From: Candidatus Hodarchaeum mangrovi
GTDB taxonomy: Archaea > Asgardarchaeota > Heimdallarchaeia > Hodarchaeales > Hodarchaeaceae
Reading direction: 5' to 3'
Assembly (NCBI GenBank): GCA_016839515.1
Contig: JAEOUE010000209.1
Location: forward strand, 9,326 to 73,325
Length of the DNA stretch: 64,000 bases
Below, piece after piece: positions 1-64,000 of the stretch. Below the pieces are notes generated by a model. That model was not told the origin of the DNA, did no database searches, and was given only the letters and a program-made list of their open reading frames with translations. The position numbers were made by a program, and so were the translations under genes. Positions within the stretch are counted from its first letter, which is position 1; the number at the start of each line of letters is the position of its first letter.

Positions 1-199
1 GTCGACCCAAAAATTTTGCAGCGGTACGAATTCGCTCATCTGTTTTATGAACATCTAATACGTATAATCCATCGCTCCGAGTTCGATATATTGCCCAATC
101 CATACTCTTCATACCTGAAGAAGTACCAATATGGACTCCAGCCTTTAAATAGTCCTCTAGGGGTGCTAATAGATCCCCTTCAGCCTCAGGGTTCATCAT
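1..199 (-). CDS. rps2: 30S ribosomal protein uS2 (5' part, truncated by window edge)
   Basis: Not in ORF track. Manual translation from ATG at 199 gives [66 protein letters not shown], with the YLxAGVHIGT and [10 protein letters not shown] signatures of archaeal uS2. Confidence 0.93.
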
Positions 200-321
200 T
201 TGTCTGAAATTCCTCGGGATTCTCAAAGTTAATGTCTTTTAACGTCTATGAAAGGCTTCATTGAATGGGTTAAGAAGTTTTGTTGTGATTCCTTACATTG
301 TAATTTAAAAGATTCCCTCGA

Positions 322-1128
322 CTAATTGAAATGAAATTCAATAGTTTTTTTCTCAGAATCAGCCCAAGACGCTCTTTTTGTTTCTACTAATAGTTTCATG
401 ATATTTTTAATGTCAGTTCCAGGTAAGGTCGACCAGCTTTGCTTCATTTGGATAATATCATATGCAGTGACCATTTCATACCCATTCTTGAATGCAAACT
501 CAAATAAATCGTCACAGTACGTTATTAGAGTCTTCCAATATATTCGTAACCGTGTTTTTTGCTCATCCCACCATTTTGCTTTGTTTATTTCTACTAAATA
601 ATCTGAAATAAGGATCAATTGAGGAATAGATAATTTCTTCTTTGTAAGTGTATTATAAAAAGGATAAACTAAGCTAATCTCTTGTAAATCAATAATATGA
701 AGATTCAGGATCCGTGCAAAATCTAAAATAAACTCACCCCAAGTGATTAACCACTGCTTTTTGTGTTCAATGTCATCTGGAACCATCCAACGCCAAGGTT
801 TATTTACCCATTGTGGTATAATCGGTTTAATTCTTGGGTCGATTTTACCAGGTTCCAATATAGGCTTTTGCAAAGTTTCGGTACTGATATCGTTCAATAT
901 AGACTCTTGAGAGGAAATTTCAGTATCAATTGTTTGATTAGATGGAGGAATTACTCTTTCTGATGAAAATGAGCTAAGATCTATTTTCTCTGTTTCAGGT
1001 TTTTCGGTTAAAGATTCATTTAATTGATTCATAACACTTTCTAAAACTTCAAAGGGTTCATTTTCTTTCTTTTTAACATCTGATTTCTCGCGTTTTCGTT
1101 GCATCTCAGCCATATACATCCAGCTCAC
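322..1128 (-). CDS. vps25: ESCRT-II subunit Vps25/EAP20 homologue with acidic N-terminal extension
   Basis: W-x2-FILDF, PFYN...KKLS and AKWWDEQKTRLRIYWKT match the tandem winged-helix Vps25 pattern; directly downstream of Vps4. Confidence 0.85.
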   Translation of the reverse strand: MSWMYMAEMQRKREKSDVKKKENEPFEVLESVMNQLNESLTEKPETEKIDLSSFSSERVIPPSNQTIDTEISSQESILNDISTETLQKPILEPGKIDPRIKPIIPQWVNKPWRWMVPDDIEHKKQWLITWGEFILDFARILNLHIIDLQEISLVYPFYNTLTKKKLSIPQLILISDYLVEINKAKWWDEQKTRLRIYWKTLITYCDDLFEFAFKNGYEMVTAYDIIQMKQSWSTLPGTDIKNIMKLLVETKRASWADSEKKTIEFHFN

Positions 1129-1152
1129 TGAACATGTACAGATTTTTGTACC

Positions 1153-2313
1153 TTATCCTCCGAATTTTTCTTTCCACTTTTCATATTCAACAAGCTCTTC
1201 AGGAGAAACAGATGGTTTAATATGAACCATAGATTGTGTGAAATCATCAATATTAGGTTTTCTGGGCTGAATTGAATGGTCTTTTAACGCCCCATCAGCA
1301 TCAAGCTCACGAATAGGATGCATTAATGCTTCACGACAGAGAAGTGCAATGTCTGCAGCAGTATATCCAGCTGTATAATCAGATAATTGACCAAAATCCA
1401 CATTAGAATCTAAAGCAACACCACGAGTGTGAATCTTAAACATAACCTCCCGTGCAGACTGATTAGGCAATCCTATATAAACTCTTCGTTCAAATCGACG
1501 CCTCATTGCTGCATCAATATCCCAAGGAGTATTTGTTGCTCCAATTGTAACAACTAATTCATCTCCAGTTCCAAATCCTTCAACTGCCTGAAGTAGCTGT
1601 GTTTTTACCCGACGCATGGCATCATGCTCGGAAGCACCCCCTCTTCTTCCAGCTAAGGCATCAATTTCATCAAAAAATATAATCGAGGGAGCTTCTTCTT
1701 CTGCACGGTCATAAAGCTCTTCAACTAACTTTTCAGATTCACCTAACCACTTACTGATCAAATTTGCAGCACTAACAGAAAAAAATGTAGAGTCCACCTC
1801 AGAGGCAACAGCTTTACACAGATAAGTTTTTCCACAGCCAGGAGGACCAAATAATAATATTCCTTTCCATGGTTTACGTGCTCCTTTAAATAAGTCAGGG
1901 CGACTCATAGGAAGAATAACTGCCTCTCTCAAGGCTCTTTTAGCTTCTATCATTCCCGCAACGTCCTCCCACTTCACATTTGGCTTTTCTCTGACAATTA
2001 CATCCGATATTGCACCTGTAATTTCATCCTCAGGCCCTGAAGATGCTGAAGAAGAAGGTGTTCCTTTTCCTTTACTTTTCCCTTCCGAGGGTTCAATTAT
2101 TCCTCTAATTTCTTTAACTCGTATAATATAAGACATTGCACGTTCGTAATATAACTTCTTCATATTTGGATCTTCTGTAAAATCTCGTAATTTATGCAGC
2201 TGCTCTGCAGCAGCTATATAGTATCGAATCGATTGATGAGATTGCCCACTTTGATCTAATTTATAGGCGATATTTGCGTTTTTTTTGGCTGCCTCAAACA
2301 ATGGACTAGACAT
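1153..2313 (-). CDS. vps4: Vps4 AAA+ ATPase with N-terminal MIT domain
   Basis: MIT-like helices (AYKLDQSG..YYIAAAEQL); EKPNVKWEDVAG; Walker A GPPGCGKT; SKWLGESEK; Walker B FFDEID; RRRFERR; Vps4_C tail YEKWKEKFG. Confidence 0.96.
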   Translation of the reverse strand: MSSPLFEAAKKNANIAYKLDQSGQSHQSIRYYIAAAEQLHKLRDFTEDPNMKKLYYERAMSYIIRVKEIRGIIEPSEGKSKGKGTPSSSASSGPEDEITGAISDVIVREKPNVKWEDVAGMIEAKRALREAVILPMSRPDLFKGARKPWKGILLFGPPGCGKTYLCKAVASEVDSTFFSVSAANLISKWLGESEKLVEELYDRAEEEAPSIIFFDEIDALAGRRGGASEHDAMRRVKTQLLQAVEGFGTGDELVVTIGATNTPWDIDAAMRRRFERRVYIGLPNQSAREVMFKIHTRGVALDSNVDFGQLSDYTAGYTAADIALLCREALMHPIRELDADGALKDHSIQPRKPNIDDFTQSMVHIKPSVSPEELVEYEKWKEKFGG

Positions 2314-2355
2314 AATGTATTCTCCTTAGATTAATCAAATTAGAAAATGAAGGAA

Positions 2356-2967
2356 TTAATCTTTCTTAATTTTTTCTAGTTCTTTTTGTAGCTCTTGAGA
2401 ACGAATATCTGGCGTTGGAAGCCCAAAATCTGCTGTAGCTACTTTTGAGGCACTAATTTCACCAATTATTTTTTCCACCATTTCATCTTCTTCAACATCA
2501 GAGGTCATCATTTCAAATCCCTCATCCATTGCATCAGTAGCAATATCAATTCTTTCGGTTTCTATCTCCATTTGTTGAAGAACTCCCTCTAATTGGGGGA
2601 TTTTCAGCTGAGTATTCATTTGATGAAGTGCTCTTACTAATCCTCTCAAGTCTTTTCCAATTGCTTGAGTTGCTGCTGCTTGTTCGAGTTTAAATTTAAT
2701 AGCTTTTACCCGGCTAGCCATCTGTTGGCATCCTCGGGCCATGGTACGATTTTTGGCTACATCTTTGGCTAATAAACGGGCGGTAGTCATATCTCCATCT
2801 TCGACAGCTTTTTCTACTTCCTTCAACATCTGTCTTTCTTCTTTAATCAGCTTATTTCGTTGGCGTGTCATTCTTTTTTCAACCATTCGAAGACGAACTA
2901 TCCACTTGCGTGTGTTTGTAGAACGATCTCCACCTCTAAGCCAGTTCCCGAATTTATCAAATACCAT
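2356..2967 (-). CDS. ESCRT-III, Vps2/24/46 class (ESCRT-IIIA)
   Basis: Basic N-half, acidic C-half; ARLLAKDVAKNR motif; C-terminal LPTP plus MIM1-like ELQKELEKIK. Confidence 0.92.
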   Translation of the reverse strand: MVFDKFGNWLRGGDRSTNTRKWIVRLRMVEKRMTRQRNKLIKEERQMLKEVEKAVEDGDMTTARLLAKDVAKNRTMARGCQQMASRVKAIKFKLEQAAATQAIGKDLRGLVRALHQMNTQLKIPQLEGVLQQMEIETERIDIATDAMDEGFEMMTSDVEEDEMVEKIIGEISASKVATADFGLPTPDIRSQELQKELEKIKKD

Positions 2968-2969
2968 TA

Positions 2970-3641
2970 TTAAGACCTCAATCCTTCTTCAATTTGTTTT
3001 CGCATTTCTTCCAATTTTTTCTTATCAGCTTCTTTGGTTGCAGAACTTTGAGTGCCTGTAGAGGAACTAATTGGAGAAGACACTGCTGGTTCTTTTTTTT
3101 CCTTAATAAATGATTCAGAAGCAATTTCAGCTTCTAATTCAGCCATTTGTTGAGAAATACGGTCTTCAGCTTCTACATCCATCCCAATTTCGGTAATAGA
3201 GGTATCTGTAAGTGCTTCATCCATATCTGAAACCATTTCGATTGAATCCTCTAATGCCATCATAACTTCCTCTGTTCGTTCTGGAGAAGCTGCAGCGATA
3301 TTAGCATCTATGGATGTTTGAGCATCAGATAGGGTCTGAGTAAGGGTTACATTATCTGCTGAAATATCTAGTGTATCTATCGTTCGTTGAAGATTTGAAA
3401 TTTTATTATAGCTGCTTGTTACTTGTGTTAAATATAATTCACGTCTTTTTAACGCTTGTTGAGCACCTTGTTTATTACCGCCCCTAAGTAGTGTTCGTGC
3501 AAGGTCATGTTGCTCATCTGCTTGGCGCTGATAATTTTTTATCTTAACTTCCATTTGATTAATCGTTCGTTTAAGCTTTGCCTTAGTTTCGGTTGAGCTT
3601 GAAGGTTTTTTTCCAGTTAAGAATCCTTTAATTCTTTTCAA
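2970..3641 (-). CDS. ESCRT-III, Vps20/32/60 (Snf7) class (ESCRT-IIIB)
   Basis: GNKQGAQQALKRRELY Snf7 signature; charge-bipartite coiled coil; TTG start. Confidence 0.92.
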   Translation of the reverse strand: MKRIKGFLTGKKPSSSTETKAKLKRTINQMEVKIKNYQRQADEQHDLARTLLRGGNKQGAQQALKRRELYLTQVTSSYNKISNLQRTIDTLDISADNVTLTQTLSDAQTSIDANIAAASPERTEEVMMALEDSIEMVSDMDEALTDTSITEIGMDVEAEDRISQQMAELEAEIASESFIKEKKEPAVSSPISSSTGTQSSATKEADKKKLEEMRKQIEEGLRS

Positions 3642-3856
3642 AGAAGTATCATCTCTTCTAATTGTTATTATATATAAGTCCTTAAAATATATTATATAAG
3701 TTCATGTCACTTTCAGGTAGGCTTCTTATTAAGACTTCCTATAAGTACTATATAACTCCCTTCTACAGATATGGTATATCCAAATTATGATTTTCCTCTT
3801 AATGATAATAGTAAAGACCTGTGTCCAATGATAATAATTAACATTAACGTATCAGA

Positions 3857-4591
3857 TCAAATTGCAGGGAACGAAATGGTTAATCCATCAAGGGAATCGG
3901 ATTTAATTGCAATACGCTGCTTTATTAGAGAATCTAACGCATTATTAACCCTTTCTATAGTCCATGAGGTTTTTCTCAACAATTCAGATAATCCAATCTC
4001 ACCATTATATTGAGCTGCGAGTTCTAATATCACTTGGTGATCATCAGATAGTTTTGGATCCAAAAATTCAACAATTTTTATTCCAGCTAGTTTTTTAATT
4101 GCATGTATCATTCCATTTTCTTCAAGCATCTTCAGGGCAGAATTCATATCATTTATTGAGATTGTAATCCCTTTACTTTCATCATTAAGTCGTGTAAGCA
4201 ATTCAGAAACGCTTAATAATCCTCCAGTTTGAAGCCTTGTGTTTTTCCCAATTTCTATAATTCTTAGGCTTAAATAATTCAGATAATCATCTTTTCCCTT
4301 TAATTTATCTATTATCCCTGGTTTTTTCCCTACCTCATAGATTCCAAGAGCTTGTGGAAGACCTAACTCCTCTCGAATTATCATTAGACGTTGAGCCAAT
4401 TGTGGATTTTTCTTGAAATCTCCTTCATAGGTTTTTTCCAATTTTTGAAGCTCATCATGAAGCTGATGGACTTTTTGACTTAATTCTTCAAGGGATTTAA
4501 GCGCAAGTTTTGTACCTTTTCTTTTCAATTCAGCTTCTTGTGTGATTTTCTCTTCAATTCTTCGTAATCCCATTGGTTTAGCATTCCTCAT
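3857..4591 (-). CDS. vps22: ESCRT-II subunit Vps22/EAP30 homologue
   Basis: GLRRI N-terminus, DYLNYLSLRIIEIG, TGGLLSVSEL, LSDDHQVILELA, WTIERVNNALDSL. Confidence 0.92.
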   Translation of the reverse strand: MRNAKPMGLRRIEEKITQEAELKRKGTKLALKSLEELSQKVHQLHDELQKLEKTYEGDFKKNPQLAQRLMIIREELGLPQALGIYEVGKKPGIIDKLKGKDDYLNYLSLRIIEIGKNTRLQTGGLLSVSELLTRLNDESKGITISINDMNSALKMLEENGMIHAIKKLAGIKIVEFLDPKLSDDHQVILELAAQYNGEIGLSELLRKTSWTIERVNNALDSLIKQRIAIKSDSLDGLTISFPAI

Positions 4592-4950
4592 TTTTTTTGA
4601 TAGAGGTCACTCGTTAGAAATCTATGTTAAGATCTTTATATTTCTTTACAATTCGGTACAAAAAAAAGAGCCTTTATAGGAAATTTTCCTGAATAGGGGT
4701 TATAATTGATCATTCTAATTTAATTAACTATCCTTTTCTCCTGATTAATACGAAGTACTTCATTTTTGTGTTTTTCGTTGAAATAATCAGTTTTTCTTTA
4801 AATTTACTACAAGATCATTTATTTTAAGTCTTTAATTTATATATAATCAACTTTTACAAAAAATTATAGGGATAATACACAACATATTATGCTAAGATTT
4901 TCTTTCCTTATAAAGACAGTTTTCAGTTAAATGTTTAGGTTTGGATCAGA

Positions 4951-6297
4951 ATGGTACTTGATCTTAGTTTCAGCTCAGCTCCTATTTATTGTTCATTCTG
5001 TGGTACCATGATAATTGATTCAAACTCTAAAAAATGTTTGGAATGCGAAGCTTCCTTCTGTGCTAAATGTAGTGCTAATCTTCAGATAAATGGTTCTGCT
5101 CTTCAATGTCCATGTGGATCAAATAATATTGAAGATTATGGATCAAATAATAGCAATACAGCCCAATCTCTAGAACACGTTTTTGAACTTAAACGTTCGC
5201 TTAAACAAATGGCATATAGACCAGTGGTGGCCCTTAAAAGAACAGGTCAGTTAGAATTACGCCTCCGATCTCTTCGAAAACAGTTCTTAATCCCACGTCA
5301 TCATTTAGACAAGATTTTCTTAGAGACAAAAAAAATTGAAAATTTCATTTTGGAGGAGTTTTTCTCTTATTCAGAAAAATTACATCGTATATATCGTTCT
5401 GTTCTTGGATTCGATTCAGGATTCTCCGATCTTCGAAATATTTCAATGCAATTCACTCTTTTTGAAAAGCAAATTACAAGTTTTGACCAAACCGTCCAAA
5501 CCAAACTCGATCCTATTCAAGATTTAATTCACGAACTTGAAACTATATGTAATTCGTTTGAAGACATGGCAAAAAAATTATCGAGTTGTTTTGATATATT
5601 CTTCCTAGTTCCAGGAGAACTAGGGATTGGATACTTTTCAGATATTGATCTTAAGAAAAATAGAAGCCGTAAGAAAACAATTGACCTTGCTATTACTACT
5701 GATCGTATTGTGATGCTTCAAAATAAACGTTATAAAGTGTTTAGTAATAAAGCAATTATTTTTGATGAATTTCCTCCTGAAGATTTAATTGATGTGCAAA
5801 AATCGAATTCAGGATTCTTTAAACGAGATGAATTGTCAATAACGACAATCCAGCAGGATTACATACTTCGGGCTGAGTCTACTATCTTATTACGTATCTT
5901 TGATTCACTTCAAGTAAGTTATTATGGACGACCAAGTGAGTTATATATATATGAACCTTTTCGGGACTGGTCTTCAGAAAATTATCAAGAAAAAATATTA
6001 AATGCTTTAAATTTTCAGATAGATTCCAGTAGAGATGCAAAAATTCATTCTGAAACACCAAACCAACATGATAAAGATCCAGAATTCGTGATTGGTGTTT
6101 TGCAAGATAGACTTCGTGATCTAAGAATTCGAAAACTAGCAAATGAAAAAGCTTTGCAGGAGTTGAAAGAAGGAAGAAAAAAAGTCCATAGTCGCGAATA
6201 TTTCGATCTCGTAAGACAATTTGAGCTGGAATTAGCAAAATTGAATGAGGAGATTACAGAATTACTAATCAGAACAGGAAAAACAAATATTTTATAG
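4951..6297 (+). CDS. Uncharacterised ESCRT-locus protein: 8-Cys Zn finger, coiled coil, PH-like domain, C-terminal helical hairpin
   Basis: CSFC..CLEC..FCAKC..CPC; heptad region at ~aa 70-210; LAITTDRIVML...LIDVQK..GFF..ELSITT PH-like pattern; C-terminal hairpin. Confidence 0.75.
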   Translation: MVLDLSFSSAPIYCSFCGTMIIDSNSKKCLECEASFCAKCSANLQINGSALQCPCGSNNIEDYGSNNSNTAQSLEHVFELKRSLKQMAYRPVVALKRTGQLELRLRSLRKQFLIPRHHLDKIFLETKKIENFILEEFFSYSEKLHRIYRSVLGFDSGFSDLRNISMQFTLFEKQITSFDQTVQTKLDPIQDLIHELETICNSFEDMAKKLSSCFDIFFLVPGELGIGYFSDIDLKKNRSRKKTIDLAITTDRIVMLQNKRYKVFSNKAIIFDEFPPEDLIDVQKSNSGFFKRDELSITTIQQDYILRAESTILLRIFDSLQVSYYGRPSELYIYEPFRDWSSENYQEKILNALNFQIDSSRDAKIHSETPNQHDKDPEFVIGVLQDRLRDLRIRKLANEKALQELKEGRKKVHSREYFDLVRQFELELAKLNEEITELLIRTGKTNIL

Positions 6298-6300
6298 ACT

Positions 6301-6930
6301 TTATAGATTGGTTAATTCCCGTCTGAAATTTGATAACCAACGGGACGCCTGTAATTCAAGTTTTTTAAGCTCATCAGTCTTTAATAATTGACCTGGTTTT
6401 TGGCGATCCATCCAACCAATCCATTGACTTATATCTTGAGTTACCCAATGATCTTTTCCATATATTTTAAGATTAGTTAATATAGATGCTAATTCATCTA
6501 AATATGGTAATATTCGATCTACTGTTGCAATTGCCTCTAAATGTAGTAAATCTAGGAGTTCGATTGTATTGGCCACAAAATCAGCAGCAATTGCTGGCAA
6601 TCTTTTTATTTGGCTATAATCGATTTGATTCAACGGATTATCAGCATCACCTTCAGTTCTTCGTACTTTTTCTAAACCGAAAGGAAATTTGGACTCCATT
6701 GCCTCTTTTTTGATGAAATCATCCAAATTGAAATGGTATTGGTCTAGTGCTGCCCGAGTTTCAACAATACTGGATAAAAGGTTTTTGAATTGCTTATGAT
6801 AGATATTTGGATCAATTTCACCTTTCTCAAATGTTCGTGAAAGAAGATCAAGTGTACCAATATCAGCATAAAGTCTAGCTTCTAGTTCCCATCGTTTCTT
6901 TAAATTCGGTGGAAAGGTCATTTGTGTCAT
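6301..6930 (-). CDS. vps28: ESCRT-I subunit Vps28 homologue
   Basis: ARLYADIGTLDLLSRTFEKGEIDPNIY and FVANTIELLDLL..VDRILPYLDEL match the Vps28 N and C domains; coupled to vps23. Confidence 0.9.
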   Translation of the reverse strand: MTQMTFPPNLKKRWELEARLYADIGTLDLLSRTFEKGEIDPNIYHKQFKNLLSSIVETRAALDQYHFNLDDFIKKEAMESKFPFGLEKVRRTEGDADNPLNQIDYSQIKRLPAIAADFVANTIELLDLLHLEAIATVDRILPYLDELASILTNLKIYGKDHWVTQDISQWIGWMDRQKPGQLLKTDELKKLELQASRWLSNFRRELTNL

Positions 6931-6931
6931 C

Positions 6932-7666
6932 TTATCCTATATAATCAAGTTCTTTTCGGATTAAGTATAAGTCTTTGGAATATTTTTTATACAGACGGGA
7001 ATATTCAAAAATTGATATTTCTCCAGCTGCATAACGATCCTCAAGAGAGGCTAATAATTCAGAAATTGCTATACGTTCTGATTCTAAATCGTCCTTGGTT
7101 GATCTTTGGGGTCGTTTTTCCTCGCCTAAACTTTCAGTTTGAACCATCTGTCGTGCGCGCAATCTCGCTAGCTCTTCTTCTTTTTCCTGTAGAGTTTGGT
7201 TTAAATTGATGAGTTCTTTGCGTAACGAATCGGTCTCTGCATTAACTGTAGGTTCGATATAACGAGGAGGTGACTCTGTGATTTTGATTACAGTATCCCG
7301 TACGGATCTAGCAGTTTCACCACGTGGAGCAGGTGGAACACGGGACATTAGATTTTTCAATGCTATTATAACTTGATATAAATGAAATTCCGCCCGCCAA
7401 TTTTCTAAGATTCGTAATTGAACAAATCCATCCTCATCGATATTTGGATGATCCATCCAACCCACTGCTGTGACAACAGGAGGAACATTAGGAAAATATT
7501 CAGGTAGAAATATCTCAAAGGTGAACATATTTCGACCACGACTCGTTGTATATGTCAAAGTGCCTTGCCATTTGGCAAGAGAATCCTCAACAGGATTGAA
7601 ACCTGATGCAGCAGTGTTGGAATAAACTAATTGTGCTTCACGCGCGAGTATAAAGTCTCTATCCAT
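6932..7666 (-). CDS. vps23: ESCRT-I subunit Vps23/TSG101 homologue (UEV + coiled coil + steadiness box)
   Basis: E2-like fold IFLPEYFPNVPP..HPNIDEDGFVQL lacking catalytic Cys; coiled coil; steadiness box LEDRYAAGEISIFEYSRLYKKYSKDLY. Confidence 0.92.
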   Translation of the reverse strand: MDRDFILAREAQLVYSNTAASGFNPVEDSLAKWQGTLTYTTSRGRNMFTFEIFLPEYFPNVPPVVTAVGWMDHPNIDEDGFVQLRILENWRAEFHLYQVIIALKNLMSRVPPAPRGETARSVRDTVIKITESPPRYIEPTVNAETDSLRKELINLNQTLQEKEEELARLRARQMVQTESLGEEKRPQRSTKDDLESERIAISELLASLEDRYAAGEISIFEYSRLYKKYSKDLYLIRKELDYIG

Positions 7667-7891
7667 TTTTTTAACTCCTAACCTCGGTTTTATTTACAAT
7701 ACCAATCTGAGGAGGTTTTTTTCGAGTATTTTAAACGATTCAGATCATGTATATTTAATTTAATGAACCTTAAAAAAGACTCACAATAAGGAATGGGAAT
7801 ATTCCTAATTATCCTTTGTTAAGGATTTATTACCTCACAGGTTTCTTAATACATGAAATATTTAATTTTTTTTCTTCAATGAATATTTAAT

Positions 7892-9133
7892 TTAATTTTT
7901 CTTTTTTAAAGGATTTGCTAGGAAATTTAATAATTCTTGTCCTAAAAGTTCAAATGCATATTCGATATTTAACCCTGTCTTTGCACTTGTTGGGAGATAA
8001 TAGATTTTAAATCCTCGATATTGCTTTGAAATTTGTGATAAACGACCAACAAAAATTCTTGCTTTTTCTTCAGAGACACAATGAATTGTACCATCGCAAA
8101 GATCAGTTTTATTTCCAAGAATCACAAGTGGGACAGGACCACGTCCATTACTCTTCCAGAGCTCATTCATCCATAAAACAATATTCTGAAAACTATCAGG
8201 TCTGGTAACATCAAATACGGCAAGTGCTCCAATTGCTGTAGTATAATAAGCCATACGAACTCCATCAAACCGTGGTTGCCCTGCTAAATCCCAGATTACG
8301 TATTTAATTCTTTTCCCACCAGCATAAATCAAAGATGATTTTTTTACTGCCAAATCGGCCCCAATAGTCATTTGATAATCATGTCGAAAGCCTTCTCCAA
8401 GATAATGTCTACGAATGGATGTTTTCCCAACAGCACCATCACCAATTAATATTATTTTTAGAGTGTGCTCTTCTTGGACAAAATTGGCTTTTGCAGACTC
8501 TATTAACTGCTCTAATGCTCTACTTAATTCCTTATTAATTGAAGGTATTTGCTCTGGATAAAGCTTCAAGACTTCAACAATCTGGAAAGCTAAAGGAGCT
8601 GCTTTATCACGTGGTACAAATTTAGAGGTTATGATTGAAATAATAAAATCTTGAATGATGAAGAAATGTATCGTTTGATTTTCAAGGGAAAGTTCCTCAA
8701 GCATTTTACCTAATTTGTGATGAACATAATTATTAATTGCATTTAAGATAAAACCAGTAGTTTCTTTATAATCGTTGCTAACCTCAGAGGGAAATTCAAA
8801 TAAACATTTGCCATTCTGTTTGTAGCAGGAAATGAAATGAATTTCTTCTACTTTTTCTGGTTTTTCTAACCCAAATTTGCGAAATTCCTCTATTTCTTTT
8901 TTACTAGCCATTTCCCCCTCTGAATAAACAGTTTGCAATAAATTTAAATAATCGCTACGTCCTGACAATGCTTCTTCCAAATCAACTTGAATTTTTAACT
9001 GAAACTCTTCCATTTCACTGGCAATTGATTCGTCTAAAACTCGGTCTTCTAGAGATTGTTTCTTTTTTCTTTGTAAAGTATTAAAGGACGAGAGTTTTTC
9101 TTTCATTGACCGAATTCTCCGGAGTTTTTTCAA
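7892..9133 (-). CDS. Longin-domain / Rab-like small GTPase fusion
   Basis: G1 GDGAVGKT, G2 YQMTIG, G3 WDLAGQ, G4 NKTD, G5 TSAK; RabF-like IGADL/KYVIW/YYTTA/VFDVT; central longin-like segment. Confidence 0.85.
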   Translation of the reverse strand: MKKLRRIRSMKEKLSSFNTLQRKKKQSLEDRVLDESIASEMEEFQLKIQVDLEEALSGRSDYLNLLQTVYSEGEMASKKEIEEFRKFGLEKPEKVEEIHFISCYKQNGKCLFEFPSEVSNDYKETTGFILNAINNYVHHKLGKMLEELSLENQTIHFFIIQDFIISIITSKFVPRDKAAPLAFQIVEVLKLYPEQIPSINKELSRALEQLIESAKANFVQEEHTLKIILIGDGAVGKTSIRRHYLGEGFRHDYQMTIGADLAVKKSSLIYAGGKRIKYVIWDLAGQPRFDGVRMAYYTTAIGALAVFDVTRPDSFQNIVLWMNELWKSNGRGPVPLVILGNKTDLCDGTIHCVSEEKARIFVGRLSQISKQYRGFKIYYLPTSAKTGLNIEYAFELLGQELLNFLANPLKKKN

Positions 9134-9288
9134 GCGAATTCTATTTTTAATTTAAGAAATGCACTTAAGCTCTTTAAGCGTTTGTTAATCAAGAATTCAC
9201 TTCTCTCTTAAAATCTTACAGTTCAATTAATCAATATTGATATGACCAAGATTTATTCCACAATATATTCCAAATTAAGTGTTAAACT

Positions 9289-10356
9289 TTATTTACCTTT
9301 TAAAAAAACTGACTCAATTTTTGTAAACAACCAAGGGATAATTAGAGCTAAAGTAAAAGCTAAAATGAAATAAGAGCAATAGTCTACTAAAGTACTCACC
9401 CAAGGTACTATACTTTGAGAATTTTCAAATAATCCAGAAACCTTATCCGTAAAAAAGTAAAGTAATACAACTGAAGTGAATCCTATAATTATTCGTATGA
9501 GTAAACTTACTGGTTGCCTTCCATAGATTTTAAAATTAATATATTGGTCTTCAAAAACCTTTCCAACTATAATTCCACCAAAGATACCAGGGTACACTCC
9601 TAAATCACTGTTGTTCCAAAGATCTGTAACGAGTGCACTTCCAAATAGAAAAGTAGTTAAATAAACAACTCCAAATCCTAGAATAACTAAGATTATACTA
9701 CTTAAAAAGCCCAAAAATATCTTTACTTTGTCTGATTTTTGTGTATAATAACTTCCATATCGCTTATCAATTTGAACATACAATAAAGCTACCAGAATAC
9801 CAACGACAACTCCAATAATTATATCACTAGGCCAATGTACACCTAAATAGCTTCTACTGAGAGGTATGGATATTAATAATACTAATCCTAAAACTAGAAT
9901 TGAAAAATTCCTATATTTCTGGAAAACAAATCCCCATAAGGTTCCTTGAGTTTGAGAATGTCCAGAAGGAAATGAATATCCACTAGCACTCCACGTAGTT
10001 TCTCGTAATATTTGTGTAGTAACCTTAAATTTCTCATCATATATATAAGGACGAGGATTATGAAAAAATATCTTCAATATTGAGTTTAAACAAGCTGATA
10101 ACGTAATTAGATAAATTATTTTTAACATATATTCCTTATTATAAGTATAATAGAGTAGTACCATTACTATAAGAATTGGTAGTGTATTTCCAAATGTGGT
10201 TACAACTCCAAAGTAAAAATCTATAATATCATTAGAAAAGCTTTGAATAAATTCGAGTATTTGTTCACCAAATAAACCAAGGATTAGATCAGACAATTTA
10301 TCACAGCCTTTTATTGCTTTGACACTGAAAATTCTTTCAAAACGCTCAATTACCAT
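9289..10356 (-). CDS. PAP2-family membrane lipid phosphatase
   Basis: KIFFHNPRP, FPSGH and SRSYLGVHWPSD catalytic motifs; multiple TM helices. Confidence 0.92.
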   Translation of the reverse strand: MVIERFERIFSVKAIKGCDKLSDLILGLFGEQILEFIQSFSNDIIDFYFGVVTTFGNTLPILIVMVLLYYTYNKEYMLKIIYLITLSACLNSILKIFFHNPRPYIYDEKFKVTTQILRETTWSASGYSFPSGHSQTQGTLWGFVFQKYRNFSILVLGLVLLISIPLSRSYLGVHWPSDIIIGVVVGILVALLYVQIDKRYGSYYTQKSDKVKIFLGFLSSIILVILGFGVVYLTTFLFGSALVTDLWNNSDLGVYPGIFGGIIVGKVFEDQYINFKIYGRQPVSLLIRIIIGFTSVVLLYFFTDKVSGLFENSQSIVPWVSTLVDYCSYFILAFTLALIIPWLFTKIESVFLKGK

Positions 10357-10582
10357 TTTTTTAAGCTTTTTCTTAGATAAAGTTGGGGTATCTTTTGGTT
10401 AATTTCCTAAAAGCTTGAACTTGATAATTTTAATTTTATCCTGTTTTTTTCAATTTCACACAGCTTTTAAATAACACAGTTCTTAACAAATGTAATATTG
10501 ATCTTATATTTTTAACTCAAAAATTATTGCTATTAACCATTCAAATGCTGTCTAAGATTTATTTACAGGTGAAGATTTCCCA

Positions 10583-11329
10583 ATGTCAGAATCTGAATCA
10601 TTAGTTTGCCCTAATTGTAGTGAACGAAGTCCTGCAGGATATATTCTTTGTCCTTATTGTGGATTCGATTTGACTAAGATTGTTAAAGCCGCCCAACGAG
10701 TCCGAATAACTTTTAAAGAAAGCTTTTCTCGTATTTGGAGAGGATTTTTTGACCCTCGTCAAAGTAAAGGACTATTCAATGAGGTTGGGGCTAATCCTGA
10801 CAGAAGAGGGGCAATTTTAACTTTAATACTGGTATCAATGGCTTATGCGAGTCGAATTGGAGTTTATGCTATTAAAGTCTCAAGCACCACCTGGCATGAT
10901 TTTCATTTCTGGTATGCTTTATTTTTTCCATTTGTTGTCTGGCCTGCCTTCTTTTTATTAGCTCTTTTTGCTTGGTTTATCCTTAGTACTGCTATATGGC
11001 TTCTGGCAAAAACTTTAGGGGGAAAAGCAGGATATCGGGAAACAATGAGCGTTGTTGGCTACTCAGTAAGTCCACTTATTTCTGGATCACTCATCATCAG
11101 TCTTATTATTGTTCTTATCGGACCACCAATCAGTAGTATAACCTCAATAACTTCAGATCAATTCATACTTTTCGAATTTTTATATCTCCCATTCATTGCT
11201 TTGGCTGCTTACCATTGTGGAAACGGATTAAGGGCATCCCATCTTCTAAGCGAGCCATATTCCTACTCAATTAGTGGTTTAATGGCATTATTATTTATTA
11301 TCTTCTATCTACTCCCCTTGATACTGTAA
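10583..11329 (+). CDS. Yip1-family membrane protein with N-terminal zinc ribbon
   Basis: CPNC...CPYCG; about 5 TM helices; LAKTLGGKAGYRETMSVVGYSVSP Yip1 motif. Confidence 0.85.
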   Translation: MSESESLVCPNCSERSPAGYILCPYCGFDLTKIVKAAQRVRITFKESFSRIWRGFFDPRQSKGLFNEVGANPDRRGAILTLILVSMAYASRIGVYAIKVSSTTWHDFHFWYALFFPFVVWPAFFLLALFAWFILSTAIWLLAKTLGGKAGYRETMSVVGYSVSPLISGSLIISLIIVLIGPPISSITSITSDQFILFEFLYLPFIALAAYHCGNGLRASHLLSEPYSYSISGLMALLFIIFYLLPLIL

Positions 11330-11383
11330 AACATTCGTCGACTTAGAATTTGAAAGTGAATATTCAATCAATTGATGAAATAA

Positions 11384-12379
11384 TTAATTCAGATATATTT
11401 TAAATTTTAATGGCATTGGGATTGAAGGATCAATCACCCGAAATATTTCTCCGTTATGAAATTCAGTTCCCATTAGTGCATCTGTTATAACCATATGTTG
11501 GGTTTCGTACAGGATTTTTATTTCAAGCCCAAGATTAAAAGAATATCTTAATTGTTCAATAAAATCAGAAAATCTTTGATCTTTAGAAGAATAAACTGGT
11601 ATAATGTCTAAATGATAGGTATCGGAGCATACAAAACATGTTTTTCTCCTTTTGAGTGGTACAGATGTGAATTGACCAGATTCTCCGTCCCAAAATAAGA
11701 AATTATTCATTGTTGGGATGCCATTGATAATTTTTAAGGCCTCTTGTGCCATTAATCCTCCAATGACTAACGAGACACTGGATACAGATGGGATAAATTT
11801 TTTTTCTTCAACCACCTCCCGAATTTCCTTTCTTCCCTCACCAAAAGGTGTACAAGCTTTTTGTAGCTCCTGTTCTGGGATTAAAGATTGACATTCTAAA
11901 CACGGGGTATGATAAGGAATGACAACTTGGATATTACCGAGGAATCCATACATTCCTCCAGATATCAAAGGAATTTTTGCTTTCACTGTGAACGCATTTA
12001 ACCATCTACGAACTTTAAATGTATCTAATCCTTCAACTATAACATTAGATGTTGTTAAAAGATCATGAGGTACTTTTTCAATTGCATTTTTTATTACTTC
12101 AATCTCAATAGAAGGATTTATGGCTCTCAGTGCTTTAGCGGCAACATTTACCTTCGGTTTTCCAACATCATCCTCATAATAGAAAAGTTGCCGATTAAGG
12201 TTACTTACTTCAATTGTGTCAAAATCTATCAAAATTAATTTTCCTACTCCAGCCATTGCAAGTGAAGCAGCAACAACTGTTCCTAGAGCTCCAAGACCAA
12301 CAATAGTAACTGTACTTTCTTTTATTCTTGTTTGGTCCCAATTTTCAATCAATAATTGACGTGCATAGCGATCAGTCAT
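11384..12379 (-). CDS. Ubiquitin-activating enzyme E1 (ThiF/UBA family)
   Basis: RYARQ, GLGALG, SNLNRQ, Zn motifs CLEC/CFVC, catalytic-Cys motif KACT, C-terminal UFD-like region; follows ubiquitin. Confidence 0.92.
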   Translation of the reverse strand: MTDRYARQLLIENWDQTRIKESTVTIVGLGALGTVVAASLAMAGVGKLILIDFDTIEVSNLNRQLFYYEDDVGKPKVNVAAKALRAINPSIEIEVIKNAIEKVPHDLLTTSNVIVEGLDTFKVRRWLNAFTVKAKIPLISGGMYGFLGNIQVVIPYHTPCLECQSLIPEQELQKACTPFGEGRKEIREVVEEKKFIPSVSSVSLVIGGLMAQEALKIINGIPTMNNFLFWDGESGQFTSVPLKRRKTCFVCSDTYHLDIIPVYSSKDQRFSDFIEQLRYSFNLGLEIKILYETQHMVITDALMGTEFHNGEIFRVIDPSIPMPLKFKIYLN

Positions 12380-12423
12380 ATATTAGGCCCGCGGATGCAC
12401 GTCTTTCTCTGAATCTTAAATTT

Positions 12424-12663
12424 CTACCTTTTCCCACCAGTGGTTCGTGTAATCATGTACAGCTTATCATGTTCTTGAATCCCAGCTGTCTTTAAAGTTT
12501 CGCTCTCATCAAGTTGTTTTCCTTGAAAGACTAGAATAACGGTTCCTGGAGGGATTCTATTTTCACTAGCAACTCTTCTTTTAATTGCTGCTATAGAATC
12601 AGTCATTTCACATTCAAGAGGTATTTCTCTACCGCCAATTGCCTGAACAATAGTGATTTGCAT
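12424..12663 (-). CDS. Ubiquitin (pro-form, GG followed by KR)
   Basis: MQITI...IPPGTVILVFQGKQLDESETL..GIQ..RTTGGKR; ATG at 12663 is the likely start (GTG at 12672 possible). Confidence 0.93.
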   Translation of the reverse strand: MQITIVQAIGGREIPLECEMTDSIAAIKRRVASENRIPPGTVILVFQGKQLDESETLKTAGIQEHDKLYMITRTTGGKR

Positions 12664-12800
12664 GTTCTTCACTCAAATATTCGCATTGTAAAAGATTTGT
12701 GAGTTACACTTCATCTCTGCCTTTTAAAATATATGGAATGGGGTACACAAATTATATACTAAATAACTCTATCGAATTTTTTCTAATCGAAAGGATAGAT

Positions 12801-13589
12801 TTAATCATCTTCTGGTTCAATAAAACTGATTCCATCATTTGTAATTTCATAGCGTAGAGTTTTAGTCGTGTGATTAGTACCACGCATCTTAGTGATTCGA
12901 AGGATTCGCATCATTTCCCCACGAACAGAAAGCATATCAAGATGAAAAATAGAATCGGCAATATACTCTTCTCCAAACAAGGTATGATCAGAGGTACTTG
13001 ATAATTCTGATATTGCTATTGTAGTAACGTTTAAGGCAGCAATATTTGCCAAAAATCCAGTTGCTAATTTTCTTAAAAAACCATAGTCATTTCCATAATC
13101 ATAAAATCTAAATGCAGCTAGGGGATCTATTACTATTCGTTCAATTTTCTTTTCCTCTACTTTTTGGGATATTAAATAAAAAATTTTATGTAAGAAAGTA
13201 GGTAATGATGTCTCATCATAGGGAACCCCTTCTACATCCAACATCAATTCAGTATCCTCACTATACGAAAGACTATCAGGATCCCATAATTCCCATCCAG
13301 ATGGCGTAAAGTCAAGCATGATTACTTTTTCAGGTTCTGCAAAATAATTGTGATCGAAAAAAGAAAAAGAACTTGCATCTCGTCGTATAGCCCATGGTGG
13401 TTCTTGCATTGCTACTAATAATCCATTTTCATTTCGACGAGCTCCATCAAAGAGAAAATGTAATCCAAAAATTGTCTTACCTGCTCCTGCAGGTCCTATT
13501 AGCAAATTAGTAGTTCCTTTGATAAAACCACCTTGAGTATAAGCATCAATAAATGGTATTCCTGTTGTTACGCGCACACGTTCAAACAA
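12801..13589 (-). CDS. KaiC/RAD55-family ATPase (single domain)
   Basis: RVTTGIP, GPAGAGKT, RIVID, EEYIADSI, ITKMRGT. Confidence 0.92.
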   Translation of the reverse strand: MFERVRVTTGIPFIDAYTQGGFIKGTTNLLIGPAGAGKTIFGLHFLFDGARRNENGLLVAMQEPPWAIRRDASSFSFFDHNYFAEPEKVIMLDFTPSGWELWDPDSLSYSEDTELMLDVEGVPYDETSLPTFLHKIFYLISQKVEEKKIERIVIDPLAAFRFYDYGNDYGFLRKLATGFLANIAALNVTTIAISELSSTSDHTLFGEEYIADSIFHLDMLSVRGEMMRILRITKMRGTNHTTKTLRYEITNDGISFIEPEDD

Positions 13590-13757
13590 TGAATCTCACT
13601 CTCAAAAATCAGAATATTTTATCTCTAAGTGAAACCTACGGTGAAATATTATTCATTACCCATTCAGAATATTAATCTCATATAAAAGGTAATTTGTATG
13701 GTATTATAATCTTCTATCTATTTTTTTAATTATTATCATATACTATAGAAATCAAAA

Positions 13758-14321
13758 TCACTTTTGATAGTTAATATTCTGCTTACTAGCTTCTAGCTGT
13801 TCAATAAAGTACCGAAATGCTGATTCCAAATTTTCACCACTTCTTATTCCACCAGGATCAGCTGCTACTGTTCCAAAAATAAAGTAGTTTCTCTTTTGAA
13901 GTTTTTGAAGTAAAAAATGCCTTTTAAAAAAGTCTGGATATAGAGCATTTGGTAAATCTTGCTTATTAGCTATAATAAGAATCGGTATATTTTCAGAAAT
14001 AAGTTCCAACGCATCTTGTAGCCATTGTTCATCATATTTAAAATCACGACGGGAACTGTCAATAACAAAGACCAATCCATCTGCGTTTTTGACAAATCTT
14101 TCATGATAACGCATATCTAGGAATTTCCTCTGACCCCCAACATCAATTAAACTGATAACTGATCCATCTAAAACAACATGACTAATTCCGAAAGCAATTG
14201 TAGGCCTGATGTTGCTAGGTGGAGGATAACCATGCTCAAGATAAAATGCGATGGAAGATTTACCTACACCACTAGTTCCTAATAAAACAACTGAATAAAT
14301 TGTTTTAGATGGTAATTCCAT
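13758..14321 (-). CDS. Arf-related small GTPase
   Basis: GTSGVGKS, PTIAF, DVGGQ, ANKQDLP; no Gly2. Confidence 0.88.
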   Translation of the reverse strand: MELPSKTIYSVVLLGTSGVGKSSIAFYLEHGYPPPSNIRPTIAFGISHVVLDGSVISLIDVGGQRKFLDMRYHERFVKNADGLVFVIDSSRRDFKYDEQWLQDALELISENIPILIIANKQDLPNALYPDFFKRHFLLQKLQKRNYFIFGTVAADPGGIRSGENLESAFRYFIEQLEASKQNINYQK

Positions 14322-14554
14322 ATATATATTATCCTGTCTGTTGCCTTTTTCAAGAAAGAAGCAAAAAAATCTAGATTTTAGAGACGAAACATTAAGTCAA
14401 AGATTTATACGTTTTAATCAGGTTTTTAAGTTTAAAAAACTGACTAAATATTTTTGTACCGATAAATCACAAAAAAAGCTTTTTTAGGTATACTTCTAAC
14501 TTCATTTCACAAGATTTATGAGTTTGTATTAGAAAAAATAATATGTGAATTTTA

Positions 14555-14947
14555 ATGCCTGATGATACTCGAGAAATCGAGATTGAATCTCTGAAAACTC
14601 CAAAAGGTGATGTTCCAACAATAAAAGGATTGGAAACAGCGTTGAATGCAACTTATAATGATTTCAACAGTATAAATACTTCGTTATCACAAATTAATAA
14701 ATCTATTACAAGTATTTTTGAAAAATTGGAATTCTATAATACTCAAATGAAAGAATTAAGTGAATCAATTACAAAATTAGTTGTTTATTTAGCAAAATTG
14801 GAAGCATCTATTGATAATACCCAAGATCTAACTCAAAAGCACTTATTCATAGAAAAAACTGATTTAATAGCTTTAAAAAATGATTTAGCTGGAATACTAG
14901 AACAATTACAACATGAGGTGTTCAGAAAATCCATTCAAGAAAAATAA
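14555..14947 (+). CDS. Hypothetical coiled-coil protein
   Basis: 130-aa ORF with long heptad repeat; first gene of an apparent 3-gene operon. Confidence 0.7.
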   Translation: MPDDTREIEIESLKTPKGDVPTIKGLETALNATYNDFNSINTSLSQINKSITSIFEKLEFYNTQMKELSESITKLVVYLAKLEASIDNTQDLTQKHLFIEKTDLIALKNDLAGILEQLQHEVFRKSIQEK

Positions 14948-15246
14948 TTATAAAAAAACGCACAATTGAAAAAGCACCTTCAAAAAAAACTATTTTTTTA
15001 CCAAAATCAGGATTTTTAAATTCTTTAAATAATGATATAAAATTAAAATCTAGGACTATTGGAGACTGGAATCCCTTTTCTCAACCTCAACAATGTATGA
15101 TTTGTTGGAAGCCTGTTGAAGTTGAAGGAAAAGATATACGGAATCATATGCAATGTAGGCATTGCCATCGAATAGCTCACAGAGATCATCTCCTTCAATG
15201 GCTTGAAAAAAAAGATTATTGTCCTGTCTGCAAAGGAAAATTGTGA
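14944..15246 (+). CDS. RING-finger E3 ubiquitin ligase candidate (missed by ORF track; non-AUG start)
   Basis: Open frame 14917-15246 encodes ...CMICWKPVEVEGKDIRNHMQCRHCHRIAHRDHLLQWLEKKDYCPVCKGKL*; no ATG/GTG/TTG upstream of the first Cys; start uncertain (ATA 14944 or ATC 14929). Confidence 0.85.
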   Translation: MIIKKRTIEKAPSKKTIFLPKSGFLNSLNNDIKLKSRTIGDWNPFSQPQQCMICWKPVEVEGKDIRNHMQCRHCHRIAHRDHLLQWLEKKDYCPVCKGKL

Positions 15247-15248
15247 GA

Positions 15249-15698
15249 ATGAACGTTAATCTACCTGGACTTATTAAAGAAATCATTTCAGATATTGAAA
15301 ATCTCTTGAATAAAATGAATTTTGATCGAGGCCTAGTAAAACCAGTTAAAATTAGAAGATCACATAATAATATTATTGTAACATGGAATATATTCCCTTC
15401 TTCAACTCATATTGGCATATATACAAATCTTCAAGAAATAATTTCAAAAAATTTGTTTAATATCAATGGAGAAATTTTATCATACAATATTACGGAGGGT
15501 TTAATTACTGATCATACTCATCATACCTTTAATGAATTTTTGATCCATCAAGGATCTAATTGGGATATCTATCTCTATGATCCTGAAATTTTTATATATA
15601 TACGGTTGATTATTGAGTCGAATATAAAAACGGTGGATAAAAAATGGATTTCGCTTGATATTGACGTCATTGAGAAATCAGCTTGGTTTTTAGAATAA
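15249..15698 (+). CDS. Hypothetical protein
   Basis: ATG 2 nt after the RING stop; 149 aa; no recognisable motif. Confidence 0.65.
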   Translation: MNVNLPGLIKEIISDIENLLNKMNFDRGLVKPVKIRRSHNNIIVTWNIFPSSTHIGIYTNLQEIISKNLFNINGEILSYNITEGLITDHTHHTFNEFLIHQGSNWDIYLYDPEIFIYIRLIIESNIKTVDKKWISLDIDVIEKSAWFLE

Positions 15699-15709
15699 TT
15701 TTTTCTGAA

Positions 15710-16657
15710 TTATATGATCTTCCATCTTAGTGAATGAGATTCATATTCAACTAAACCTTCATTTTCTAACTCTCTGAGAAAAGCTGTGGCAGTTGTTTCT
15801 TCAACCCCTAATTCATCAAAAGGTGTGTTCCAGTCAATACCGAGAATCTTACAAAATTCCTCCGCTATATAACGAATTTTTGCCTCCCCAACACTTAACA
15901 AGACATCATAAATAGTATCTTTTGTGTGTTTATGCTCAAAAGTCAGATTATGGACGTATAAGTCAAATGGTTTTGGTACAGGACTTTGGTGAGTTGGACA
16001 AATATTCTCTGTTTTGATTTTACTCAATAGGTCCAAGACTTTGGCTCGTTTCATAGAGCTTCCTGTATTATCGATGAAAAAAGCAGAGTAATTTTCTGGA
16101 TAAATGTTTCCTTCATCTCCGATGAATGTACATTCTCCCCTGTAAGCTTGAATAATTATGGAATCGGCAGAATGTCCACCAGTATGTTGTAATATTAATT
16201 CCTCCCCACCAAGATCAAGGGTTTCACTTTTATTAAAAGTATATACTAATTCCTCCTTTACTTTACCAATTTTGGATAAGAGAGAAGACTTCATTGCTAA
16301 ATTAAATTTTGAAACAAAAGGAAATTGCTTCTCTAAAATGAACTTTTGGCCCTCTTTCAAAGCTTCTAATCCTAATTCATGAACCCAAACTTGTGGTTTT
16401 ATTTCAGCAAAAGCATTCATACCAGCCCAATGATCAGGATGAGTATGAGTTAAAATTAGATATGAAATTTCTCCCGGATCCCGACCTGCTTTCTTAATGT
16501 ACTTGATGATCTCCTTTCCAATCGAATGTGAAGGAATATCGATAACTGCGATCTTTTCATCACCTAATATTAAATAACTAGAGAATAATTCGCCTTTTTT
16601 TCCTTTGTCACCAATTACTTGATATATTCCTGATACCCATTCAATAAATTCTACCAT
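15710..16657 (-). CDS. Metallo-beta-lactamase-fold hydrolase
   Basis: THTHPDH, TGGHS, GD and PTH motifs; C-terminal wHTH-like tail. Confidence 0.9.
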   Translation of the reverse strand: MVEFIEWVSGIYQVIGDKGKKGELFSSYLILGDEKIAVIDIPSHSIGKEIIKYIKKAGRDPGEISYLILTHTHPDHWAGMNAFAEIKPQVWVHELGLEALKEGQKFILEKQFPFVSKFNLAMKSSLLSKIGKVKEELVYTFNKSETLDLGGEELILQHTGGHSADSIIIQAYRGECTFIGDEGNIYPENYSAFFIDNTGSSMKRAKVLDLLSKIKTENICPTHQSPVPKPFDLYVHNLTFEHKHTKDTIYDVLLSVGEAKIRYIAEEFCKILGIDWNTPFDELGVEETTATAFLRELENEGLVEYESHSLRWKII

Positions 16658-17169
16658 TGAATCTCACCACAGATTTTATTTATTTAGATCCATTCAATAA
16701 ATTTGATTATTAAGTTTTTGCGATTGGGGAGAAAAAATGTCGAATAAATGATAGATTTTACAATTATTTCTTCTAAACGTTTCTTGAAGGTCAAAAAAAA
16801 TGATTTAAAGTCTCTATTATCATAGACAATTTTAAAATAGTATAAAATCAAATATCTGAATAAAATTTTTTATTTAAAAATAAATAAAATAAAAGTTTAG
16901 ATTTAATTATAGCTTGAAATTGATTATTTCAAGAACATTCATAAAATTCTCTCGTTTTCTGAAGAACCTACTCATCTTTTTCCTTTAAATTCTTTTTAAT
17001 CCATAAAAGTAACTACATAAAGAATTTAAAATAGGAATCTTTTAATAAAACATCTTACTATTTAGCTTTTTAGGACGCTTCAATTCAAATCATTACCTAT
17101 TTCTAATTATATGATTATATAAAGATTTAATTACCTAAAAAAAATTAATTCAAAGGATGAGTAAGGATT

Positions 17170-18186
17170 ATGAATATTGATGAAATAGTTGATAAGAAAT
17201 ATATACCAGTTATTGATCCTACTGCTCCTGATTCCCCAGCAGAGAAGGGAGCTAATGCATTTCTTGCTGAGTATGGAGGAATTGTTGAGGAAGTCGCTCT
17301 AGTCTGTAAAAAGGAGGATGGATTAGTCACATATCGCTCAGGTGCTGCACCAAGTGATCGTCATTATGAAAATTTCTTTACAGACTTCACAGAACTAGCA
17401 AATGATCTTGGAATGCGAACACATGCAATTTCCTATGCTTTTGGAGATTCTTATCTAGGACAAGATCCAAATTATTCAATAGGAAAATCAGATGGAACAC
17501 GAATACATGATTATATCGATCCTGCAGTAGAAGGTTATTGGAAACACATGATTTATATCGCACGAGAAGTAGCTCGTCAACCTATCCAAAGTTTAATTTT
17601 CCAAGAGTTCCTATATCCAAGACAAGAATATTCATTTACTCGAAGATCCATTCGTAAATTTTCAGAAATCTCAGGAGTATCGCTTGATACAACTTACATT
17701 GATATCCAAAGAGATCCACAAATACAAAGAATGTTTGAGGAATGGAGATCAGAATTAATTACAACTGCTTTTCGTGAAACTCTTGAAATGGCACGTTCAG
17801 AACGTCCAGAACTTGATGTTGGCATGATTATTCCTGTAGATCCAGAAACAGATTGGAGTGAGGGATTCTACAGGCATTTTGGGATCAATCTTGATAAGAT
17901 AATTGAAATTAGTGGGTATATAATCTATCATTTAATGCCTTATTCGCCAATGTATCCTGAACCCAATACCCCAGGATGGGATTCTTTAATTCGTGCCATT
18001 AGAAGCTCGAGATTGTACGAGGAAAGCGGATATAAAAAAGCTTTATTCATATGGGGTTTGTCAAATGAAGAAGATGTTGAATGGATTGATAATCTTAAAC
18101 GTGAAGTGAGGGCAGAAAGAATTTTTGCCCGTCTAGAGCATCCACCGAAATACACTGTTAAACGAGAAATTCACCGCGGGGTATAA
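17170..18186 (+). CDS. Putative glycoside-hydrolase-like TIM-barrel protein (GHL10/DUF4015-like)
   Basis: KxxDGLVTYRS, YIDPAVEGYW, FQEFLYP, FEEWRSELIT, LMPYS pattern. Confidence 0.55.
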   Translation: MNIDEIVDKKYIPVIDPTAPDSPAEKGANAFLAEYGGIVEEVALVCKKEDGLVTYRSGAAPSDRHYENFFTDFTELANDLGMRTHAISYAFGDSYLGQDPNYSIGKSDGTRIHDYIDPAVEGYWKHMIYIAREVARQPIQSLIFQEFLYPRQEYSFTRRSIRKFSEISGVSLDTTYIDIQRDPQIQRMFEEWRSELITTAFRETLEMARSERPELDVGMIIPVDPETDWSEGFYRHFGINLDKIIEISGYIIYHLMPYSPMYPEPNTPGWDSLIRAIRSSRLYEESGYKKALFIWGLSNEEDVEWIDNLKREVRAERIFARLEHPPKYTVKREIHRGV

Positions 18187-18207
18187 AAGCATAAAATACC
18201 AGAAATT

Positions 18208-18678
18208 CTAATGCTCTTGGCTCCAATGAGCATATTGTTTTACATACTCAACAGCTTGTTTTTTAAAACTAATTGGATCTCTTTTCCACATTCTTGCAGC
18301 GGCACCGTTCAAGGGATCATCTGGATTTGGGGCATTTAATAGAAAGCGTATTGTTTCTATTACTTGAACTAGACTATATGCAGGACTCCATTCTTTCCCA
18401 AGGATACCAACACAAACTTTCTCTTTGAATATATTTACGTGCCATATGGGTGTTTTAAAACGAATATGGGGTGGTTCATATGGATAACGGCGTGGTATCT
18501 TAATTTCGATTAAAAAAACTCCTCCTTCATATAGTCCAGATCCTAAGATTTCTCCACGCCAATGGGTTAAATCATTATTCACTGTTCGGAAGGTAGGTTG
18601 TTCTCTTGTTAGTTCTTGGGCCTCAATAGCTAAACGGTCAAGCCATTCTTCTTCAGTAAGCATTTTTAAAATCGTCAT
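18208..18678 (-). CDS. Ubiquitin-conjugating enzyme E2
   Basis: YEGGVF, YPYEPP, TPIWHVNI, catalytic VCVGIL, WSPA, PNPDDPLN. Confidence 0.95.
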   Translation of the reverse strand: MTILKMLTEEEWLDRLAIEAQELTREQPTFRTVNNDLTHWRGEILGSGLYEGGVFLIEIKIPRRYPYEPPHIRFKTPIWHVNIFKEKVCVGILGKEWSPAYSLVQVIETIRFLLNAPNPDDPLNGAAARMWKRDPISFKKQAVEYVKQYAHWSQEH

Positions 18679-18908
18679 CCTGCATCTATGACTGTTAAGA
18701 CTATAGTAAATAGCCTATTTTGCCTCAAAAGCTTATTTAATACACTCATTATGGTATTATATACACATTTCTAATTGAATTTTAAAAATGGCTTTTAAAG
18801 CAAATTCTGATATTTACTTCTGATTAAAAGAAATCCTTTTCAATATATCTTTAGGCAAAGATTTCATATTTGTATAGGTTATTTCAATTAAAATGAGGAA
18901 TAAAGAAA

Positions 18909-19208
18909 ATGTCTGAGGCATATATAGATATAGTTGAACGATTTATTCAATTGCAGGAAATTATGAAAGAAGATGATAAACGGTTCAAAAAAGATCTGAA
19001 AAGAACCGCCCGAATAGCATCTCTTCTAGCCTATGCAAGCATATATTCAAGATTTGATCTTGAAAAACAATATAAAGTATATAAAGCAATGATTCAAACC
19101 ATGTCAGAAAAAATGGAAGACTTTAAGACCCTTGGAGATCTAGTATTAGATATTGCTGCTACTTTGATCCTTGCATCTGAAGGAAACAAATACATTCGGG
19201 AAAAATAA
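18909..19208 (+). CDS. Hypothetical helical protein
   Basis: 99-aa ORF preceded by GAGGA. Confidence 0.65.
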   Translation: MSEAYIDIVERFIQLQEIMKEDDKRFKKDLKRTARIASLLAYASIYSRFDLEKQYKVYKAMIQTMSEKMEDFKTLGDLVLDIAATLILASEGNKYIREK

Positions 19209-19313
19209 TAGCTGTATTTGGAGATTGAAATGGTTTTTGTATTTTAATTAACTCAAGGGTATAAAAAATAAAGAAAGAAAAAAGTCACTATTATTAAATG
19301 TCTTCCTTTCTTC

Positions 19314-19475
19314 TTAATGCCAATTCCATAAGTCTTTTGGATCAATCTTAGGTTCAATTCCATACTTTTGTTCTAATGGGTGAATTTGATCCATTTTTTT
19401 TATATCCACTTTTCCTGATGAAGAAATATCAGGTTTACCCTGTACTCCTTTAGGAGTTTGTATTCTACCAGCCAT
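19314..19475 (-). CDS. Small hypothetical protein (53 aa)
   Basis: MAGRIQTPKG...DLWNWH; purine-rich RBS-like region upstream. Confidence 0.5.
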   Translation of the reverse strand: MAGRIQTPKGVQGKPDISSSGKVDIKKMDQIHPLEQKYGIEPKIDPKDLWNWH

Positions 19476-19769
19476 TCTTCTTACCTTTTCTCCATAAAAG
19501 TGCAATCCACTAGTTGGATTACGAAATAAATAATGGTTTAATTAATTGATAAAGGCATTTCATACCTCTGTATTGCGCTTATTACTTTTTTAATTGATTT
19601 AGTAAAAATTTTTCAAAGAAAATTCATAGCTTAAATGAAAGAAATCTCCCTTTAAAATAGGGTGTATTAAATTCTTATACGAATAAAGAATATAAAATAG
19701 CCTTAAAATAGAGTATAAAATTTATGAGTCCAGTTCTACATATTGCAGATGAAATAAATAAGAATTACT

Positions 19770-20489
19770 GTGAGAAATTTGTTCCAAATATTGAAAAAAA
19801 AGATTTTCATATTTTTATTGAAAAAGATATTTCTCTCTCAACCACTGTTAAAGCTGGATTCTGAGCAAGAACTTTTGTTCGAACATATCTTTCAAAATAA
19901 TCTAAGTCAGGAAAATATTCCTAGTCTTATAACTGAAATTCCATTTCCCAAATTTAAATTTCTTTATTTCATCCTAAAAACGAAAAAAGTGTTATTACAT
20001 GGATCAAACCAAAAAAATTTGAAAATTCTCATACCTCAAAAGCAAACAGATTACAAAGGAGATGCTGTAAATGCTGTTTTTGCATCAGGAGACGCCATAT
20101 GGCCTATATTTTTTGCGATTTTAGATCAAAAGATATATAAAGGCGGTATTCGCAATGCATGTATAAAAATTCAGCACAATCAGCAAAAAGAGAGTCATTA
20201 CTACTTTTTTTCATTAGAGAAAGCTGGTCTTCTACAAAAACCTTGGACTGATGGGATGATATATGTAGTTTCGAAAGAATCTTTTAACCCAACGAGTACA
20301 GGTATCGTTAGGTTTGATGAATGGATGAGTAATGATCCAATTAAAATTTTAATGGCTCTCCATGTTCAACCAAATGATTTCCCTTTTTTAAATAATATTT
20401 CTGGACATCAAAAAGGAGAATCAATGATAAAGTCTTGGTTATTTTATAAATGGAGATTAAGTAAGCTCAAAAATAACAAAGAAAAATAA
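19770..20489 (+). CDS. Conserved-looking hypothetical protein
   Basis: LLHGS, AVFAS..WPIFFAI, G.IYV, EW motifs reminiscent of ADP-ribosyltransferase-like folds. Confidence 0.6.
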   Translation: MRNLFQILKKKIFIFLLKKIFLSQPLLKLDSEQELLFEHIFQNNLSQENIPSLITEIPFPKFKFLYFILKTKKVLLHGSNQKNLKILIPQKQTDYKGDAVNAVFASGDAIWPIFFAILDQKIYKGGIRNACIKIQHNQQKESHYYFFSLEKAGLLQKPWTDGMIYVVSKESFNPTSTGIVRFDEWMSNDPIKILMALHVQPNDFPFLNNISGHQKGESMIKSWLFYKWRLSKLKNNKEK

Positions 20490-20491
20490 AC

Positions 20492-21538
20492 TCACCATTT
20501 TATCTTAAATAAAATCTCTCGTTCTTCTGGCGTTTTAGCAAATATACCAATATTTCCAAGTCGAAGATTAATCAATCCTTCCCCCTTCATGACGAAATAG
20601 CTTTTCAACATCTCTTTAAAGTTAGGAGAACGATGTTTATTTAGTTGATAACTAGGAAAGAAAGCTAACAAGGTTGTAGGGATTTTAGGGTCTATTTCAC
20701 TAATTAGTTTGGCAATCTGTTTGTGTTGATCAGATTCTACAATATCGGGTATATAAAGTGTTAAAACCTCAACAATGAATTCTAAATCCTTCATAAGATC
20801 GAGAGAGCCTAAAACAGTTGTATTAGAAGGAACTCCACAAAGTTTCTGATAAGCTTGTTTGTTAAAAGCTTTAATATCCAGCCAAAACGCATCGATACCT
20901 CCTTCCTTAAGAACAAGAAGATTTTTACGAGTTAAAGCATAACCATTTGTTTCTAATAATACCCAAAGGCGATTCTGTGAAGATTGTTTAATTTTCGTTG
21001 CAGTTTGAGCATAGAAAGCAGGATGACAAGAGATATCTCCTCCAGTAAACGCAATAATATTTCTAGCAGGACCAAATCCTTGAGGTGAAAGAGCTATCTG
21101 TGATTTTCTCAGTTTCTGGGGACAATACTTTGATCTAACTCCAAATAAAACACATGACCCACAATGATGGCATAGATCTTCAGCATGATACATAGTTGCG
21201 CGATCGAAAGGTTCAAAGACTGTTACTTCCTGTAAATATTGAACACTTATTTTTGCTAACATATCGGAGCTATACCATATGCCATTGACATGTTTAGTAA
21301 AATCGGAGCTATGGCATTTCAAACAATTATGATTACACCCACTTTGATATATCGAAAAATAATCTTCAGGACGGGAAAGATGCATAGATTTAATTAAACG
21401 GGAATAAAGTCCTTTAGAAGAATCTTTTGATCTTTTCAAAGTTACTTGACATGCTGGTAGATATTTTCCCAAGGGAGTACAGGTCAAGCATGCTCCCTGT
21501 GATACATTTTGAGATTCTAGTAGACAGTTTATAGACAC
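20492..21538 (-). CDS. Radical SAM protein (PFL-activase-like)
   Basis: GCNHNCLKCH CxxxCxxC, AFTGGD, ETNG, DIKA; extra Cys clusters. Confidence 0.88.
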   Translation of the reverse strand: MSINCLLESQNVSQGACLTCTPLGKYLPACQVTLKRSKDSSKGLYSRLIKSMHLSRPEDYFSIYQSGCNHNCLKCHSSDFTKHVNGIWYSSDMLAKISVQYLQEVTVFEPFDRATMYHAEDLCHHCGSCVLFGVRSKYCPQKLRKSQIALSPQGFGPARNIIAFTGGDISCHPAFYAQTATKIKQSSQNRLWVLLETNGYALTRKNLLVLKEGGIDAFWLDIKAFNKQAYQKLCGVPSNTTVLGSLDLMKDLEFIVEVLTLYIPDIVESDQHKQIAKLISEIDPKIPTTLLAFFPSYQLNKHRSPNFKEMLKSYFVMKGEGLINLRLGNIGIFAKTPEEREILFKIKW

Positions 21539-21621
21539 AATACTACTAAAACAACATTTGATATTTAAATATTTAAGTAAAATGAAAATAAAAGCAAATA
21601 AAAATTATGCTTTGTAGGAAA

Positions 21622-22080
21622 TTATTTTTTTCTCTTGCTTTTATTTAATATCTTCATCAATCCAGCCGGAAACAATGGAGTTTCAGGGTTGGTAAAAAAG
21701 AATGAAATGGATTTCCAGACTATCTTAAAATTTCCCCACCCATCATTTTTTTCAAATCCAGTTATTTCATTTTTAGTATAAATATGAATATTGTGAAATT
21801 TTCCATCAAATGCAAAATCAATCTCATGTCCTTTCACTCCATGGTACCTAAAGATGTTTTCTAGGATTCCCAAATGTTTGATTTAATAAATAGGTTCATA
21901 AATTTCTTCAAGTATCTCTCTTTTTAAAGCTGCTTCCGCAGATTCACCAAATTTTATTTCCCCTCCCAGAGGACGATAGAAAATAAGGTTTCTAATATCA
22001 TCTTTAACTTCAGCGACGAGAATTTGTCTATTATGTTAGGAAATATAAATTACATTAGGATAAATAGATTGTTTAATCAT
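21622..22080 (-). pseudogene. NUDIX hydrolase pseudogene
   Basis: Single frame from ATG at 22080 contains the Nudix box GGEIKFGESAEAALKREILEE, but has in-frame TAA at 22036-22038 and 21883-21885. Confidence 0.85.
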
Positions 22081-22722
22081 GGTTGTTTTAGAAAAAATTT
22101 CTCTTTGAAAAAATATTTTATGTTGTTGCTTTAGGTAAAAGTTTACATAGCTGAAGAACTTATTTTTAATAAGAATGAAGAAGTAGATAATATGTTAGGA
22201 GGGGGGAGGGAGGGAATCCTGCAGTTTTAGAAAAGAATTTCCTGTTCTGCAGAATTCCATATTTTTTATTTCTTTTTTCGCCCTCTCGGCGCATTATGAT
22301 GTCTTGTACAAATACTTGACATCATTTTAAGCTTATCATTCTTGTCTTAATATAGTTTTTTGCTTTTCAATTCGAAAAAGTCGTTTTGTTTTTCCTTTTC
22401 TAATTTTTTTTTTGGTATCTTCTACTTCTTCTGTGGCTTTTCTCATCTATCTTCATTATTTTTTCATAATCTGGTTCCTCTTTACCAATCTTTTTCGAAA
22501 TTTTTTTATATGTTCAATTTACGAGTGTTTTTTGAGGCGAATTTCAGTGTGGGATTACCAAATGCTTCCTTTATGAATATCCCTCCTTATTACCACGATC
22601 TATTGTACTGCGATCTCGCCTGTCATTGGTGTCTTTAGCTTTGTTTACTTTTATTTCTAATTATAATCTTTTATTGTGTTTAAGGTGGTTAACCTCAATA
22701 ATCTGTCATAATACCATAGGAT

Positions 22723-24822
22723 GTGACAAAATTGGAAAGCTTTTATGGAAAGAAATTTGTAGTATGTTCTGCTTGGCCATATGTTAATGCAGTTCCTCAT
22801 CTTGGGACAGTTCTTCATTTATTGGGTGCTGATATCTATGTTCGGTACCTTACTCTTCGTGGTGCAGATGTAATATCTGCAACAGGATCTGATTGTCATG
22901 GAACCCCTATTTCTGTTGCTGCACTAAATGAAGGAGTTTCACCTCAAGAATTAGTAGAGAAAAATCATGAAAAAATTGTATCACTACTGGAGAAATGGAA
23001 TATTAATCTTAATTATAGCAAGACTGCTAACCCTTTTCATTATAAGTGGGTACAAGATTTTTATCACCGAAGTTATGAGAATGGTTATATTTTTTCAGAG
23101 GAAATTGAACAGCTTTATTGTGAGTATGACGAACAATTTCTTCCAGATCGTTTTGTTGAGGGAAAATGTCCTTATTGTGGAACTGCGGGAGCAAGAGGGG
23201 ATCAATGTGACGCACCAAACTGTGGTAAGCCTCTAAATCCCATTGAGCTACTTGATCCACTGTGTAAAATTTGTGGAAAATCTCCAAAAGTTAAACCTAC
23301 TACTCAATGGTATTATGATTTCTCTCAATTTCAAGAGATTCTAGAAAAGTACATTCGTCAAAATCATCAACTTCCTGAAAATGCTAGACGATTCTCAGAA
23401 AATATTCTTGAGGAAGGAATAAAACCACGAACTTTAACTCGTGATCTATCTTGGGGAATTCCTGCAGATAAAGCTATTCCTGGAGCTGAAGGAAAGTCTA
23501 TTTATGTTTGGTTAGAAGCTGTTCTAGGGTATGTTTCAGCTTCAGCTGAATTAGGAGTTAATAAATATAATGATCCAGATTTTTGGAAGAAATACTGGTT
23601 AGATCAATCAACACGAACTATATTTTTTATTGGAAAGGACAATATTTTCTTTCATACACTTCTATTTCCTGCCTTACTTTTAGGCGTAAAAGATAGTTAT
23701 GGAGCTCCCTTTGTTCTTCCTTATAATGTTAGTACAACTGAATTCTTACTTTTCGATGAACAAAAATTTAGTAAATCATTAGGAATTGGCATCTGGATTG
23801 ATGATGCTGCTGAATTATTACCTACTGATTATTGGCGTTATTATTTAGCTGCTACACGACCAGAAATACGCGATTCGACCTTTTTATGGGAGGATTTTGA
23901 ACAAAGGATAAATAGTGATCTAAATGATGTTCTGGGAAACTATATTCATCGTGTACTTGTATTACTACACAAGTACTTTGAAGGGAAAATTCCAGAGTGT
24001 CATCGATTAGATAAGGATGATCGTGATTTTGTTGAAGTAATTAACGCGATTCCTGATACTGTTGCAGAATATTTTGACCAATTTGAATTCAGAAAAGCTG
24101 TTAATGCTATTATTGAGTTTACAAGAGCAGCTAATGGGTATCTTAGTTTGAAAGAACCTTGGAAAACTATTGAAACTGATAAAACCTCTGTTGAAACGAC
24201 TCTTTCACTCTGTACCCAATCACTTCGATCTTTGGCGATTCTATTGGCTCCTATTCTTCCAAGTATTTGTACAACTTTATGGTCTATTCTGAATCAAGAA
24301 GGAGAAGTTCACAATCAACTATTAGAGAACGCAGGGAAATTAATTCTTCAACCTGGTACAACAGTAAAAGAATCCGAACCTCTATTTTTTAAAATAGAAA
24401 TACTAGAACTTCAAAATAAACTTAAAAAGCTTAGAGAGGAGAAATTAAAAATGAAATCTAATAAAACAATTAAATCTACAACCAAAAAATCAGACTTAAT
24501 CCCTTTAGAGGATTTTCAAAAAATAGATATTCGAATCGGAACAATCATAGCTGTTGAAAAAATTCCTAAAGCAGATAAACTGTTAAAACTCCAAATTAAT
24601 CTCGGTTCGGAGGTTGGAAATCGTCAAATAGTGGCTGGTATCGCTACGTTCCGAGAGCCTAAGAAATTAATTGGACAACGAATTGTAGTGATTATTAATT
24701 TGGAACCTGCAACAATTAGAGGGGTTCAATCTGAAGGTATGTTACTTGCTGCGGTTGATGGAAAAAAACTAGGGCTTCTTGTTCCAGACATTGAAGTTTC
24801 CAATGGAACTCGAATTAGCTAA
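22723..24822 (+). CDS. metG: Methionyl-tRNA synthetase with C-terminal Trbp111-like domain
   Basis: PYVNAVPHLG, Zn knuckle, YVWLEA, GKDN, KFSKS, C-terminal tRNA-binding OB fold. Confidence 0.97.
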   Translation: MTKLESFYGKKFVVCSAWPYVNAVPHLGTVLHLLGADIYVRYLTLRGADVISATGSDCHGTPISVAALNEGVSPQELVEKNHEKIVSLLEKWNINLNYSKTANPFHYKWVQDFYHRSYENGYIFSEEIEQLYCEYDEQFLPDRFVEGKCPYCGTAGARGDQCDAPNCGKPLNPIELLDPLCKICGKSPKVKPTTQWYYDFSQFQEILEKYIRQNHQLPENARRFSENILEEGIKPRTLTRDLSWGIPADKAIPGAEGKSIYVWLEAVLGYVSASAELGVNKYNDPDFWKKYWLDQSTRTIFFIGKDNIFFHTLLFPALLLGVKDSYGAPFVLPYNVSTTEFLLFDEQKFSKSLGIGIWIDDAAELLPTDYWRYYLAATRPEIRDSTFLWEDFEQRINSDLNDVLGNYIHRVLVLLHKYFEGKIPECHRLDKDDRDFVEVINAIPDTVAEYFDQFEFRKAVNAIIEFTRAANGYLSLKEPWKTIETDKTSVETTLSLCTQSLRSLAILLAPILPSICTTLWSILNQEGEVHNQLLENAGKLILQPGTTVKESEPLFFKIEILELQNKLKKLREEKLKMKSNKTIKSTTKKSDLIPLEDFQKIDIRIGTIIAVEKIPKADKLLKLQINLGSEVGNRQIVAGIATFREPKKLIGQRIVVIINLEPATIRGVQSEGMLLAAVDGKKLGLLVPDIEVSNGTRIS

Positions 24823-24882
24823 ATTTTTTAACTGCCCAAACCTCCATTTTTCCACTCACTTTCAAAATGCTGGATTGATTGT

Positions 24883-26010
24883 ATGATAGATTGGGATTTA
24901 AGAATTTTTGATTCATCAACAAAATCCAATATTGTTAATCAATTTCAATTAACAGAGCAAGTTATGGAGATCGCAGGACAACATGGACATGCAACAATAC
25001 TAAAAGATATGTATGGAGGAGAATGGTTACTAAAAATTTTTTCGAACATAATTGATTTCGAATTAAAAGAAATTCAAGATCTTGAAGTTGATATTGAAGA
25101 ATCTCCTAAAGTTAATCAAGAGAGAATGCATCTTTGGCGTATTTTAAATGAATTAACTGCATCGCGTCTAGCTCAACAACTTCGTCTTAATGTTCCTAAA
25201 GTTATCATCATTACCTCTCAGGTGATATCAGACTTTAATCTTTCCCCTCAAACTTCTCTCCCTTTAGAAGATGTGGTTATTTTTGATGATGAAGGAGCTC
25301 CTGAAACTGCAGACGAGTATTATCAATATTCAGAACGTGATCCTTATTCACTTGAAACTTCTTCGCGATTTGAGCAAATTTTAAGCGAAAAATCTAACGA
25401 TAAGGTTTCTTCAAGCCCACTAGCACTTCTTATCGAAAAAATTCCAGAAAGCGTTAATTTAGACCAGTACATTGATTCCGTTGCAACAGGTATTGATGTA
25501 GCATTCGAAGAAATTCAAAGACTAAATGATGGGTATTATTTATTACCATTTGATATTTGGTTAAATGATCCAGATCGGAATGTAGGAAATTATCTTGTTA
25601 GAATTAATGATCAAAAGAAGGCAACACAAATATGGGGGATCGATTATGAAATGTGGGCCTTGGGATCTGATATTTGGATGGAAGAAGATGAAATTACAAA
25701 AGGAAGGAGTTATCTAACAGCAATTATTCACAATAATACTGATATTTTCGATCCACGCATAAACAAAACTATATTTAGGATTAGGAAACTTTCAGATGAA
25801 GAAATTCACTGGATGGCACGAGCACCTCAATTACTTTGTAAATATTTTGAATATCATATTTTTAAAAAGAATTTACTCCCTGACGAACGAATTCACCTGA
25901 AACAGGTTGAAATCAATTTAGAGGACTTTTTAATTGAATCACGACCTAGATCAGACAAATTAAGTAATATTTTAATCAAGCAAATCGGTTTACCCAGAGA
26001 TTTTTCGTAA
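24883..26010 (+). CDS. HipA-like / PI3-PI4-kinase-superfamily kinase
   Basis: WLLK, NELTASRLAQQLRLNVP, FDIWLNDPDRNVGN, GIDYE. Confidence 0.75.
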   Translation: MIDWDLRIFDSSTKSNIVNQFQLTEQVMEIAGQHGHATILKDMYGGEWLLKIFSNIIDFELKEIQDLEVDIEESPKVNQERMHLWRILNELTASRLAQQLRLNVPKVIIITSQVISDFNLSPQTSLPLEDVVIFDDEGAPETADEYYQYSERDPYSLETSSRFEQILSEKSNDKVSSSPLALLIEKIPESVNLDQYIDSVATGIDVAFEEIQRLNDGYYLLPFDIWLNDPDRNVGNYLVRINDQKKATQIWGIDYEMWALGSDIWMEEDEITKGRSYLTAIIHNNTDIFDPRINKTIFRIRKLSDEEIHWMARAPQLLCKYFEYHIFKKNLLPDERIHLKQVEINLEDFLIESRPRSDKLSNILIKQIGLPRDFS

Positions 26011-26160
26011 TAATAACTAAAATTCTTCTTATTTTTAATTTTTAACAATCTCCTGCATTTTATTCCATAATAGCTCTAATAATTTATTGGAATTATGCCT
26101 AGTTCATACTTCACTTTGAAAAATTAACAATTAAGGGGCTAGATTGTTATCTAAATTCTT

Positions 26161-26862
26161 TTAATATTTCTTTTTATCCTCAGATGTACCTCTCACGATA
26201 GCTAAAGATGCTGATGCTCCGATTCTTGTAGCACCCGCTTTAATCATTTCTTCAGCATCTTTGCGTGTTCGTATTCCTCCTGCAGCTTTAACACCCATCT
26301 CGAATCCAACCGTTTTACGCATTAATACTATATCCTCAATTAAAGCACCAGCTGTACTAAACCCAGTAGAAGTTTTAATAAAATCTGCCCCAGCTGACTT
26401 GGCAAGTAAGCTACCCATTATAATCTGATCTTTGGTTAACAAAGCTGTTTCAAGGATCACTTTGACAATAACTTTACCTTTGGCTGCATTTACCACTGCT
26501 TCAATGTCTTTTTCAACGAGATAATCGTTACCTGATTTAAGGGCTCCAATATTTATTACCATATCTACCTCTTGTGCACCATTTGCAATTGCGTTTCGTG
26601 TCTCAAAAGCTTTTACTTTAGATGTGGTTGCTCCTAAGGGAAAACCTATTACAGTACAGACCTTAACTTCTGACCCTTTCAGAATTTCTGCGGCAAGTAC
26701 AACGTTCGTAGGGTTTATACATACTGATGCAAACCCAAAATTCTTTGCTTCTTCACAGAGCTTCTTAATTTCTTCTTCTGTTGCATCTGCTTTTAAATTT
26801 GTATGATCAATATATTTTACTATCACTTTATCATCCATAGTTTTCAACCTTTTAATCATCAA
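26161..26862 (-). CDS. deoC: Deoxyribose-phosphate aldolase
   Basis: [33 protein letters not shown]. Confidence 0.97.
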
Positions 26863-27048
26863 ATGTTTCTTAATCTGATTGCTTTAGTATTAGTTTGAAT
26901 GATTTTGAATTAATATTGTAGGTTCTACTGAAAATTATTATTCTGGAGTTAGCTATGATTTTAAAGTGGCATATTTTTGAGGTTTTATCATTTTATGTAA
27001 TTCAAATTTGTGTTGTAATATGCAAGATGTTAATGGAGAAATCACTAT

Positions 27049-28014
27049 ATGATCAGGGGATTCTCAAAATTAATTGGATATAATTGTCTTAATTGTCATT
27101 ATAAGTGCTGTGCAAGTGAGTACGACTTACCATTATTTCAGGATGAGAAGAACAATATTTGCGAGAAATATTCATATCTTTTACCATATTTTCAAAGTAA
27201 AAATTCACAATTTTTCCTTAAACGTGGTGATGGATGTCCATTTCTGACACTAGAAGGTAAATGTATCCTTCACCATACATCTTATAAACCCCTCACTTGC
27301 CAAACCTATCCATTAATATTTTGCAGGATAGATCAAAAAAATCTTTTGGTCTGGATTAACCCATGTCGAGGTAATTCGTTTGATTGGGTGGCAGACCAAA
27401 AATACCACATTAAGAATAAAGATATTGAGGATTTAATTGCAAAGATCAGTAATAGATATAATAATTATTGGGGTGAAGAGATTGATTATAATAATCCTTT
27501 TCAAAAAATAAAGAGAGAGAGGATAGATCAAGAAATAGAATTTCAAAGACAAATGAAACCTCAAATCCTTATGAATTCACTCGAATTAACCTCAAAAACA
27601 TTTAAGGATCGAAATATAGATTTTCTTATTGAAAATTTTAATTCAGAGTTGAACAACGAAAAAGAGGTTTATTCATATCAAATTCTAGAATCTGTTTTTG
27701 AATGGTTATGCTGGAGTCCAATTGGATTACAGCTTTCATTTTTAAATTCAAAATTTATTTTTTCTTTAGCTTCTCTCTATCTTTATTTGATAGGTTTTGT
27801 TGAATTAAATAAAAGTACAAATCTTTCTTATGATTCACGTTTAGCTCAAAATTATGGATCATTATTAGCTCGTTCGATTCTTCCAGAATTTTGGGGTCAT
27901 TTTTATTCTCATTCAACAGATGAAAAACTTAAAAGATTATTTAAACTAATTTCGGCAATTCTTAGTGGAGATGCATCTCAAGAAAAGCTCAATCAAGGAA
28001 AACTTGAAAAATAG
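27049..28014 (+). CDS. YkgJ-family CxxCxxCC cysteine-cluster protein
   Basis: CLNCHYKCC...CPFL...CILH..KPLTCQTYP. Confidence 0.85.
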   Translation: MIRGFSKLIGYNCLNCHYKCCASEYDLPLFQDEKNNICEKYSYLLPYFQSKNSQFFLKRGDGCPFLTLEGKCILHHTSYKPLTCQTYPLIFCRIDQKNLLVWINPCRGNSFDWVADQKYHIKNKDIEDLIAKISNRYNNYWGEEIDYNNPFQKIKRERIDQEIEFQRQMKPQILMNSLELTSKTFKDRNIDFLIENFNSELNNEKEVYSYQILESVFEWLCWSPIGLQLSFLNSKFIFSLASLYLYLIGFVELNKSTNLSYDSRLAQNYGSLLARSILPEFWGHFYSHSTDEKLKRLFKLISAILSGDASQEKLNQGKLEK

Positions 28015-28125
28015 TTTATAAGACTAATTTTTTGAAAAATATTCTATCTATTTGGATAAAGAAAACTTTTGAACTTGTATTTAAATCGTACTATAGAAGT
28101 TTATTAATGTAAAGGAAGATTTTAA

Positions 28126-28308
28126 ATGGCTGGAAGTCACGGTTCTCTTACCAAAGCGGGTAAAGTTCGAAATCAAACCCCTAAAGTCGAAGCTAGAACC
28201 CGTAAAGGGCTTATCCCAAGTCAACGGAATAAGAAAAATTATATCAAACGAATTGAAAGGGAAATACCTGTTGGGCAACCCGAATTTCGAAGAGATTCAG
28301 GTATGTAA
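28126..28308 (+). CDS. rps30e: 30S ribosomal protein eS30
   Basis: SHGSLTKAGKVRNQTPK. Confidence 0.97.
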   Translation: MAGSHGSLTKAGKVRNQTPKVEARTRKGLIPSQRNKKNYIKRIEREIPVGQPEFRRDSGM

Positions 28309-28324
28309 TTATTTTTTCCTTTTT

Positions 28325-28627
28325 TCATAAATCCCTTTTAACCCTTAATCCACAACGTTCGCAATAGCGGGACTCCATAACTAATCCATATCCACATTTA
28401 GAACAATATCGAATAGATGATTGTTTTTTCTTTTTTTCCTGGGTTTCAAATTCAGCCCATGCAGATTTATATGGATTAACTCCTTTTTTATCTGCGAATT
28501 CAAACCAGAATGATTTTTTACTAGATTTTTTACCTTCAGAAGGAGTTTTTGATCTCGCTAACTTTTGCACCTCACGGTTAATCTTTCGTGTATAATTTGA
28601 GTAACCTAACTTAAAAAAGATTATCAT
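28325..28627 (-). CDS. Small zinc-ribbon protein (start uncertain)
   Basis: C-terminal CSKCG...YCERCG. Confidence 0.6.
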   Translation of the reverse strand: MIIFFKLGYSNYTRKINREVQKLARSKTPSEGKKSSKKSFWFEFADKKGVNPYKSAWAEFETQEKKKKQSSIRYCSKCGYGLVMESRYCERCGLRVKRDL

Positions 28628-28781
28628 GGAAGAACTTGTATTTATTCATGAATATTATTAAATTTCATCCTCAAATAATCCAGGAATAATAAGAATGATT
28701 TTCATCACTATGAAAGATAATTTTTGAACTTAATCCTTGATGCTAAAGAATTGATATAAACAATTTATGTTAAAATTTAGA

Positions 28782-28880
28782 TAGCGGCTGGAGGATTTGA
28801 ACCGTCCGATCTCGGGGTCTCTCACGTTTTGATAGGCACGTTATGAGCCCCGCGGGATAACCTAGCTACCCTAAGCCGCT
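28782..28880 (-). tRNA. Initiator tRNA-Met(CAT) with 23-nt intron at 37/38 (28819-28841)
   Basis: A1-U72 acceptor AGCGGCT/AGCCGCT; G-C run in anticodon stem; canonical BHB (CTCA/TGAG helix, TAA and AGA bulges). Confidence 0.93.
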
Positions 28881-28978
28881 TTTTGATTAAAAATTGCATA
28901 TTCAGCCAAGATAATCGCTAAGAGTCTAGTTGAACATAACACTTGTTTTCTTTTTTAAGGATTGATATAATGTAAATT

Positions 28979-29335
28979 TCAATCAAAGAAGAATGCTTTA
29001 TATTCTGCATCCTGCTGTAACAATTCAGTGACTTGAAGTCCCAAAGGAGTTAATTGCCATCCTTTCTCACCTCTTTCGACTAATCCCATCTCTAAAAGGG
29101 ATCTACTATATTTTCCTGTTCTAATATGACTTCTTACGGTGTCCAATCCAACACCAATAATTTTACTTAATCTCTTATAACCCACTGAATCACGGTATAG
29201 TTCAATTAATATTCGTTTCTTTGTTCGTCCTAATCGATCTTTTATCTGTTGTGGATCTTGTGATATTTCATCATCAAAATCCTCTGACTGATCTAAATCA
29301 TTTTCATTTAAGTTTGAGGGTTTTTTCTCATTCAT
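28979..29335 (-). CDS. Winged-helix DNA-binding protein
   Basis: LSKIIGVGLDTVRSHI...LLEMGLVER...WQLTPLG. Confidence 0.8.
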   Translation of the reverse strand: MNEKKPSNLNENDLDQSEDFDDEISQDPQQIKDRLGRTKKRILIELYRDSVGYKRLSKIIGVGLDTVRSHIRTGKYSRSLLEMGLVERGEKGWQLTPLGLQVTELLQQDAEYKAFFFD

Positions 29336-29371
29336 CTTCCAATCCCTAGATTGAATTCCTCTTACTTAAAG

Positions 29372-29674
29372 CTAACGTCTTATTAACTCGACACGTTTAG
29401 ATCTGGGACGACTCCGTGACCATTTTTTCCCACATTCTCCACAAGTTAACCGAAGATCTACTTTCTTAGTTGTTTTTGTTGTCATATTTCTTGAGGCTAT
29501 AGGTCTTCTAGAATAACGTCCATGATTACCTATTCTTGATGTCCATCGTTCTGCTCTTCGACTACCCTGATTCATTCCTCCTCCACGTTGTTTTGCTTTT
29601 TCTATTTTAACATTATGAGGGGTATGTTTGTTACAGTTTCGGCAAAAAGTACGCATTTTGGCTGGTATTTTCAT
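29372..29674 (-). CDS. rpl44e: 50S ribosomal protein eL42 (L44e)
   Basis: MKIP..RTFCRNCNKHTPH, KTTKKVDLRLTCGECGK. Confidence 0.96.
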   Translation of the reverse strand: MKIPAKMRTFCRNCNKHTPHNVKIEKAKQRGGGMNQGSRRAERWTSRIGNHGRYSRRPIASRNMTTKTTKKVDLRLTCGECGKKWSRSRPRSKRVELIRR

Positions 29675-29891
29675 TTAAGAAATACTCCTTAGGAAATATA
29701 GTAATTCTATCTTTATTTTTCCGATAGACGTCAATATGTTCAATTTTTACTTTATGTTAAAAGTTAAGTGATTACTTCATTAGGAAATTTCTTATTTATC
29801 TAATACGAATAGTATAACTGTCGATTGGAAAATAAGAATCTTCCATGTTACAGATAAAATTGTTCAGAAAAATCCTTCCATGTGATGATAT

Positions 29892-30998
29892 TTGCCTATT
29901 AATCCGAAATACAAACGTTTAATCGAAATCGGTTCCCTCTTAGTTATAGCAGCAGCAATGGCCCTTGGAATCTCTATAGGTTTGAATATTTATCTTGCTG
30001 GATCTAGTAACCCACAAGTTGCAGTTACTACAGGGAGTATGTTGCCAGTTTATAATGGCTTTCAGAATGATGATTATAGCCCAATTATTCCATTTCGTGG
30101 TGATATTTTATTAATTAGAAAAGTTGATCCTGAAAATATTAATGTAGGAGATGTTATCGTCTTTCATCGATCTAATAATACAAATGATATCCCTGTTGTT
30201 CATAGAATTATTGATAAATGGGAAGTGAACGGAGAATATGTTTATAAAACGAATGGAGACAATAATATCAGATCCGATAGCTGGATTGTTTATGAATCTA
30301 ATATAAAGGGTGTTGTGGTTTTCAGAATTCCTCACATTGGTTGGTTTTTAATTCTAATACAGTCAACTGCGGGTCGAATAATAATTCTTGCACTTGCTAT
30401 TATTATACTTTTTACAGGAGACGACACAAGTAATGAAACCTCTCAAAAAATCAATAAAAACAGAAGTAAAAATGATTTATCTAGTATCTCCAAGATTAAT
30501 CTACGAGTTTTGTTTCAGCGTAAATATATTTACATCGTTACTGTTATAATAATTCTTTTTTCCTTTTTGAGCTCAAATTTTATATCTGCAATTATTTCAA
30601 AACCCTCAGTTAGTCTATACAGTACTAGTGATACCTCAAGATTAAATAATCTTTTATATTCCACTCAAGAAAGTCCTATTACAATATCTACTAATGATTA
30701 TTGGACGCAATGGGATAATACTACTGTATATTTTTTTCCAATACAAATTAAAGTAACTTCTCATGGATTTTTGAATAATATACACTATTTTCACATAAAA
30801 ATCCAAGATATACCTGGTTATTATCAATGGACAATTGTTTATGATTTTATTGGGACCAAAGTATTAGAGGGAGGAATTGTTGGATATTTTAACACTACAG
30901 GATCTCAACAAGTGTCAGTTATTCTAACAATAAAATCACGAGGGATTTTGGCTTCTTCCATACAATTTTTCTCATTTCCTTTAATCCTGTCAATTTAG
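29892..30998 (+). CDS. Signal peptidase I (Sec11-type) with C-terminal extension
   Basis: TGSMLP, RGD, GDVIVF, VVHRI, TNGDNN, IPHIG. Confidence 0.92.
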   Translation: MPINPKYKRLIEIGSLLVIAAAMALGISIGLNIYLAGSSNPQVAVTTGSMLPVYNGFQNDDYSPIIPFRGDILLIRKVDPENINVGDVIVFHRSNNTNDIPVVHRIIDKWEVNGEYVYKTNGDNNIRSDSWIVYESNIKGVVVFRIPHIGWFLILIQSTAGRIIILALAIIILFTGDDTSNETSQKINKNRSKNDLSSISKINLRVLFQRKYIYIVTVIIILFSFLSSNFISAIISKPSVSLYSTSDTSRLNNLLYSTQESPITISTNDYWTQWDNTTVYFFPIQIKVTSHGFLNNIHYFHIKIQDIPGYYQWTIVYDFIGTKVLEGGIVGYFNTTGSQQVSVILTIKSRGILASSIQFFSFPLILSI

Positions 30999-31008
30999 TG
31001 ATTAATAA

Positions 31009-31764
31009 ATGGTAAATATTTGTTATTTAGTTGGAACAGCTGGATCAGGAAAAACTACTCTTACTTCATCATTGATGAGGTTCTTGATTACAAAAGGTGC
31101 AACTGTTACTTCAGTAAATCTTGACCCTGCAGTTCAGCATATACCTTATCAAGCAGATATTGACATTCGAGAATATATTGATTATGAGCGTCTTGTAGAT
31201 GAATATCAATTAGGCCCAAATGGAGCAATGATTGCAGCTGCTGATCTGGTTGTAGATTATATTACTGAAATAAAAGAGGACATTATCGATTTAGGAGAAA
31301 GCTCTGATCTCGTTCTTGTAGATACACCAGGTCAAATGGAGCTTTTTGCATATCGTCTTTCAGGTGTAAAATTAACACAAAGTTTTCCCACAGATTCCAC
31401 GCTTCTAGCCTTTCTTTTTGATTCTGCACTTGTCTCAAATATCTCAGGATTTCTTTCTATTAATCTTTTGGCAACTTCTGTTCAATTAAGACTGAATATC
31501 CCAATTATTCATATTATGACAAAATGTGACTTATTAAAAGAATCAGAAATTGAAAGAATTTTAAACTGGCGAGAAGATCCTTTTGAGGATATAGAAGAGC
31601 TCTATGGATTGACACGTGAATTTGCACTTCGAACAGGTCAAATGATTGAAGATATGGGGGAAATCCCTCTTCTTCCAGTAAGCGCATTGACTGGTGATGG
31701 TCTTGAATTACTTGCTGCTCAATTGAGTCGAAATTTTGTTTCAGGAGAAGATTGGTTAACCTAA
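31009..31764 (+). CDS. GPN-loop GTPase
   Basis: GTAGSGKT, NLDPA, LGPNG, DTPGQME. Confidence 0.95.
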   Translation: MVNICYLVGTAGSGKTTLTSSLMRFLITKGATVTSVNLDPAVQHIPYQADIDIREYIDYERLVDEYQLGPNGAMIAAADLVVDYITEIKEDIIDLGESSDLVLVDTPGQMELFAYRLSGVKLTQSFPTDSTLLAFLFDSALVSNISGFLSINLLATSVQLRLNIPIIHIMTKCDLLKESEIERILNWREDPFEDIEELYGLTREFALRTGQMIEDMGEIPLLPVSALTGDGLELLAAQLSRNFVSGEDWLT

Positions 31765-31771
31765 GTTATGG

Positions 31772-32164
31772 TCAGCCACCAATAATCATCCAAATTAATG
31801 AGCAAAGCACAATAAATAATATAACATATGTAAAAGTACCAGAAAATAATAACCTTTTAAGATCAATATCTTCCTGTGATATCTTGAGATAAAACCTAAC
31901 GAATCCTAAGCACGCAGCAAGTCCCGAGATTAAGAATACAATCCATAAGTCTGGTGGAATACTAAATATTACGAATCCTAATCCTGTAAGAGACCCAGAT
32001 GCAATCCCGAATACTACTTTAGAATAATATAATTTAGTATTTGGAGTAAGGATCTTTTCAATTCGGTTGCTTAATTGAGAGGATTCTTCAATTTCAGTAT
32101 CAACCTGATCTCTTTTTATTCGTCGTATTTTCCTCTGGCTAATATCTCTTCTTTCCTTGCTCAT
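31772..32164 (-). CDS. Three-TM membrane protein, EMC6/Rab5ip-like
   Basis: LYYSK..GIASGSLTG...LFSGTFTYVILF pattern resembles EMC6. Confidence 0.55.
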   Translation of the reverse strand: MSKERRDISQRKIRRIKRDQVDTEIEESSQLSNRIEKILTPNTKLYYSKVVFGIASGSLTGLGFVIFSIPPDLWIVFLISGLAACLGFVRFYLKISQEDIDLKRLLFSGTFTYVILFIVLCSLIWMIIGG

Positions 32165-32362
32165 CTTTTATTCACAACGATTTTTAGTACGGTATTCAAA
32201 AATTCTTCCCATTAATCAAATTTTTAAGTTTTAATAATAACCCTTTTGCGGAATTCATCAAGGCGATAATATAAAAATTATTTATCTGCAATATAAAATA
32301 TCAATCAGATATAAAGAGAAATTAATTAGAGACGCTTTAGAATAAAAAATTGAGCTGATTTA

Positions 32363-32974
32363 ATGAGTTATTCTGGAGAGTATTTAGTAAAGCTTGCAAG
32401 AATAGCAATAGAGACCATTTTAAAAAGTAACAAAGAAACCGTCATTCCAGTTCCAACTGACGCTCCTGAAGATCTCTTTGATCAATCAGGTGTATTTGTT
32501 ACTCTTCATAAAATTAAAAATTCCATGCAACATGATCTTCGTGGTTGCATTGGAAGGATAGAGAGCCCAAACAGCACTCTTATTCAATCCACTATTAAAA
32601 GCGCAATTGATGCAGCTATTAACGATCCTCGATTTCCTGTTGTAACTATGGATGAAATGGGTCAAATAACTATTGAGGTAACAATTCTTACAGTCCCCGA
32701 ACTAATCAAAGTTACCAATTCAGATGAATACAAAAATCACATTATAATTGGTAAGCATGGTTTAATTGCCCAGAGGTCATTATACCAACGCGGTTTATTA
32801 TTACCACAAGTACCTGTAGAACAAAAATGGGATCTTCTACAATATTTAAATCATGTTTGTTTAAAAGCGGGACTTCCATCTCATTCTTGGAGGGACATGA
32901 AGACCAAAATATATCGGTTTCAAGGATTTATATTTGGTGAAATGTCTCCTAATGGTCCTATTATCATGAAATAA
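32363..32974 (+). CDS. AMMECR1-domain protein
   Basis: GVFVTL, LRGCIG, DPRF, LLLPQV, CLKAG. Confidence 0.93.
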   Translation: MSYSGEYLVKLARIAIETILKSNKETVIPVPTDAPEDLFDQSGVFVTLHKIKNSMQHDLRGCIGRIESPNSTLIQSTIKSAIDAAINDPRFPVVTMDEMGQITIEVTILTVPELIKVTNSDEYKNHIIIGKHGLIAQRSLYQRGLLLPQVPVEQKWDLLQYLNHVCLKAGLPSHSWRDMKTKIYRFQGFIFGEMSPNGPIIMK

Positions 32975-32988
32975 TTGGAGTTTAACCA

Positions 32989-34089
32989 TTATTGCTCTAG
33001 ATAGGAATTGATGTTTATTTCGTACGGTTTATCGTTCGATTTTATTATCTCGATCTTATTCTTGTAGGTACAACAAGGTAAAGCATCAATTTCTTGAAAT
33101 AGAGATTTATCTCCAAAATAATGCATTTGAATTGGTCGAATCACGGAAACCTCAAGATTTTTCTCTAAAAAAGTTAGTGCCTTAAGATTCATTATTTCAT
33201 TCTTACAATTAAAGCATGTTGGAGATATAATTGTCATAAGGTTTTCTCTGTGCGCAATTTTTTCAGCATATTTTTCGCAAAAAAATTGACATAGTAAGCA
33301 AAGTTCAAATTCTGATTGATTTTCACTTAAGAACTTGGAAATATCTATAAGATATGGATTAGGAAAATATTCTTTCATAATTAAATGCATATAATCTATA
33401 TAATTCTCTTTATCAGTTTTGAAGAATAATGGAATGACTTCAACTCCTCGTTTCTTCATCAACCAAGCGGCAAAAAGTGAACTCGTGTTTGGTCTAATAA
33501 TTGCCAAAGATTTACCTTGAGATTTGGTAGGAATTCCATCAATTCCTATAATTCGCTTTGTATAATATAATACAAAATCACCACGAATATCCAAATAAAT
33601 TTTATAATCAGGATTAGCTAGATCTACTTTAAGGTTAGGGATGTTCGTTTTAATCAATGCTCCTAATTTAGAAGCAATTTCGAGTGAATTATATGGATGG
33701 TTACCTTCCCTATTTACACGTACTGCAAAACTCCCTTCTGCATCAATAATCTCTTTAGAAAATGTTAACCCAAAGTTTAGGAGGTCCTTTTCATTTGAAG
33801 ATCCTACAAAAGCGATACTTAAAGAAGAAATTCCGCTGATAGTTTTACTGATCGACTCCGCATATTCATTGATGTAGGAATCATCATCTAATTCCAATAT
33901 CAATCGATCTCGATATTCAAAAATCTTAAATCCTTGATTGATACTACTATATTCTTTCAGGGTCTTTTTAAGGTTTGAAATCATTCGTTTGCGCGTTCGA
34001 CGACTTTTTATCCCTAATTCTCCCCCTGGACGTATTAAAATTACTTGTTTACTCACTAGAGAAGCTAGACCATTCATAGCAAGTGTCAT
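32989..34089 (-). CDS. THUMP-domain ThiI-like protein with degenerate PP-loop
   Basis: ELGIKS, FAVRVNREG, KVDLANPD, GIP..SQGK, AAWLMKKRG; SGGxDS absent. Confidence 0.8.
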   Translation of the reverse strand: MTLAMNGLASLVSKQVILIRPGGELGIKSRRTRKRMISNLKKTLKEYSSINQGFKIFEYRDRLILELDDDSYINEYAESISKTISGISSLSIAFVGSSNEKDLLNFGLTFSKEIIDAEGSFAVRVNREGNHPYNSLEIASKLGALIKTNIPNLKVDLANPDYKIYLDIRGDFVLYYTKRIIGIDGIPTKSQGKSLAIIRPNTSSLFAAWLMKKRGVEVIPLFFKTDKENYIDYMHLIMKEYFPNPYLIDISKFLSENQSEFELCLLCQFFCEKYAEKIAHRENLMTIISPTCFNCKNEIMNLKALTFLEKNLEVSVIRPIQMHYFGDKSLFQEIDALPCCTYKNKIEIIKSNDKPYEININSYLEQ

Positions 34090-34422
34090 TCCTGAATTCT
34101 TTTCTTGATTTATAATTAAATAATTATTAGTTAATATTGGATTTAAGCGATTTTGACATCTAGTATCTTATATTCATTATTTTACTTGGTTAGCTTGTAG
34201 GGATAAATAATATTTATTTCACAAATTTAGAACAAATCTTAGTAGCTTTTGAATGTCTTGAGAAGCTTTGTGAATAGTAATCATTCAAGTCTTACTTACA
34301 AGTATTCAATATCAACCGATTTACTGTTTAAATTGAAAGTAATTGTCCGATTCACTACTGAAACTACTAATCAGGTAAATTTAAGGATGGAAGCTATAAA
34401 TTTTTAACAATAAGAGATGAAA

Positions 34423-34500
34423 ATAACGAGCGTGTCAGAGTAACTATAATAATTCATTGAAGAACTCATCCTTGTCAGGTTTCATCATAACGCCCGTTAT
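34423..34500 (-). ncRNA. Twin-guide box C/D sRNA
   Basis: 11-bp terminal stem (34423-33/34490-500); C ATGATGA; 12-nt guide AACCTGACAAGG; D' ATGA; degenerate C' ATGAATT; guide TTATAGTTACT; D CTGA; both guides complementary to conserved LSU rRNA sequences. Confidence 0.88.
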
Positions 34501-34531
34501 ACTATTACTACTAAAAAATTCATTATATCTT

Positions 34532-34948
34532 TTAGGAATCTTCTTCTTCCTCTAATTCCTTTGATGTTTGAATTATTTTTGCAACATCAAACCGCTGTTC
34601 AAATTTTCTCCAAATTGCATCATGTAATTCTTCATTAATGTTCTTTAAAACCTTCTCAACAACTTTTTTAGCTTTTTCACGATCAATAGGAAGTTCAGTG
34701 AACCCCCACATTGATGCTGGTGCTGCATCAGGATTTTTTTCAATTAGGTAAACAATTCCTTCTTGCTGTTGGAATGAAATGTATTTTGGTTGAACAAGAG
34801 GACAATCAGTTAATGTATGAACACCAGTAACTGTAAATAAATGATTGCATCTAATTTTGTTTCCACTGGAGGAGGATTTAAATGCACAATGACCTTTATC
34901 TAAATAATTCCAAGAAGTGGTTAGATTTGAATCTTTCATGGTTTTCAT
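34532..34948 (-). CDS. Mak16 / ribosomal protein eL28 family homologue
   Basis: W..L...HCAFK...C..FTVTG.H...CPL...KY...G.VYL..K......W aligns by eye with yeast Mak16 N-domain; ORF-track start at 35017 lies inside the tRNA. Confidence 0.85.
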   Translation of the reverse strand: MKTMKDSNLTTSWNYLDKGHCAFKSSSSGNKIRCNHLFTVTGVHTLTDCPLVQPKYISFQQQEGIVYLIEKNPDAAPASMWGFTELPIDREKAKKVVEKVLKNINEELHDAIWRKFEQRFDVAKIIQTSKELEEEEDS

Positions 34949-34976
34949 CTCTTTTTTCCTATATTCAAGACTAATA

Positions 34977-35078
34977 AGCCGCTGGGGGGACTTGAACCCC
35001 CGACCAACAGATCTCAAGGATATAAGAGAATATTAATATCTTACAAGTCTGTCGCTCTACCAACTAAGCCACAGCGGC
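34977..35078 (-). tRNA. tRNA-Thr(TGT) with 29-nt intron at 37/38 (35013-35041)
   Basis: GCCGCTG/CAGCGGC acceptor, ACAGA/TCTGT anticodon stem, GGGGG-TTCAAGT-CCCCC T arm; 73 nt after splicing. Confidence 0.93.
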
Positions 35079-35342
35079 AATAAATCTTATATATCTCAAC
35101 TGAAAACTTTTATAAATTTATTTCGACCTCTGAATATGTACAAAGAACCTTTTACATGATTTTAATTTGTCCTTTAGACTCAAAATAATAGAACATTGGT
35201 CTATTAGACAAAAAAGCATGTTTTGCTTCTAATATTCCCGATTTTAGATGAATTTAAATTTGTTTCATTCAATTTGATTAATTATTTATCATCCTTAAAG
35301 ATGGGAATTATTCGATTTTGATTCAATATCATTATCTATTAC

Positions 35343-35756
35343 TCAACGAAGCTCTAATATGCGTTTATTTCGGATATAAAGGGTTTTAATCTGTTTATTT
35401 CTAGCCATCTTCTTCAAACGATTATCATTAGTGGCAATAATCCCATTTTCTTTTTCAGAATTGAATAATAAAATGAAATCAACGTTTCGATGCTTGAAAG
35501 GAGATGAACGTATTATACAATACTTTTCTACAAAATCCAAGGCTAATTTTGCTTCAATTTTTGTTTTTGGATTCCCAGTTTCGTAAAGCTTCTGAATTTC
35601 TTGAAAAATTGGCTCTAATACTATTAATTGTCTTGATCTAGGAATAACTCTATCTAATTCAGATGATATATTAAAATTTGTAAACTGTCCTAATGCCATT
35701 AAGAAATTAGTATCAAGAAATATAGGAAGGAAATTTTCTCCATTTGAGGAATTTAT
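35343..35756 (-). CDS. PIN-domain protein (Fcf1/Utp24-like); probable ATA start
   Basis: IFLDTNFL first PIN motif lies upstream of the ORF-track ATG (35699); VD and IATND motifs; conserved position after aIF2-gamma. Confidence 0.85.
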   Translation of the reverse strand: MNSSNGENFLPIFLDTNFLMALGQFTNFNISSELDRVIPRSRQLIVLEPIFQEIQKLYETGNPKTKIEAKLALDFVEKYCIIRSSPFKHRNVDFILLFNSEKENGIIATNDNRLKKMARNKQIKTLYIRNKRILELR

Positions 35757-37090
35757 TAATTCATCCGTAATTCCTTGCCTCCATTAATTAATCCCCAACC
35801 GATTAATCGCCATCGTCTATCTATCATTCGACTTATGGCAATTCTTGTGCCTAAATCCGAGCAAACTGGTATACGCAGTTCGATATGTACACCTTTTTTA
35901 GATGACTTTATGACTTTCCCAACCGTTTTTGCCGTTCCTACACTTAACATTAAATTTTCATTAGGTTCTATGTTTTGAACTATGGACTGTGTCTCGCTTC
36001 CTACTACACGCTCCATTAATGTTGCATTAAATTCGAGTGTATCCCATATTGGAGGAAGCTGATCTGGATATCCTACCACTTGTCCAACCAAGGTATCACT
36101 CTTAGTTAGAGCTGGATCTAAAAGTGTTCCAAGTCCAATTAATCCTCCAGGTAGTGCTGTTTCTAATTCTCCAAATCCACTCCTTAAGCTGGTAATTTTC
36201 GTTTTAATTAATTGCCATTTGTTTCCCCTTCGATACCCAGGACGAATCTCAACCTCATCATTAACAGAAAATTTACCTTGGATTATACTTCCTCCGACAA
36301 CACCACCTTTCAATCCACTTGGAGCTTGACCAGGTTTATTTATATCAAAAGAGCGTGCTACAAGCATCTGAGGTGCTAATGATCCATCTCGCTTAGGAGT
36401 AGGAATTTTCTCTTGGATGTTTTGAATTAGTAGATCAATATTTGATTTATGGATCGCACTAATCGGAATGATTGGACTTTCTTTGGCAGAGGTATTTGAA
36501 ATAAATGTCTTAAGATCTTTATAATTTATTAGAGCATCTTTTTCAGAAACAAGTTCAATCTTGTTCTGACAGACTATTACATTTTCCATTCCAATGATGT
36601 CCATTGCAGCTAGATGTTCTCGGGTTTGAGGCATTGGAACCCTTTCATTTGCAGCAACTACAAGAAGAGCCCCATCCATGATGCTTGCTCCCGATAACAT
36701 GGTTGCCATTAGAACTTCATGGCCTGGTGCATCAACAAAAGCTACTCTTCGTAATAAAATTGTTTCTTTGCCACATACTGGACAAATCTTTGCTGTTGAA
36801 TACTTTTGCGGACTTTCACAATTTGGACATTCTCGAAATTCACACTCAGCGTAACCAAGGCGAATTGAAATTCCACGACGAATTTCTTCACTGTGAGTAT
36901 CGGGGAACTTTCCTGTTAAAGCTTGAGTCAGTGTTGATTTTCCATGATCAACATGTCCTATCATACCTATAGAAACTTCTGCTTGATTAACAACAAGTTT
37001 TTCCGAATCTTTTTCAGCTTTATCAGCACTAATGGATTCAGTTGTAGCTGTTTTCTTCTTAGCTGTTGATCGCTTTTTTCTAGCTGGCAT
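35756..37090 (-). CDS. eif2g: Translation initiation factor aIF2 gamma
   Basis: GHVDHGKS, RGISIRLGY, DAPGHE, PMPQTREH, QNKIE, WRLIG. Confidence 0.97.
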   Translation of the reverse strand: MPARKKRSTAKKKTATTESISADKAEKDSEKLVVNQAEVSIGMIGHVDHGKSTLTQALTGKFPDTHSEEIRRGISIRLGYAECEFRECPNCESPQKYSTAKICPVCGKETILLRRVAFVDAPGHEVLMATMLSGASIMDGALLVVAANERVPMPQTREHLAAMDIIGMENVIVCQNKIELVSEKDALINYKDLKTFISNTSAKESPIIPISAIHKSNIDLLIQNIQEKIPTPKRDGSLAPQMLVARSFDINKPGQAPSGLKGGVVGGSIIQGKFSVNDEVEIRPGYRRGNKWQLIKTKITSLRSGFGELETALPGGLIGLGTLLDPALTKSDTLVGQVVGYPDQLPPIWDTLEFNATLMERVVGSETQSIVQNIEPNENLMLSVGTAKTVGKVIKSSKKGVHIELRIPVCSDLGTRIAISRMIDRRWRLIGWGLINGGKELRMN

Positions 37091-37109
37091 AAGAAACCTC
37101 AAATATAAG

Positions 37110-37490
37110 TTAAAGCAACTCTTCAATAGCTTTTGCTTTACTTGTCTTTTCTTCTATTTTTAGGTTGATTTGATAGATATCTTCTGAAATCAGGCTACCA
37201 CGAACTCGTTTTCGTCTTCTTCTTCCTTTACGTTTGGGTTTATATCCAACTGCTCTATGGCCTATCAAAATTCGTTTCGGGGATCCACCTTCCACCCCCG
37301 AAGCCATTGGAAATCCAGATTGATCGGAACCTCCTGTAATTTTCAGTTTATAGCCGTCAAATCCAATTAAACTTCCATCAATTTCATCACCGATCTTTTT
37401 ACCAATTAGGTGACGAGTCATACTATCTGCATCAATTTCTTTCTTATAGCTTTGTTTGCTATCGGCTAAATTCAATTGAAAACGAACCAT
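37110..37490 (-). CDS. rps6e: 30S ribosomal protein eS6
   Basis: GKKIGDEIDG, LKITGGSD.SGFPM, RKRVRG. Confidence 0.96.
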   Translation of the reverse strand: MVRFQLNLADSKQSYKKEIDADSMTRHLIGKKIGDEIDGSLIGFDGYKLKITGGSDQSGFPMASGVEGGSPKRILIGHRAVGYKPKRKGRRRRKRVRGSLISEDIYQINLKIEEKTSKAKAIEELL

Positions 37491-37717
37491 TTTTTCATCA
37501 CTTGTAGATTGAACAGATTAATAAGCGTAAATAAACCTAGTTATTTATTTCACATTTGTTAATAAGTTCTAAACGTTATAGAGGAATTTAAGTTAACGAT
37601 TCTTAATAGTTATTATACTTTTGATTAGGGCTTCTCCTTATCTACAAAAATGTTAGATTTGTTCTACTATGTGATTTATGATGGAATCTGTAAGTATAAT
37701 ATTTGTGAAAAATATTA

Positions 37718-39520
37718 CTAGACAGCCCAATATTTATTAACGGTACGTTTCTTTATTTCGATTAATTCAGTCAAAGCATCCATTTCAGTCCCTGAAATCA
37801 TTTTTTCTGCAATCATTCTTCTCACATCAGGTTCAGGAACATCAACCCAAAGTTCATCCCCTTCTTTTATTTGACGTCCAGCAGTAGGCCCTTTTATACT
37901 CATTGCAACTTGATCGCCTACTTTAGCTTCTTGTATATTTATTCCTTTGTCTTGTATCTGTAGTATAAGTCCAATTCTCTTGTTCTCCCTATTTATTAGG
38001 TACATTTGTGGTGTAAGTAATCCTGAAGCGATTTCCACTCCTATAATGCAAGGATTAGATTGATGAAACACATATGGAAGAACTTTTATCTTAGCAGGGC
38101 GTTTAAGATCTTTCAACGCTTCTTTTTGTAACCGTTCTTGAATAGATAATCTGAAATTATCATATTCTTCTCCTAAACGATAAATAATATCATCTTGAAT
38201 TACAGGAATATGGATTCGTTTTGCTTCTTCACTTGCATCTTGTAAAAGTTTGATACGAAATCCAAGAATAATTCCATAAGCCTCATTTTTTTCTTTTGAT
38301 AATGAAGCCTGATAAACATCTTTTTTGCTAATGTCACCTACTGAAGCAAATCTAATTTGGATATTAGAATCTTTTAAAAAATTGACAAGAGCTTCTAGTG
38401 ATCCTAAGGTATCAGCTTTTACAATAACACCTGCTTTATCGGTTTCTATCAATATGCTAGCTAGTTCATCTTTGATATGCTGAATCGCTTCCTCTTCAGT
38501 ATTTTCATCTACAACATAAAGAGATGACCCTGCAATTGCTTCATCTATATTAGGTGCGACAATTTTGACACCAATAGCAGCTACTGCTTGATCAACATGA
38601 GTAAATCTATTTCTTGGGTCTCGAATTTCATCTAACTCTTTAGGAAGAAGAATGGCTCTAATATAGGTGGAAATGGGGCCATTTGCTCCAGCAATCACAA
38701 TTTTAGAGTTTTGATGAATTATGCCATCAAAAAGTATTACATCTAAAGTTGTTCCAAGACCTATTTCTTTCTTAACCTCTAAAACAACTCCTTTTCCTTT
38801 TGTAAGATGTAATTGAAGTTGTTGTTTTAAATATTGTTCAGTTAGAGTAGAAAGTACTAAAAAAAGTTCAGGAATGCCTTCACCAGTTATTGCTGATGTA
38901 GGAATCACTGCTATATGTTTTGCAAATGATTTTATCTTGTCGAATCTCTCAGCTTGGAGTTTAAAATGACTCAATTCCCCCATAATATCATATATCACAT
39001 TTTGTAATGCTTCTTGGGCCATTGATGATTGTTTAGAGATAGATCGCGAAAGAAGTTCATTAGGATAACTTTTCCAGCCAGATAAGCGGTCAATTTTATT
39101 TGCAGCTATTACAAAAGGGACTTTTTGCTTTACGAGGATACGGAGTGACTCTACTGTTTGAGGTTGTATTCCTCTTCTTACATCAATAACTAAAATAGCA
39201 AAATTAGCTACACTTGCTCCTCTTTGCCTTAAATTCATAAATGAAGAATGACCAGGAGTATCAATTATCAAAATTCCAGGGATTTGTAATTTCTTTTGAC
39301 TCTTACTTATAAGGGTACTACATAATGAATATACAGTTTCAATTGGAAAAAAACTAGCTCCTATATGTTGTGTTATTCCTCCTGACTCTCGTGATTGAAC
39401 AGCTGTTCCTCGAACTTTATCAAGTAAACTAGTTTTTCCTGAATCTACATGACCTAATATGACAGTTATTGGACTCCTCATATGAACATTCTTTACCTCT
39501 TCATCTGTCATTAATTTCAC
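37718..39520 (-). CDS. infB: Translation initiation factor aIF5B (IF-2)
   Basis: RSPI..LGHVDSGKT, GGITQHIGA, DTPGH, KADTLGSLEA. Confidence 0.97.
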   Translation of the reverse strand: MKLMTDEEVKNVHMRSPITVILGHVDSGKTSLLDKVRGTAVQSRESGGITQHIGASFFPIETVYSLCSTLISKSQKKLQIPGILIIDTPGHSSFMNLRQRGASVANFAILVIDVRRGIQPQTVESLRILVKQKVPFVIAANKIDRLSGWKSYPNELLSRSISKQSSMAQEALQNVIYDIMGELSHFKLQAERFDKIKSFAKHIAVIPTSAITGEGIPELFLVLSTLTEQYLKQQLQLHLTKGKGVVLEVKKEIGLGTTLDVILFDGIIHQNSKIVIAGANGPISTYIRAILLPKELDEIRDPRNRFTHVDQAVAAIGVKIVAPNIDEAIAGSSLYVVDENTEEEAIQHIKDELASILIETDKAGVIVKADTLGSLEALVNFLKDSNIQIRFASVGDISKKDVYQASLSKEKNEAYGIILGFRIKLLQDASEEAKRIHIPVIQDDIIYRLGEEYDNFRLSIQERLQKEALKDLKRPAKIKVLPYVFHQSNPCIIGVEIASGLLTPQMYLINRENKRIGLILQIQDKGINIQEAKVGDQVAMSIKGPTAGRQIKEGDELWVDVPEPDVRRMIAEKMISGTEMDALTELIEIKKRTVNKYWAV

Positions 39521-39816
39521 CAGCCTATCAAAATATATTATTCTTGATTTTCTTTTAATTTAATACAATTAAAAGTTATTAACAAACTAAGTACCAAAAT
39601 CCATGAAAAACATGACATTTATAATTTAGAAATGAGTAATCTTTCCAGATTAATCTGTTATAAGTAATTTATCCCTAATTTTATGGAAATTAGATTTTAT
39701 TGAATTACCTTCCTCTTTATTCAATGAAAGAGAAAAAAAAAATATATCATCCATAAATGATATTTTTAAAGGAAAATTATCAATACTTTAAGGCATAAAA
39801 GGAGATTCATTTTTTA

Positions 39817-40230
39817 TTGAGACGTGATAATTCTCATTACTTTGTTTATCCCGAATATTTTGACCAATCTCTCACTCGTAAAGAAGGAAGACGTCTTCCG
39901 CTTTCATTGGCAATCGAAAATCCTACTCTTATTGAAATAAAACTCGCTGCAGAAAAGATGGATTATAAATATGAATTAAAAAAAGATTCAGCTTATCCAA
40001 GACAATGGTGGAATCCTAAGGGCTTAATTTTGATCGAAAATAAGGAACCAAAACAACAACTCCTTATTAACATAGGAAAGACAGTTAAAAATATCATCCG
40101 ACCTGCTTTAGAGAAACAGAAAAAGGAAATTATAAAAGAAGCGAAAAAACCAAAAATTAGACCTCATGTAATAACAAAACCCAAATCAGGTCACGAATCT
40201 ACGGAATTTAGGCCAAAACGACGCCGGTAA
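39817..40230 (+). CDS. srp19: SRP19
   Basis: VYPEYFD...RKEGRRLP...P..AYPR.WW. Confidence 0.93.
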   Translation: MRRDNSHYFVYPEYFDQSLTRKEGRRLPLSLAIENPTLIEIKLAAEKMDYKYELKKDSAYPRQWWNPKGLILIENKEPKQQLLINIGKTVKNIIRPALEKQKKEIIKEAKKPKIRPHVITKPKSGHESTEFRPKRRR

Positions 40231-40254
40231 TCCTATTAATTATACTCAAATAGA

Positions 40255-40905
40255 GTGAGACAGAACGTGAGAAAAAAAAGGGATATTTTCACAAAGAAAG
40301 CGAAAAAAGAGGGATATCGAAGTCGTGCAGTCTATAAACTCCAGGCATTGGATACAAAATTTAAAATATTTTCTAAGAATCAGATAATTATCGATTTATG
40401 TGGAGCTCCTGGAGGATTTTCTCAAGTTGCTCGTGATAGAACCAATGGTTGCGCATCTATTTTTCTTGTTGATCTAGCTCGTGTAAAACCTTTTCCTGGA
40501 ATTACGGGAATTATAAAAGGTGACATTACTAAATTCTCCACAATTCAAGAATTACAATCTCAAGTATCTAATTTTAATCCAGAAATAAAGGAGATTGTTG
40601 TCCTAGCTGATTGTTCACCCGATGTTTCAGGGAGCTGGGAAATTGATCATGCACGTCAAATTTGGTTAACAGAGGTAGCTTTAGGTATATCGAATTATTT
40701 CTGTGCAAAGAAATTTGTTACAAAAATTTTCCAAGGAGAATTGTCAAAGAGTCTTTTAGACAAAATTAAATTATTTTTTGAAAATGTTTCAATCTATAAA
40801 CCACCAACTTCCCGTAAACAAAGTGCAGAAACATACATTGTAGCTGTACGAGGTAAGAAAATACTTAAGGAACTATACCAGATTGAATTTCTTGTCAAAG
40901 AATAA
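40255..40905 (+). CDS. rlmE: 23S rRNA Um2552 methyltransferase RlmE/FtsJ
   Basis: YRSRAVYKL, DLCGAPGGFSQ, D..P, KIFQG, SRKQSAETY. Confidence 0.93.
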   Translation: MRQNVRKKRDIFTKKAKKEGYRSRAVYKLQALDTKFKIFSKNQIIIDLCGAPGGFSQVARDRTNGCASIFLVDLARVKPFPGITGIIKGDITKFSTIQELQSQVSNFNPEIKEIVVLADCSPDVSGSWEIDHARQIWLTEVALGISNYFCAKKFVTKIFQGELSKSLLDKIKLFFENVSIYKPPTSRKQSAETYIVAVRGKKILKELYQIEFLVKE

Positions 40906-40914
40906 ACTCTTAAA

Positions 40915-42105
40915 TTGGGAAATCAAATGGAACTTATTCACATTGAAGAGGGGAGAAGAGAATATTTAGTTCCAGTCTCATCGATAAAAGGTAATGCTCC
41001 AAACAAGTCAGATGAAGTATTTTTTAATTCTTATCAGGAAATAAATCGCGATATATCTATTTTAATGCTTCGTGCATACCAAATTATTCACGCTGTTGAT
41101 TCTATAAAAATTTGTGAACCTTTATGTGGAATAGGAGTTCGTAGTTGTCGATACAATCAAGAAATCCTAAACTCAAATCTATTTAGTAATGATTTAAATC
41201 CCAAAGCACTGGCTATATTTCAGCAAAATATCTCCCTATTACCTCAAAAATCCCGAAAATCAATTCAGTTATTTAATATGGAGGCAAATCAATTCCTTCA
41301 GCACTTAAATCAAGAAAGAGAGATTTTTGATTATATAGACATTGACCCATATGGAAGTCCTATTCCTTTTGTTCAAAATGCTATTAAAATATTAAATTTC
41401 AAGGGTTTAATTGCTTTAACTGCAACTGATCTAGCTAATTTAGCTGGAGTTTATCCTAAAGCACTATATGCAAAATATGGATTAAGTCATTTTGACATCC
41501 GAATAGGAAATATTCACGAAATTGCTGCCAGAGCTCTCATTGCAGGAATTCAACGTATAGCATTAATTCACAATCAAACATTAATACCAATCTTAACCTT
41601 CTACCATAGACATTTTATTCGTGTCTTTTTTGTTCGATATAGAGGAGTTAAAAAGATTATATCGGAAACTGGATTTATTATACAATGCAAAAAATGTCAC
41701 ACAATCTATTCTTCAACCATCGGAAAAATCAATACCTGTTCAAGTTGTAACTCCACAGATAGTTATAGTATAGGCCCAATTTATCTTGGATTACTCCACG
41801 ATGCAAATTATATTACTAAAATTTTAAATGATCCACATCTATCAAACTTAGGAACTAATTATCTCTTAAAAAAACTGATTAAACGAATTGAAGAAGAAAT
41901 TCAAATTCCAGTTCCTTGGTCATTCCATATACCTAATATTGCGGATCAAATTAATTCACGATTGCCACCTATTACTCAAATAATGAATTTATTAAAAAAT
42001 AAAGGTTTTAGATGTAGTAGAACTCATTTTTCTGGATCTTCAATTAAAACTACAGCACCTTTATCGGAGATTATCACTATATTAAAGGACTATAATTACA
42101 AATAA
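40915..42105 (+). CDS. trm1: tRNA G26 N2,N2-dimethyltransferase Trm1
   Basis: VFFN..QEINRD, GIGVRS.RY, IDIDPYGSP, TATD, RTHFS..SIKTTAP. Confidence 0.94.
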   Translation: MGNQMELIHIEEGRREYLVPVSSIKGNAPNKSDEVFFNSYQEINRDISILMLRAYQIIHAVDSIKICEPLCGIGVRSCRYNQEILNSNLFSNDLNPKALAIFQQNISLLPQKSRKSIQLFNMEANQFLQHLNQEREIFDYIDIDPYGSPIPFVQNAIKILNFKGLIALTATDLANLAGVYPKALYAKYGLSHFDIRIGNIHEIAARALIAGIQRIALIHNQTLIPILTFYHRHFIRVFFVRYRGVKKIISETGFIIQCKKCHTIYSSTIGKINTCSSCNSTDSYSIGPIYLGLLHDANYITKILNDPHLSNLGTNYLLKKLIKRIEEEIQIPVPWSFHIPNIADQINSRLPPITQIMNLLKNKGFRCSRTHFSGSSIKTTAPLSEIITILKDYNYK

Positions 42106-42137
42106 ATACTAAAAATATTTTAAAGTAAAATTTAATA

Positions 42138-42244
42138 TAGGGATGGCGGGATTTGAACCCACGATCGCCTGATCCCAAATCAGGAATCATTTAGTCCTTG
42201 AACTTTACAAAAATTCAAGTAAAACCAAGCTAGACTACATCCCT
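42138..42244 (-). tRNA. tRNA-Pro(TGG) with ~30-nt intron in the D-loop (~42191-42220)
   Basis: AGGGATG/CATCCCT acceptor, CCTGA-TTTGGGA-TCAGG anticodon arm, T arm; D-loop interrupted by a 10-bp hairpin flanked by BHB-like bulges. Confidence 0.88.
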
Positions 42245-42334
42245 TATGTTTGATGGTGTTATTATTTACAAAAAAATGTTTCTATTTTGTTAAATAACCT
42301 TTTTTAATGAATACATTTCTCTGTAAACTTCAAG

Positions 42335-44497
42335 TTAAGTTTTTTGTAGTTCCATCAACAATTCATTAGTGAGAACCTTTGGATCGGGTATATTTATTCG
42401 ATTCACAAATAATTCTTGTTGATTCATAGTTTCCCCTAGATATTCTTGAGTTTGGATTTGAACCCGTCCTTGAATTAAAACTGTTTTTCCTTCTACTTCT
42501 TTCTGGACAGCTTCAAAGATTTGATCTTCCGATGATCCTTTTTCTAATAATACTTTAAGACTTTTATTTGACATTCCTGTAATTATCTCAGCAGATATTC
42601 CAAAAAATGTGACCCGAATTGTCCCAGTACCATCGTCAAGTATTCCTGTTAGCCTCATACGTAATTGTGTTTCAGTCTTTCCATGTTGAGGGCAGTACCA
42701 ACCATCGGATTTGTTTTCAGCTTTCTTCCAACATTCCCCACATGAGTAATAATACGGAGTAGTTTGAAAAACACGTACCATTTTCCCTATAACTTCTATT
42801 AAAGTTCCATCCTCTGATTCAGATAGTTCTGATAATTGCTTTTTAATATAATTAAATTCTCCTATAACCGATTTTTTAATTTCAGAGTCTTTATCTCCTT
42901 GATTACCGAGTTCTATGTTACGAAGTGAAACAGGTATTCTTGAAGAAGATCGAATATGACTGAGGTGTGTTAAATGTAATTCAATTCCCTCATTTTGTTC
43001 TCTTACTCTTCCAAAGAAAATTTTAACATATTTCAAATCTTTTTCTCTAATATTTTCTAATTTTTCTACATTTTCATCCCACGCAACAATACGAAGCTCA
43101 TCACTAGTATCTTGAATCGTCATTGATGCTACTTTACCTGTGGATCCATCAGTACGATTGAATTCCCTTATCTCACTTATTTCTAAAACAACTCCTTGAA
43201 CAGCTACTAGATTAAATTGGGATGTTAAATCTTGAATATCTATAAGAGGAGGTTCATCACCTATTGTGGAAGTATCTAATTGATTAAATTCAGTAAAATT
43301 AGTTGTATGGACTTCTAGGTTCTGATATCGGGAAATAATGACCTTTAAACCTTTAATTTCAATTGGACCATCATCAAGCGAATCAAAAGATACAATCTTA
43401 TCTCCCCAAATCACTAAAGGGATTATTCCTGTTTCATCAAATATTAAAGCTCTTTTTAATGTGCCTTGGGTTCCATCTGCTCGTTTAAATTCCTTTTCTT
43501 CTTCAACTGGCCCTTTTCGAGAAACTAATGTAACTAATTCATCTCTATCACTTAATTCTTTTATTTTTTTTATCACAGGAGTTTGATAACTAAGATCTTC
43601 TTGTATTATTCTTTTCTCTTCAATTTCAGGTAAAACTTCATGTCCTTCTTTAGTTATAGATGTTGTTCTAGTAGCATGAAGCTCAGGATTACCATCTCTA
43701 TTGATACTTACTCTTGCTCCTTGAATAAGTACCTTATCTCCCCTTAAAAAATCAAATGGTGTTTCTGATCGACTATCCCAGAAAGCCATTCTTATGAGCT
43801 TTGCTTTTCCTTTCAAAGTTACATTTGTCACTGATCCTTGAGTATTATCTTTTCTATTAAAAACTCTTCGTGTTCCAATTTTAACAACTATTCCTCGTGT
43901 ATCTATTTCCTCCATTTCATTATCTAATTTATCTAGTTCTACAATTTCATCCTCTGGGTCTGGAAATTTTGAGTTGTCAATTTCTGTATCAATTTCGAGT
44001 AATCCACGATCCCCTAAATGCACCTCTAACTGTCCATTCCTTCCCATTCTTGTATAAGCTTGTTTAATAGTAATAATAGTTCCACGTTCTACTCTTTTAT
44101 CTGTAATGTAACGAGACATATTCCCCCACAACAGAACTTTAATTCTATCAGTCCCATCATGTAACATGATTGGTGTAAATATTCCTTTATTTCCCTCACG
44201 TTGAAATTCAAATGGATTATAAACCCGAAATACTACCCCTGTTATATTAATTCCAGTTAGACCTGCATCCATACTCTTTAATTTTTTTATTGTTAAGGAT
44301 GGGGCTTTTTTTAGTTCAGGTTTTTTTAAGGGTACACCCAAATCTTTAGCTAAGATATGAATTGCTGCTATATCATTTACAAAGAGTAATTCCTTCTTTT
44401 TCTCCTCAATCATTTTTATAATATCTGCACGAGACAAATTTGTTTGCTGAATTACCCTTTGAATTAAGTCCTCAACATTACTCATTTTCAACACCAT
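42335..44497 (-). CDS. rpa1: Replication protein A large subunit (multi-OB fold + Zn finger)
   Basis: Repeated DxTG.I...W OB motifs; CGEC...CPQH Zn finger; DDGTG. Confidence 0.9.
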   Translation of the reverse strand: MVLKMSNVEDLIQRVIQQTNLSRADIIKMIEEKKKELLFVNDIAAIHILAKDLGVPLKKPELKKAPSLTIKKLKSMDAGLTGINITGVVFRVYNPFEFQREGNKGIFTPIMLHDGTDRIKVLLWGNMSRYITDKRVERGTIITIKQAYTRMGRNGQLEVHLGDRGLLEIDTEIDNSKFPDPEDEIVELDKLDNEMEEIDTRGIVVKIGTRRVFNRKDNTQGSVTNVTLKGKAKLIRMAFWDSRSETPFDFLRGDKVLIQGARVSINRDGNPELHATRTTSITKEGHEVLPEIEEKRIIQEDLSYQTPVIKKIKELSDRDELVTLVSRKGPVEEEKEFKRADGTQGTLKRALIFDETGIIPLVIWGDKIVSFDSLDDGPIEIKGLKVIISRYQNLEVHTTNFTEFNQLDTSTIGDEPPLIDIQDLTSQFNLVAVQGVVLEISEIREFNRTDGSTGKVASMTIQDTSDELRIVAWDENVEKLENIREKDLKYVKIFFGRVREQNEGIELHLTHLSHIRSSSRIPVSLRNIELGNQGDKDSEIKKSVIGEFNYIKKQLSELSESEDGTLIEVIGKMVRVFQTTPYYYSCGECWKKAENKSDGWYCPQHGKTETQLRMRLTGILDDGTGTIRVTFFGISAEIITGMSNKSLKVLLEKGSSEDQIFEAVQKEVEGKTVLIQGRVQIQTQEYLGETMNQQELFVNRINIPDPKVLTNELLMELQKT

Positions 44498-44631
44498 GTG
44501 ATCTAAACATAATCGATATTTTGCTTTTTCAAAGTTTCTGGATTATAATTCATTTTAAGAAATTATTAGAATATTGTCCATTTACTTTATATAATCATAA
44601 TTTTAATTTTATCACTATAACTAAAAAATTT

Positions 44632-45240
44632 TTAGTCCCATTGTTGGTATTTCTTCCCTAAAATATCTATAACACTTTTTTTAATGTCTTTCTTTAACAA
44701 GGAACACCCTTGTTTTGTTTTCAAAGAAATTTCATACAACCTCGTTTCTGGAAGATGATATTTTTCCATAATGATTAAATTTTCATTTTGTTGTTGTTCA
44801 GAAACTTTGTCAGCCTTATTAAAAACAATAAAAGGAGAAGTTCTTGTCACTTCAGCTAAAAAAGTAATCATTTCAATATCGATTGGGATTATTCCCTTCT
44901 TTTCTAGACTTTCAACCATCTTATAAAATGTAGAGCTATCGATAATATGAACTGGAAAAAGTATTTTCCCTGGAGGTTTTTCTAAAAATAGAATAATGTC
45001 ATCTTTTATTTGATTTTCCTCTTTCTTAGATCTTTTCATTATTCTACCAAAACCAGGGAAATCTACTAAGTGAAGATTCCTTACCAATGGAATAGGAGAA
45101 ATTCTGACCGTAGTTCCTGCATATTTCCCAATAGATTGCTTTGAATGACTTAAATAATTGATTAATGAGCTTTTACCCGAATTAGGCCTGCCTGTTATTG
45201 TAATAAAGTAATTATTTTTCATAATCATACAGCAAAACAC
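44632..45240 (-). CDS. engB: EngB/YihA-like GTPase
   Basis: GRPNSGKSS, GTT, DFPGFG, NKADK. Confidence 0.85.
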   Translation of the reverse strand: MFCCMIMKNNYFITITGRPNSGKSSLINYLSHSKQSIGKYAGTTVRISPIPLVRNLHLVDFPGFGRIMKRSKKEENQIKDDIILFLEKPPGKILFPVHIIDSSTFYKMVESLEKKGIIPIDIEMITFLAEVTRTSPFIVFNKADKVSEQQQNENLIIMEKYHLPETRLYEISLKTKQGCSLLKKDIKKSVIDILGKKYQQWD

Positions 45241-45860
45241 AATGTAAGCAAGAAACCTGTTACAAGGGGTACAGTTACATTATCATTAAGAATACCTTTA
45301 GAGATTAGCTCAGTTAAAGCAGCAATAATAGAGACTCCTAAAATAATTACAATCACTTGAAAATCATGAATATTTTCTTTAATCCTAAAGATCTTAAACC
45401 AAGGATACGGATCTGGATTAAAAGAAACTAAAAAGAAAACTAGGACTCCACTAAGAAAAGCGAATACAATAAAGGTAAGAAAGCCTTCAAAACTTCTATT
45501 ATTTAATCTTGTGAATCGATGTCGACCATATCGTGATCCTATTACATTTGCTAAACCGTCACCAAATGCCATCATTGCAAAAACTGTTGCTGCAACACGA
45601 AGATCAAGAAAAATAAAAGAAATTAATGCCATTATAACATAGAGTAATGGGCCTTTTAGAAAACCTGCTTTTTTTTCATCCTCTCTGGATGCCATGGAGT
45701 CAAATGCGACTTTCCACACTTTGGGACGAGCTAAAATCAAGACGAAAAATAGGGCAGCTAATATCACCAGGATAGCAAGTACTCTAGGAAATACTACCAT
45801 AGCAATTGTCCAAAATCCCATTGAAATATGTACAATTTTTCTTTTAGTCTCTTGATCCAT
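45225..45860 (-). CDS. Dolichol/phytol kinase family (CTP-dependent polyprenol kinase)
   Basis: RKIVHI, GDGLA..IG, RSFEG, DNVTVP; multi-TM. Confidence 0.88.
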   Translation of the reverse strand: MDQETKRKIVHISMGFWTIAMVVFPRVLAILVILAALFFVLILARPKVWKVAFDSMASREDEKKAGFLKGPLLYVIMALISFIFLDLRVAATVFAMMAFGDGLANVIGSRYGRHRFTRLNNRSFEGFLTFIVFAFLSGVLVFFLVSFNPDPYPWFKIFRIKENIHDFQVIVIILGVSIIAALTELISKGILNDNVTVPLVTGFLLTLCFAV

Positions 45861-45897
45861 TATTTTTACCCAATTAATTTCGGAATCTTTTAGATGA

Positions 45898-46149
45898 CTA
45901 ATTATTGCCCTCAGCTGCTTCAAGAAGCTCGTCCAACCAATCTCCGAACACATCGACTTTTTCTTCTATAGGACGAATCGGGCGTGTAGCTTGAGCACTA
46001 CATTTGCCGCATTGAATTACCGCAATCCGAATTTTACGATCTATATCGATATGTATCGAGTTCGCCCCCCCACATATTGGGCAATCAAATACTGTAGGTA
46101 ATGTTGGGATTGGTCTTGTTCTTACAATTCTTTTTCTTTTTCTTCCCAC
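45898..46149 (-). CDS. elf1: Transcription elongation factor Elf1
   Basis: MGRKR..LPTVFDCPICG...CGKC...VDVFGDWLD. Confidence 0.92.
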   Translation of the reverse strand: MGRKRKRIVRTRPIPTLPTVFDCPICGGANSIHIDIDRKIRIAVIQCGKCSAQATRPIRPIEEKVDVFGDWLDELLEAAEGNN

Positions 46150-46161
46150 AATGCATTCCTT

Positions 46162-47319
46162 CTATTTCTTTCCTCTTGGACTCTTTCTTTGCATCTGTTG
46201 GAATCTTCTTTTCCGTTTGGAAACTTTTTCTGCTCCTGTTAATTCCGGAGATTCTTTTTCTTCAATTATGGGAGTTTTTGATAATACTTGTTCAACTTTT
46301 ATAATTTTCGTTTTTCTTCCAGAACCTATAGTATAAAAAATAGATCCAAAGGCTGTTAAAAGAATGGCTGCCCCAAATAATACCACAATTGCTAATATTA
46401 CTTGTTCTGTTAAGATCAAAGGTAGTTCTGCTTCAACAGTGACTTCAGCTAGCCATGAAAAAATATTTTTCCAAAGTAAGGAGTTATCAGCTGACTGATA
46501 CCATGTTTTTTCAAGTGAAGTGTCATTTAAATCACTAAACATAATACTGGATCCACCAAGTAGTATATGTGCTCCATAATCTGACTCACCTGAAGTACCA
46601 AAAATAACTATATTTGAAGCGTATGAATGAATTTCATCAAATACTGTCTTAGCATAGGCTTGGGAAGGAGCTCTAATGATATTTTCTCTTGAATTTCTTA
46701 AAGAACATGTATAAGTTATTATAGAAGATATATTATTGTTATTTTCATATAATATCTCATGATCAGAGCTATTTATACTTATAACAAGAAAATTACGCTT
46801 ACCAGCGTTAACAAATTCATTTTCTACTACATCAGGTCTTTTAAACGAAGTTAAATCTTCAGTTCGTGTCCAGAATCGACTCACTGTTTCTAACTCTGGA
46901 TCACTTAGGACATCGTTAAATAAATCTCCACGACCATTGAGAGTGGAATTTTCTTCAACTAAGGGATTAGAGAGAAATAGGAGGGATTTCCCTCGTTTTA
47001 AAAATTCACTTATGTAATATCGTTCTGTAGACGTGAAAGACAATCCAGGATTTGTTGAGACAAATATGTCCACTCCATCAAATGTTGTTTTATTTATCCT
47101 CTGTGAGTTAAATATTACGTGTACATCTGATGAATTAATATCACTAATAGCAGTTCTATAATAACTCCGATTAAAAAACTGTTTATGAGCTTCATCAAAT
47201 AATACTATTATTTCGCGTTCTTCAATCGAGTTATTAGCTGATACATTAATTATTGCACTGCCAATAAACATAAGAAATAAGAAGATATAAAAAACAATAT
47301 ATTTAATTTTAGTAGACAT
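46162..47319 (-). CDS. Membrane-anchored GIFT (GldG/IFT52-like) domain protein
   Basis: Signal peptide, VLFDEAH, NP..SFT..E, GSSIMFSD, N..LW.NI..WL, C-terminal TM plus basic tail. Confidence 0.65.
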   Translation of the reverse strand: MSTKIKYIVFYIFLFLMFIGSAIINVSANNSIEEREIIVLFDEAHKQFFNRSYYRTAISDINSSDVHVIFNSQRINKTTFDGVDIFVSTNPGLSFTSTERYYISEFLKRGKSLLFLSNPLVEENSTLNGRGDLFNDVLSDPELETVSRFWTRTEDLTSFKRPDVVENEFVNAGKRNFLVISINSSDHEILYENNNNISSIITYTCSLRNSRENIIRAPSQAYAKTVFDEIHSYASNIVIFGTSGESDYGAHILLGGSSIMFSDLNDTSLEKTWYQSADNSLLWKNIFSWLAEVTVEAELPLILTEQVILAIVVLFGAAILLTAFGSIFYTIGSGRKTKIIKVEQVLSKTPIIEEKESPELTGAEKVSKRKRRFQQMQRKSPRGKK

Positions 47320-47568
47320 TGAGCGATCCTCGATTTTTCTAACTAGTGATTTAGTCGAGTTAATTAATTAAATTACTGAATTTTCAAAAAAGAGGGAAAC
47401 AATGATAATCTTTTTTGTCTTTTCTTCTTAGAAATTCTCTCTCTAATTAACCAATAATAACTAAAAATCAGAATAAAATCGTTAGCATAAGAGTTATAAC
47501 GATTCAAAGATTAAATTAAAACCTTTAAAATCTTTATAATCTGATATAAAATTAGTGGAGAATTAATA

Positions 47569-48015
47569 ATGGTTACTGCACAAATGGTTCCTAGTAAGCT
47601 CCTTATTGAGGCTATTTCAGAGGAAATTAAAGAAAAAAATGAAATTTTTACCCCTCCTAAATGGGCAGACTATGTTAAATTAAGTGTTACTAAAGATAAT
47701 GCCCCAGAACAACGAAAAGATTGGTGGTATGTTCGTGTAGCTTCAATACTTAGAAAAATCTACATGAAAGGGCCTATAGGGATCATTCATCTAAGAAAGA
47801 TGTATGGTGGTCGTAAAAACCGTGGAAGCAAACCTGAGAAGACGTTTGGTGGTTCAGGTGCTATTATACGACACGCTATCCATCAGCTAGAGAAAGCAGG
47901 ATATGTTACACTTGTAGCGGGAGAAGGAAGAATTGTGACTCCAGAAGGAAGAAGTTTTGTAGATGCAATTGCATTTAAAATAAAAGAAGATTTTCCTGAA
48001 CTTGCAATATACTAG
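47569..48015 (+). CDS. rps19e: 30S ribosomal protein eS19
   Basis: PKWADYVK, WWYVRVASILRK, YGGRKNRG. Confidence 0.97.
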   Translation: MVTAQMVPSKLLIEAISEEIKEKNEIFTPPKWADYVKLSVTKDNAPEQRKDWWYVRVASILRKIYMKGPIGIIHLRKMYGGRKNRGSKPEKTFGGSGAIIRHAIHQLEKAGYVTLVAGEGRIVTPEGRSFVDAIAFKIKEDFPELAIY

Positions 48016-48179
48016 GTGATTTTTATTTCCTAGTTTTCTATAGGAATTGAAAAATGAGCAAAAACCTTTTTATTATAAAAACCAAAAATCAAATGATTGT
48101 AGATTTAAACTTATAAGATTTTATAATCCTAAAGTTTTAGGAAGTATAATGGGATATCATTTATGGAGAGTTTATCCAA

Positions 48180-48521
48180 TTGGCTGAAGAAGACCCAGAA
48201 CTTGCTGAACTCAGAAAAAAAAGAGCTGCACAACTCCAAGGAGATCAAATTGCTCAAGCGCAGCAAGAAGAACAACAACGCCAGATCGAACAACAACGTC
48301 AACTTATATTAAAAGGTATATTGACAAATGAAGCCCGAGAAAGGCTTGCGAATATTAAATTGGCAAAACCCGAATATGCAACAACATTAGAAAATCAATT
48401 GATTCAATTGGCCTCAACTAGAAGAATTTCAGAAAAAATCACTGATGCTCAATTGAAGAATCTGTTAAAACAGCTTATACAAACACAGCGAGAAAGTACT
48501 ATCACATTTAAACGACGTTAA
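48180..48521 (+). CDS. PDCD5-like DNA-binding protein
   Basis: ILTNEARERLANIKLAKPE, ITDAQLK. Confidence 0.93.
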   Translation: MAEEDPELAELRKKRAAQLQGDQIAQAQQEEQQRQIEQQRQLILKGILTNEARERLANIKLAKPEYATTLENQLIQLASTRRISEKITDAQLKNLLKQLIQTQRESTITFKRR

Positions 48522-48523
48522 AT

Positions 48524-48982
48524 TTGGTGAATAGCGTGAATACCACTGTTCAATTTTCTTGGATTCGTTTGGAAGGATTAGGTTTAATAATTGCATCTCT
48601 AGGAATTTCTTTCTTTATCCAAATACCACTTGTATATTTTTCATTAGTTAATCTTAATTATGATCCAGTTACCAATTTTTTTGCGCTTACGGGTACAGTT
48701 ATTGGTGTGAGTATAATCCTAACATCATTAGCCTGTTCTATTGCTGAAGATTGGGATACAAATGTTATACCTTCATATAAAAGAGTTACAACTACTTCAA
48801 TAATTCTTACAATACTTTATTTCATTGGCTATTTTGTCTTTTTTATGCTTCAACCTTTTTTTCCATTAGAATTTCAAGGACTTGATCCTCAACAACAATT
48901 TCTAACTGCAACGACTTTAGGTCTTTCGCTTATTGCACTCTTTACTCTTGTTATTTATAAAGGAAAGAACTTCTTCAGATAG
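48524..48982 (+). CDS. Hypothetical 4-TM membrane protein
   Basis: Four hydrophobic segments. Confidence 0.65.
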   Translation: MVNSVNTTVQFSWIRLEGLGLIIASLGISFFIQIPLVYFSLVNLNYDPVTNFFALTGTVIGVSIILTSLACSIAEDWDTNVIPSYKRVTTTSIILTILYFIGYFVFFMLQPFFPLEFQGLDPQQQFLTATTLGLSLIALFTLVIYKGKNFFR

Positions 48983-49008
48983 GATTAATATTGATTTAGG
49001 GGAAAAAG

Positions 49009-49788
49009 ATGGATGAACCCATCAATAAGTTCCGTATAAATTCTTCTTTATGCCCCTATGTTTTTAAATTTGATGTTGTTAGTTCAACAAATTTAATTGC
49101 AAAAGCATTTTTAAATTATGAAAAACCAGGGTTTATTATTTTAGCTAATACTCAAACAACTGGTTTAGGTCAATATGGTAGACGCTGGGAATCGCCTCGT
49201 AATGGATTATGGTTTACTTCAGTATTTCAACCTACTATTAATCATGAATTTATTGGGATTTTTCCAATTTTGACTTCTATAGCTGTTGAAAATACATTGA
49301 AATCTCTTGGTTTAGATTTATTTTTAAAATGGCCAAATGATATATTGATTAACAAGACTTTTAAAAAAATTGGGGGGATTCTTGTTGAAAGTAGCCTTAC
49401 ACAGAATATAATTAATTATATCTTGCTTGGAATTGGTATTAATGCTAATAATCATATAGATCAGTTTTCATCTGCCTTGAGAGATGGTATTTCATCAATC
49501 TTAGAGGAATTGAAGCGAGAAGTTAATGTTCTTGATTTATTAAGAGAAATTATGTACAAAATTGAATTTTATATTGATCTATTACAAGTTAAAGGGGTTG
49601 ATCCAATCCTTGAGAACTGGAAAAAATCAAACAATATTCTTGGAAAACAAGTTTCTGCTCATATAGCTAATCAAGAAATAATAGGCGAGGCATTGGATAT
49701 TACAAGACATGGAGAATTAGTACTTAAGACCTCAAATTCAAAGAAAGTAAAAATCTCAACTGGAAGCATCTCTATTATTTCCTTATAA
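49009..49788 (+). CDS. birA: Biotin-protein ligase
   Basis: STN, QT.G.GQYGRRW.SP, KWPND, KIGGILVE, GIGIN. Confidence 0.93.
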   Translation: MDEPINKFRINSSLCPYVFKFDVVSSTNLIAKAFLNYEKPGFIILANTQTTGLGQYGRRWESPRNGLWFTSVFQPTINHEFIGIFPILTSIAVENTLKSLGLDLFLKWPNDILINKTFKKIGGILVESSLTQNIINYILLGIGINANNHIDQFSSALRDGISSILEELKREVNVLDLLREIMYKIEFYIDLLQVKGVDPILENWKKSNNILGKQVSAHIANQEIIGEALDITRHGELVLKTSNSKKVKISTGSISIISL

Positions 49789-49825
49789 TTAAATTATACT
49801 TAAATAAAGGATTATATATATTTTA

Positions 49826-50404
49826 GTGATTAAGTTGTGGACTTATAACATTGAAAAAGGTTCAAATACCAAGCTACGAGGATTAATTTCAGAGGAATTC
49901 GTCCGTTATACCCTTCTGACAAATTTTCCTATTCTTGTTATCAGACCAACCAAAGCCATAAAAATCCTAGATGATAATGCAATTTCAGGGGAATTCGTCC
50001 AATTTTTAAAGGATTATGAACAAACAATGGACTTTTTTGGTATTGGACCTATTCCTAAAGAAAATCAGACCTATATTTCTTTAAATGAGATTATTATCAA
50101 CTATTTTCATAAATTAAGAGGATTAAATCGGTTTTTTCACCATGCGAAATGGATCGAGGAACTAGATGGCTTTATTATCGAAGTGAAGTCTAGAACATCA
50201 GCTAATGCTTTGTCACCATTCAACTACTCTCTATCAGATAAACAAAAACAGATGGTAAATTATGGTAAAAAATTGGGATTAAAAGTAATTTTGGGAGGAG
50301 TAACTTTTGAACGGAACTGGAAACTCTCTTTAATGTTTACGAATGAAATTGGAAAGATAATTGGAAATGATTATTTTTTAAAAGTCAATAGTGATAGTTC
50401 GTGA
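49826..50404 (+). CDS. PD-(D/E)XK nuclease-fold protein
   Basis: GLISE, MDF, IIEVK, LSDKQ. Confidence 0.55.
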   Translation: MIKLWTYNIEKGSNTKLRGLISEEFVRYTLLTNFPILVIRPTKAIKILDDNAISGEFVQFLKDYEQTMDFFGIGPIPKENQTYISLNEIIINYFHKLRGLNRFFHHAKWIEELDGFIIEVKSRTSANALSPFNYSLSDKQKQMVNYGKKLGLKVILGGVTFERNWKLSLMFTNEIGKIIGNDYFLKVNSDSS

Positions 50405-51583
50405 ATTAGTTACTACTTCTGGCCCTTTAGATGTTATTATAACATCATTTTCCAAACGGAACCCTCCAACATCCTGTTCATATATTCCTGGTTCGATTGT
50501 GAGAACCATCCCTTTTTCGATATATATTTCTTTCCAGCTTGCTAATAATGCTTCATGTACAGGCTTTTTACGTATTCCTGGTGAATCATGAACAGTTAAA
50601 CCAATTCCATGACCTAATGCATGAGGCATTGAAAAACCAGCTTGTTCAATGATATTATCAGCAATGTCAGCTACTTCATGAAGATATGTTAATTCTTTTA
50701 ATGCGTCAATTGCGCTATAATGTGCTTCTTCAACAGCTTCACTAATTATTTTCATTTTATCTGTTTTCGTACCCATAATAAAAGGTATAGTTACATCGGA
50801 TCTTAACCAATCTCCTTCTACTCCAAAATCGATAAGAGCAAGGCCCTTCCGGTATAGGGGGAGTTCAGGATGGGCACGAGGATAAGTATGAATTTGCCAT
50901 GACCTAGCACTACTAGCAACAAGGGTTTCAAAGCCCACTCCCATTGCTCCTAATTCTCTCATACGACTTTCGACAAAAACTGCTAAGTCAATTTCCCTAA
51001 ATGAACTTCTATCCCATTTGATCATCAAATTATTTTCTATCTCATCAACTAATTGATTACTTATATGAAAGGATTTTTGAAACTTAGAGATTTCATCAGG
51101 AGATTTTGTAGCTCTTAATTCATCGAGTTTATTATCAATATTCATAGGATCATAAATTATCTCTGATTCAGTTATTTGATCAACAATCGTTTTTAGAAAA
51201 TAGTAAGGGATTGATCTAAGAACTCCAATCTTTGCCTTAGAGCTAACAATGCTTTTAATGATCTCAGCAGAAGCTGCAATCACACTACCGTTATATTCTG
51301 ATACATCAACAATCTGATCAACCTCTGCATATTTTTGAGCAAGTTGGAAGTCCCATGGTACCAAAATTGTTTGACGATTTTTGATATCGACAAATAAACT
51401 GGCATCTTCTGGATGTCCAGTTAAATATCTCATATTTACTTCACGATGATCTTCTGAATCAGTTATAACCAGAACATCTATTCCAAGTGCTTCCATAGCA
51501 TCGTAAAGAGTATCTATTTTATCGTTAGTAACAAACCTAGGCAATTTTAATAGACTCTCCAATAAAATAAATTTAAACCTCAA
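50378..51583 (-). CDS. Xaa-Pro peptidase (M24)
   Basis: DFG..SDVT, HALGHGIGLTVHD, TIEPGIY, RLENDV. Confidence 0.93.
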   Translation of the reverse strand: MRFKFILLESLLKLPRFVTNDKIDTLYDAMEALGIDVLVITDSEDHREVNMRYLTGHPEDASLFVDIKNRQTILVPWDFQLAQKYAEVDQIVDVSEYNGSVIAASAEIIKSIVSSKAKIGVLRSIPYYFLKTIVDQITESEIIYDPMNIDNKLDELRATKSPDEISKFQKSFHISNQLVDEIENNLMIKWDRSSFREIDLAVFVESRMRELGAMGVGFETLVASSARSWQIHTYPRAHPELPLYRKGLALIDFGVEGDWLRSDVTIPFIMGTKTDKMKIISEAVEEAHYSAIDALKELTYLHEVADIADNIIEQAGFSMPHALGHGIGLTVHDSPGIRKKPVHEALLASWKEIYIEKGMVLTIEPGIYEQDVGGFRLENDVIITSKGPEVVTNSRTITIDF

Positions 51584-51598
51584 ACATCCAACTTTGGT

Positions 51599-52279
51599 TT
51601 AAATGGTTTCTAGAAGAGTAGCAATTTCATCCATTATAAAATCACTAATTTTCTGAGAGGTTTCTTTTGAACTAGGTAAGACATAAAACCGTCTTAAATC
51701 AAGTGGTGGTCCAAATTTAGCTATTAAAGTTATACGCTTAGGCCCTCCTCCAAACGTGAATGATTTTCCTACTGGCATGGCTATATTTGTATTTTTAAGT
51801 GCACAAGGAATAACCAAGGCTTTAGTTGCGTGAGCTATCCATCCAGCACCAAGTTTTCCTTTTTGAAGTCTTCCATTTTTTGATCTAGCTCCTTCAGGAA
51901 AATAAGAAATTGATCCACCATTTTTTATAATTAATATATGATATTTTATAACATCATGGCTCTTGGATCCTTTGAAGATTGGAATTGTATTCATACCTGC
52001 TAATATTGGTTTAAAAAAGGGTAATTTCCAGAGTTTAGCATCAGCAGGATAGAAAAAAGGTTTGTAAAAACGTGGAAAAGCTGCTAACCCAACAAAAAAA
52101 GCATCAATGTGGGATAGGTGATTGGTCATGATTATTAGACCATTATTATTTCTACCTTTTGCTGGAACATTCTCTCTCCCAATAATTCTAATTTTATAGA
52201 ATACATAAAAGAAGAATAATAAGATTGGTACTGCATAAATGTGCAAAAAATACTTTGTTTTTATTTTAGCAGTCATCAC
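51599..52279 (-). CDS. PlsC-like lysophospholipid acyltransferase
   Basis: NHLSHID (HxxxxD), FPEGARS, VIP. Confidence 0.92.
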   Translation of the reverse strand: MMTAKIKTKYFLHIYAVPILLFFFYVFYKIRIIGRENVPAKGRNNNGLIIMTNHLSHIDAFFVGLAAFPRFYKPFFYPADAKLWKLPFFKPILAGMNTIPIFKGSKSHDVIKYHILIIKNGGSISYFPEGARSKNGRLQKGKLGAGWIAHATKALVIPCALKNTNIAMPVGKSFTFGGGPKRITLIAKFGPPLDLRRFYVLPSSKETSQKISDFIMDEIATLLETI

Positions 52280-52368
52280 TACTCAACCCTATTATTCTTG
52301 AATGTCCATATCTTAAAAAATTGAGATATTTCTTCATTAAATTCCCACACGAATAATGTTATTATCAA

Positions 52369-52638
52369 TTAGTCGATTTTTATTTTATGCCACTCCTTTT
52401 GAGCTTTCTTAGATGAAGGTTGAGTAGATTGAGCATTAGAAATCCTTTGATCAATTTGGTCTAGTTTTTTCAGATTTCTTGCGGTCATTTGAGATATTTT
52501 TTGATTTATTAACATCAATTCGGTCGAATTTGGTCTATATTTTTTTAGAATGTTCTGAATTTCTTTTAGAATTATATTTACTTTATCCTTATCAGCTGGC
52601 ATTGGGCTTTCCAACGTGCTGAGCAATTTAAAAGCCAC
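52369..52638 (-). CDS. Hypothetical protein
   Basis: ORF of about 80-89 aa, no motif. Confidence 0.5.
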   Translation of the reverse strand: MAFKLLSTLESPMPADKDKVNIILKEIQNILKKYRPNSTELMLINQKISQMTARNLKKLDQIDQRISNAQSTQPSSKKAQKEWHKIKID

Positions 52639-52836
52639 TTGATATTTATTTTGTCACTTGAATTCAACTCAAGGAAAGGTTGATAATTTCTCTATTAAAC
52701 GCCCTGTCATAGTAGTACAATGATATGGGTGTTCATGGAACAGAGATACCATCCGATGATAGATAAAAAATAAACGAGAATAAACATTAAACCATGATAA
52801 TAGGATGATACTTCTAAATTTTATTCTATATTTAAG

Positions 52837-55281
52837 GTGTTAAGAATGCACAAATTTACTATTGAAGAAGCTTCAAAACTCTTGTACAATCAAGATTTCG
52901 TTCGAAATCTTGGGGTTATCGCCCACATTGACCATGGTAAAAGTACTCTTACTGATTCATTACTTGCTGCATCTGGCTTGCTAGCAGAAAAAATTGCTGG
53001 TGAAGCTCGTGCAACAGATACTCGTGAAGATGAACAAGAACGGGGTATTACTATTAAAACTACAGGAATTTCCCTTGTTCATGACTTCAATAATCAAACT
53101 TATCTCATTAATTTACAGGATACACCTGGTCATGTTGATTTCTCTGGTGAGGTGACTTCAGCGTTACGTGTAGTTGATGGAGCACTTGTAGTTGTTGATG
53201 CAGTTGAAGGTGTAATGGTTCAAACAGAGGTAGTAACACAGCAAGCACTAGCTGAGCGTGTTCGACCAGTTTTAATAATTAACAAAGTTGATCGTTTAAT
53301 AACTGAAATGAGAATGAACCCTGAAGATGCCTATGAACAATTCAAGAAAATAATAAATGAATTTAATATACTAATAGACACTTATGCTCCTCCTGAATTT
53401 AAGAAAGAATGGCGTGTCGACCCCCGTCAAGGTACTGTAGCTTTTGGGTCTGCAATCCATCGATTTGGGTTAACAATCCCAGCTCTAGCAGAAATCTGGC
53501 ATGAGAAGACTGGACAACCTATAGATAAGCTTATAGCAAATCTTTGGGCTAAAAATAATTTTGTAAATGGGGTTTTGAAACCAACTTATGAGATTTATGA
53601 AAAAGCGGAAACAGGTGACATTGAATCGCTTAAGAAGGTCGCTGCACAACTTGATTTACGATTAGATGACACTGTCTGGCTTGAACCTCCCAAACGTGTG
53701 GCAAAATCTCTTTTGGAAAAATGGCTACCTGTAGAAAAAGCAGTTCTTGATATGGTTATTCAATTTTGCCCTTCTCCGAAAAAAGCTCAACTTTATCGAT
53801 TTAAAAGTTTCTGGAATGGAGACAAAGAATCAAAAGTAGGAAAATCCTTAAACGAATGTGATAAGGATGGTCCTGTTATGATTTCCCTTTCAAAGATGAT
53901 CCCAGGGAAAGCTAAACGAATCATTGCAATGGGCAGAATTTTTTCAGGGACAATAACAGCAGGACAGAAAATTGTTGTATTACTTCCGGGGTATCATCCT
54001 GGTGCAAAAGAAAGAATGTTTATTACAAATGTTCAACAAGTTTCAATGCTTATGGGAGCTAAGACGGAAAAAGTTGAAGCTATCCCAGCAGGAAACATTG
54101 TAGCTCTACAAGGACTTCGTGGAGCTACTGCAAGTACTACTGTTGCAGCTGATGAAAACACAATTCCCTTTAAAGCCCTATCATATGCTGTTGAACCTGT
54201 TGTTACGGTAGCAATTGAGGTTAAAAATCCAAGCGAACTTCCAAAGCTTGCTGAAGGACTTCAACTTATGGAATTAGTAGATCCTTCTCTTAAAACGAAA
54301 ATTAATGAGGAAACAGGTGAATTTCTTCTATCAGGAACAGGTGAACTTCATTTAGAAATTGCTGTCAAAGATTTACAAGATTTACAACATATAGAAGTTT
54401 CGCAAAGTGATCCAATCGTTGTATTTAGAGAATCCGTCAATTCTGTATCCTACCAACAAGCATTAGCCAAGTCACCCAATAAGCATAACCGACTTTGGGT
54501 CCGGGCAGCTCCTCTTGAACCTGTTATAATAAAATTAATTGATAAAGGACAAATTGATCAATATACTGATCGAAAAGAAATGGGCCAGATTCTTAGAGAA
54601 CAAGCAGGTTGGGATTCAAAAGAAGGAAGAAAGATTTGGGGAATGGGACCTGAAGAGGATTCTCCTAATATTTATTTGGATGCAACTAAGGGTATCCAAT
54701 ATTTAAGAGAAGTTCAAGATTACATTCTACAGGGATTCCGATGGGCAGCTAAGGAAGGTCCTTTATGTGGAGAACCCTTCCACGGAATAAAATTTATGAT
54801 AGAAGATGTAAAATTACACGAGGATCCTGTTCATCGAGGTGCAGGTCAAGTTATGCCGGTATCCCGTCGAGCCTGTTTTGGTGCGATGCTAATGGCTGAA
54901 CCTATTTTACTCGAGCCAATTTATAAAGTACAAGTTCAAGTTCCAGAATCTTATCTTGGAAATGTCTATAAAGTATTAACCAAACGACGAGGACGAGTTA
55001 TTGACACCACAAGACGAGAAGGAACCCCATTAAACATTATTTTCGCAGAGGTCCCAGTTACGGAATCCTTCGGTATTACCACTGAACTTAGATCAGAAAC
55101 ATCAGGATTTGCATTCTCTCAAATGGTCTTTTCACATTGGGAAAAAGTTCCTGGCGATCCAATGAAACCTGAGGAACAAGGTGGTAGTCTTGCGAGAAAA
55201 TATGTTTTAGAGACAAGGAAACGAAAAGGTTTCCATAATCCAGTTCCACCTGAGGCTGAAGAATATTATGACAAGCTTTAA
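52837..55281 (+). CDS. fusA: Elongation factor EF-2 (long form, intact diphthamide His)
   Basis: AHIDHGKS, RGITIK, DTPGHVDF, NKVD, GELHLE, SPNKHN, LHEDPVHRG. Confidence 0.96.
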   Translation: MLRMHKFTIEEASKLLYNQDFVRNLGVIAHIDHGKSTLTDSLLAASGLLAEKIAGEARATDTREDEQERGITIKTTGISLVHDFNNQTYLINLQDTPGHVDFSGEVTSALRVVDGALVVVDAVEGVMVQTEVVTQQALAERVRPVLIINKVDRLITEMRMNPEDAYEQFKKIINEFNILIDTYAPPEFKKEWRVDPRQGTVAFGSAIHRFGLTIPALAEIWHEKTGQPIDKLIANLWAKNNFVNGVLKPTYEIYEKAETGDIESLKKVAAQLDLRLDDTVWLEPPKRVAKSLLEKWLPVEKAVLDMVIQFCPSPKKAQLYRFKSFWNGDKESKVGKSLNECDKDGPVMISLSKMIPGKAKRIIAMGRIFSGTITAGQKIVVLLPGYHPGAKERMFITNVQQVSMLMGAKTEKVEAIPAGNIVALQGLRGATASTTVAADENTIPFKALSYAVEPVVTVAIEVKNPSELPKLAEGLQLMELVDPSLKTKINEETGEFLLSGTGELHLEIAVKDLQDLQHIEVSQSDPIVVFRESVNSVSYQQALAKSPNKHNRLWVRAAPLEPVIIKLIDKGQIDQYTDRKEMGQILREQAGWDSKEGRKIWGMGPEEDSPNIYLDATKGIQYLREVQDYILQGFRWAAKEGPLCGEPFHGIKFMIEDVKLHEDPVHRGAGQVMPVSRRACFGAMLMAEPILLEPIYKVQVQVPESYLGNVYKVLTKRRGRVIDTTRREGTPLNIIFAEVPVTESFGITTELRSETSGFAFSQMVFSHWEKVPGDPMKPEEQGGSLARKYVLETRKRKGFHNPVPPEAEEYYDKL

Positions 55282-55293
55282 TTCAAAAAACTG

Positions 55294-55321
55294 ACCCCTA
55301 TATGGGGTAATCATCTTTTTT
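55294..55321 (+). terminator. Possible terminator after EF-2 (hairpin + T tract)
   Basis: ACCCC-TATAT-GGGGT followed by TTTTTT. Confidence 0.35.
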
Positions 55322-55383
55322 CTTTAAAATTCTCTAAAAAACTGGTATTTCTTTTTTAAACAATTTAGGTTGAAAAAGGCATA

Positions 55384-55458
55384 CGGATCCGGGGGGATTT
55401 GAACCCACGACATCCTGCTCCGAAGGCAGGCGCTCTTTCCATGCTGAGCTACGGATCC
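55384..55458 (-). tRNA. tRNA-Arg(TCG), intronless
   Basis: GGATCCG/CGGATCC acceptor, CCTGC-CTTCGGA-GCAGG anticodon arm, TTCAAAT T-loop. Confidence 0.95.
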
Positions 55459-55556
55459 ATGTAGATTATGATAATTTTTTAATACTAAATATAGATTAAC
55501 AGGCATTTTTATTAATTAAATTTTATTATTTAGAGTTTATTACTAAATAATTCGCT

Positions 55557-56645
55557 TTATGGAATGATCTCACAACTATTGTTAAATTGTGGATAATTAA
55601 ATGAATCGATAGAAATAATATTTCTTCTACTTAACTCTTCTATTTTTGGTTTAATTCTATTTAATTCTGTTATTAAGTGTTGAACAGTTTTACATACTAA
55701 TTTAAAACTTTCTCCCCAAAGATTATGACGATTTGCAAACAAACATCTTCCACCACATATTTTCAGAATCTCACATTCCAAGCAAGGTGAAATCACTGGA
55801 AGGCTATTATAGATTCCATCTGGTTCATCAGCTAGAATATTACCTACCTTAAACTCTTCAAATTCAGGACAAACTGGACACGCAAAAATTTCTCCATTTG
55901 TTTGGATCGCAAAAGCATCTATTCCAGCACCACATCTTAATTTCGAAGGAGTATCTATTAATAGAGTCTTCATGATACCTAAAAAAGGAATAATACCTTG
56001 AACAGATCTATTTCTAGTCATTTCCTCAACCCATTCGTTGATTAATTTTGTAATTCCTGGATTATAGCTTTCATTAATCCATTTCTCAAAGTCACCCCAT
56101 TGATTTTCATCATTCCAAATTACATCTAGCTGCCAATGAATATGATCAAAACTTGGATTTTTTATTGATATTAGATCATGGACATCACGATAAATATCGC
56201 TCTTAGAAGAAATTGTCATTCTAGCTATTAAATCCCCATCAAACCCTTTTTGACGTATGATGCTCATATTTCGAGTGATTTTCTGAAATGTACCTTGTCC
56301 TCTATAGTAATCCGTGATATTTTGGTTACCATCTATGCTAACAAGGATCGAATGAATTCTGGTTAAAATAGTAGATTTGACCTTATGTAAATTCGTACCA
56401 TTTGTTTGAACCACAAAACATGCATCAGGGATTTTATCCATAATTTCTTCCATTAATGACAAATTTAGAAGTGGTTCTCCTCCATAAAACGCTATTATTG
56501 GATTGGAATCTTTAGCTAAGAAGGAAATAAGCTCATCAATGGAGTAATTAACTTCATTCGACATACTCGTAATCGGATGAGTAGTCTCTCCACAGTAACG
56601 ACATGTTAAATTACATTTATGGTTAAGAAAAACAAAAAATAGCAT
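55557..56645 (-). CDS. Radical SAM/SPASM protein (TIGR04084-like)
   Basis: CNLTCRYC, FYGGEP, QTNG, CGAG, CPVC, CLEC..ICGGRC, C-terminal EIIP. Confidence 0.88.
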   Translation of the reverse strand: MLFFVFLNHKCNLTCRYCGETTHPITSMSNEVNYSIDELISFLAKDSNPIIAFYGGEPLLNLSLMEEIMDKIPDACFVVQTNGTNLHKVKSTILTRIHSILVSIDGNQNITDYYRGQGTFQKITRNMSIIRQKGFDGDLIARMTISSKSDIYRDVHDLISIKNPSFDHIHWQLDVIWNDENQWGDFEKWINESYNPGITKLINEWVEEMTRNRSVQGIIPFLGIMKTLLIDTPSKLRCGAGIDAFAIQTNGEIFACPVCPEFEEFKVGNILADEPDGIYNSLPVISPCLECEILKICGGRCLFANRHNLWGESFKLVCKTVQHLITELNRIKPKIEELSRRNIISIDSFNYPQFNNSCEIIP

Positions 56646-56733
56646 TTTACTTGCCAGAATATTTTTTTATGAAACTCTTGAATGAATTCTTAAAATAAAG
56701 AATATTAGGAGAAATGAAGCATGGAAAATACTA

Positions 56734-57009
56734 TTAAGTATTTTTACGCTCATCCGCTGATCGGATTTTTACTTGATGACGATGAATAGCACAAGATACA
56801 CAAAAATATCGAACATATGGAACTCTCTCAATTTGTGTTCCTTGTTGTCTTAATTCTTTTCCAATGGCATAATCGACCAATGTTTTGTAACTAGTTTTCC
56901 GCTTTGCTTTATCTCGTGGAATCATTCGATTACAAGATGAACATTGAACCTGAGCTACCCCACCTTTTTTTCCTTTACTTCTTCCACCTGATTTTCGTTT
57001 TTTTCCCAT
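56734..57009 (-). CDS. rps26e: 30S ribosomal protein eS26
   Basis: KKRKSGGRSKG, CSSC..IPRDKA, CVSCAIH. Confidence 0.96.
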   Translation of the reverse strand: MGKKRKSGGRSKGKKGGVAQVQCSSCNRMIPRDKAKRKTSYKTLVDYAIGKELRQQGTQIERVPYVRYFCVSCAIHRHQVKIRSADERKNT

Positions 57010-57161
57010 CAAAACAGCATCCTTTTTGAAATAATGATTTTAATGGATCATTTCTTAATTTTGATACTGATTAATCGTTTTTTAATTCCTTTTATGTTTA
57101 TTATTATTTAGAACGAAAAGTCAATAGATCCAGCTGGTAGGTTCTATGACGAAATTTAGTA

Positions 57162-57812
57162 TTATTCTGGTAACCCTGTTTTTCTTTTAGTAAGAAAAAC
57201 TGCTAGATTCTCTAAATTAAATTTATAAGTTTTTTCTGGATCAAAAAAATGAACTATTTGAGGTAATTTTATCTTAAGATGGTTAAAAATCGACTCGCGC
57301 ACTTTTTCTAGCTGTTCTTTATAATTTTCAGAATATTTATCCTTTGTTGTTATTAATTTTGTTGTTATCTCAATATATTCATAGTCATTTTCTTTTTCAT
57401 TTAGGTTTTGGAAAATTAATTCGTAAATTTTGTGATATTCATTGGATTTTAAACTAAGAAGAATCATTCCAGGAGTAGGAATCAAAACTAAGAAAAAAAT
57501 CGGGGTATATGCTCCAAAATACGATTCTAATAGCCTAAAACTTGATTCAGGAATCAATAAACCACCTATAATTGAGTTTAGAACCGCTAGCACTGTACCT
57601 TGAAATAAACCTTTTGTAAAAAAATATAATTTCCCAACCTGATAACTTAAAGGATCTTCAGAAGAAAATTGATACCAGTCTTTGAGAAGAATTGCATAAC
57701 TGAAAAGTGTTAAAGGGATTAATATCCACATTAATAAAACACCATTTATGGATCCAAGGATAATTATAATTGAAAGATCTAAAATAAAAAGAAAGAAAAT
57801 TAGAGAAATCAA
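57162..57812 (-). CDS. Hypothetical membrane protein
   Basis: N-terminal TM helices, soluble C-terminus. Confidence 0.6.
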   Translation of the reverse strand: MISLIFFLFILDLSIIIILGSINGVLLMWILIPLTLFSYAILLKDWYQFSSEDPLSYQVGKLYFFTKGLFQGTVLAVLNSIIGGLLIPESSFRLLESYFGAYTPIFFLVLIPTPGMILLSLKSNEYHKIYELIFQNLNEKENDYEYIEITTKLITTKDKYSENYKEQLEKVRESIFNHLKIKLPQIVHFFDPEKTYKFNLENLAVFLTKRKTGLPE

Positions 57813-57839
57813 AAAAAAACCTTCTGGCTTTTCAAATCA

Positions 57840-58274
57840 TTAACTAAGGAGATCTTTAAGTTCACTTACAAGGCTAGAAATATCTTTTTCCTCTTCTTTA
57901 AAGATCTCAGGTATTTTTCGACTGTATCTTCTGAGAACTCGTATGGCTAATCCTAATGAATGGGCTTCATTCGATGCTCCTATTAATATAAAATCTTCAG
58001 CTGAACTGAGTACTGTATATCCTTTTTCTCCACGAACTAAAACTTCCCAAAGCTGTCCGTGATCCATTCGGTCAACTACCATTCCTCCAGTTGATAAAAC
58101 TGCTGCTGATAATGCAGAAAACAAATCGGGATCTGCATCCTTCTCAGAGAAAAAAGCAACTGACATCCCAGTTCGTGTGACTAATGCAAGGGCTTCTAAA
58201 TCCGCATATCGTACAATTTCCTGTAATAATTTTATTAACTTCTTTTTTTGTTCAACTGTAAGTGCAAAAGCCAT
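57840..58274 (-). CDS. Roadblock/LC7 domain protein
   Basis: ALVTRTG, FSALSAAVL, L.EVLVRGEKG, LGL. Confidence 0.92.
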   Translation of the reverse strand: MAFALTVEQKKKLIKLLQEIVRYADLEALALVTRTGMSVAFFSEKDADPDLFSALSAAVLSTGGMVVDRMDHGQLWEVLVRGEKGYTVLSSAEDFILIGASNEAHSLGLAIRVLRRYSRKIPEIFKEEEKDISSLVSELKDLLS

Positions 58275-58549
58275 TTTTTCACCTTCAACGAAACCCGTGA
58301 CGTGAATCACAATTCTTGCTATTGAAAATTACTGTCTCAATGATTAATAAGGTTTTTTAGTCAACTATAGCGATTTTTTAAATTTAAATAAATAACCATT
58401 GGCAATGATTTAAAGCTTACTAAACTTAGGATTTATCTAGCAGGAAATTTTTACAAGAGCAAAATTCTTGATCTTTATCAAATATTTTCTGAAATTACTT
58501 TAAAAATGAGATACTCTTGAACATCTGATAGGTATAGTGTGAGATTTTT

Positions 58550-59533
58550 TTGATCATCCAAACTGATATTGTTAATCTTGGGTATATGGTACTTGATATC
58601 GTCTTTAAGGAACAAAGTAGTCAAAAAATCGATTTAAATTCCTTAAAAAGCCAAAAGACCTTCAAAATTGGTGGACCTCCCTCATTTTCAGGATTAATTC
58701 AGATTAAATTGTCTTTAAATTTTCCTTGGATCAATCCTACTCCACATGTTTTTGCCTATGCATGTCCTCAAGTAATAAACTTATTAAGAAAGGTTCCTAA
58801 TCATCAACCTTTATTAATAAATCTTAGATTAAATAAGACATGCCCTAAATTTCATCTTATATACCCAGAAAACAATGGAGAACGTATCCTTTTTTTACAA
58901 GATCCTCCCAGTCCTTTTAATCCTCATGATTTTAACTGGAGAAATATTTCTCCAAAAGCAGTTATTGTTGGCTCCGTATATAATGAATTTAATGAAGTAA
59001 AAATATTTGATTTTTTACGAGAACAAACAGATTACATTGCTTTTGATCCACAAGGATGTTTTCGACATATCGGAGATCAGGGGGAAGTTAAACACAGTAC
59101 TTGGTATGATTCTAAGCTTTTATCTAAATTATACTGTCTAAAATTATCATTAAATGAAGCTATTCTTTTAGGGAAGGGAAAAAAAGTCGATGATATTATT
59201 GAATCCTTATTAGAAGAGAATATTGAAACAATTTTAATAACCAATGGTAGAAAAGGGATTTATCTTGGATCTAAGAACGATCCAAGCAATGAAATCGTTT
59301 TTTTGCCTGCTTTTAGGACTGAAAAGGTTGTTGATGAAACAGGTGCAGGAGACATTTTTTTAACAACGTATGTCCATTATTATTTACACCATGGAAATAA
59401 AATCATGGCGTGTGCTTTTGCTTCTAGTATTGTTTCATTATTTGTTGAACAGCCAGGATTTGCATCAGATTTTTCAAAAATGGAAATAATAAATAGAATG
59501 AGACTAATAGCAGAGGATTCAAAGCTAATTTAA
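58550..59533 (+). CDS. PfkB-family carbohydrate kinase
   Basis: GGPP, DPQG, ITNG, VDETGAGD. Confidence 0.9.
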   Translation: MIIQTDIVNLGYMVLDIVFKEQSSQKIDLNSLKSQKTFKIGGPPSFSGLIQIKLSLNFPWINPTPHVFAYACPQVINLLRKVPNHQPLLINLRLNKTCPKFHLIYPENNGERILFLQDPPSPFNPHDFNWRNISPKAVIVGSVYNEFNEVKIFDFLREQTDYIAFDPQGCFRHIGDQGEVKHSTWYDSKLLSKLYCLKLSLNEAILLGKGKKVDDIIESLLEENIETILITNGRKGIYLGSKNDPSNEIVFLPAFRTEKVVDETGAGDIFLTTYVHYYLHHGNKIMACAFASSIVSLFVEQPGFASDFSKMEIINRMRLIAEDSKLI

Positions 59534-59555
59534 TCAGTTATTTCAGTCTTAATTC

Positions 59556-60275
59556 CTACCTGATTTTTGCAGTTGTGATAGGTCTAATCCCGTGTTTATC
59601 ATATTCTATCGGAAACGCCCGTGAATCTACTCCAGGAAGTTTTTTAATCCCTAAGACTCGCTCATACAATCGAGTTTCAGTATTTAAACGCATTACAAAT
59701 TCTAAAACAACATCACTATAATGTGAGAAAAGGTTCTCTTGGTCCATTCCATGAACCCCCCGAACCATAATAAGAAAATGCCAACCAGAGGTACCTTTAA
59801 TAATTGAAGAATACTCGCTAATAAATCTTAATACTTCTTTTGAAGATGATTGGATTAGCATATAGGTTAATGATGAAATACATGAGTTGAAACCATTTTT
59901 CCCATGTTCATTTTTGTATTCTTCAATCTTACGAAAGAGATTATGTGAAACCACGTTGATAGCATCCTGATCCCATTGAATCGTGCGAGTTTTTTTATTT
60001 TTGGCGTTAGGACTAAGATCAATAAAATACCAAGGTAATTTTGAGGTATTCCAGTCAAATGCGTCCAATTCCCTTCTAACTTCAAGCTCAGATCGATCCA
60101 ATGAGGTATAAATCGTTGGAATCCCATTATTTCCTCGATGTACCAAAAGTTGATGTAAGAATGTATCAAATCCAGAACCTGGATCACCTATTATTAAAAT
60201 CAAAGAATCACGAGGTAGCCCACTAATAAAATCATCTATCACAGGGATACCAATTGGAATCAATCCCTTGGACAT
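59556..60275 (-). CDS. KaiC/RAD55-like protein with degenerate Walker A
   Basis: GIPVID, GDPGSGFDT (no Lys), R.LGIKK. Confidence 0.8.
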   Translation of the reverse strand: MSKGLIPIGIPVIDDFISGLPRDSLILIIGDPGSGFDTFLHQLLVHRGNNGIPTIYTSLDRSELEVRRELDAFDWNTSKLPWYFIDLSPNAKNKKTRTIQWDQDAINVVSHNLFRKIEEYKNEHGKNGFNSCISSLTYMLIQSSSKEVLRFISEYSSIIKGTSGWHFLIMVRGVHGMDQENLFSHYSDVVLEFVMRLNTETRLYERVLGIKKLPGVDSRAFPIEYDKHGIRPITTAKIR

Positions 60276-60322
60276 TAGAAAACCTCTAACTTTCGTATCC
60301 TGCTTGTTATATAGTGGATTTA

Positions 60323-60547
60323 TTATTCAAATTTAATAAATAGAATATTATACCCGCGTAAAAAAGCTTTTCCATATCGTTTGCTGATTTTCCCCTCTTC
60401 CATCTCAGAACAATCTTCAAGGATAAGATTCATGTATTGATCAGTTATTCGGAGTCGTCCTGTATAACTTTGATTACTTTTTAGTCTAACAGTAATTATT
60501 TTGCCAATCGCTTTTTCTAGCCTATTCAATGGTTGTGACATTGCCAT
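60323..60547 (-). CDS. Sm-like (Lsm/SmAP) protein
   Basis: VRLK..YTGRL..DQYMNLIL, FLRG.NI. Confidence 0.94.
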   Translation of the reverse strand: MAMSQPLNRLEKAIGKIITVRLKSNQSYTGRLRITDQYMNLILEDCSEMEEGKISKRYGKAFLRGYNILFIKFE

Positions 60548-60669
60548 ATTTCCTCATAGAAATTTGTATCGCAGATTAAAAACTGATTAAGCCCCATTAT
60601 TTCTAGCTTTTTATAATTTCCATTTTTGGAGATTATTTTTCTAAGGTAGAACATTCAAATATCACAAAG

Positions 60670-62871
60670 TTATTCTTCTTCATCTAAAGAATGAATAAAC
60701 TCTTCAAATTCCTCGTAATATTGTGCAACATACTCTTGTTTAAATTCATCTAAAATTTTTTCTAAGTCTATCTCAGAACCAGAACTTACCATTTCTGAAA
60801 CTGTTTTCTTAATAATTTCGAATCTTCTTTTTTTTCGTAATTCTTCCCGTAATTTTAATTCAATTTTTCTAATTTCTTCCTTTACACCTATATCGATCAG
60901 ATATAACTCATCATAAACCCAAATTTTAAGCTTAGGGTTATTTTCATCTCTCTCTCGTTCGGAAAATTCCTCCAATGGTAAAATTAAAACAGGGATGGAA
61001 TTGTCATTAAATTGATTTAATGCCTGATCTGAAAAATTAGGTGTTTCCTCTGGGATAATAATCCCTCTTATTCCATAATCAATAAGTTTTAATGCTGTTT
61101 GAGCTCCTCCTCCACTTGGATTCAATACTAAAACAATATCCCCTTCATTTAGTCCGTAATCTCTTACCGTGGTTCTTATTGAGTCGTCAGAGAAAGATTT
61201 AACCACTTTTAAAGGTATCTCTCTCCCTTGGACCCAAAAGTTTTTGATTTGCTTTAATTTTTCCATTTCTTTAAGATTTTCTCTAATTTGACAGCGAATC
61301 TCTTGATTTTCACTTTTTATTCTCCCAACTTCACGATCAACCCCATTATTAATTTTATTTTGAATATACTTTGCAGTTCGGACTTTTTCTCTCTCAAAGA
61401 ATTCCTTCCATCTTTTTGTTTCTAACGCATTTCTTTTTGATTGTTTCTTCCAATAGGAAGCTTCACGATCTAAATTATCCATTTCTTCGTAAAAAAAATC
61501 AATTTTTGATTGTAATCGCCCAATTTCTTGGGTTAAAGAAATTTTTACCGCATTATAATCTGGTTTAGTCTCAAGCCCGTCTCTAGTAGCAAGCTGTTCT
61601 TTAACTATCTCTATAGCATTAGCAATATTGTTTCCTGCTAATACCATTCGTTGAACTTCAGGAATATAGGATTGTAATTCAGGATTTTCAAGCTCAATAT
61701 TACGCTTAATCTTAATTAATTGATCTTTTAAGGAATTATATGCCCTTAATGCTCCATAAAGAGCATCTCGTTCATGACTATTAAGATGTCCATAATCCAC
61801 TGTTAAATCACGATAATCCTGTAAATATTCTCTTTTCTGAGCCGCTGAAGTTAGTGTTGAAGGGGATAATAACTTTGCTCCTGTGATTTGTGCTATCTTT
61901 TCTACCATCGCAGGCGGAGGTACAACATCAGCAGCTACACAACAAATTTTCCCGAATTTAGATGCAATACGAATAATTTGAGATACCCCACATTCTCTTT
62001 TAGAATTAAGATAGAGCATCTGTCCCTTTAAACAATCTACGATGGCAATACCAGTTGTAGTACCTGGATCAATACCTAATATAATATTATGAAGTGTTTT
62101 ACTAGCTGGGGCTACAGAAGGGTCAAGAGGTCTAAATTCAAGATTGGATTTACTAATTCGTTCGAAATCAACACGAACAAGCTCCGTATTCAACGATTTA
62201 GATTTATTCCGAATCTCCTGTATTTTTTTCTTTTCTAATTGAACTAGATAAACACGTCGGTTAGGATATTCATATTCCTCTGCATCTAAACCGAAATCTT
62301 TTAGTATATTTTCTACTGCACCAGCAGCTTGATCTACTGCAGTTCTACTTATTCTCTCATATCTTGGTGCTGACCAACCACCATGACCATGACTCTTTCT
62401 TTTAGAAATAACTATACGGATCTCTTCCTCAAATGCGATGATTTCATGACCAATTTTCTTCTTACAAAGATAAGCACATATCTCTGCGGTTTCAAGAGAA
62501 TCTAATTTTGAGGAACCAAATGAAAAGCTTAATACTTTCTTCAAATAATGTTTTTGCACAAGAGTATGTATTTTTTCCATCCCAGTCCTTGGATTGCCAG
62601 TAACCTGAACTAAACTTGTTGTAGGAGGAATTATATTTAAAAATCGAATTATCCCTTTAGCATCTGGAGCTAATTCGAAAATATTGTCTATAGCAATAAA
62701 ATCAGGATTCAGATCAAAAATTTTTTTAGCCAATGATCTCTTATTAAGCTTAGGATATTTATCCATATGACCATTAGCCAACACTACTAAAGAAAATACT
62801 AAAATACCTCTCTGGTTTCTATCTACCCTACTTAGTATATCTATTCCAAAAATAATTGGGTTAGAATTCAT
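60670..62871 (-). CDS. DUF460 family protein (RNase H-like domains + coiled coil)
   Basis: GIDIL, AIDNIFEL, GGWS..RY.R, GIDPGTTTG, HERDAL. Confidence 0.88.
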   Translation of the reverse strand: MNSNPIIFGIDILSRVDRNQRGILVFSLVVLANGHMDKYPKLNKRSLAKKIFDLNPDFIAIDNIFELAPDAKGIIRFLNIIPPTTSLVQVTGNPRTGMEKIHTLVQKHYLKKVLSFSFGSSKLDSLETAEICAYLCKKKIGHEIIAFEEEIRIVISKRKSHGHGGWSAPRYERISRTAVDQAAGAVENILKDFGLDAEEYEYPNRRVYLVQLEKKKIQEIRNKSKSLNTELVRVDFERISKSNLEFRPLDPSVAPASKTLHNIILGIDPGTTTGIAIVDCLKGQMLYLNSKRECGVSQIIRIASKFGKICCVAADVVPPPAMVEKIAQITGAKLLSPSTLTSAAQKREYLQDYRDLTVDYGHLNSHERDALYGALRAYNSLKDQLIKIKRNIELENPELQSYIPEVQRMVLAGNNIANAIEIVKEQLATRDGLETKPDYNAVKISLTQEIGRLQSKIDFFYEEMDNLDREASYWKKQSKRNALETKRWKEFFEREKVRTAKYIQNKINNGVDREVGRIKSENQEIRCQIRENLKEMEKLKQIKNFWVQGREIPLKVVKSFSDDSIRTTVRDYGLNEGDIVLVLNPSGGGAQTALKLIDYGIRGIIIPEETPNFSDQALNQFNDNSIPVLILPLEEFSERERDENNPKLKIWVYDELYLIDIGVKEEIRKIELKLREELRKKRRFEIIKKTVSEMVSSGSEIDLEKILDEFKQEYVAQYYEEFEEFIHSLDEEE

Positions 62872-62881
62872 ATTTTTGTCC

Positions 62882-63793
62882 CTAATTCTCTATAGGAGCG
62901 TTTAATAGTTCATTTACTATATCCATAACTTCAATTTTATATGCTAAATTGAATTTTCTAAAGAAAAATTTTAGAATATTTCCAATATCCCTCATCAATG
63001 CCTCCTTGGCGTGGGTTGCAGATGTTTCAATATATTGTGGCCAATCAAAAAGGACTGGATAATCTTTTTCATCTAAACGTATGTTGTATTCGCTTAGATC
63101 CCCATGAATAAAACCTGTGGCTGTAGCTTTCCTTATTTCCTGAAGAATATTTTCAAAGAGGTTAAGGATCTGTTCTTGAGATTCATATTCGTTTTTTTTA
63201 ACTCGGTAGAGATCAGTACCTATAATTATTTCCATTGCTACAATATGGCGATTTTGAGCTATTGGCTTGGGAACACTGATACCTGCATTATATAGATTGG
63301 TCAAAGCTTCATATTCTCTCTGTGCTGATAATCGACTTTCATATAGTGGAGATAAATGTCTTTTTTCAGCTATGAAAGATCTTGCTTTACGAGTAGCGCG
63401 GAAATCAAGTTTTCCTAAACGATGAATCTTAATTAAGAATTGCATTCCTTCATTATTGATAGCTAAATGGATATTACTTTCTTTCCCCGCACCAATTTCA
63501 GGCCCAACTTGATCAATGATACCTTTTTCTACCAATGCTTTTGATCCTAAGGCATCATAACCCATAAAAGTCAATGCAACACCAAGATAATGCCTTTGAA
63601 CAATAAAAATTAATTTTAATCTTTTTAATCTTCTAAGTTCTACTTCAGTTCTTTTTTCTGAATATTTCAAAATAGATGCTATCATTTCGACTGGAACAAT
63701 TTCATAAGATGCCATATTCACCTCAATTAAAGATAATAATTGGAATTGAAATTTATTCAGATCCCGAAAAATGTCTAGTATCTTCAATGGCAT
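62882..63793 (-). CDS. rio2: RIO2 kinase
   Basis: N-terminal wHTH, LT..GYD, GKES, KIHRLG, HGDLSEYN, DWPQ. Confidence 0.94.
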   Translation of the reverse strand: MPLKILDIFRDLNKFQFQLLSLIEVNMASYEIVPVEMIASILKYSEKRTEVELRRLKRLKLIFIVQRHYLGVALTFMGYDALGSKALVEKGIIDQVGPEIGAGKESNIHLAINNEGMQFLIKIHRLGKLDFRATRKARSFIAEKRHLSPLYESRLSAQREYEALTNLYNAGISVPKPIAQNRHIVAMEIIIGTDLYRVKKNEYESQEQILNLFENILQEIRKATATGFIHGDLSEYNIRLDEKDYPVLFDWPQYIETSATHAKEALMRDIGNILKFFFRKFNLAYKIEVMDIVNELLNAPIEN

Positions 63794-63811
63794 ATATATT
63801 ACCCAAATTAG

Positions 63812-63900
63812 GTCGGTCAGCAAGTGCAACTGTCATCATTAGTCAAGAAAACAGAAAAAGCTGATTCAAGACCTCCGTAGACCGTCTTTTTCATCATAAG
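63812..63900 (-). ncRNA. Candidate box C/D sRNA
   Basis: ATGATGA (63897-91) ... TTGA-cta-ATGATGA (63839-33), 12-nt CAGTTGCACTTG, CTGA (63820-17). Confidence 0.45.
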
Positions 63901-64000
63901 GGAAAAAATGTTTCATTTGACCCTTTCTTGTGTCATTAAACACTTAATAGAATCAGTTTATTAAATCTTATTTTTACTCTGAATCCTTAAACATGGAGTA

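Follow-up and report, generated by a model that had tools for sequence, protein, structure and literature searches.

The question raised by this locus is whether an archaeal ubiquitin-ESCRT gene cluster takes in the GTPase, membrane-protein and lipid-phosphatase genes that lie among its core genes. The window analyzed here is a 64,000-nucleotide stretch of DNA from Candidatus Hodarchaeum mangrovi. The initial annotation placed ESCRT, ubiquitin, longin-Rab, PAP2, Yip1, KaiC-like and Arf-like genes at positions 322-18678 and proposed that they may encode a full proto-endosomal pathway, in which compartment identity comes from the Rab-like and Arf-like GTPases, a lipid signal from PAP2, the cargo mark from ubiquitin and scission from ESCRT. 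A Pfam profile search found the families of all these genes within 322-18678. Eleven ubiquitin/ESCRT families fall inside 18 kb, which is far beyond chance; they cover ESCRT-I (UEV-Vps23 and Vps28), ESCRT-II (Vps22-like and Vps25), two ESCRT-III proteins, Vps4, ubiquitin, E1, E2 and a RING-type E3, a set common to the published Asgard clusters (Hatano et al. 2022, PMC9192718). The stretch is a Hodarchaeales-type ubiquitin-ESCRT gene cluster of an Asgard archaeon; the locus is genuine and belongs to a known type. In Hatano et al., a drawing of the B3_Heim locus, from a member of the same genus, has only the ubiquitin/ESCRT genes coloured, and their text contains neither of the words "GTPase" and "Yip1". 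A passage of a 2023 preprint (10.1101/2023.07.25.550441) independently names both Yip1 and a Rab-like GTPase as members of a Hodarchaeia UEV-Vps23/ubiquitin cluster, and a cluster type with both genes has already been sketched in print. What goes beyond the published clusters here is the longin fold on the GTPase, the linkage of Yip1 past Hodarchaeia, the Arf-like and KaiC genes upstream of Ub-E1, a glycoside-hydrolase-like (GH-like) gene recurrent by ubiquitin, a variable PAP2 and the frameshifted RING gene of this genome.

The minus strand carries Vps25 (322..1128; PF05871, E 3.6e-13), kept in every genus locus that extends to its position; the AAA ATPase Vps4 with MIT and Vps4_C (1153..2313; AAA 8e-41, Vps4_C 1.5e-7); two ESCRT-III copies of the Snf7 family (2356..2967 and 2970..3641; PF03357, 1e-13 and 6.1e-11); a Vps22/36-like EAP30 protein of ESCRT-II (3857..4591; PF04157, 4.5e-22); Vps28 (6301..6930; PF03997, 8.6e-12), detected in 60 of 61 genomes; and UEV-Vps23 (6932..7666; UQ_con 1.6e-14, UEV 9.1e-5), in which HPN is followed by no catalytic Cys, as read from the sequence. 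Six ORFs were absent from the initial list: 4951-6297, 14555-14947, 15219-15698, 15710-16657, 17170-18186 and 18909-19208. The first (4951..6297, plus strand) gave no match in the Pfam search. Its product has eight conserved Cys (four pairs, one N-terminal Zn module), and its AF2 model (pLDDT 76.4) contains a helical part, a PH-like beta sandwich at residues 225-325 and a C-terminal helical hairpin at 378-442; the atlas leads were bPH_3/GRAM. Znr_PH_CC_SB has been proposed as a third ESCRT-I subunit in Asgard archaea (Makarova et al. 2024, PMC11188069). The two share Zn fingers, a PH domain, a coiled coil and a C-terminal helical hairpin (steadiness-box-like), and the gene lies among ESCRT-I/II genes; unlike the three Zn ribbons of the published protein, there is one N-terminal Zn module with eight Cys here. 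The modeled product matches Znr_PH_CC_SB, an ESCRT-I-type protein, by architecture and not by sequence membership. A PH-domain subunit of this type suggests lipid reading, in line with the proposed proto-endosomal pathway.

Ubiquitin conjugation is represented on the minus strand by a ThiF-family E1 (11384..12379; PF00899, 1.5e-63), a ubiquitin with the C-terminus GG-KR (12424..12672; PF00240, 3.8e-14) and an E2 with its catalytic Cys present (18208..18678; UQ_con 7.3e-35). The RING-type E3 (14913..15246, plus strand) was traced to a small frame at 14917-15246, with a borderline zf-RING_2 match (E 5.9e-6) at 26.9 bits, just below the cut-off of 27.3; two orthologues scored 21.7-22.1 bits, and the RING Cys/His pattern is conserved in 15/15 genus copies. 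It does not read as an intact gene: no ATG, GTG or TTG was found in frame upstream of the first Cys, and the orthologous (ancestral) ATG at 14913 is one base off the RING frame, with an A7 run at 14952-14958. The letters of this region are identical, without an indel, in contigs from three runs of three studies, and the orthologues have 71-121 codons and start overlapping the stop of the upstream gene. The RING gene is, as its sequence reads, frameshifted in this genome. The 338-aa ORF at 17170-18186 was also considered as the RING protein and was ruled out, being without the Cys pattern. Next to the RING frame is its partner gene (14555..14947, plus strand), encoding a 130-aa helical protein with the motif KTPKGxVPTxKGL, which adjoins RING across the genus and also in L108, L114 and L117 in a species-wide scan. 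On its other side, a conserved protein of unknown function ending in (E/N)SAWF (15219..15698, plus strand; start likely at 15249) has orthologues in 14 genus loci, and its orthologue adjoins Yip1 in L108.

The gene order is conserved in every genome of the genus that was examined. Upstream, the collinearity takes in PAC2 (9/10) and, in 10/10 each, ribosomal protein S2, RadA and a RimK-like gene; downstream, it takes in MetRS (9/10) and continues further. With housekeeping genes thus included at either end, synteny within the genus says little about the locus and is not counted as evidence for it. It is consistent with an account in which ubiquitin and ESCRT work together as known, and Yip1, the GTPases, KaiC, PAP2, a metallo-beta-lactamase-fold (MBL) protein and the GH-like protein are passengers with unrelated functions in a slowly rearranging housekeeping neighborhood. 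Two insertions inside the locus, one of ~2.6 kb separating Vps22 from the PH-domain gene (G007) and one of ~6 kb before the MBL gene (G001), fit that account, as are the 31 Ras-like ORFs of this genome, which mean that one within 18 kb is not rare. For the proto-endosomal pathway speak the kept order of all its genes inside 18.4 kb and two co-directional arrays with short gaps, as given by the coordinates, one running from PAP2 through the GTPase to Vps23 and Vps28 and the other from the Arf-like gene through KaiC to Ub and E1. These arrays also favor the Yip1-centered reading given below.

The GTPase of the first array is a 413-aa ORF (7892..9133, minus strand) with a Ras-family domain at residues 226-401 (Pfam E 2.1e-35). 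Its Rab-like part (219-413) contains the Ras-superfamily G motifs GDGAVGKTS, TIGADL, WDLAGQ, NKTD and SAK, with Rab-like switches. The preceding part (~residues 95-215) was modeled by AF2 (pLDDT 70.8) with the element order beta2-alpha-beta3-alpha-alpha of the longin fold. Foldseek matched it to the longins of sigma-adaptin, zeta-COP, Mon1/Ccz1, VAMP7 and Ykt6 (E 3e-5 to 2e-3, target TM 0.45-0.63) and also to roadblock folds (LAMTOR, MP1-p14 and Asgard roadblock structures); at the sequence level, Pfam gave no longin or roadblock match and a profile search of PDB sequences no relevant match. The label "longin-Rab" is thus borne out for the Rab-like domain and, as modeled, for the fold, and not for the longin sequence. 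Taken with the Zn-finger/PH/hairpin protein of Znr_PH_CC_SB architecture, the fusion of a longin-fold domain to a Rab-like GTPase is shown at the fold level, in predicted structures. Pairing of a roadblock/longin-fold domain with a small GTPase recalls MglB-MglA and Ragulator-Rag, and an unfused version occurs on another contig of this genome. Unlike the Rag GTPases, in which the roadblock is C-terminal, the longin domain here precedes the Rab-like G domain to which it is fused, and its best fold matches are the sigma-adaptin and zeta-COP longins, not MglB.

This is the only one of the genome's Ras-like ORFs with a long N-terminal extension. The longin part was found in 19/61 genomes, all of the same genus, and the fusion nowhere else among them, which weighs against the pathway as initially proposed. 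A contig of family f2 ends in a GTPase piece, 47% identical, adjoining E1-Yip1; GTPases adjoining ESCRT genes in f3 were rejected as orthologues, being other paralogues. Linkage of the Rab-like GTPase to ubiquitin/ESCRT genes holds inside the order only. The protein ends in ...NPLKKKN without a prenylation Cys, and none of the 17/17 orthologues has a tail Cys.

Among the extra genes initially listed, the one for a Zn-ribbon and Yip1-domain membrane protein (10583..11329, plus strand; PF04893, 44.3 bits, cut-off 28.6) was found linked to ESCRT/ubiquitin genes in relatives by a synteny comparison. Its N-terminal C-x2-C-x10-C-x2-C is invariant across families. Counting Yip1 at ≤10 kb from Vps28 or E1 in 39 non-genus relatives, we found it linked in seven, from three further families (f2 2/2, f5 4/5, f6 1/1), and unlinked in 31/31 genomes of f3 (0/18), f4 (0/12) and f7 (0/1), the latter in favor of passengers. 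With its own genus included, it adjoins Vps23-Vps28 or E1/Ub in 4/7 families. It lies near Vps23-Vps28 in 16/16 genus loci reaching it, in G023 (f2) and in G044 (f6); beside E1/Ub in G022 (f2, order RING-Yip1-E1-x-GTPase) and in G034 and G054 (f5); and ≤8 kb from E1/Ub in G026 and G030. The species-wide scan added six linked loci, including a Wukongarchaeum record with the order Vps22-Vps28-Vps23-helical-RING-Ub-GHlike...Yip1, and in the same scan, of species representatives, 12/29 non-genus loci had Ub, E1, E2, Vps23, Vps28 or the GH-like gene in the fetched flank. These arrangements vary by lineage, a point against a single block having simply been inherited, and recurrence in four families and the Wukongarchaeum record, in varied orders and orientations, argues against a passenger.

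A connection of Yip1 to small GTPases is suggested within the genus. In four loci without PAP2, GTPase and Yip1 are direct divergent neighbors, 185-560 bases apart. A second module on contig C238 of the same genome has a Rab-like GTPase followed by Roadblock, Roadblock and Zn-ribbon-Yip1; the Roadblock-Roadblock-Yip1 order is kept in 17/19 genus loci, and the remaining two are cut by contig ends. This module supports a Yip1-GTPase unit, and a combination of Yip1, roadblock/longin and GTPase found twice in one genome is not what passengers would predict. Eukaryotic Yip1/YIPF proteins bind Rab GTPases in a manner that depends on the prenylation Cys. The archaeal protein resembles them in its multi-span Yip1 domain and in the gene adjoining a Rab-like GTPase gene, twice in this genome, and differs in its N-terminal Zn ribbon and in a partner GTPase without the prenylation Cys. 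PF04893 also matched 7/14 control genomes, including those of E. coli and B. subtilis; the domain is thus widespread among prokaryotes that have no Rabs, and its name implies nothing about trafficking. Its occurrence in bacteria is noted in a passage of PMC13734099.

The other extra genes have narrower linkage. PAP2 enzymes are general lipid-phosphate phosphatases. The PAP2-family membrane protein (9289..10356, minus strand; PF01569, 1e-24, 87.2 bits against a cut-off of 27.2) occupies a variable slot: of the 19 genus loci, 7 have type A, 8 have type B and 4 have neither. The types lie on opposite strands with ~30% identity. Its linkage to ESCRT/ubiquitin genes, which had been expected in related genomes, is confined to this genus, and nothing at the locus connects it to a signalling lipid. 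The Arf-like GTPase with DVGGQ and NKQD (13758..14321, minus strand; PF00025, 1.2e-19, 70.9 bits) has ~9 residues before its first strand and Glu at residue 2, with no amphipathic N-terminal helix or Gly2. Both GTPases lack the features by which the eukaryotic proteins they are named after attach to membranes, another point against the pathway initially proposed. Orthologues of the Arf-like protein occur in f1 and f2 only, and the single-domain KaiC-like ATPase (12801..13589, minus strand; PF06745, 2.7e-41, 141.9 bits) adjoins it in f2 too; the pair is kept within the order and not beyond it. The GH-like protein (GHL10/DUF4015-like; 17170..18186, plus strand) scored 0.94-0.96 to GHL10/GHL13 clusters in the atlas, and the GHL10 profile matches 3/12 family members (best 2.5e-5). 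Its gene, present in 58/61 genomes, adjoins Ub/E1 in f5 (5/5) and in L108, L114, L117, L125 and L131, a recurrence that again speaks against passengers, and has Ub/E1/Yip1 neighbors elsewhere.

From these linkages we infer, with confidence a little above even, that the Zn-ribbon-Yip1 protein of this Hodarchaeales-type cluster is a meeting site of a longin-Rab switch and the ubiquitin/ESCRT-I machinery. The embedded Yip1 and small GTPase probably work with the cluster, and PAP2 looks like a passenger. The E1-E2-RING cascade would place a ubiquitin mark on membrane or cargo proteins; UEV-Vps23 and the PH-domain subunit would read mark and membrane; and ESCRT-III would be nucleated by ESCRT-II and recycled by Vps4. 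The Yip1 protein would be the membrane site, possibly also a substrate, where switch and machinery meet, and the GTPase state may gate the site of ESCRT recruitment. A regulatory role particular to the order may fall to the Arf-like and KaiC genes, which run in the same direction as Ub-E1. Points against this reading are the uninformative genus synteny, the unlinked Yip1 of f3, f4 and f7, the Yip1 domains of prokaryotes that have no Rabs, the many Ras-like ORFs, the genus-restricted longin-Rab fusion, the missing anchoring features of both GTPases and the frameshifted RING gene. We only tentatively suggest a broader reading, in which Zn-ribbon-Yip1 is an old, integral ubiquitin/ESCRT-I part in Hodarchaeales, two other Heimdall-group families and Wukongarchaeia, serving as a membrane platform that docks a longin/roadblock-small-GTPase switch. 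If so, GTPase-gated, ubiquitin-dependent ESCRT recruitment, a logic of endosomal sorting, would predate eukaryotes, and the GH-like protein travelling with ubiquitin would be a further unrecognized component.

That all the extras are passengers we consider unlikely, given the recurrence of Yip1 and the GH-like gene; for PAP2, variable or absent as it is, and for the MBL-fold gene, an accessory or passenger role is most likely. Eukaryotic ubiquitin-dependent MVB sorting involves ESCRT-0/I/II/III, Rab5/Rab7 and PI3P. At the level of genes, the locus resembles it in UEV ubiquitin reading, a PH-domain lipid reader, ESCRT-II/III with Vps4 and a GTPase encoded alongside; it differs in having no ESCRT-0, no PI3-kinase, a PAP2 that is not a phosphoinositide enzyme and no evidence of compartments, and a FYVE search gave no match above chance (best E 0.048). 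The full proto-endosomal pathway is partly supported and, as first drawn, quite improbable. Comparative support extends to its ubiquitin-ESCRT core and a Yip1 link and no further; compartment identity and lipid signal would have to be supposed, and no gene at the locus implies an internal compartment.

The MBL-fold protein (15710..16657, minus strand; PF00753, 2.5e-16) is linked to the locus within the genus only. At the edge of the block, a conserved 99-aa protein of unknown function (18909..19208, plus strand) has 62-71% identity in 12 genus loci.

ORF listing and a Pfam search of the window confirmed the genes named in the initial annotation of the ubiquitin-ESCRT locus. Encoded on the minus strand were Vps25 (322-1128), Vps4 (1153-2313), two Snf7/ESCRT-III proteins (2356-2967 and 2970-3641), an EAP30/Vps22-like protein (3857-4591), Vps28 (6301-6930), UEV-Vps23 (6932-7666), a 413-aa protein with a Ras-family domain at residues 226-401 (7892-9133), PAP2 (9289-10356), a ThiF-type E1 (11384-12379), ubiquitin (12424-12672), a KaiC-like ATPase (12801-13589), an Arf-like GTPase (13758-14321), an MBL-fold protein (15710-16657), and an E2 (18208-18678); Yip1 (10583-11329) lies on the plus strand. 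By ORF coordinates, the PAP2, GTPase, Vps23, and Vps28 genes follow one another on one strand with gaps of 155, 225, and 1 bases, as do the Arf-like, KaiC, ubiquitin, and E1 genes with gaps of 168, 128, and 44 bases, and these co-directional arrays are compatible with co-transcription. A search for RNA runs containing positions 6900-16800 listed none. On reading the sequences, we found that the UEV has the HPN motif and lacks the catalytic cysteine, that E2 retains its catalytic cysteine, and that DVGGQ and NKQD motifs occur in the Arf-like protein, which has no N-terminal helix. Ubiquitin ends in GG-KR and therefore needs C-terminal processing; no JAB/MPN gene was found in the locus, and three are located at other places in the genome. 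The MBL-fold hydrolase is encoded in the same locus as this ubiquitin. Elsewhere in the window, positions 57162-60275 hold a Roadblock/LC7 gene (57840-58310), an ORF for a 216-aa unknown protein, and a second KaiC-like gene (59556-60275), and the remainder consists of genes for translation and the ribosome, L28e and S26e among them.

Gene order within the window's genus, which is of Hodarchaeales type, was examined by fetching up to 20 kb around Vps28 from 20 genus genomes and searching them by tblastn with all window proteins. The longin-Rab gene (the 413-aa GTPase) followed Vps23 in all 18 loci reaching that far, Yip1 was present in 16/16 loci reaching its position, and the KaiC, Arf-like, helical, and (E/N)SAWF genes were found in 14/14. 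The MBL, GH-like (glycoside-hydrolase-like), E2, and 99-aa genes were present in 12 of the 14 fetched stretches and lie beyond an insertion in the other two. The PAP2 slot was variable: among 19 genus loci including the window, seven carried the window-strand type (44-56% identity), eight an opposite-strand type (29-33% identity), and four were empty, leaving the GTPase and Yip1 genes as direct divergent neighbors. The two PAP2 types are approximately 30% identical to each other, and no second copy of either was found elsewhere in the window's genome. PAP2 and MBL look accessory. Two genus loci carried insertions of their own, one of ~2.6 kb separating Vps22 from the PH-domain gene (G007) and the other of ~2 kb after ubiquitin and ~6 kb before the MBL gene (G001). 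When 20-kb flanks were compared in 10 genus genomes, collinearity continued upstream through PAC2 (9/10) and RadA, a RimK-like gene, and ribosomal protein S2 (10/10 each), and downstream through MetRS (9/10) and further on. Because conserved gene order is thus not particular to the locus, synteny in the genus says little about function, and we dropped it as functional evidence. Window positions 19770-22638, present in none of the 10 genomes, are a private insertion; its four ORFs, including a radical-SAM gene, lie between the 99-aa gene and MetRS.

Linkage was also assessed across the families of the 61-genome set. By coordinates, Yip1 lay within 10 kb of Vps28 or E1 in 7 of 39 non-genus relatives, namely, G022 and G023 (f2, the other family of the same order; 2/2), G026, G030, G034, and G054 (f5, 4/5), and G044 (f6, 1/1). 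No such linkage was found in f3 (0/18), f4 (0/12), or f7 (0/1), where several genomes are fragmented. The gene order was Yip1-Vps23-Vps28 in G023 and G044, RING-Yip1-E1-x-GTPase piece in G022, Ub-E1-Yip1 in G034, and E2...Ub-E1-x-Yip1-GHlike in G054. A nonexhaustive scan of one genome per species, using a single peptide pattern drawn from a Yip1 alignment, returned 48 loci. Twelve of the 29 non-genus loci had ubiquitin, E1, E2, Vps23, Vps28, or the GH-like gene in a flank, and six of these twelve came from genomes outside the set of relatives. A Wukongarchaeum record reads Vps22-Vps28-Vps23-helical-RING-Ub-GHlike, with Yip1 4.4 kb further on, and the scanned locus L108 reads GHlike ... SAWF gene-Yip1-Ub-RING-helical-Vps23-Vps28. 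Seven of the 29 had a RING match only, and ten had no partner, five of these being contigs shorter than 4 kb and one a spurious 25-residue match. These comparisons show that Yip1, the GH-like gene, and the helical-RING pair are kept across lineages and that PAP2 and MBL are not. All these families share an invariant Zn ribbon (C-x2-C-x10-C-x2-C) in Yip1. Its spacing fits an NZF-type ubiquitin binder, but SE follows the second cysteine in place of the TF of NZF domains. Two further arrangements were seen among the relatives: in f7, genes for a CDC48-type double AAA ATPase and an HTH protein lie between the ESCRT-III genes and Vps4 (L040:12148-14358), and f3 has a UEV-Vps28 fusion, as reported for Heimdallarchaeia in the available text of Hatano et al. 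(PMC9192718) and of a 2023 preprint (10.1101/2023.07.25.550441).

The genome has two Yip1-domain genes, and the second, on contig C238, likewise encodes an N-terminal Zn ribbon. It is the last gene of a co-directional array (L134:7950-11233) comprising a Rab-like GTPase (182 aa), an opposite-strand HTH gene, and two Roadblock genes. The order Roadblock-Roadblock-Yip1 recurred in 17 of 19 genus loci, and in the other two the contig ends at the Yip1 gene; the GTPase neighbor was checked in the window's genome. Across the genus, the Roadblock (LC7) proteins of this array are ~90% identical, and its Yip1 only 32-42%. With 31 Ras-like genes scattered at random over 4.0 Mb, both Yip1 genes would lie within 2 kb of one by chance in roughly 1 of 1000 cases, a rough estimate. 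This proximity supports a unit of Yip1, a roadblock or longin domain, and a GTPase, unfused on C238 and fused in the window.

The fused form is the 413-aa GTPase. Its N-terminal half was predicted by AlphaFold2 (pLDDT 70.8) to have the order beta-beta-alpha-beta-beta-beta-alpha-alpha, and in Foldseek it matched sigma-adaptins, zeta-COP, Mon1/Ccz1, TRAPP, and the VAMP7 and Ykt6 longins, with roadblock/LAMTOR folds matching less well. A profile of this part retrieved nothing relevant among PDB sequences, and the name longin-Rab is supported only at the level of the predicted fold. The G domain has Rab-like motifs and lacks a C-terminal cysteine. The longin part was detected by profile in 19 of the 61 genomes, all of the genus, and a word-index search across a large collection of proteins returned seven, all of ~400 aa with Ras domains. 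Only one of the 31 Ras-like ORFs in the genome, that of the 413-aa GTPase, has a long N-terminal extension. Small GTPases near ESCRT genes in f3 (L023-L030) were considered as orthologues and rejected, since their best matches are on other contigs of the window's genome. Clear orthologues of the Arf-like protein were found in f1, the window's family (66-73% identity; 19 hits on locus contigs), and f2 (46-53%); outside these families, matches reached at most 38% identity. The Arf-like gene followed by KaiC stands at a contig end in both f2 genomes. Longin fusions of Arf-like proteins are mentioned in papers on Asgard Arf proteins, which in the text available to us describe no ESCRT linkage.

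Among the eukaryote-like membrane machineries of Asgard archaea, ESCRT and ubiquitin have the strongest support, and no ESCRT-0 or PI3P system is known in these organisms. The conserved membrane protein Yip1 and the GTPase switch within the cluster are concrete, clonable candidates for the missing step that would target ESCRT and ubiquitin to a membrane site. The Yip1 protein is probably the membrane site, or a substrate, that brings together the longin-Rab switch, ESCRT-I, and the enzymes and reader of ubiquitin. According to the text available, experiments with Asgard homologues showed that the UEV binds ubiquitin and that ESCRT-I, -II, -III, and Vps4 interact (Hatano et al.), and that an E1-E2-RING cascade can ubiquitylate UEV-Vps23 (2023 preprint). 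The locus itself is not new and adds one more member to a known kind: the preprint already names two of the extra genes, Yip1 and a Rab-like GTPase, and in their drawing of the B3_Heim locus Hatano et al. left the extras unnamed. Yip1 is acknowledged to occur in all three domains of life (PMC13734099). The initial annotation had suggested that the locus may encode a full proto-endosomal pathway; the locus is real, but this broad reading is only partly supported, with the cross-lineage linkage of Yip1 in its favor and the variability of PAP2 against it. What the present comparison adds is the distinction between conserved and variable extras across lineages, the GTPase as a longin fusion, and the unfused Yip1-Roadblock-GTPase module in the same genome. 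Of the new leads, the linkage of Yip1 across lineages and the twofold occurrence of the Yip1-roadblock/longin-GTPase module are the most useful. A search of the full text of articles found no paper reporting that the 413-aa GTPase is a longin fusion, that Yip1 is linked in this way beyond Hodarchaeia, that ubiquitin clusters contain the GH-like gene, or that the Arf-like and KaiC genes form a pair, and none describing the module on C238.

A 448-aa ORF at 4951-6297, overlooked in the initial annotation, gave no Pfam match. Eight cysteines are kept in 16 genus orthologues. The AlphaFold2 model (pLDDT 76.4) has a Zn module at the N-terminus, helices at 65-212, a PH-like domain at 225-325 with seven strands and a helix, and a C-terminal helical hairpin at 378-442, and a protein atlas gave bPH_3 and GRAM/Vps36 clusters as leads. 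This predicted architecture is that described for Znr_PH_CC_SB, a likely Asgard ESCRT-I component in the available text of Makarova et al. (PMC11188069), and the protein is a candidate member by architecture. Foldseek matches to DH-PH RhoGEFs (TM 0.2-0.3, rmsd ~20 Å) do not indicate GEF activity; on the predicted model, they reflect a helical bundle and a PH fold, nothing more. An FYVE, C1, or RING identity for the Zn module was rejected on weak profile matches (best E 0.002-0.05). A 467-aa ORF adjoining Yip1 in f6 (L039), considered as a possible Znr_PH_CC_SB homologue, gave an hhalign probability of 28.8%.

The 338-aa ORF at 17170-18186 was considered as the RING E3 and rejected, as it has no Cys/His pattern and leads instead to glycoside-hydrolase-like proteins. 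Its atlas scores to GHL10, GHL13, and DUF4015 clusters were 0.94-0.96, the GHL10 profile matched 3 of 12 family members (best 2.5e-5), and PDB profiles gave weak matches, including Cwp19. The CFCxxCRR motif is absent from genus copies and present in most non-genus members. Of the 61 genomes, 58 have the gene; in all five f5 genomes no more than 11 kb separates it from E1, and ubiquitin, E1, or Yip1 adjoins it in several Asgard lineages (L078, L084, L085, L108, L114, L117, L125, and L131).

The RING E3 of the initial annotation is present as a small frame at 14917-15246 (zf-RING_2 26.9 bits, cut-off 27.3), with its ancestral start out of frame. In 14 genus loci the orthologous ORF has 71-121 codons, and its start either overlaps the stop of the upstream 130-aa helical gene or comes after it. 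The window frame has no ATG, GTG, or TTG before the first cysteine; the ATG at 14913, corresponding to the RING start, is shifted by one base from the RING frame, and positions 14952-14958 are an A7 run. An assembly error was rejected on the basis of assembled contigs rather than raw reads: contigs from three runs of three studies carry the same letters with no indel and a fourth run breaks there, so that the frameshift is not a one-off assembly slip. The window gene is either a recent pseudogene or rescued by slippage. In f4, where the Yip1 orthologue has no ubiquitin or ESCRT genes close by, a gene ~3.3 kb from it encodes a TPR protein carrying a RING-type finger at its C-terminus (L062:10806-12068 and L064:10823-12046). 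The helical gene (14555-14947) shares a KTPKGxVPTxKGL motif with L108:14669-15046 and L114:3183-3656, and its product may be the uncharacterized cluster protein asCOG005522 named in the available text of the 2023 preprint.

Follow-up and report, generated by a model that had tools for sequence, protein, structure and literature searches.

The window analyzed here, a stretch of 64,000 nucleotides of DNA from Candidatus Hodarchaeum mangrovi, contains an ESCRT and ubiquitin gene cluster of the Hodarchaeales type, in which components of ESCRT-I/II/III and Vps4 are encoded along with ubiquitin, an E1-like enzyme and an E2 (Table 1). The UEV/E2-like protein encoded beside VPS28 is likely to be UEV-Vps23. 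Embedded in this cluster is a compact operon of three genes, which encode a coiled-coil protein, a small RING finger protein and a 149-aa protein; the RING gene is located 2.2 kb from the ubiquitin gene, 2.5 kb from the E1 gene and 3 kb from the E2 gene.

Table 1. Features of the RING operon and the surrounding ubiquitin/ESCRT genes (positions in the window)
Feature	Position	Strand	Remarks
UEV/E2-like protein, 244 aa, beside VPS28	6935..7666	-	Pfam UQ_con E 1.6e-14, residues 23-109
E1-like enzyme (ThiF family)	11384..12379	-	Pfam ThiF E 1.5e-63
Pro-ubiquitin, end ...TTGGKR	12424..12672	-	Pfam ubiquitin E 3.8e-14; translation
Coiled-coil gene, operon gene 1, 130 aa	14555..14947	+	stop overlaps RING gene start
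Shine-Dalgarno-like site GAGGTG	14915..14920	+	GGTG begins 12 nt before A of ATC
Inferred RING gene start, ATC codon	14929..14931	+	same position as start codon of orthologs
Small RING finger gene	14929..15246	+	105 codons from ATC, then TGA stop
RING domain, ligand 1 to ligand 8	15094..15231	+	invariant columns of alignment A2
Third operon gene, 149 aa	15249..15698	+	confident alpha/beta model; no Pfam family
E2 (UBC fold), HVN...C active-site motif	18208..18678	-	Pfam UQ_con E 7.3e-35; translation

The frame of the RING gene (14917-15246, forward strand) follows an in-frame TGA (14914-14916) and is translated without interruption into a sequence that ends with QQCMICWKPVEVEGKDIRNHMQCRHCHRIAHRDHLLQWLEKKDYCPVCKGKL at the TGA stop codon. 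The list of ORFs represents this frame only by a 49-aa ORF (15097-15246). The gene remained uncalled because the earliest ATG, GTG or TTG past the upstream TGA, at 15097, encodes the Met of CMIC and so falls behind the first Cys of the RING finger. The initial annotation had recognized a RING motif in the uncalled frame, and the translation indeed contains the motif string quoted there. The tight packing that it described is also borne out: the RING frame and the coiled-coil ORF ahead of it (14555-14947) overlap, and the ATG of the next gene (15249) lies 2 nt past the RING stop (15244-15246). The probability of an open run of 109 codons arising by chance at the base composition of the window (32% GC) is about 3e-4, and the RING motif itself is far beyond chance expectation; judging from the sequence, this is a genuine RING-type gene.

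The first approximately 45 residues of the RING protein are predicted to be disordered; a conserved IGxWNPF motif comes next, ahead of the RING domain. Counted from the ATC, the metal ligands of this domain are C56, C59, C76, C79, H84, H87, C98 and C101, with the spacing C-x2-C-x16-C-x2-C-x4-H-x2-H-x10-C-x2-C, a C4H2C2 pattern that represents a variant of C3H2C3/C3HC4; the domain also carries I58, W91, P99 and K102. In the alignment of the window protein with 14 orthologs (A2), 15 columns are invariant, including I58, W60, W91, L92 and P99 as well as all eight ligands, in agreement with the eight metal ligands and conserved Trp assigned previously. The E2-contact set of active RING E3s (I58, W91 and P99) is thus invariant, and in the window, the basic K102 follows ligand 8; the orthologs have R, K, Q, H or N at that position. 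Between ligands 7 and 8, the window carries a V, in contrast to the Y of the 14 other sequences. The His of CRH and the His after the fourth Cys are variable in the family (N in L015 and L002) and therefore are not ligands.

The Pfam family zf-RING_2 (PF13639) matches the window protein with 26.9-27.0 bits (E 5.5e-6 to 5.9e-6; curated cut-off, 27.3) and all 15 family members at E <= 1e-3 (best, 8.1e-7), whereas no PHD family was found in the window protein at E <= 0.01. In the AlphaFold2 model, the mean pLDDT values of the consecutive ten-residue blocks across residues 51-100 are 79, 72, 87, 92 and 92. Among the best Foldseek rows, almost every match is to a RING or a RING-like zinc-finger domain (probability 1.00), although, owing to the small size of the domain, the E-values reach no better than 0.007-0.08; the rmsd for Ring1B, RNF165 and a chain of entry 3lrq is 1.5-1.8 Å over 50-54 residues. 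The modeled fold is that of a RING. The best matches in the PDB profile search were the RINGs of Listerin (E 0.0018-0.0036) and Arkadia/RNF165 (E 0.004-0.012), and the PDB sequence matches are all RINGs. Listerin (Ltn1) and the window RING agree in the C-x2-C...C-x2-C-x4-H spacing and in the L-x-x-W...C-P-x-C-R tail, except that Listerin has a Cys at the position of the second His of the window family; on RNF165, the model superposes at 1.6-1.8 Å over 50-51 residues. Unlike the small protein in the window, these eukaryotic proteins are large multidomain E3s; the E-values are marginal and no orthology is implied. A C4H2C2 finger with four residues between ligands 4 and 5 has, over ligands 3-5, the spacing of PHD/C4HC3 fingers, unlike that of the classical C3H2C3 RING; however, ligand 6 of the window RING is His, in contrast to the C4HC3 set of PHD fingers.

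Orthologs of the RING protein were detected in at least 19 further genomes of the same genus (E 5e-20 to 5e-33), in alignments that start at query residues 4-16, far upstream of the internal ATG, and RING/coiled-coil pairs are found across the phylum. That annotation had called the gene hidden, which is correct in that the gene is missing from the ORF calls owing to its ATC start, but this is not an overlooked novel gene because most genomes of the genus carry a normally started ortholog. The closest ortholog among the matches listed, L002, is only 46% identical, so that synonymous sites are saturated. The other earlier claim, that the RING completes an E1-E2-E3 cascade, is not supported in this form: E1, ubiquitin and E2 are indeed encoded no farther than 3 kb away, but the cascade would not otherwise lack an E3. 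No fewer than three additional RING matches are present in the genome, one of them belonging to a paralogous RING/coiled-coil pair on contig C247 that has a normal ATG.

All 14 orthologous loci examined contain the same three genes in the same order. At each of these loci, the RING start is located 2-3 codons past an in-frame stop and overlaps the end of the coiled-coil gene. The distance from the RING stop to the start of the third gene ranges from -14 to +41 nt. The coiled-coil protein has a conserved N-terminal motif (REIEIESLKTPKGDVPTIKGLET) and 19 invariant columns in alignment A4 (15 sequences). Its family is present in 94 of the 301 genomes of the phylum, and at 14 of 20 loci sampled phylum-wide, the coiled-coil gene has a RING ORF no more than 300 nt away, in three different orientations. 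No name could be assigned to this protein from Pfam, which gave only sub-threshold coiled-coil families, or from the ESM Atlas, where only unnamed clusters were found (at 0.85-0.86). The PDB profile search yielded generic coiled coils and heptad repeats of viral fusion proteins; Vip3, an entry named in the available part of the preprint of Lu et al. (bioRxiv 10.1101/2023.07.25.550441), was absent among the best 60 matches.

The 149-aa protein, whose family is represented in 35 of the 301 genomes of the phylum, had no match in Pfam, and the ESM Atlas result (0.76) was uninformative. Its AlphaFold2 model has a pLDDT of 88.6 and a pTM of 0.84. Structural comparison with VIA-align produced matches to PA1624 (Z 8.3), DcrB (7.8), PA94 (7.6), SciW (7.2), Mog1 (6.2) and PsbP (5.8), which we take to represent a single fold class; best Z values of 7-8 are typical of models without a clear match, and the Foldseek TM scores do not exceed 0.44. 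The model probably adopts a Mog1/PsbP-like fold. A thioesterase hot-dog fold was discounted given that the respective Foldseek rows were weak (TM 0.2-0.3).

The conserved gene order makes it plausible that the two flanking proteins are partners of the RING, and the split multi-subunit E3 suggested by the initial annotation is a hypothesis based on this synteny. Complex prediction for the coiled-coil and 149-aa proteins with the RING as the partner, run as three chains on 15-row alignments and without controls, yielded scores of 0.03 and 0.00, where the mark is 0.32; this is evidence neither way.

Small RING E3s of Asgard ubiquitin/ESCRT clusters have already been published and biochemically tested, and the window RING adds one member to this set. 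According to the available part of the Lu et al. preprint, the RING E3 of a Helarchaeial cluster ubiquitylates UEV-Vps23 in vitro. Like the Asgard RING E3 described there, the window protein is small, has a non-globular N-terminal region and is encoded next to a coiled-coil gene (asCOG005522 in the preprint), with ubiquitin, UEV-Vps23, ESCRT genes, E1 and E2 in the neighborhood. The adjacency of a RING gene to an uncharacterized coiled-coil gene in an ESCRT/ubiquitin neighborhood holds for the window and the 14 orthologous loci, the likeness to asCOG005522 being one of description; a full-text literature search for asCOG005522 returned only this preprint. There are also differences: the part of the preprint available gives neither a RING E3 nor a coiled-coil gene for Hodarchaeia, the activity reported is that of a Helarchaeial protein from another branch of the family, and the window has a third, Mog1/PsbP-like gene translationally coupled to the RING gene as well as the ATC start. 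Term searches of the text of the ESCRT preprint of Makarova et al. (PMC11188069) and of Hatano et al. (PMC9192718), as far as these were accessible, found no discussion of a RING E3.

The second relevant comparison is with srfp, the small RING protein of Candidatus Caldiarchaeum subterraneum, which, in the portion of the report available (PMC5654768), is required for E1/E2-dependent ubiquitylation and is impaired by mutation of I30, W58 or R69. Both proteins are encoded with ubiquitin, E1 and E2, and both carry the same key residues, with Ile following the first Cys, Trp following ligand 6 and a basic residue following the last Cys; the I30, W58 and R69 of srfp correspond to I58, W91 and K102 of the window RING. 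In both organisms, ubiquitin is encoded as a pro-form with a tail beyond GG (PMC5654768). At 105 aa, stand-alone and close to the ubiquitin, E1 and E2 genes, the window protein has the placement of an srfp-type RING. However, srfp is described as a RING-H2 finger (C3H2C3, with a possible extra Cys; PMC5654768), in contrast to the C4H2C2 pattern with x4 between ligands 4 and 5 found here, and the window RING, which is likened to srfp by description, sits within an ESCRT cluster beside two conserved partner genes.

The start codon sets the window apart from its relatives. Among the 14 orthologous loci examined, the RING gene starts with ATG in 13 and with GTG in one (L012). In DNA alignment A1, the GAAAATC of the window lies opposite the GAAAATG of the ten orthologs aligned there, once the ungapped register of MAFFT is moved by one base, as we read it. 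The GAGGTG sequence ends 8 nt ahead of this ATC (14929), the spacing preferred in this genome: upstream of 1463 unambiguous ATG starts, the position of GGTG peaks at -12 to -9, and an SD-like 4-mer is present at -18..-4 of 576 of these starts, compared to 84 of 1463 in a control window. The Shine-Dalgarno site before the ATC is stronger than those of the orthologs. An assembly error was rejected as the source of the ATC because contigs from three other studies (runs X3, X4 and X5) have the same letter at 14931 and no indel; X4 comes from another strain, which differs by three SNPs at other positions of the stretch, and X11 leaves 14624-15001 uncovered. A +1 frameshift from the out-of-frame ATG at 14913 was also dropped because, in the junction alignment, the homology of the RING frame begins at the ATC; the ATG at 14913 belongs to the conserved coding sequence of the coiled-coil protein. 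Translation in this species would begin at the AUC (14929), placed by the strong Shine-Dalgarno site. No RNA data set was listed as containing the stretch, a result that carries no information on expression. Archaeal aIF1 disfavors non-AUG starts, as described in the accessible portions of two reports (PMC6237735, PMC8211752), and the output from the AUC is therefore probably low; lacking a canonical start, production of the RING protein in this species may be very low or nil.

Taken together, these observations are probably best explained by a genuine small RING protein of about 105 aa, a member of an Asgard-wide C4H2C2 family encoded beside a coiled-coil partner and the product of the middle gene of an operon in a Hodarchaeales-type ESCRT and ubiquitin cluster, which would act in an E3-like manner and be translated from an AUC start. 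By analogy, the protein would function like the tested archaeal small RING E3s, binding the charged local E2 via Ile58, Trp91 and Pro99, with Lys102 keeping E2~Ub closed. Ubiquitin would then be passed to a target in the ESCRT/trafficking machinery, for which UEV-Vps23 provides a precedent; analogy with the Helarchaeial reaction, as reported in the part of the preprint available (bioRxiv 10.1101/2023.07.25.550441), makes the UEV-Vps23-like protein of the window a candidate substrate. One or both flanking proteins may serve as an adaptor or a scaffold. This reading involves no new type of system; with it, the Hodarchaeales-type cluster gains a candidate RING ligase, accompanied by two conserved partner genes.

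A less likely reading, which nevertheless deserves serious consideration, is that the gene is decaying, such that ATG was lost to ATC, little useful RING protein is made, the frame is still intact because the loss is recent, and the pair on contig C247 or other RINGs cover the function. Decay would fit the ATC at the orthologous start position, fixed as it is in the contigs of the three other studies, and the availability in the same genome of a second RING/coiled-coil pair with a normal ATG. The divergence of the RING points in the same direction: in the columns where exactly one of the 15 sequences differs, the window is the sole deviant in 5 of 13 cases in the RING (M1I, E to Q, Q to R, R to Q, and Y to V in CPYC), compared to 0 of 8 in the coiled-coil gene and 1 of 11 in the third gene (5/13 vs 1/19; Fisher p 0.029, or 0.06 without the start codon), and the mean identity of its RING domain to the others is 54%, below the 57-63% of four comparably divergent lineages. 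The excess of deviations and the lower identity are compatible with relaxed constraint. However, none of the eight ligands or E2-contact residues has been lost, the 109 codons contain neither a stop nor a frameshift at 32% GC, the Shine-Dalgarno site has the optimal spacing and surpasses those of the orthologs, the surrounding operon is intact with the third gene still abutting the RING stop, and GTG, a weaker start, is already used by one ortholog. Depending on which of the two readings is correct, the ATC start is a small regulatory curiosity or a sign of early gene decay.

Compared with the preferred reading of an E3-like protein, there is only a small chance that the domain is a RING-fold zinc finger without ligase activity, for instance a structural or adaptor element that tethers the coiled-coil protein and the Mog1/PsbP-like protein, or else a reader of the PHD type, while other E3s would transfer the ubiquitin. 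The C4H2C2 pattern with its four-residue gap between ligands 4 and 5, a spacing found in the Listerin RING and in PHD/C4HC3 fingers, could be taken to suggest such a role, and several of the best structural rows are non-catalytic RINGs of the GATOR2/SEA complexes. Conversely, the E2-contact Ile, Trp and CPxC Pro are kept as in active RING E3s, as is the basic residue that follows the last Cys (PMC5654768, in the portion available), the Pfam match is to zf-RING_2, with no PHD match at E <= 0.01, ubiquitin, E1 and E2 are encoded nearby, and the related RING E3 of an Asgard cluster is active in vitro (bioRxiv 10.1101/2023.07.25.550441, in the part available). Least probable is a -1 ribosomal frameshift within the 31 nt shared by the two genes (14917-14947), on GAA-AAA before the TAA, the product of which would be a coiled-coil/RING fusion E3 of approximately 230 aa. 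Relative to the coiled-coil ORF, the RING is indeed read in the -1 frame, the A-rich overlap terminates in GAA AAA TAA, and a -1 shift on A-AAA-AAT has been documented in one archaeon (PMC8211752, in the portion accessible). However, the zero frame of the overlap contains no canonical X-XXY-YYZ heptamer, and 12 of the 14 orthologous RING genes have their own start and occupy the +1 frame relative to the coiled-coil gene, whereas L005 has another frame and L013 the same frame with a stop between the genes. Given these frame relations and separate starts, a fusion is no conserved design, and the deviating frame relation in the window is due to small indels upstream of the start.

A more elaborate version of the E3-like reading, which we consider rather doubtful, is that the coiled-coil, RING and Mog1/PsbP-like proteins make up a ubiquitin ligase of three subunits dedicated to the Asgard ESCRT/trafficking machinery, in which the disordered N-terminal arm and the IGxWNPF motif of the RING would dock onto the partners, the partners would pick the substrate (UEV-Vps23 or a neighboring small GTPase), and AUC initiation from a strong ribosome-binding site would, in this species, keep the ligase subunit scarce; if true, no archaeal ubiquitin ligase before this one would have been found under the control of a near-cognate start codon. 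Regardless of the mechanism, gene calling that depends on the start codon can lose such a gene. Phylum-wide, the pair can be recognized by two signatures, namely a C4H2C2 pattern preceded by GxW in the RING and IKTPxGxVPTV in its coiled-coil partner.

On the forward strand of the window, the frame 14917-15246 runs for 109 codons without a stop between two TGA triplets (14914-14916 and 15244-15246), an open run with a chance probability of about 3e-4 at the composition of the window (32% G+C); its C-terminal sequence is QQCMICWKPVEVEGKDIRNHMQCRHCHRIAHRDHLLQWLEKKDYCPVCKGKL. The encoded protein matches Pfam zf-RING_2 with an E-value of 5.9e-6 and 26.9 bits (cut-off 27.3), and this domain is matched by all 15 members of the RING family. 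Together with the invariance of the zinc ligands across the 15 aligned sequences, this bears out the RING that the initial annotation had placed here. The only listed ORF in this frame is one of 49 aa (15097-15246), and the earliest ATG, GTG or TTG encodes the Met within 'CMIC', downstream of the first zinc ligand, which accounts for the absence of the gene from the ORF track. The frame was thus hidden, as originally noted, because ATC occupies the conserved start position.

The search for homologues among Asgard relatives that the initial annotation had suggested was run in six frames against the window's own genome and 40 relatives (41 in total). Clear orthologues were detected in a further 19 genomes from the window's genus (E-values from 5e-20 to 5e-33); two others of this genus, G006 and G020, matched at the level of the RING domain only (3e-7 and 5e-7), and more distant genomes matched solely via the RING domain of other proteins. 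The orthologue alignments begin at query residues 4-16, which shows that the 55 codons preceding the internal ATG are coding. At the 14 loci examined, the orthologues are 70-117 aa long and start with ATG in 13 cases and GTG in one (L012), mostly 2 or 3 codons past an in-frame stop and typically with M-[NS]-P. In the MAFFT alignment of the DNA junction, the window has GAAAATC where the orthologues have GAAAATG, after a one-base shift of the ungapped register that was read by eye and is not aligner output. The protein alignment of the window RING with 14 orthologues (A2) concurs, with Met1 of the orthologues opposite an Ile encoded by ATC; because the two alignments agree, ATC (14929-14931) is assigned to the position of the start codon of the others.

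This stretch is present in 20 listed sequencing runs from 8 studies, and contigs from four runs of four studies, distinct from the two possible source runs, were compared with the window. The contigs from runs X3 (14401-15175) and X5 (14685-15357) cover position 14931 with zero differences; in run X4, one contig spans the whole stretch, with the listed differences confined to 14549, 14665 and 15030, 14931 unchanged and no indel; run X11 does not cover 14624-15001. An assembly slip at the ATC is ruled out by the X3, X4 and X5 contigs, none of which carries another letter or an indel at 14931, and the ATC is a property of the species in several places. Upstream of it lies GAGGTG (14915-14920), in which GGTG begins at -12. 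Within the same genome, a Shine-Dalgarno (SD)-like 4-mer occurs at -18..-4 of 576 of the 1463 unambiguous ATG starts, compared with 84 of 1463 in a control window, and GGTG positions peak at -12 to -9; the orthologues have weaker versions at the same place (GTGA, GGTGA). The predicted ribosome-binding site of the RING gene is intact and strong. Archaeal aIF1 is described as selecting against non-canonical start codons (PMC6237735, PMC8211752). Initiation at AUC is predicted to be poor, yet the codon should be pre-positioned through SD pairing.

Fifteen columns are invariant in A2 (W47, C56, I58, C59, W60, P62, C76, C79, H84, H87, W91, L92, C98, P99 and C101), and the ligand spacing in the family, C-x2-C-x12-16-C-x2-C-x4-H-x2-H-x10-C-x2-C, is C4H2C2. 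The motif string first reported for this frame holds for the eight ligands and the Trp, whereas its two further His vary among the orthologues and are therefore excluded as ligands. Residues I30, W58 and R69 of the small RING protein of Caldiarchaeum, mutations of which are described as impairing in vitro E1/E2/E3 ubiquitylation (PMC5654768), have their counterparts in Ile58, Trp91 and the basic residue that follows the last Cys. In the AF2 model, residues 1-21 and 30-37 are disordered, and the mean pLDDT over successive ten-residue blocks of 51-100, which encompass the RING, is 79, 72, 87, 92 and 92. The sole difference within the RING gene among the compared contigs, T>G at 15030 in X4, lies in the disordered N-terminal arm and turns an Asn codon (AAT) into Lys (AAG). 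The best Foldseek matches are almost all RING or RING-like zinc fingers (Ring1B, RNF165, gp78, RNF126, HRD1, APC11, the GATOR2 RINGs and arenavirus Z protein), the closest with rmsd of 1.5-1.8 Å across 50-54 residues; the E-values are weak (0.007-0.08) because the domain comprises only about 50 residues. In a profile search with A2 against sequences of solved structures, the top match was the RING of the ribosome-quality-control ligase Listerin (0.0018 and 0.0036), followed by Arkadia/RNF165. Listerin shares the unusual C-x2-C...C-x2-C-x4-H spacing of the Asgard family, and this spacing alone may account for the marginal match (E-value of 0.002).

The gene most likely encodes a functional small RING E3 that belongs to the ESCRT/ubiquitin system but is weakly initiated. 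The main alternative is a recently disabled RING copy. Neither the frame nor any key residue has been lost, but the window is the sole deviant in 5 of the 13 RING columns in which exactly one of the 15 sequences differs. These are the start codon, a Q for E ahead of the third Cys, Q-to-R and R-to-Q changes around the pair of His ligands and the Trp, and, within CPYC, a V for Y at what we take to be an E2-contact position. In the coiled-coil gene the window deviates in this way at 0 of 8 such columns, and in the third gene at 1 of 11 (one-sided Fisher p = 0.029, or 0.06 if the start codon is left out). Furthermore, the mean identity of the RING domain to the others is 54% for the window vs 57-63% in four lineages with equally divergent flanking genes. 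These deviations and the lower identity suggest, to a modest degree, that constraint is relaxed or altered, and it is mainly for this reason that decay, although unlikely, is given appreciable weight.

The order coiled-coil gene, RING, third gene is retained in all 14 orthologous loci. The coiled-coil gene (126-135 aa) comes first and its 3' end overlaps the RING start, except in L013, where its stop lies 9 nt upstream; the third gene (148-160 aa) starts between -14 and +41 nt from the RING stop; in 7 loci the distance is at most 4 nt, and in the window the gap is 2 nt. Given this order, the flanking proteins may reasonably be regarded, as initially proposed, as putative adaptors or scaffolds of the RING. 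A phylum-wide profile search detected the coiled-coil family in 94 of the 301 genomes sampled (28 of 70 genera). The open frames of 20 loci from the upper part of the match list, namely a second copy in the window's own genome and 19 loci from other genera, were searched with profiles made from the RING and coiled-coil alignments. In 14 loci, an ORF matching the RING family profile (E-values from 1e-9 to 2e-18) is found no more than 300 nt from the coiled-coil gene, with RING then coiled-coil, coiled-coil then RING, and divergent arrangements; in two others, the coiled-coil gene is at a contig end, and in four, no RING ORF was found within the stretch examined. Strict C4H2C2 spacing is present in 12 of the 16 ORFs matching the RING profile, and Glu replaces ligand 6 in two. 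The remaining two (L034, 4052-4702, and L037, 4047-4778; genomes G122 and G130, family f25) are 217-244-aa ORFs between a small RING and the coiled-coil gene that may be RING-GTPase fusions, with an N-terminus matching the RING profile (E-value of about 1e-9) and a C-terminal NKxD-like small-GTPase motif, IANKQDL. An IKTPxGxVPT[VIL]-type motif is found near the N terminus of 13 of the 20 coiled-coil proteins. The second pair in the window's own genome (contig C247, locus L028, 2105-3188, minus strand) consists of a 136-aa RING, also C4H2C2, that starts normally with ATG, and, after it, a coiled-coil protein of 213 aa carrying IKTPEGQVPTV; this contig is only 3.3 kb long.

The third gene has no Pfam family. 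Its confident model (pLDDT 88.6, pTM 0.84) comprises alpha-beta-beta-alpha followed by five strands, and an exhaustive structure search returned PA1624 (Z 8.3), DcrB (7.8), PA94 (7.6), SciW (7.2), MTC28, LppA, LpqN, Mog1 (6.2) and PsbP (5.8) among the top matches, presumably one Mog1/PsbP-like fold class of protein-binding modules; assignment of the third gene to this fold is tentative because Z of about 8 is the stated background level of the tool. Members of this family are present in 35 of the 301 genomes sampled (18/20 in family f1, 1/2 in f2, 5/5 in f12, 3/3 in f18, 1/1 in f22 and 6/6 in f23). In the window's genus the third gene directly adjoins the RING; the separation is 2-3 kb in two f18 genomes and about 5 kb in one f22 genome, and in those f12 and f23 genomes that could be placed, the gene is elsewhere or on another contig. 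Thus, the association with the RING is real, though less tight than for the coiled-coil gene.

As judged from the predicted genes, the window contains an Asgard ESCRT and ubiquitin cluster. The ubiquitin tail continues past the di-glycine, which implies a processing protease. The claim that the RING completes the E1-E2-E3 cascade is overstated: the genome has other RINGs, including that of the normally started, paralogous C247 pair. In Aigarchaeota and Asgard archaea, genes for small RING proteins alongside those for ubiquitin, E1 and E2 are described as established, and the Caldiarchaeum cascade as reconstituted (PMC5654768). Lu et al. describe Asgard clusters in which UEV-Vps23 and ubiquitin are accompanied by a RING E3 and by asCOG005522, a coiled-coil-like protein that is uncharacterised and to which the window coiled-coil partner may correspond; they also describe a Helarchaeial E1/E2/RING E3 set that ubiquitylates UEV-Vps23, aided by the E3 N-terminal loop (bioRxiv 10.1101/2023.07.25.550441). 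The Hodarchaeia set, as presented in the accessible part of that preprint, consists of UEV-Vps23, ubiquitin, Yip1 and a Rab-like GTPase, without a RING; the window likewise has a Yip1-domain protein and a Ras-family GTPase. Set against that description, the window gene is a further member of the known module and probably extends it to another lineage.

Predicted genes of the ESCRT and ubiquitin cluster and its surroundings in the window
Feature	Position	Strand	Remarks
Vps25-like	325-1128
Vps4	1156-2313
Snf7, two genes	2359-3641
EAP30	3860-4591
Unnamed gene, 448 aa	4951-6294
Vps28	6304-6930
UEV/E2-like, 244 aa	6935-7666
Ras-family GTPase	7892-9133
PAP2	9289-10356
Yip1	10583-11329
E1	11384-12379
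Pro-ubiquitin	12424-12672	-	tail TTGGKR, two residues beyond di-glycine
KaiC/RecA-like ATPase	12801-13589	-	E-value 2.7e-41
Arf-like small GTPase	13758-14321	-	E-value 1.2e-19
Coiled-coil/RING/149-aa operon	14555-15698
Metallo-beta-lactamase-fold protein	15710-16657
Unnamed gene, 338 aa	17170-18186	+	no Pfam match at E ≤ 0.01
E2	18208-18678		HVN...C motif
ORF, 99 aa	18909-19208	+	no Pfam match at E ≤ 0.01
ORF, 239 aa	19770-20489	+	no Pfam match at E ≤ 0.01

The genes for the KaiC-like ATPase and the Arf-like GTPase, located between ubiquitin and the RING operon, are divergent from the operon.

What the first reader, a model, noticed from the sequence alone, without database searches (positions are those of the whole stretch)
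34423..34500. Box C/D guide RNA predicting two LSU rRNA methylations that are also present in yeast
Seen: C/D architecture with an 11-bp closing stem. The D guide TTATAGTTACT pairs with AGUAACUAUAA in helix 69; the D+5 rule points to the E. coli A1913 equivalent. The D' guide AACCTGACAAGG pairs with CCUUGUCAGGUU; D'+5 points to the G1945 equivalent. Established: these positions correspond to yeast Am2256 (snR63) and Gm2288 (snR75). The host rRNA is not in the window, so targets are inferred from conserved rRNA sequence. Inference: a single Asgard double-guide RNA could be a functional forerunner of two eukaryotic snoRNAs.
Basis: partly seen in the sequence, partly recalled or inferred. Interest (0 to 1): 0.8.

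Follow-up and report, generated by a model that had tools for sequence, protein, structure and literature searches.

The report
Asgard box C/D rRNA methylation guide
A small guide RNA gene in an Asgard (Hodarchaeales) archaeon is built to direct sugar methylation of two large-subunit rRNA nucleotides that are also methylated in eukaryotes, and related genes occur in many Asgard lineages.

Summary
Window 34423-34500, minus strand, encodes a 78-nt box C/D double-guide sRNA. It has an 11-bp terminal stem, box C AUGAUGA, a 12-nt spacer, D' AUGA, C' AUGAAUU, a second 12-nt spacer and box D CUGA. The window's own genome has no 23S assembled. Three same-genus genomes share one identical H69-H71 sequence, and each guide pairs with it over 11 bp. 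The N+5 rule points to the E. coli A1913 and G1945 equivalents (numbering checked on K-12 rrlH). Papers place yeast Am2256/snR63 and Gm2288/snR75 there.

The gene is in 22 of 22 genus genomes, always between the eL28 and ThiI-like genes. Boxes and guides are invariant there, while stems and linker vary. A covariance model finds homologues in many other Asgard families, and their guides change together with their own rRNA. Fibrillarin, Nop5 and L7Ae genes are present.

So this is a genuine, ordinary-type archaeal methylation guide from an old Asgard-wide family. I found no paper describing it. Descent of the eukaryotic snoRNAs from it is plausible but unproven: guide similarity is forced by the rRNA, and H69-H71 are known archaeal methylation hotspots. 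No expression or methylation data were available.

The parts
34423..34500 (-). whole box C/D double-guide sRNA gene (78 nt, stem to stem)
   Evidence: Sequence. The covariance model gives one hit in the own genome, E=2.2e-17. Homologues are in 22 of 22 genus genomes.
34490..34500 (-). 5' strand of the terminal stem (AUAACGGGCGU)
   Evidence: Pairs with 34423-34433: 11 bp, one G-U. A terminal stem is kept with different sequences in 20 of 20 homologues.
34482..34488 (-). box C (AUGAUGA)
   Evidence: Invariant in 20 aligned genus sequences. Box C nt 6 covaries with box D nt 1 across the family.
34470..34481 (-). D' spacer/guide (AACCUGACAAGG)
   Evidence: 11 of 12 Watson-Crick pairs with same-genus 23S CCUUGUCAGGUA. 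The fifth nucleotide upstream of D' pairs with the G1945 equivalent.
34466..34469 (-). box D' (AUGA, variant of CUGA)
   Evidence: The UGA is invariant in 20 aligned genus sequences. Variants AUGA, UUGA, UGAA and CUGA occur across the family.
34458..34465 (-). D'-C' linker (GUUCUUCA)
   Evidence: Variable in sequence. Most genus members have GC...GC, able to form 2 bp. It is expanded to a roughly 30-nt hairpin in family f4.
34451..34457 (-). box C' (AUGAAUU, degenerate)
   Evidence: AUGA is invariant in the genus and the last three nucleotides vary.
34439..34450 (-). D spacer/guide (AUUAUAGUUACU)
   Evidence: 11 contiguous pairs with same-genus 23S AGUAACUAUAA in the helix 69 loop. The fifth nucleotide upstream of D pairs with the A1913 equivalent.
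34435..34438 (-). box D (CUGA)
   Evidence: Invariant in the genus.
34423..34433 (-). 3' strand of the terminal stem (ACGCUCGUUAU)
34420..34423 (-). U run at the 3' end (UUUU, first U shared with the stem); possible archaeal terminator
   Evidence: Sequence only. A T run follows the stem in many but not all homologues. Inference.
34532..35017 (-). upstream gene on the same strand: ribosomal protein eL28 (start codon uncertain)
   Evidence: Pfam PF01778, E=7.8e-11. Its stop lies 31 nt before the sRNA stem, and the eL28-sRNA-ThiI order is kept in 22 of 22 genus loci.

Best explanation
This is a gene for an archaeal box C/D small RNA that guides 2'-O-methylation of 23S rRNA at two sites.

Proposed mechanism:
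1. The RNA is probably made as the 3' tail of the eL28 mRNA and trimmed (inferred).
2. It folds so that box C and box D, closed by the 11-bp stem, form a kink-turn. D' and C' form a second, weaker kink-loop.
3. L7Ae binds these, and a Nop5 dimer brings two fibrillarin copies. This step is inferred from what is known of the family; the three genes are present in the genome.
4. The D guide pairs with the helix 69 loop and places the A1913 equivalent at the fifth pair from box D.
5. The D' guide pairs with the 5' strand of helix 71 and places the G1945 equivalent at the fifth pair from D'.

The two targets lie 32 nt apart and are co-linear with the antisense RNA. The RNP may therefore also hold this intersubunit-bridge region open during assembly (speculative).

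Shown: anatomy, conservation, complementarity, guide-target covariation, presence of the protein genes. Inferred: expression, RNP assembly, the methylations themselves.
For: Anatomy: 7-nt C box, 12-nt spacers, CUGA D box, 11-bp stem. MFE z-score is -2.74, with 2 of 200 shuffles as good.

Conservation in the genus:
- 22 of 22 genomes carry it.
- 42 of 84 alignment columns are invariant. These are the boxes and guides; stems and linker vary.
- 20 of 20 keep a terminal stem of different sequence, and at most 9 of 200 shuffles do as well for any one of them.
- Synteny eL28-sRNA-ThiI holds in 22 of 22.

Targets: 11-bp duplexes with same-genus 23S, identical in the 3 of 3 genus genomes that hold this region. 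Shuffles reach this in 1 of 5000 and 5 of 5000.

Guide-target covariation within single genomes:
- rRNA 1918 A to G in f4 is matched by guide U to C.
- rRNA 1948-1950 AGG, UAG and AGA are matched by the Watson-Crick complements CCU, CUA and UCU. UGG (G188) meets CUA through one G-U pair.

Kink-turn covariation between box C nt 6 and box D nt 1: G-C 35, A-U 22, U-A 1, non-Watson-Crick 3, out of 61 parsed from 64 loci.

Machinery in the own genome: fibrillarin E=3e-77, adjacent Nop5 E=1e-66, L7Ae E=1e-26.

Family spread by covariance model R1:
- Window's class: 39 of 83 at E<=0.1 (f1 22/22 with own, f2 2/2, f4 8/12).
- Loki-type class: 83 of 151 at E<=0.01.
- Class of G306: 11 of 14 at E<=0.01.
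- Even phylum sample: 43 of 151 at E<=0.001.

I inspected 8 of the new class hits in f2 and f4, 14 of the Loki-class hits, 6 of the G306-class hits and 6 of the phylum-sample hits. All carry guides to both sites. Of five further weak Loki-class hits, three or four carry both guides and G152 only the H69 guide.
Against: - No RNA data: no RNA run holds this stretch. Expression, ends and methylation are untested.
- The own 23S is not assembled.
- C' and D' are degenerate. In most genus members C' nt 6 and D' nt 1 cannot pair, so the D' half may be less active.
- A fixed-column count of the terminal stem on alignment A1 was no better than shuffles: 59.6% paired, reached by 87 of 500. I attribute this to register shifts between sequences, which handles, but it is a negative result.
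- G037's D' guide has a C-A mismatch to its own rRNA.
- G001 and G016 have a C-D' spacer 2 nt shorter.
- Rfam has no match at gathering score. The best is plant snoR24, 20.2 bits against 38 needed, E=0.82.
Confidence: 0.88

Rival explanations
1. It is a real box C/D RNA, but only the D guide (H69, A1913) directs methylation. The D' half serves only as a second anchor or chaperone contact, or is inactive.
For: - D' (AUGA) and C' (AUGAAUU) are non-canonical, and C' nt 6 / D' nt 1 mostly cannot pair in the genus.
- G001 and G016 have a shortened C-D' spacer.
- G044 (f3) and G152 (f19) keep the H69 D guide but carry an unrelated D' guide.
- Dennis et al. describe double guides in which one side pairs without methylating (PMC4644070 passages).
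Against: - The D' guide is as invariant as the D guide in the genus.
- It tracks rRNA changes at 1948-1950 in other families.
- The N+5 pair is always Watson-Crick in the five same-genome pairs examined.
- The GA dinucleotides needed for the sheared pairs are kept in D' and C' in all 61 parsed sequences, counting the GGA variants.
Confidence: 0.08
2. It is not a guide RNA but a conserved structured element of the eL28 mRNA 3' end (terminator or regulatory hairpin). The rRNA complementarity would then serve, for example, feedback sensing.
For: It sits 31 nt after the eL28 stop codon and is always linked to eL28 in the genus. A long stem followed by a U run resembles a terminator.
Against: - In Loki-type genomes the homologue is not next to eL28. 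In two examined contigs it lies about 3.1 kb upstream of the 16S gene. No eL28 or ThiI was found near it in the WORB4 loci either.
- Boxes with kink-turn covariation and 12-nt spacers are not explained by a terminator.
Confidence: 0.03
3. It is a chance resemblance in AT-rich intergenic DNA.
For: The genome is AT-rich, and short UGA motifs are frequent.
Against: - There is one such architecture in 64 kb on both strands.
- It is conserved in 22 of 22 genus genomes whose neighbouring proteins are only 36-66% identical.
- Guide shuffles reach the observed match in 1 and 5 of 5000.
- The covariance model finds it in distant Asgard families.
Confidence: 0.01

Closest known systems
Archaeal double-guide box C/D sRNAs (as catalogued in Sulfolobus, Pyrococcus, Pyrobaculum and others; Dennis et al. 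2015, PMC4644070; Lui et al. 2018, PMC6009581)
   Same: - C, D', C', D order with 12-nt spacers.
- Two guides aimed at sites less than 100 nt apart in one rRNA.
- Targets in the H68-H71 hotspot.
- L7Ae, Nop5 and fibrillarin genes present.

   Different: - It comes from a sediment Asgard archaeon (the DNA runs that hold it are sediment or soil metagenomes), not a hyperthermophile.
- The terminal stem is unusually long: 11 bp here, and 6-14 bp in 20 homologues.
- Internal boxes are degenerate.
- The family is conserved across classes, whereas those papers say precise sites are generally not conserved between species.
- Whether those catalogues already contain a guide to exactly these two nucleotides could not be checked, because their supplementary tables were closed.
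Yeast snR63 / human U46 (SNORD46), guide for 25S Am2256
   Same: - Same rRNA nucleotide, the helix 69 loop A equal to E. coli A1913.
- In Neurospora the homologue CD33 uses the D-box guide, as here.
   Different: - The eukaryotic RNAs are separate genes, intron-encoded in Neurospora.
- No Rfam family of these names matched the element at E<=10.
- Similarity is limited to what the rRNA target imposes.
Yeast snR75 / plant U15, guide for 25S Gm2288
   Same: - Same rRNA nucleotide, the G equal to E. coli G1945.
- Neurospora CD7 uses the D' guide, as here.
   Different: - It is a separate snoRNA.
- In Arabidopsis AtU15 is listed for this site and also for the equivalent of yeast Am2281, so the eukaryotic pairing of sites differs from the Asgard one.
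- No Rfam match.
Rfam RF00132 snoR24 (plant C/D snoRNA)
   Same: Best Rfam score for the element. It shares box positions and the string GUUCUUCAAUGAA in the middle.
   Different: The score is 20.2 bits against a gathering score of 38, E=0.82. The guides differ. I treat this as a generic C/D resemblance.

Membership tests
Archaeal box C/D methylation-guide sRNA | Box C (RUGAUGA) near the 5' end and box D (CUGA) near the 3' end, brought together by a terminal stem (kink-turn) | tested here: met
   AUGAUGA and CUGA are closed by an 11-bp stem. Box C nt 6 / box D nt 1 are Watson-Crick in 58 of 61 family members, with three pair types. The kink-turn pairing scheme itself is recalled knowledge.
Archaeal box C/D methylation-guide sRNA | Internal D' and C' boxes | tested here: inconclusive
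   D' is AUGA and C' is AUGAAUU. The G-A dinucleotides are kept, but the boxes are degenerate. The sequence is compatible with a kink-loop, but binding was not tested.
Archaeal box C/D methylation-guide sRNA | Spacers of about 12 nt between C and D' and between C' and D | tested here: met
   12 and 12 nt, with C' read as AUGAAUU.
Archaeal box C/D methylation-guide sRNA | Guide complementarity of 9 bp or more to rRNA or tRNA, with a Watson-Crick pair at N+5 | tested here: met
   11 bp for each guide on same-genus 23S. N+5 is A-U at A1913 and G-C at G1945. The own 23S is not assembled.
Archaeal box C/D methylation-guide sRNA | Host encodes L7Ae, Nop5 and fibrillarin | tested here: met
Archaeal box C/D methylation-guide sRNA | Stable small transcript, RNP assembly, methylated target | not testable with these tools
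   No RNA run holds the stretch, and no biochemical data are available.
Orthologue or ancestor of eukaryotic snR63/U46 and snR75/U15 | Same modified nucleotides | tested here: met
   A1913 = Am2256 and G1945 = Gm2288.
Orthologue or ancestor of eukaryotic snR63/U46 and snR75/U15 | Same use of the D versus D' guide | tested here: met
   Neurospora table: Am2218 via D, Gm2250 via D'. This has a 1-in-4 chance expectation, so the support is weak.
Orthologue or ancestor of eukaryotic snR63/U46 and snR75/U15 | Sequence or structure similarity beyond boxes and target-imposed guide (for example a match to the Rfam models) | tested here: not met
   cmscan of 34100-34800 at E<=10 lists snoR24, snosnR71, snoZ105 and snoR442 only. 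I did not verify which accessions Rfam uses for U46, U15, snR63 and snR75.
Orthologue or ancestor of eukaryotic snR63/U46 and snR75/U15 | Phyletic continuity: present in the archaeal lineages that bracket eukaryotes | tested here: inconclusive
   - At E<=0.001, 10 of the 27 Asgard families sampled have hits.
- Further families have hits.
- Not found in f3 (0/13), f5 (0/4), f31 (0/26; also 2/87, neither a homologue on inspection) or f12 (0/19).
- Non-Asgard archaea could be tested only with a strict pattern.

The most novel reading that the evidence does not exclude
This double guide is one of the oldest surviving C/D RNA genes. It was already present in the common ancestor of the sampled Asgard classes, and so in the archaeal ancestor of eukaryotes. 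The two 25S/28S methylations shared by the eukaryotes tabulated in two papers (yeast Am2256 and Gm2288 equivalents) have been kept without interruption since then. On this reading the eukaryotic U46/snR63 and U15/snR75 guide modules descend from its D and D' halves by duplication and loss of one guide each.
Probability: 0.3. Interest if true: 0.75.

Novelty: new member of a known kind. Interest (0 to 1): 0.55.

Why it matters
Box C/D guides are thought to turn over quickly in archaea, and the papers read here say exact sites are generally not conserved between species. This family instead keeps the same two targets, in the B2a bridge region of the large subunit, across several Asgard classes. 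Those targets are the sites methylated in fungi, plants, animals, a green alga and an amoeba.

That makes a concrete question testable: did part of the eukaryotic snoRNA repertoire and rRNA methylation pattern exist before eukaryotes? A preprint reports isolated Hodarchaeales strains. RiboMeth-seq and small-RNA sequencing on such cultures could settle it.

The family also gives a curated seed (alignment A2, model R1) for annotating C/D sRNAs in Asgard genomes. I found no published catalogue of these.

Tried and rejected
Rfam. The gathering search of the window gave only two tRNAs. The permissive search gave only sub-threshold generic snoRNA hits.

Fixed-column covariation count of the terminal stem on A1. 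It was not better than shuffles. I replaced it with per-sequence duplex folding.

Strict patterns.
- TGATGAN{25,45}TYATAGTTACYCTGA found the genus only: 22 of 83 genomes of the class, plus one reversed-pattern control hit.
- TGATGANNNNNGACAAGNNTGA hit 27 of 400 phylum genomes. Those outside the genus and G168 were 6 places in coding-looking sequence with no C' box, D guide or D box, against 3 reversed-pattern control hits.
- These patterns miss most true homologues because the boxes are degenerate. Their negatives are therefore weak.

L001 (G001:C57) 23S lacks the targets. I set it aside as a likely foreign contig, because G001:C38 carries the genus-type 23S.

Weak covariance-model hits in f3, f5 and f31 were inspected.
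- G062, G047, G048, G072, G073, G408 and G371 are not homologues.
- G064 is unclear.
- G044 has only the H69 guide.

An outer second helix flanking the sRNA looked attractive in folds. It beats shuffles in only 8 of 28 loci, and not in the window's own locus, where 32 of 100 shuffles do as well. It is not claimed.

ARAGORN found no tRNA in 34000-36000, although Rfam does.

No RNA holder was listed for the stretch.

Literature. Two searches for Asgard plus C/D box/snoRNA terms returned 5 and 2 papers (4 and 2 listed). Judged by title and the start of the abstract, none describes Asgard C/D sRNAs. The review PMC7994747 contains no 'Asgard' or 'Lokiarchae'. The Hodarchaeales isolate preprint contains no 'snoRNA', 'sRNA' or 'fibrillarin'. 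Supplementary tables of PMC4644070 and PMC6009581, which may list guides to exactly these nucleotides in other archaea, were not available.

Not attempted: structure or complex prediction, protein homology searches, metagenome scan.

Full report
WHAT IS THERE. Read on the minus strand, window 34500 down to 34423 is a 78-nt unit. Its parts, in order, are:
- 5' stem AUAACGGGCGU, then U
- box C AUGAUGA
- 12-nt spacer AACCUGACAAGG
- D' AUGA
- 8-nt linker
- C' AUGAAUU
- 12-nt spacer AUUAUAGUUACU
- box D CUGA, then C
- 3' stem ACGCUCGUUAU, followed by a short U run

The two stem strands form 11 pairs, one of them G-U. The fold has z = -2.74, and 2 of 200 shuffles fold as well. A loose C/D pattern with a terminal stem of at least 4 bp occurs exactly once on both strands of the 64-kb window, here. 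Rfam has nothing at gathering score. The best hit is plant snoR24 at 20.2 bits, E=0.82.

WHOSE GENOME. The window is contig C153 of a 4.0-Mb, 348-contig assembly that is 91% complete and has no LSU rRNA. Public records carrying the same element are titled Candidatus Hodarchaeota (8), Heimdallarchaeota (6), Promethearchaeota archaeon (3), Hermodarchaeota (1) and uncultured archaeon (1). It is therefore an Asgard archaeon of the Hodarchaeales kind. One analysis places that order as sister to eukaryotes, and another disputes this (abstracts only).

CONSERVATION IN THE GENUS. All 21 other genus genomes, plus the own genome, hold one copy. In the alignment of 20 sequences, 42 of 84 columns are invariant. 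These are box C, 10 of 12 nucleotides of the D' spacer, the UGA of D' and of C', the 11-nt D guide and box D. The stems, the linker and the nucleotide next to D' vary.

A fixed-column pair count of the stem was no better than shuffles, because the stems shift register between sequences. Folding each pair of flanks separately shows a stem in 20 of 20, with energies of -8.6 to -16.6 kcal/mol. At most 9 of 200 shuffles do as well for any one sequence.

The gene always lies between an eL28 ribosomal-protein gene (Pfam PF01778) and a ThiI/THUMP gene on the same strand, in 22 of 22 loci. The flanking proteins are only 36-66% identical. The eL28 stop codon is 31 nt before the stem here and roughly 15-35 nt before it elsewhere. 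This leaves little room for a separate promoter, so I infer co-transcription and processing.

TARGETS. Same-genus 23S from G005, G016 and G001 is identical over helices 69-71.
- The D guide pairs with AGUAACUAUAA over 11 of 11 positions.
- Shuffled guides reach a run of 11 that includes N+5 in 1 of 5000 (D) and 5 of 5000 (D') trials.

On E. coli K-12 rrlH (2904 nt), GTAACTATAAC starts at 1910 and CCTTGTCGGG at 1941. The fifth pair from D is therefore A1913 and the fifth pair from D' is G1945.

Papers:
- Yeast Am2256 is guided by snR63 and Gm2288 by snR75 (table passage of PMC5199042).
- Psi2258 equals E. coli 1915 (PMC2794176), which gives an offset of 343.
- The two sites are 32 nt apart in every organism listed.
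- A review table lists both sites for Arabidopsis, tomato, tobacco, human, yeast and Ostreococcus, with no entry for Pyrococcus abyssi (PMC11542601).
- Dictyostelium has both sites as well (PMC8817022).

MACHINERY. The own genome encodes fibrillarin, an adjacent Nop5, and L7Ae.

A WIDER FAMILY. A strict double-guide pattern was scanned over one genome per prokaryotic species. It matched only the 19 genus records and one other Asgard MAG, titled Promethearchaeia archaeon (2 contigs). BLAST from that copy found its genus (5 of 5) and one genome of another genus.

A covariance model was built from 26 sequences (A2, R1). It then found:
- Window's class: f1 22/22 with own, f2 2/2 and f4 8/12 at E<=0.1. 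Only weak hits in f3 and f5.
- Loki-type class: 83 of 151 at E<=0.01, one hit per genome in all but two, one of which holds two copies of the same RNA.
- Class of G306: 11 of 14.
- Class holding f31: 2 of 87, neither a homologue on inspection.
- Class of f12: 0 of 19.
- Even phylum sample at E<=0.001: 43 of 151. Families f1, f8, f10, f14, f20, f24, f25, f26, f28 and f29 have hits. None in f3 (0/13), f5 (0/4), f31 (0/26), f12 (0/19), f13, f27, f9 or f11.

All sequences inspected keep the order C, guide to the G1945 region, D', C', guide to the H69 loop, D. Among the weak hits fetched, the Loki-class ones mostly keep this order too. G044 (f3) and G152 (f19) keep the H69 guide but have a different D' guide, G064 is unclear, and seven hits in f3, f5 and f31 are not homologues.

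COVARIATION. Where one genome supplies both the sRNA and the 23S, the guide follows the rRNA.
- rRNA 1918 A to G in f4 is met by guide U to C.
- rRNA 1948-1950 reads AGG (genus), UAG (g43), UGG (g52) and AGA (f4). The guides read CCU, CUA, CUA (one G-U pair) and UCU.
- G037 shows one C-A mismatch.

In the kink-turn, box C nucleotide 6 and box D nucleotide 1 are G-C in 35, A-U in 22, U-A in 1 and non-Watson-Crick in 3 of 61 parsed sequences, out of 64 tried. These are the signatures expected of a working C/D RNA.

WHAT IT IS AND HOW IT WORKS. It is a typical archaeal double-guide box C/D sRNA that should direct fibrillarin to the helix 69 loop A (bridge B2a) and to a G at the start of helix 71. 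Dennis et al. already describe helices 68, 69 and 71 as archaeal methylation hotspots, and double guides aimed at sites less than 100 nt apart as common (262 of 489).

The unusual points are:
- the long terminal stem;
- the degenerate internal boxes;
- in f4, an insertion of a roughly 30-nt hairpin between D' and C', giving a 95-nt RNA;
- above all, conservation across classes. Lui et al. state that precise sites are generally not conserved between archaeal groups.

THE FORERUNNER IDEA.

For:
- Both sites are methylated in all the eukaryotes tabulated.
- The family is spread widely enough in Asgard that its presence in the archaeal ancestor of eukaryotes is likely.
- Neurospora uses D for the A site and D' for the G site, as here. 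That agreement has a 1-in-4 chance expectation.

Against:
- The guide sequence is imposed by the rRNA, so it says nothing about descent.
- No similarity to the eukaryotic families was seen in Rfam.
- Several Asgard families lack a detectable copy.
- Convergence on hotspot sites is thought common.
- Non-Asgard archaea were tested only with a strict pattern, and the supplementary tables that might show the same sites elsewhere were closed.

I put gene-level descent at about 0.3.

LIMITS. There are no expression data: no RNA run holds the stretch. My two searches and the word checks in two papers found no published description of Asgard C/D sRNAs. This covers only the open-access library searched.

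VERDICT. It is a real methylation-guide gene of a known kind, in an old Asgard-wide family that I did not find described. The evolutionary reading is plausible but untested.

Noticed in passing
window 34977-35078 (-): Rfam calls a 102-nt tRNA here at 62.6 bits, long enough to hold an intron. ARAGORN finds none in 34000-36000. It overlaps the first 41 nt of the longest eL28 reading frame (TTG at 35017), so the true eL28 start is probably further downstream.
   Followed up: partly
window 32989-37126 (-): A gene row of eIF2-gamma, PIN_9 protein, tRNA, eL28 (a eukaryote-type ribosomal protein family), the sRNA and ThiI/THUMP. The protein genes keep this order in most of the 22 genus loci; the tRNA was not checked there. 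A guide RNA tied to a ribosomal-protein gene recalls snoRNAs hosted in ribosomal-protein genes of eukaryotes (analogy only).
   Followed up: partly
L001 (G001:C57:307-3242) versus L195 (G001:C38): One genus genome holds two different 23S genes. One is a compact 2936-nt copy with GGTAACTATGACC in H69. The other is a genus-type copy in pieces. The compact one looks like a foreign contig in that bin.
   Followed up: partly
L004 (G028:C99) about 3540-4420; G037:C98 100523-101372: In family f4 the 23S gene carries an insertion of about 850-880 nt (probably an intron) immediately 3' of the helix 69 loop, a few nucleotides after the D-guide target.
   Followed up: no
L185 (G199:C15:1-6000), L186 (G221:C36:1-6000): In Loki-type genus g53 the homologous sRNA lies about 3.1 kb upstream of the 5' end of the 16S gene on the same strand. 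Many contigs end at that rRNA. The genomic context therefore differs from the eL28 linkage in Hodarchaeales.
   Followed up: partly
L044/L145 (G016:C15) and L045/L146 (G001:C11): Two genus members have a C-D' interval 2 nt shorter (...GACAAGTGAAAGC). Either D' is GUGA, so that N+5 moves to the C1947 equivalent, or the D' half is impaired.
   Followed up: no
L148-L154 (family f4 homologues): Homologues of about 95 nt have a hairpin of roughly 30 nt inserted between D' and C'. Their boxes are strongly degenerate: C AAUGAAGA, D CCGA, D' UGAA.
   Followed up: partly
window 34439-34481 (+) versus same-genus 23S (L008:1011-1054): On the plus strand the two rRNA-sense strings start 31 nt apart, against 32 nt in the rRNA, and in the same order. 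The sRNA is thus a co-linear antisense copy of H69-H71 with the middle replaced by D' and C'. This could reflect RNP geometry, or an origin from an inverted rRNA fragment. I saw no similarity in the middle part by eye.
   Followed up: no
L013, L017, L018, L023, L027-L029 (genus) and L155, L163 (Loki-type): In some genomes a second helix of 10-11 bp, of differing sequence, pairs sequence 15-30 nt upstream of the sRNA with sequence downstream. It is a possible processing stem. It beats shuffles in 8 of 28 loci only, and not in the window itself.
   Followed up: partly
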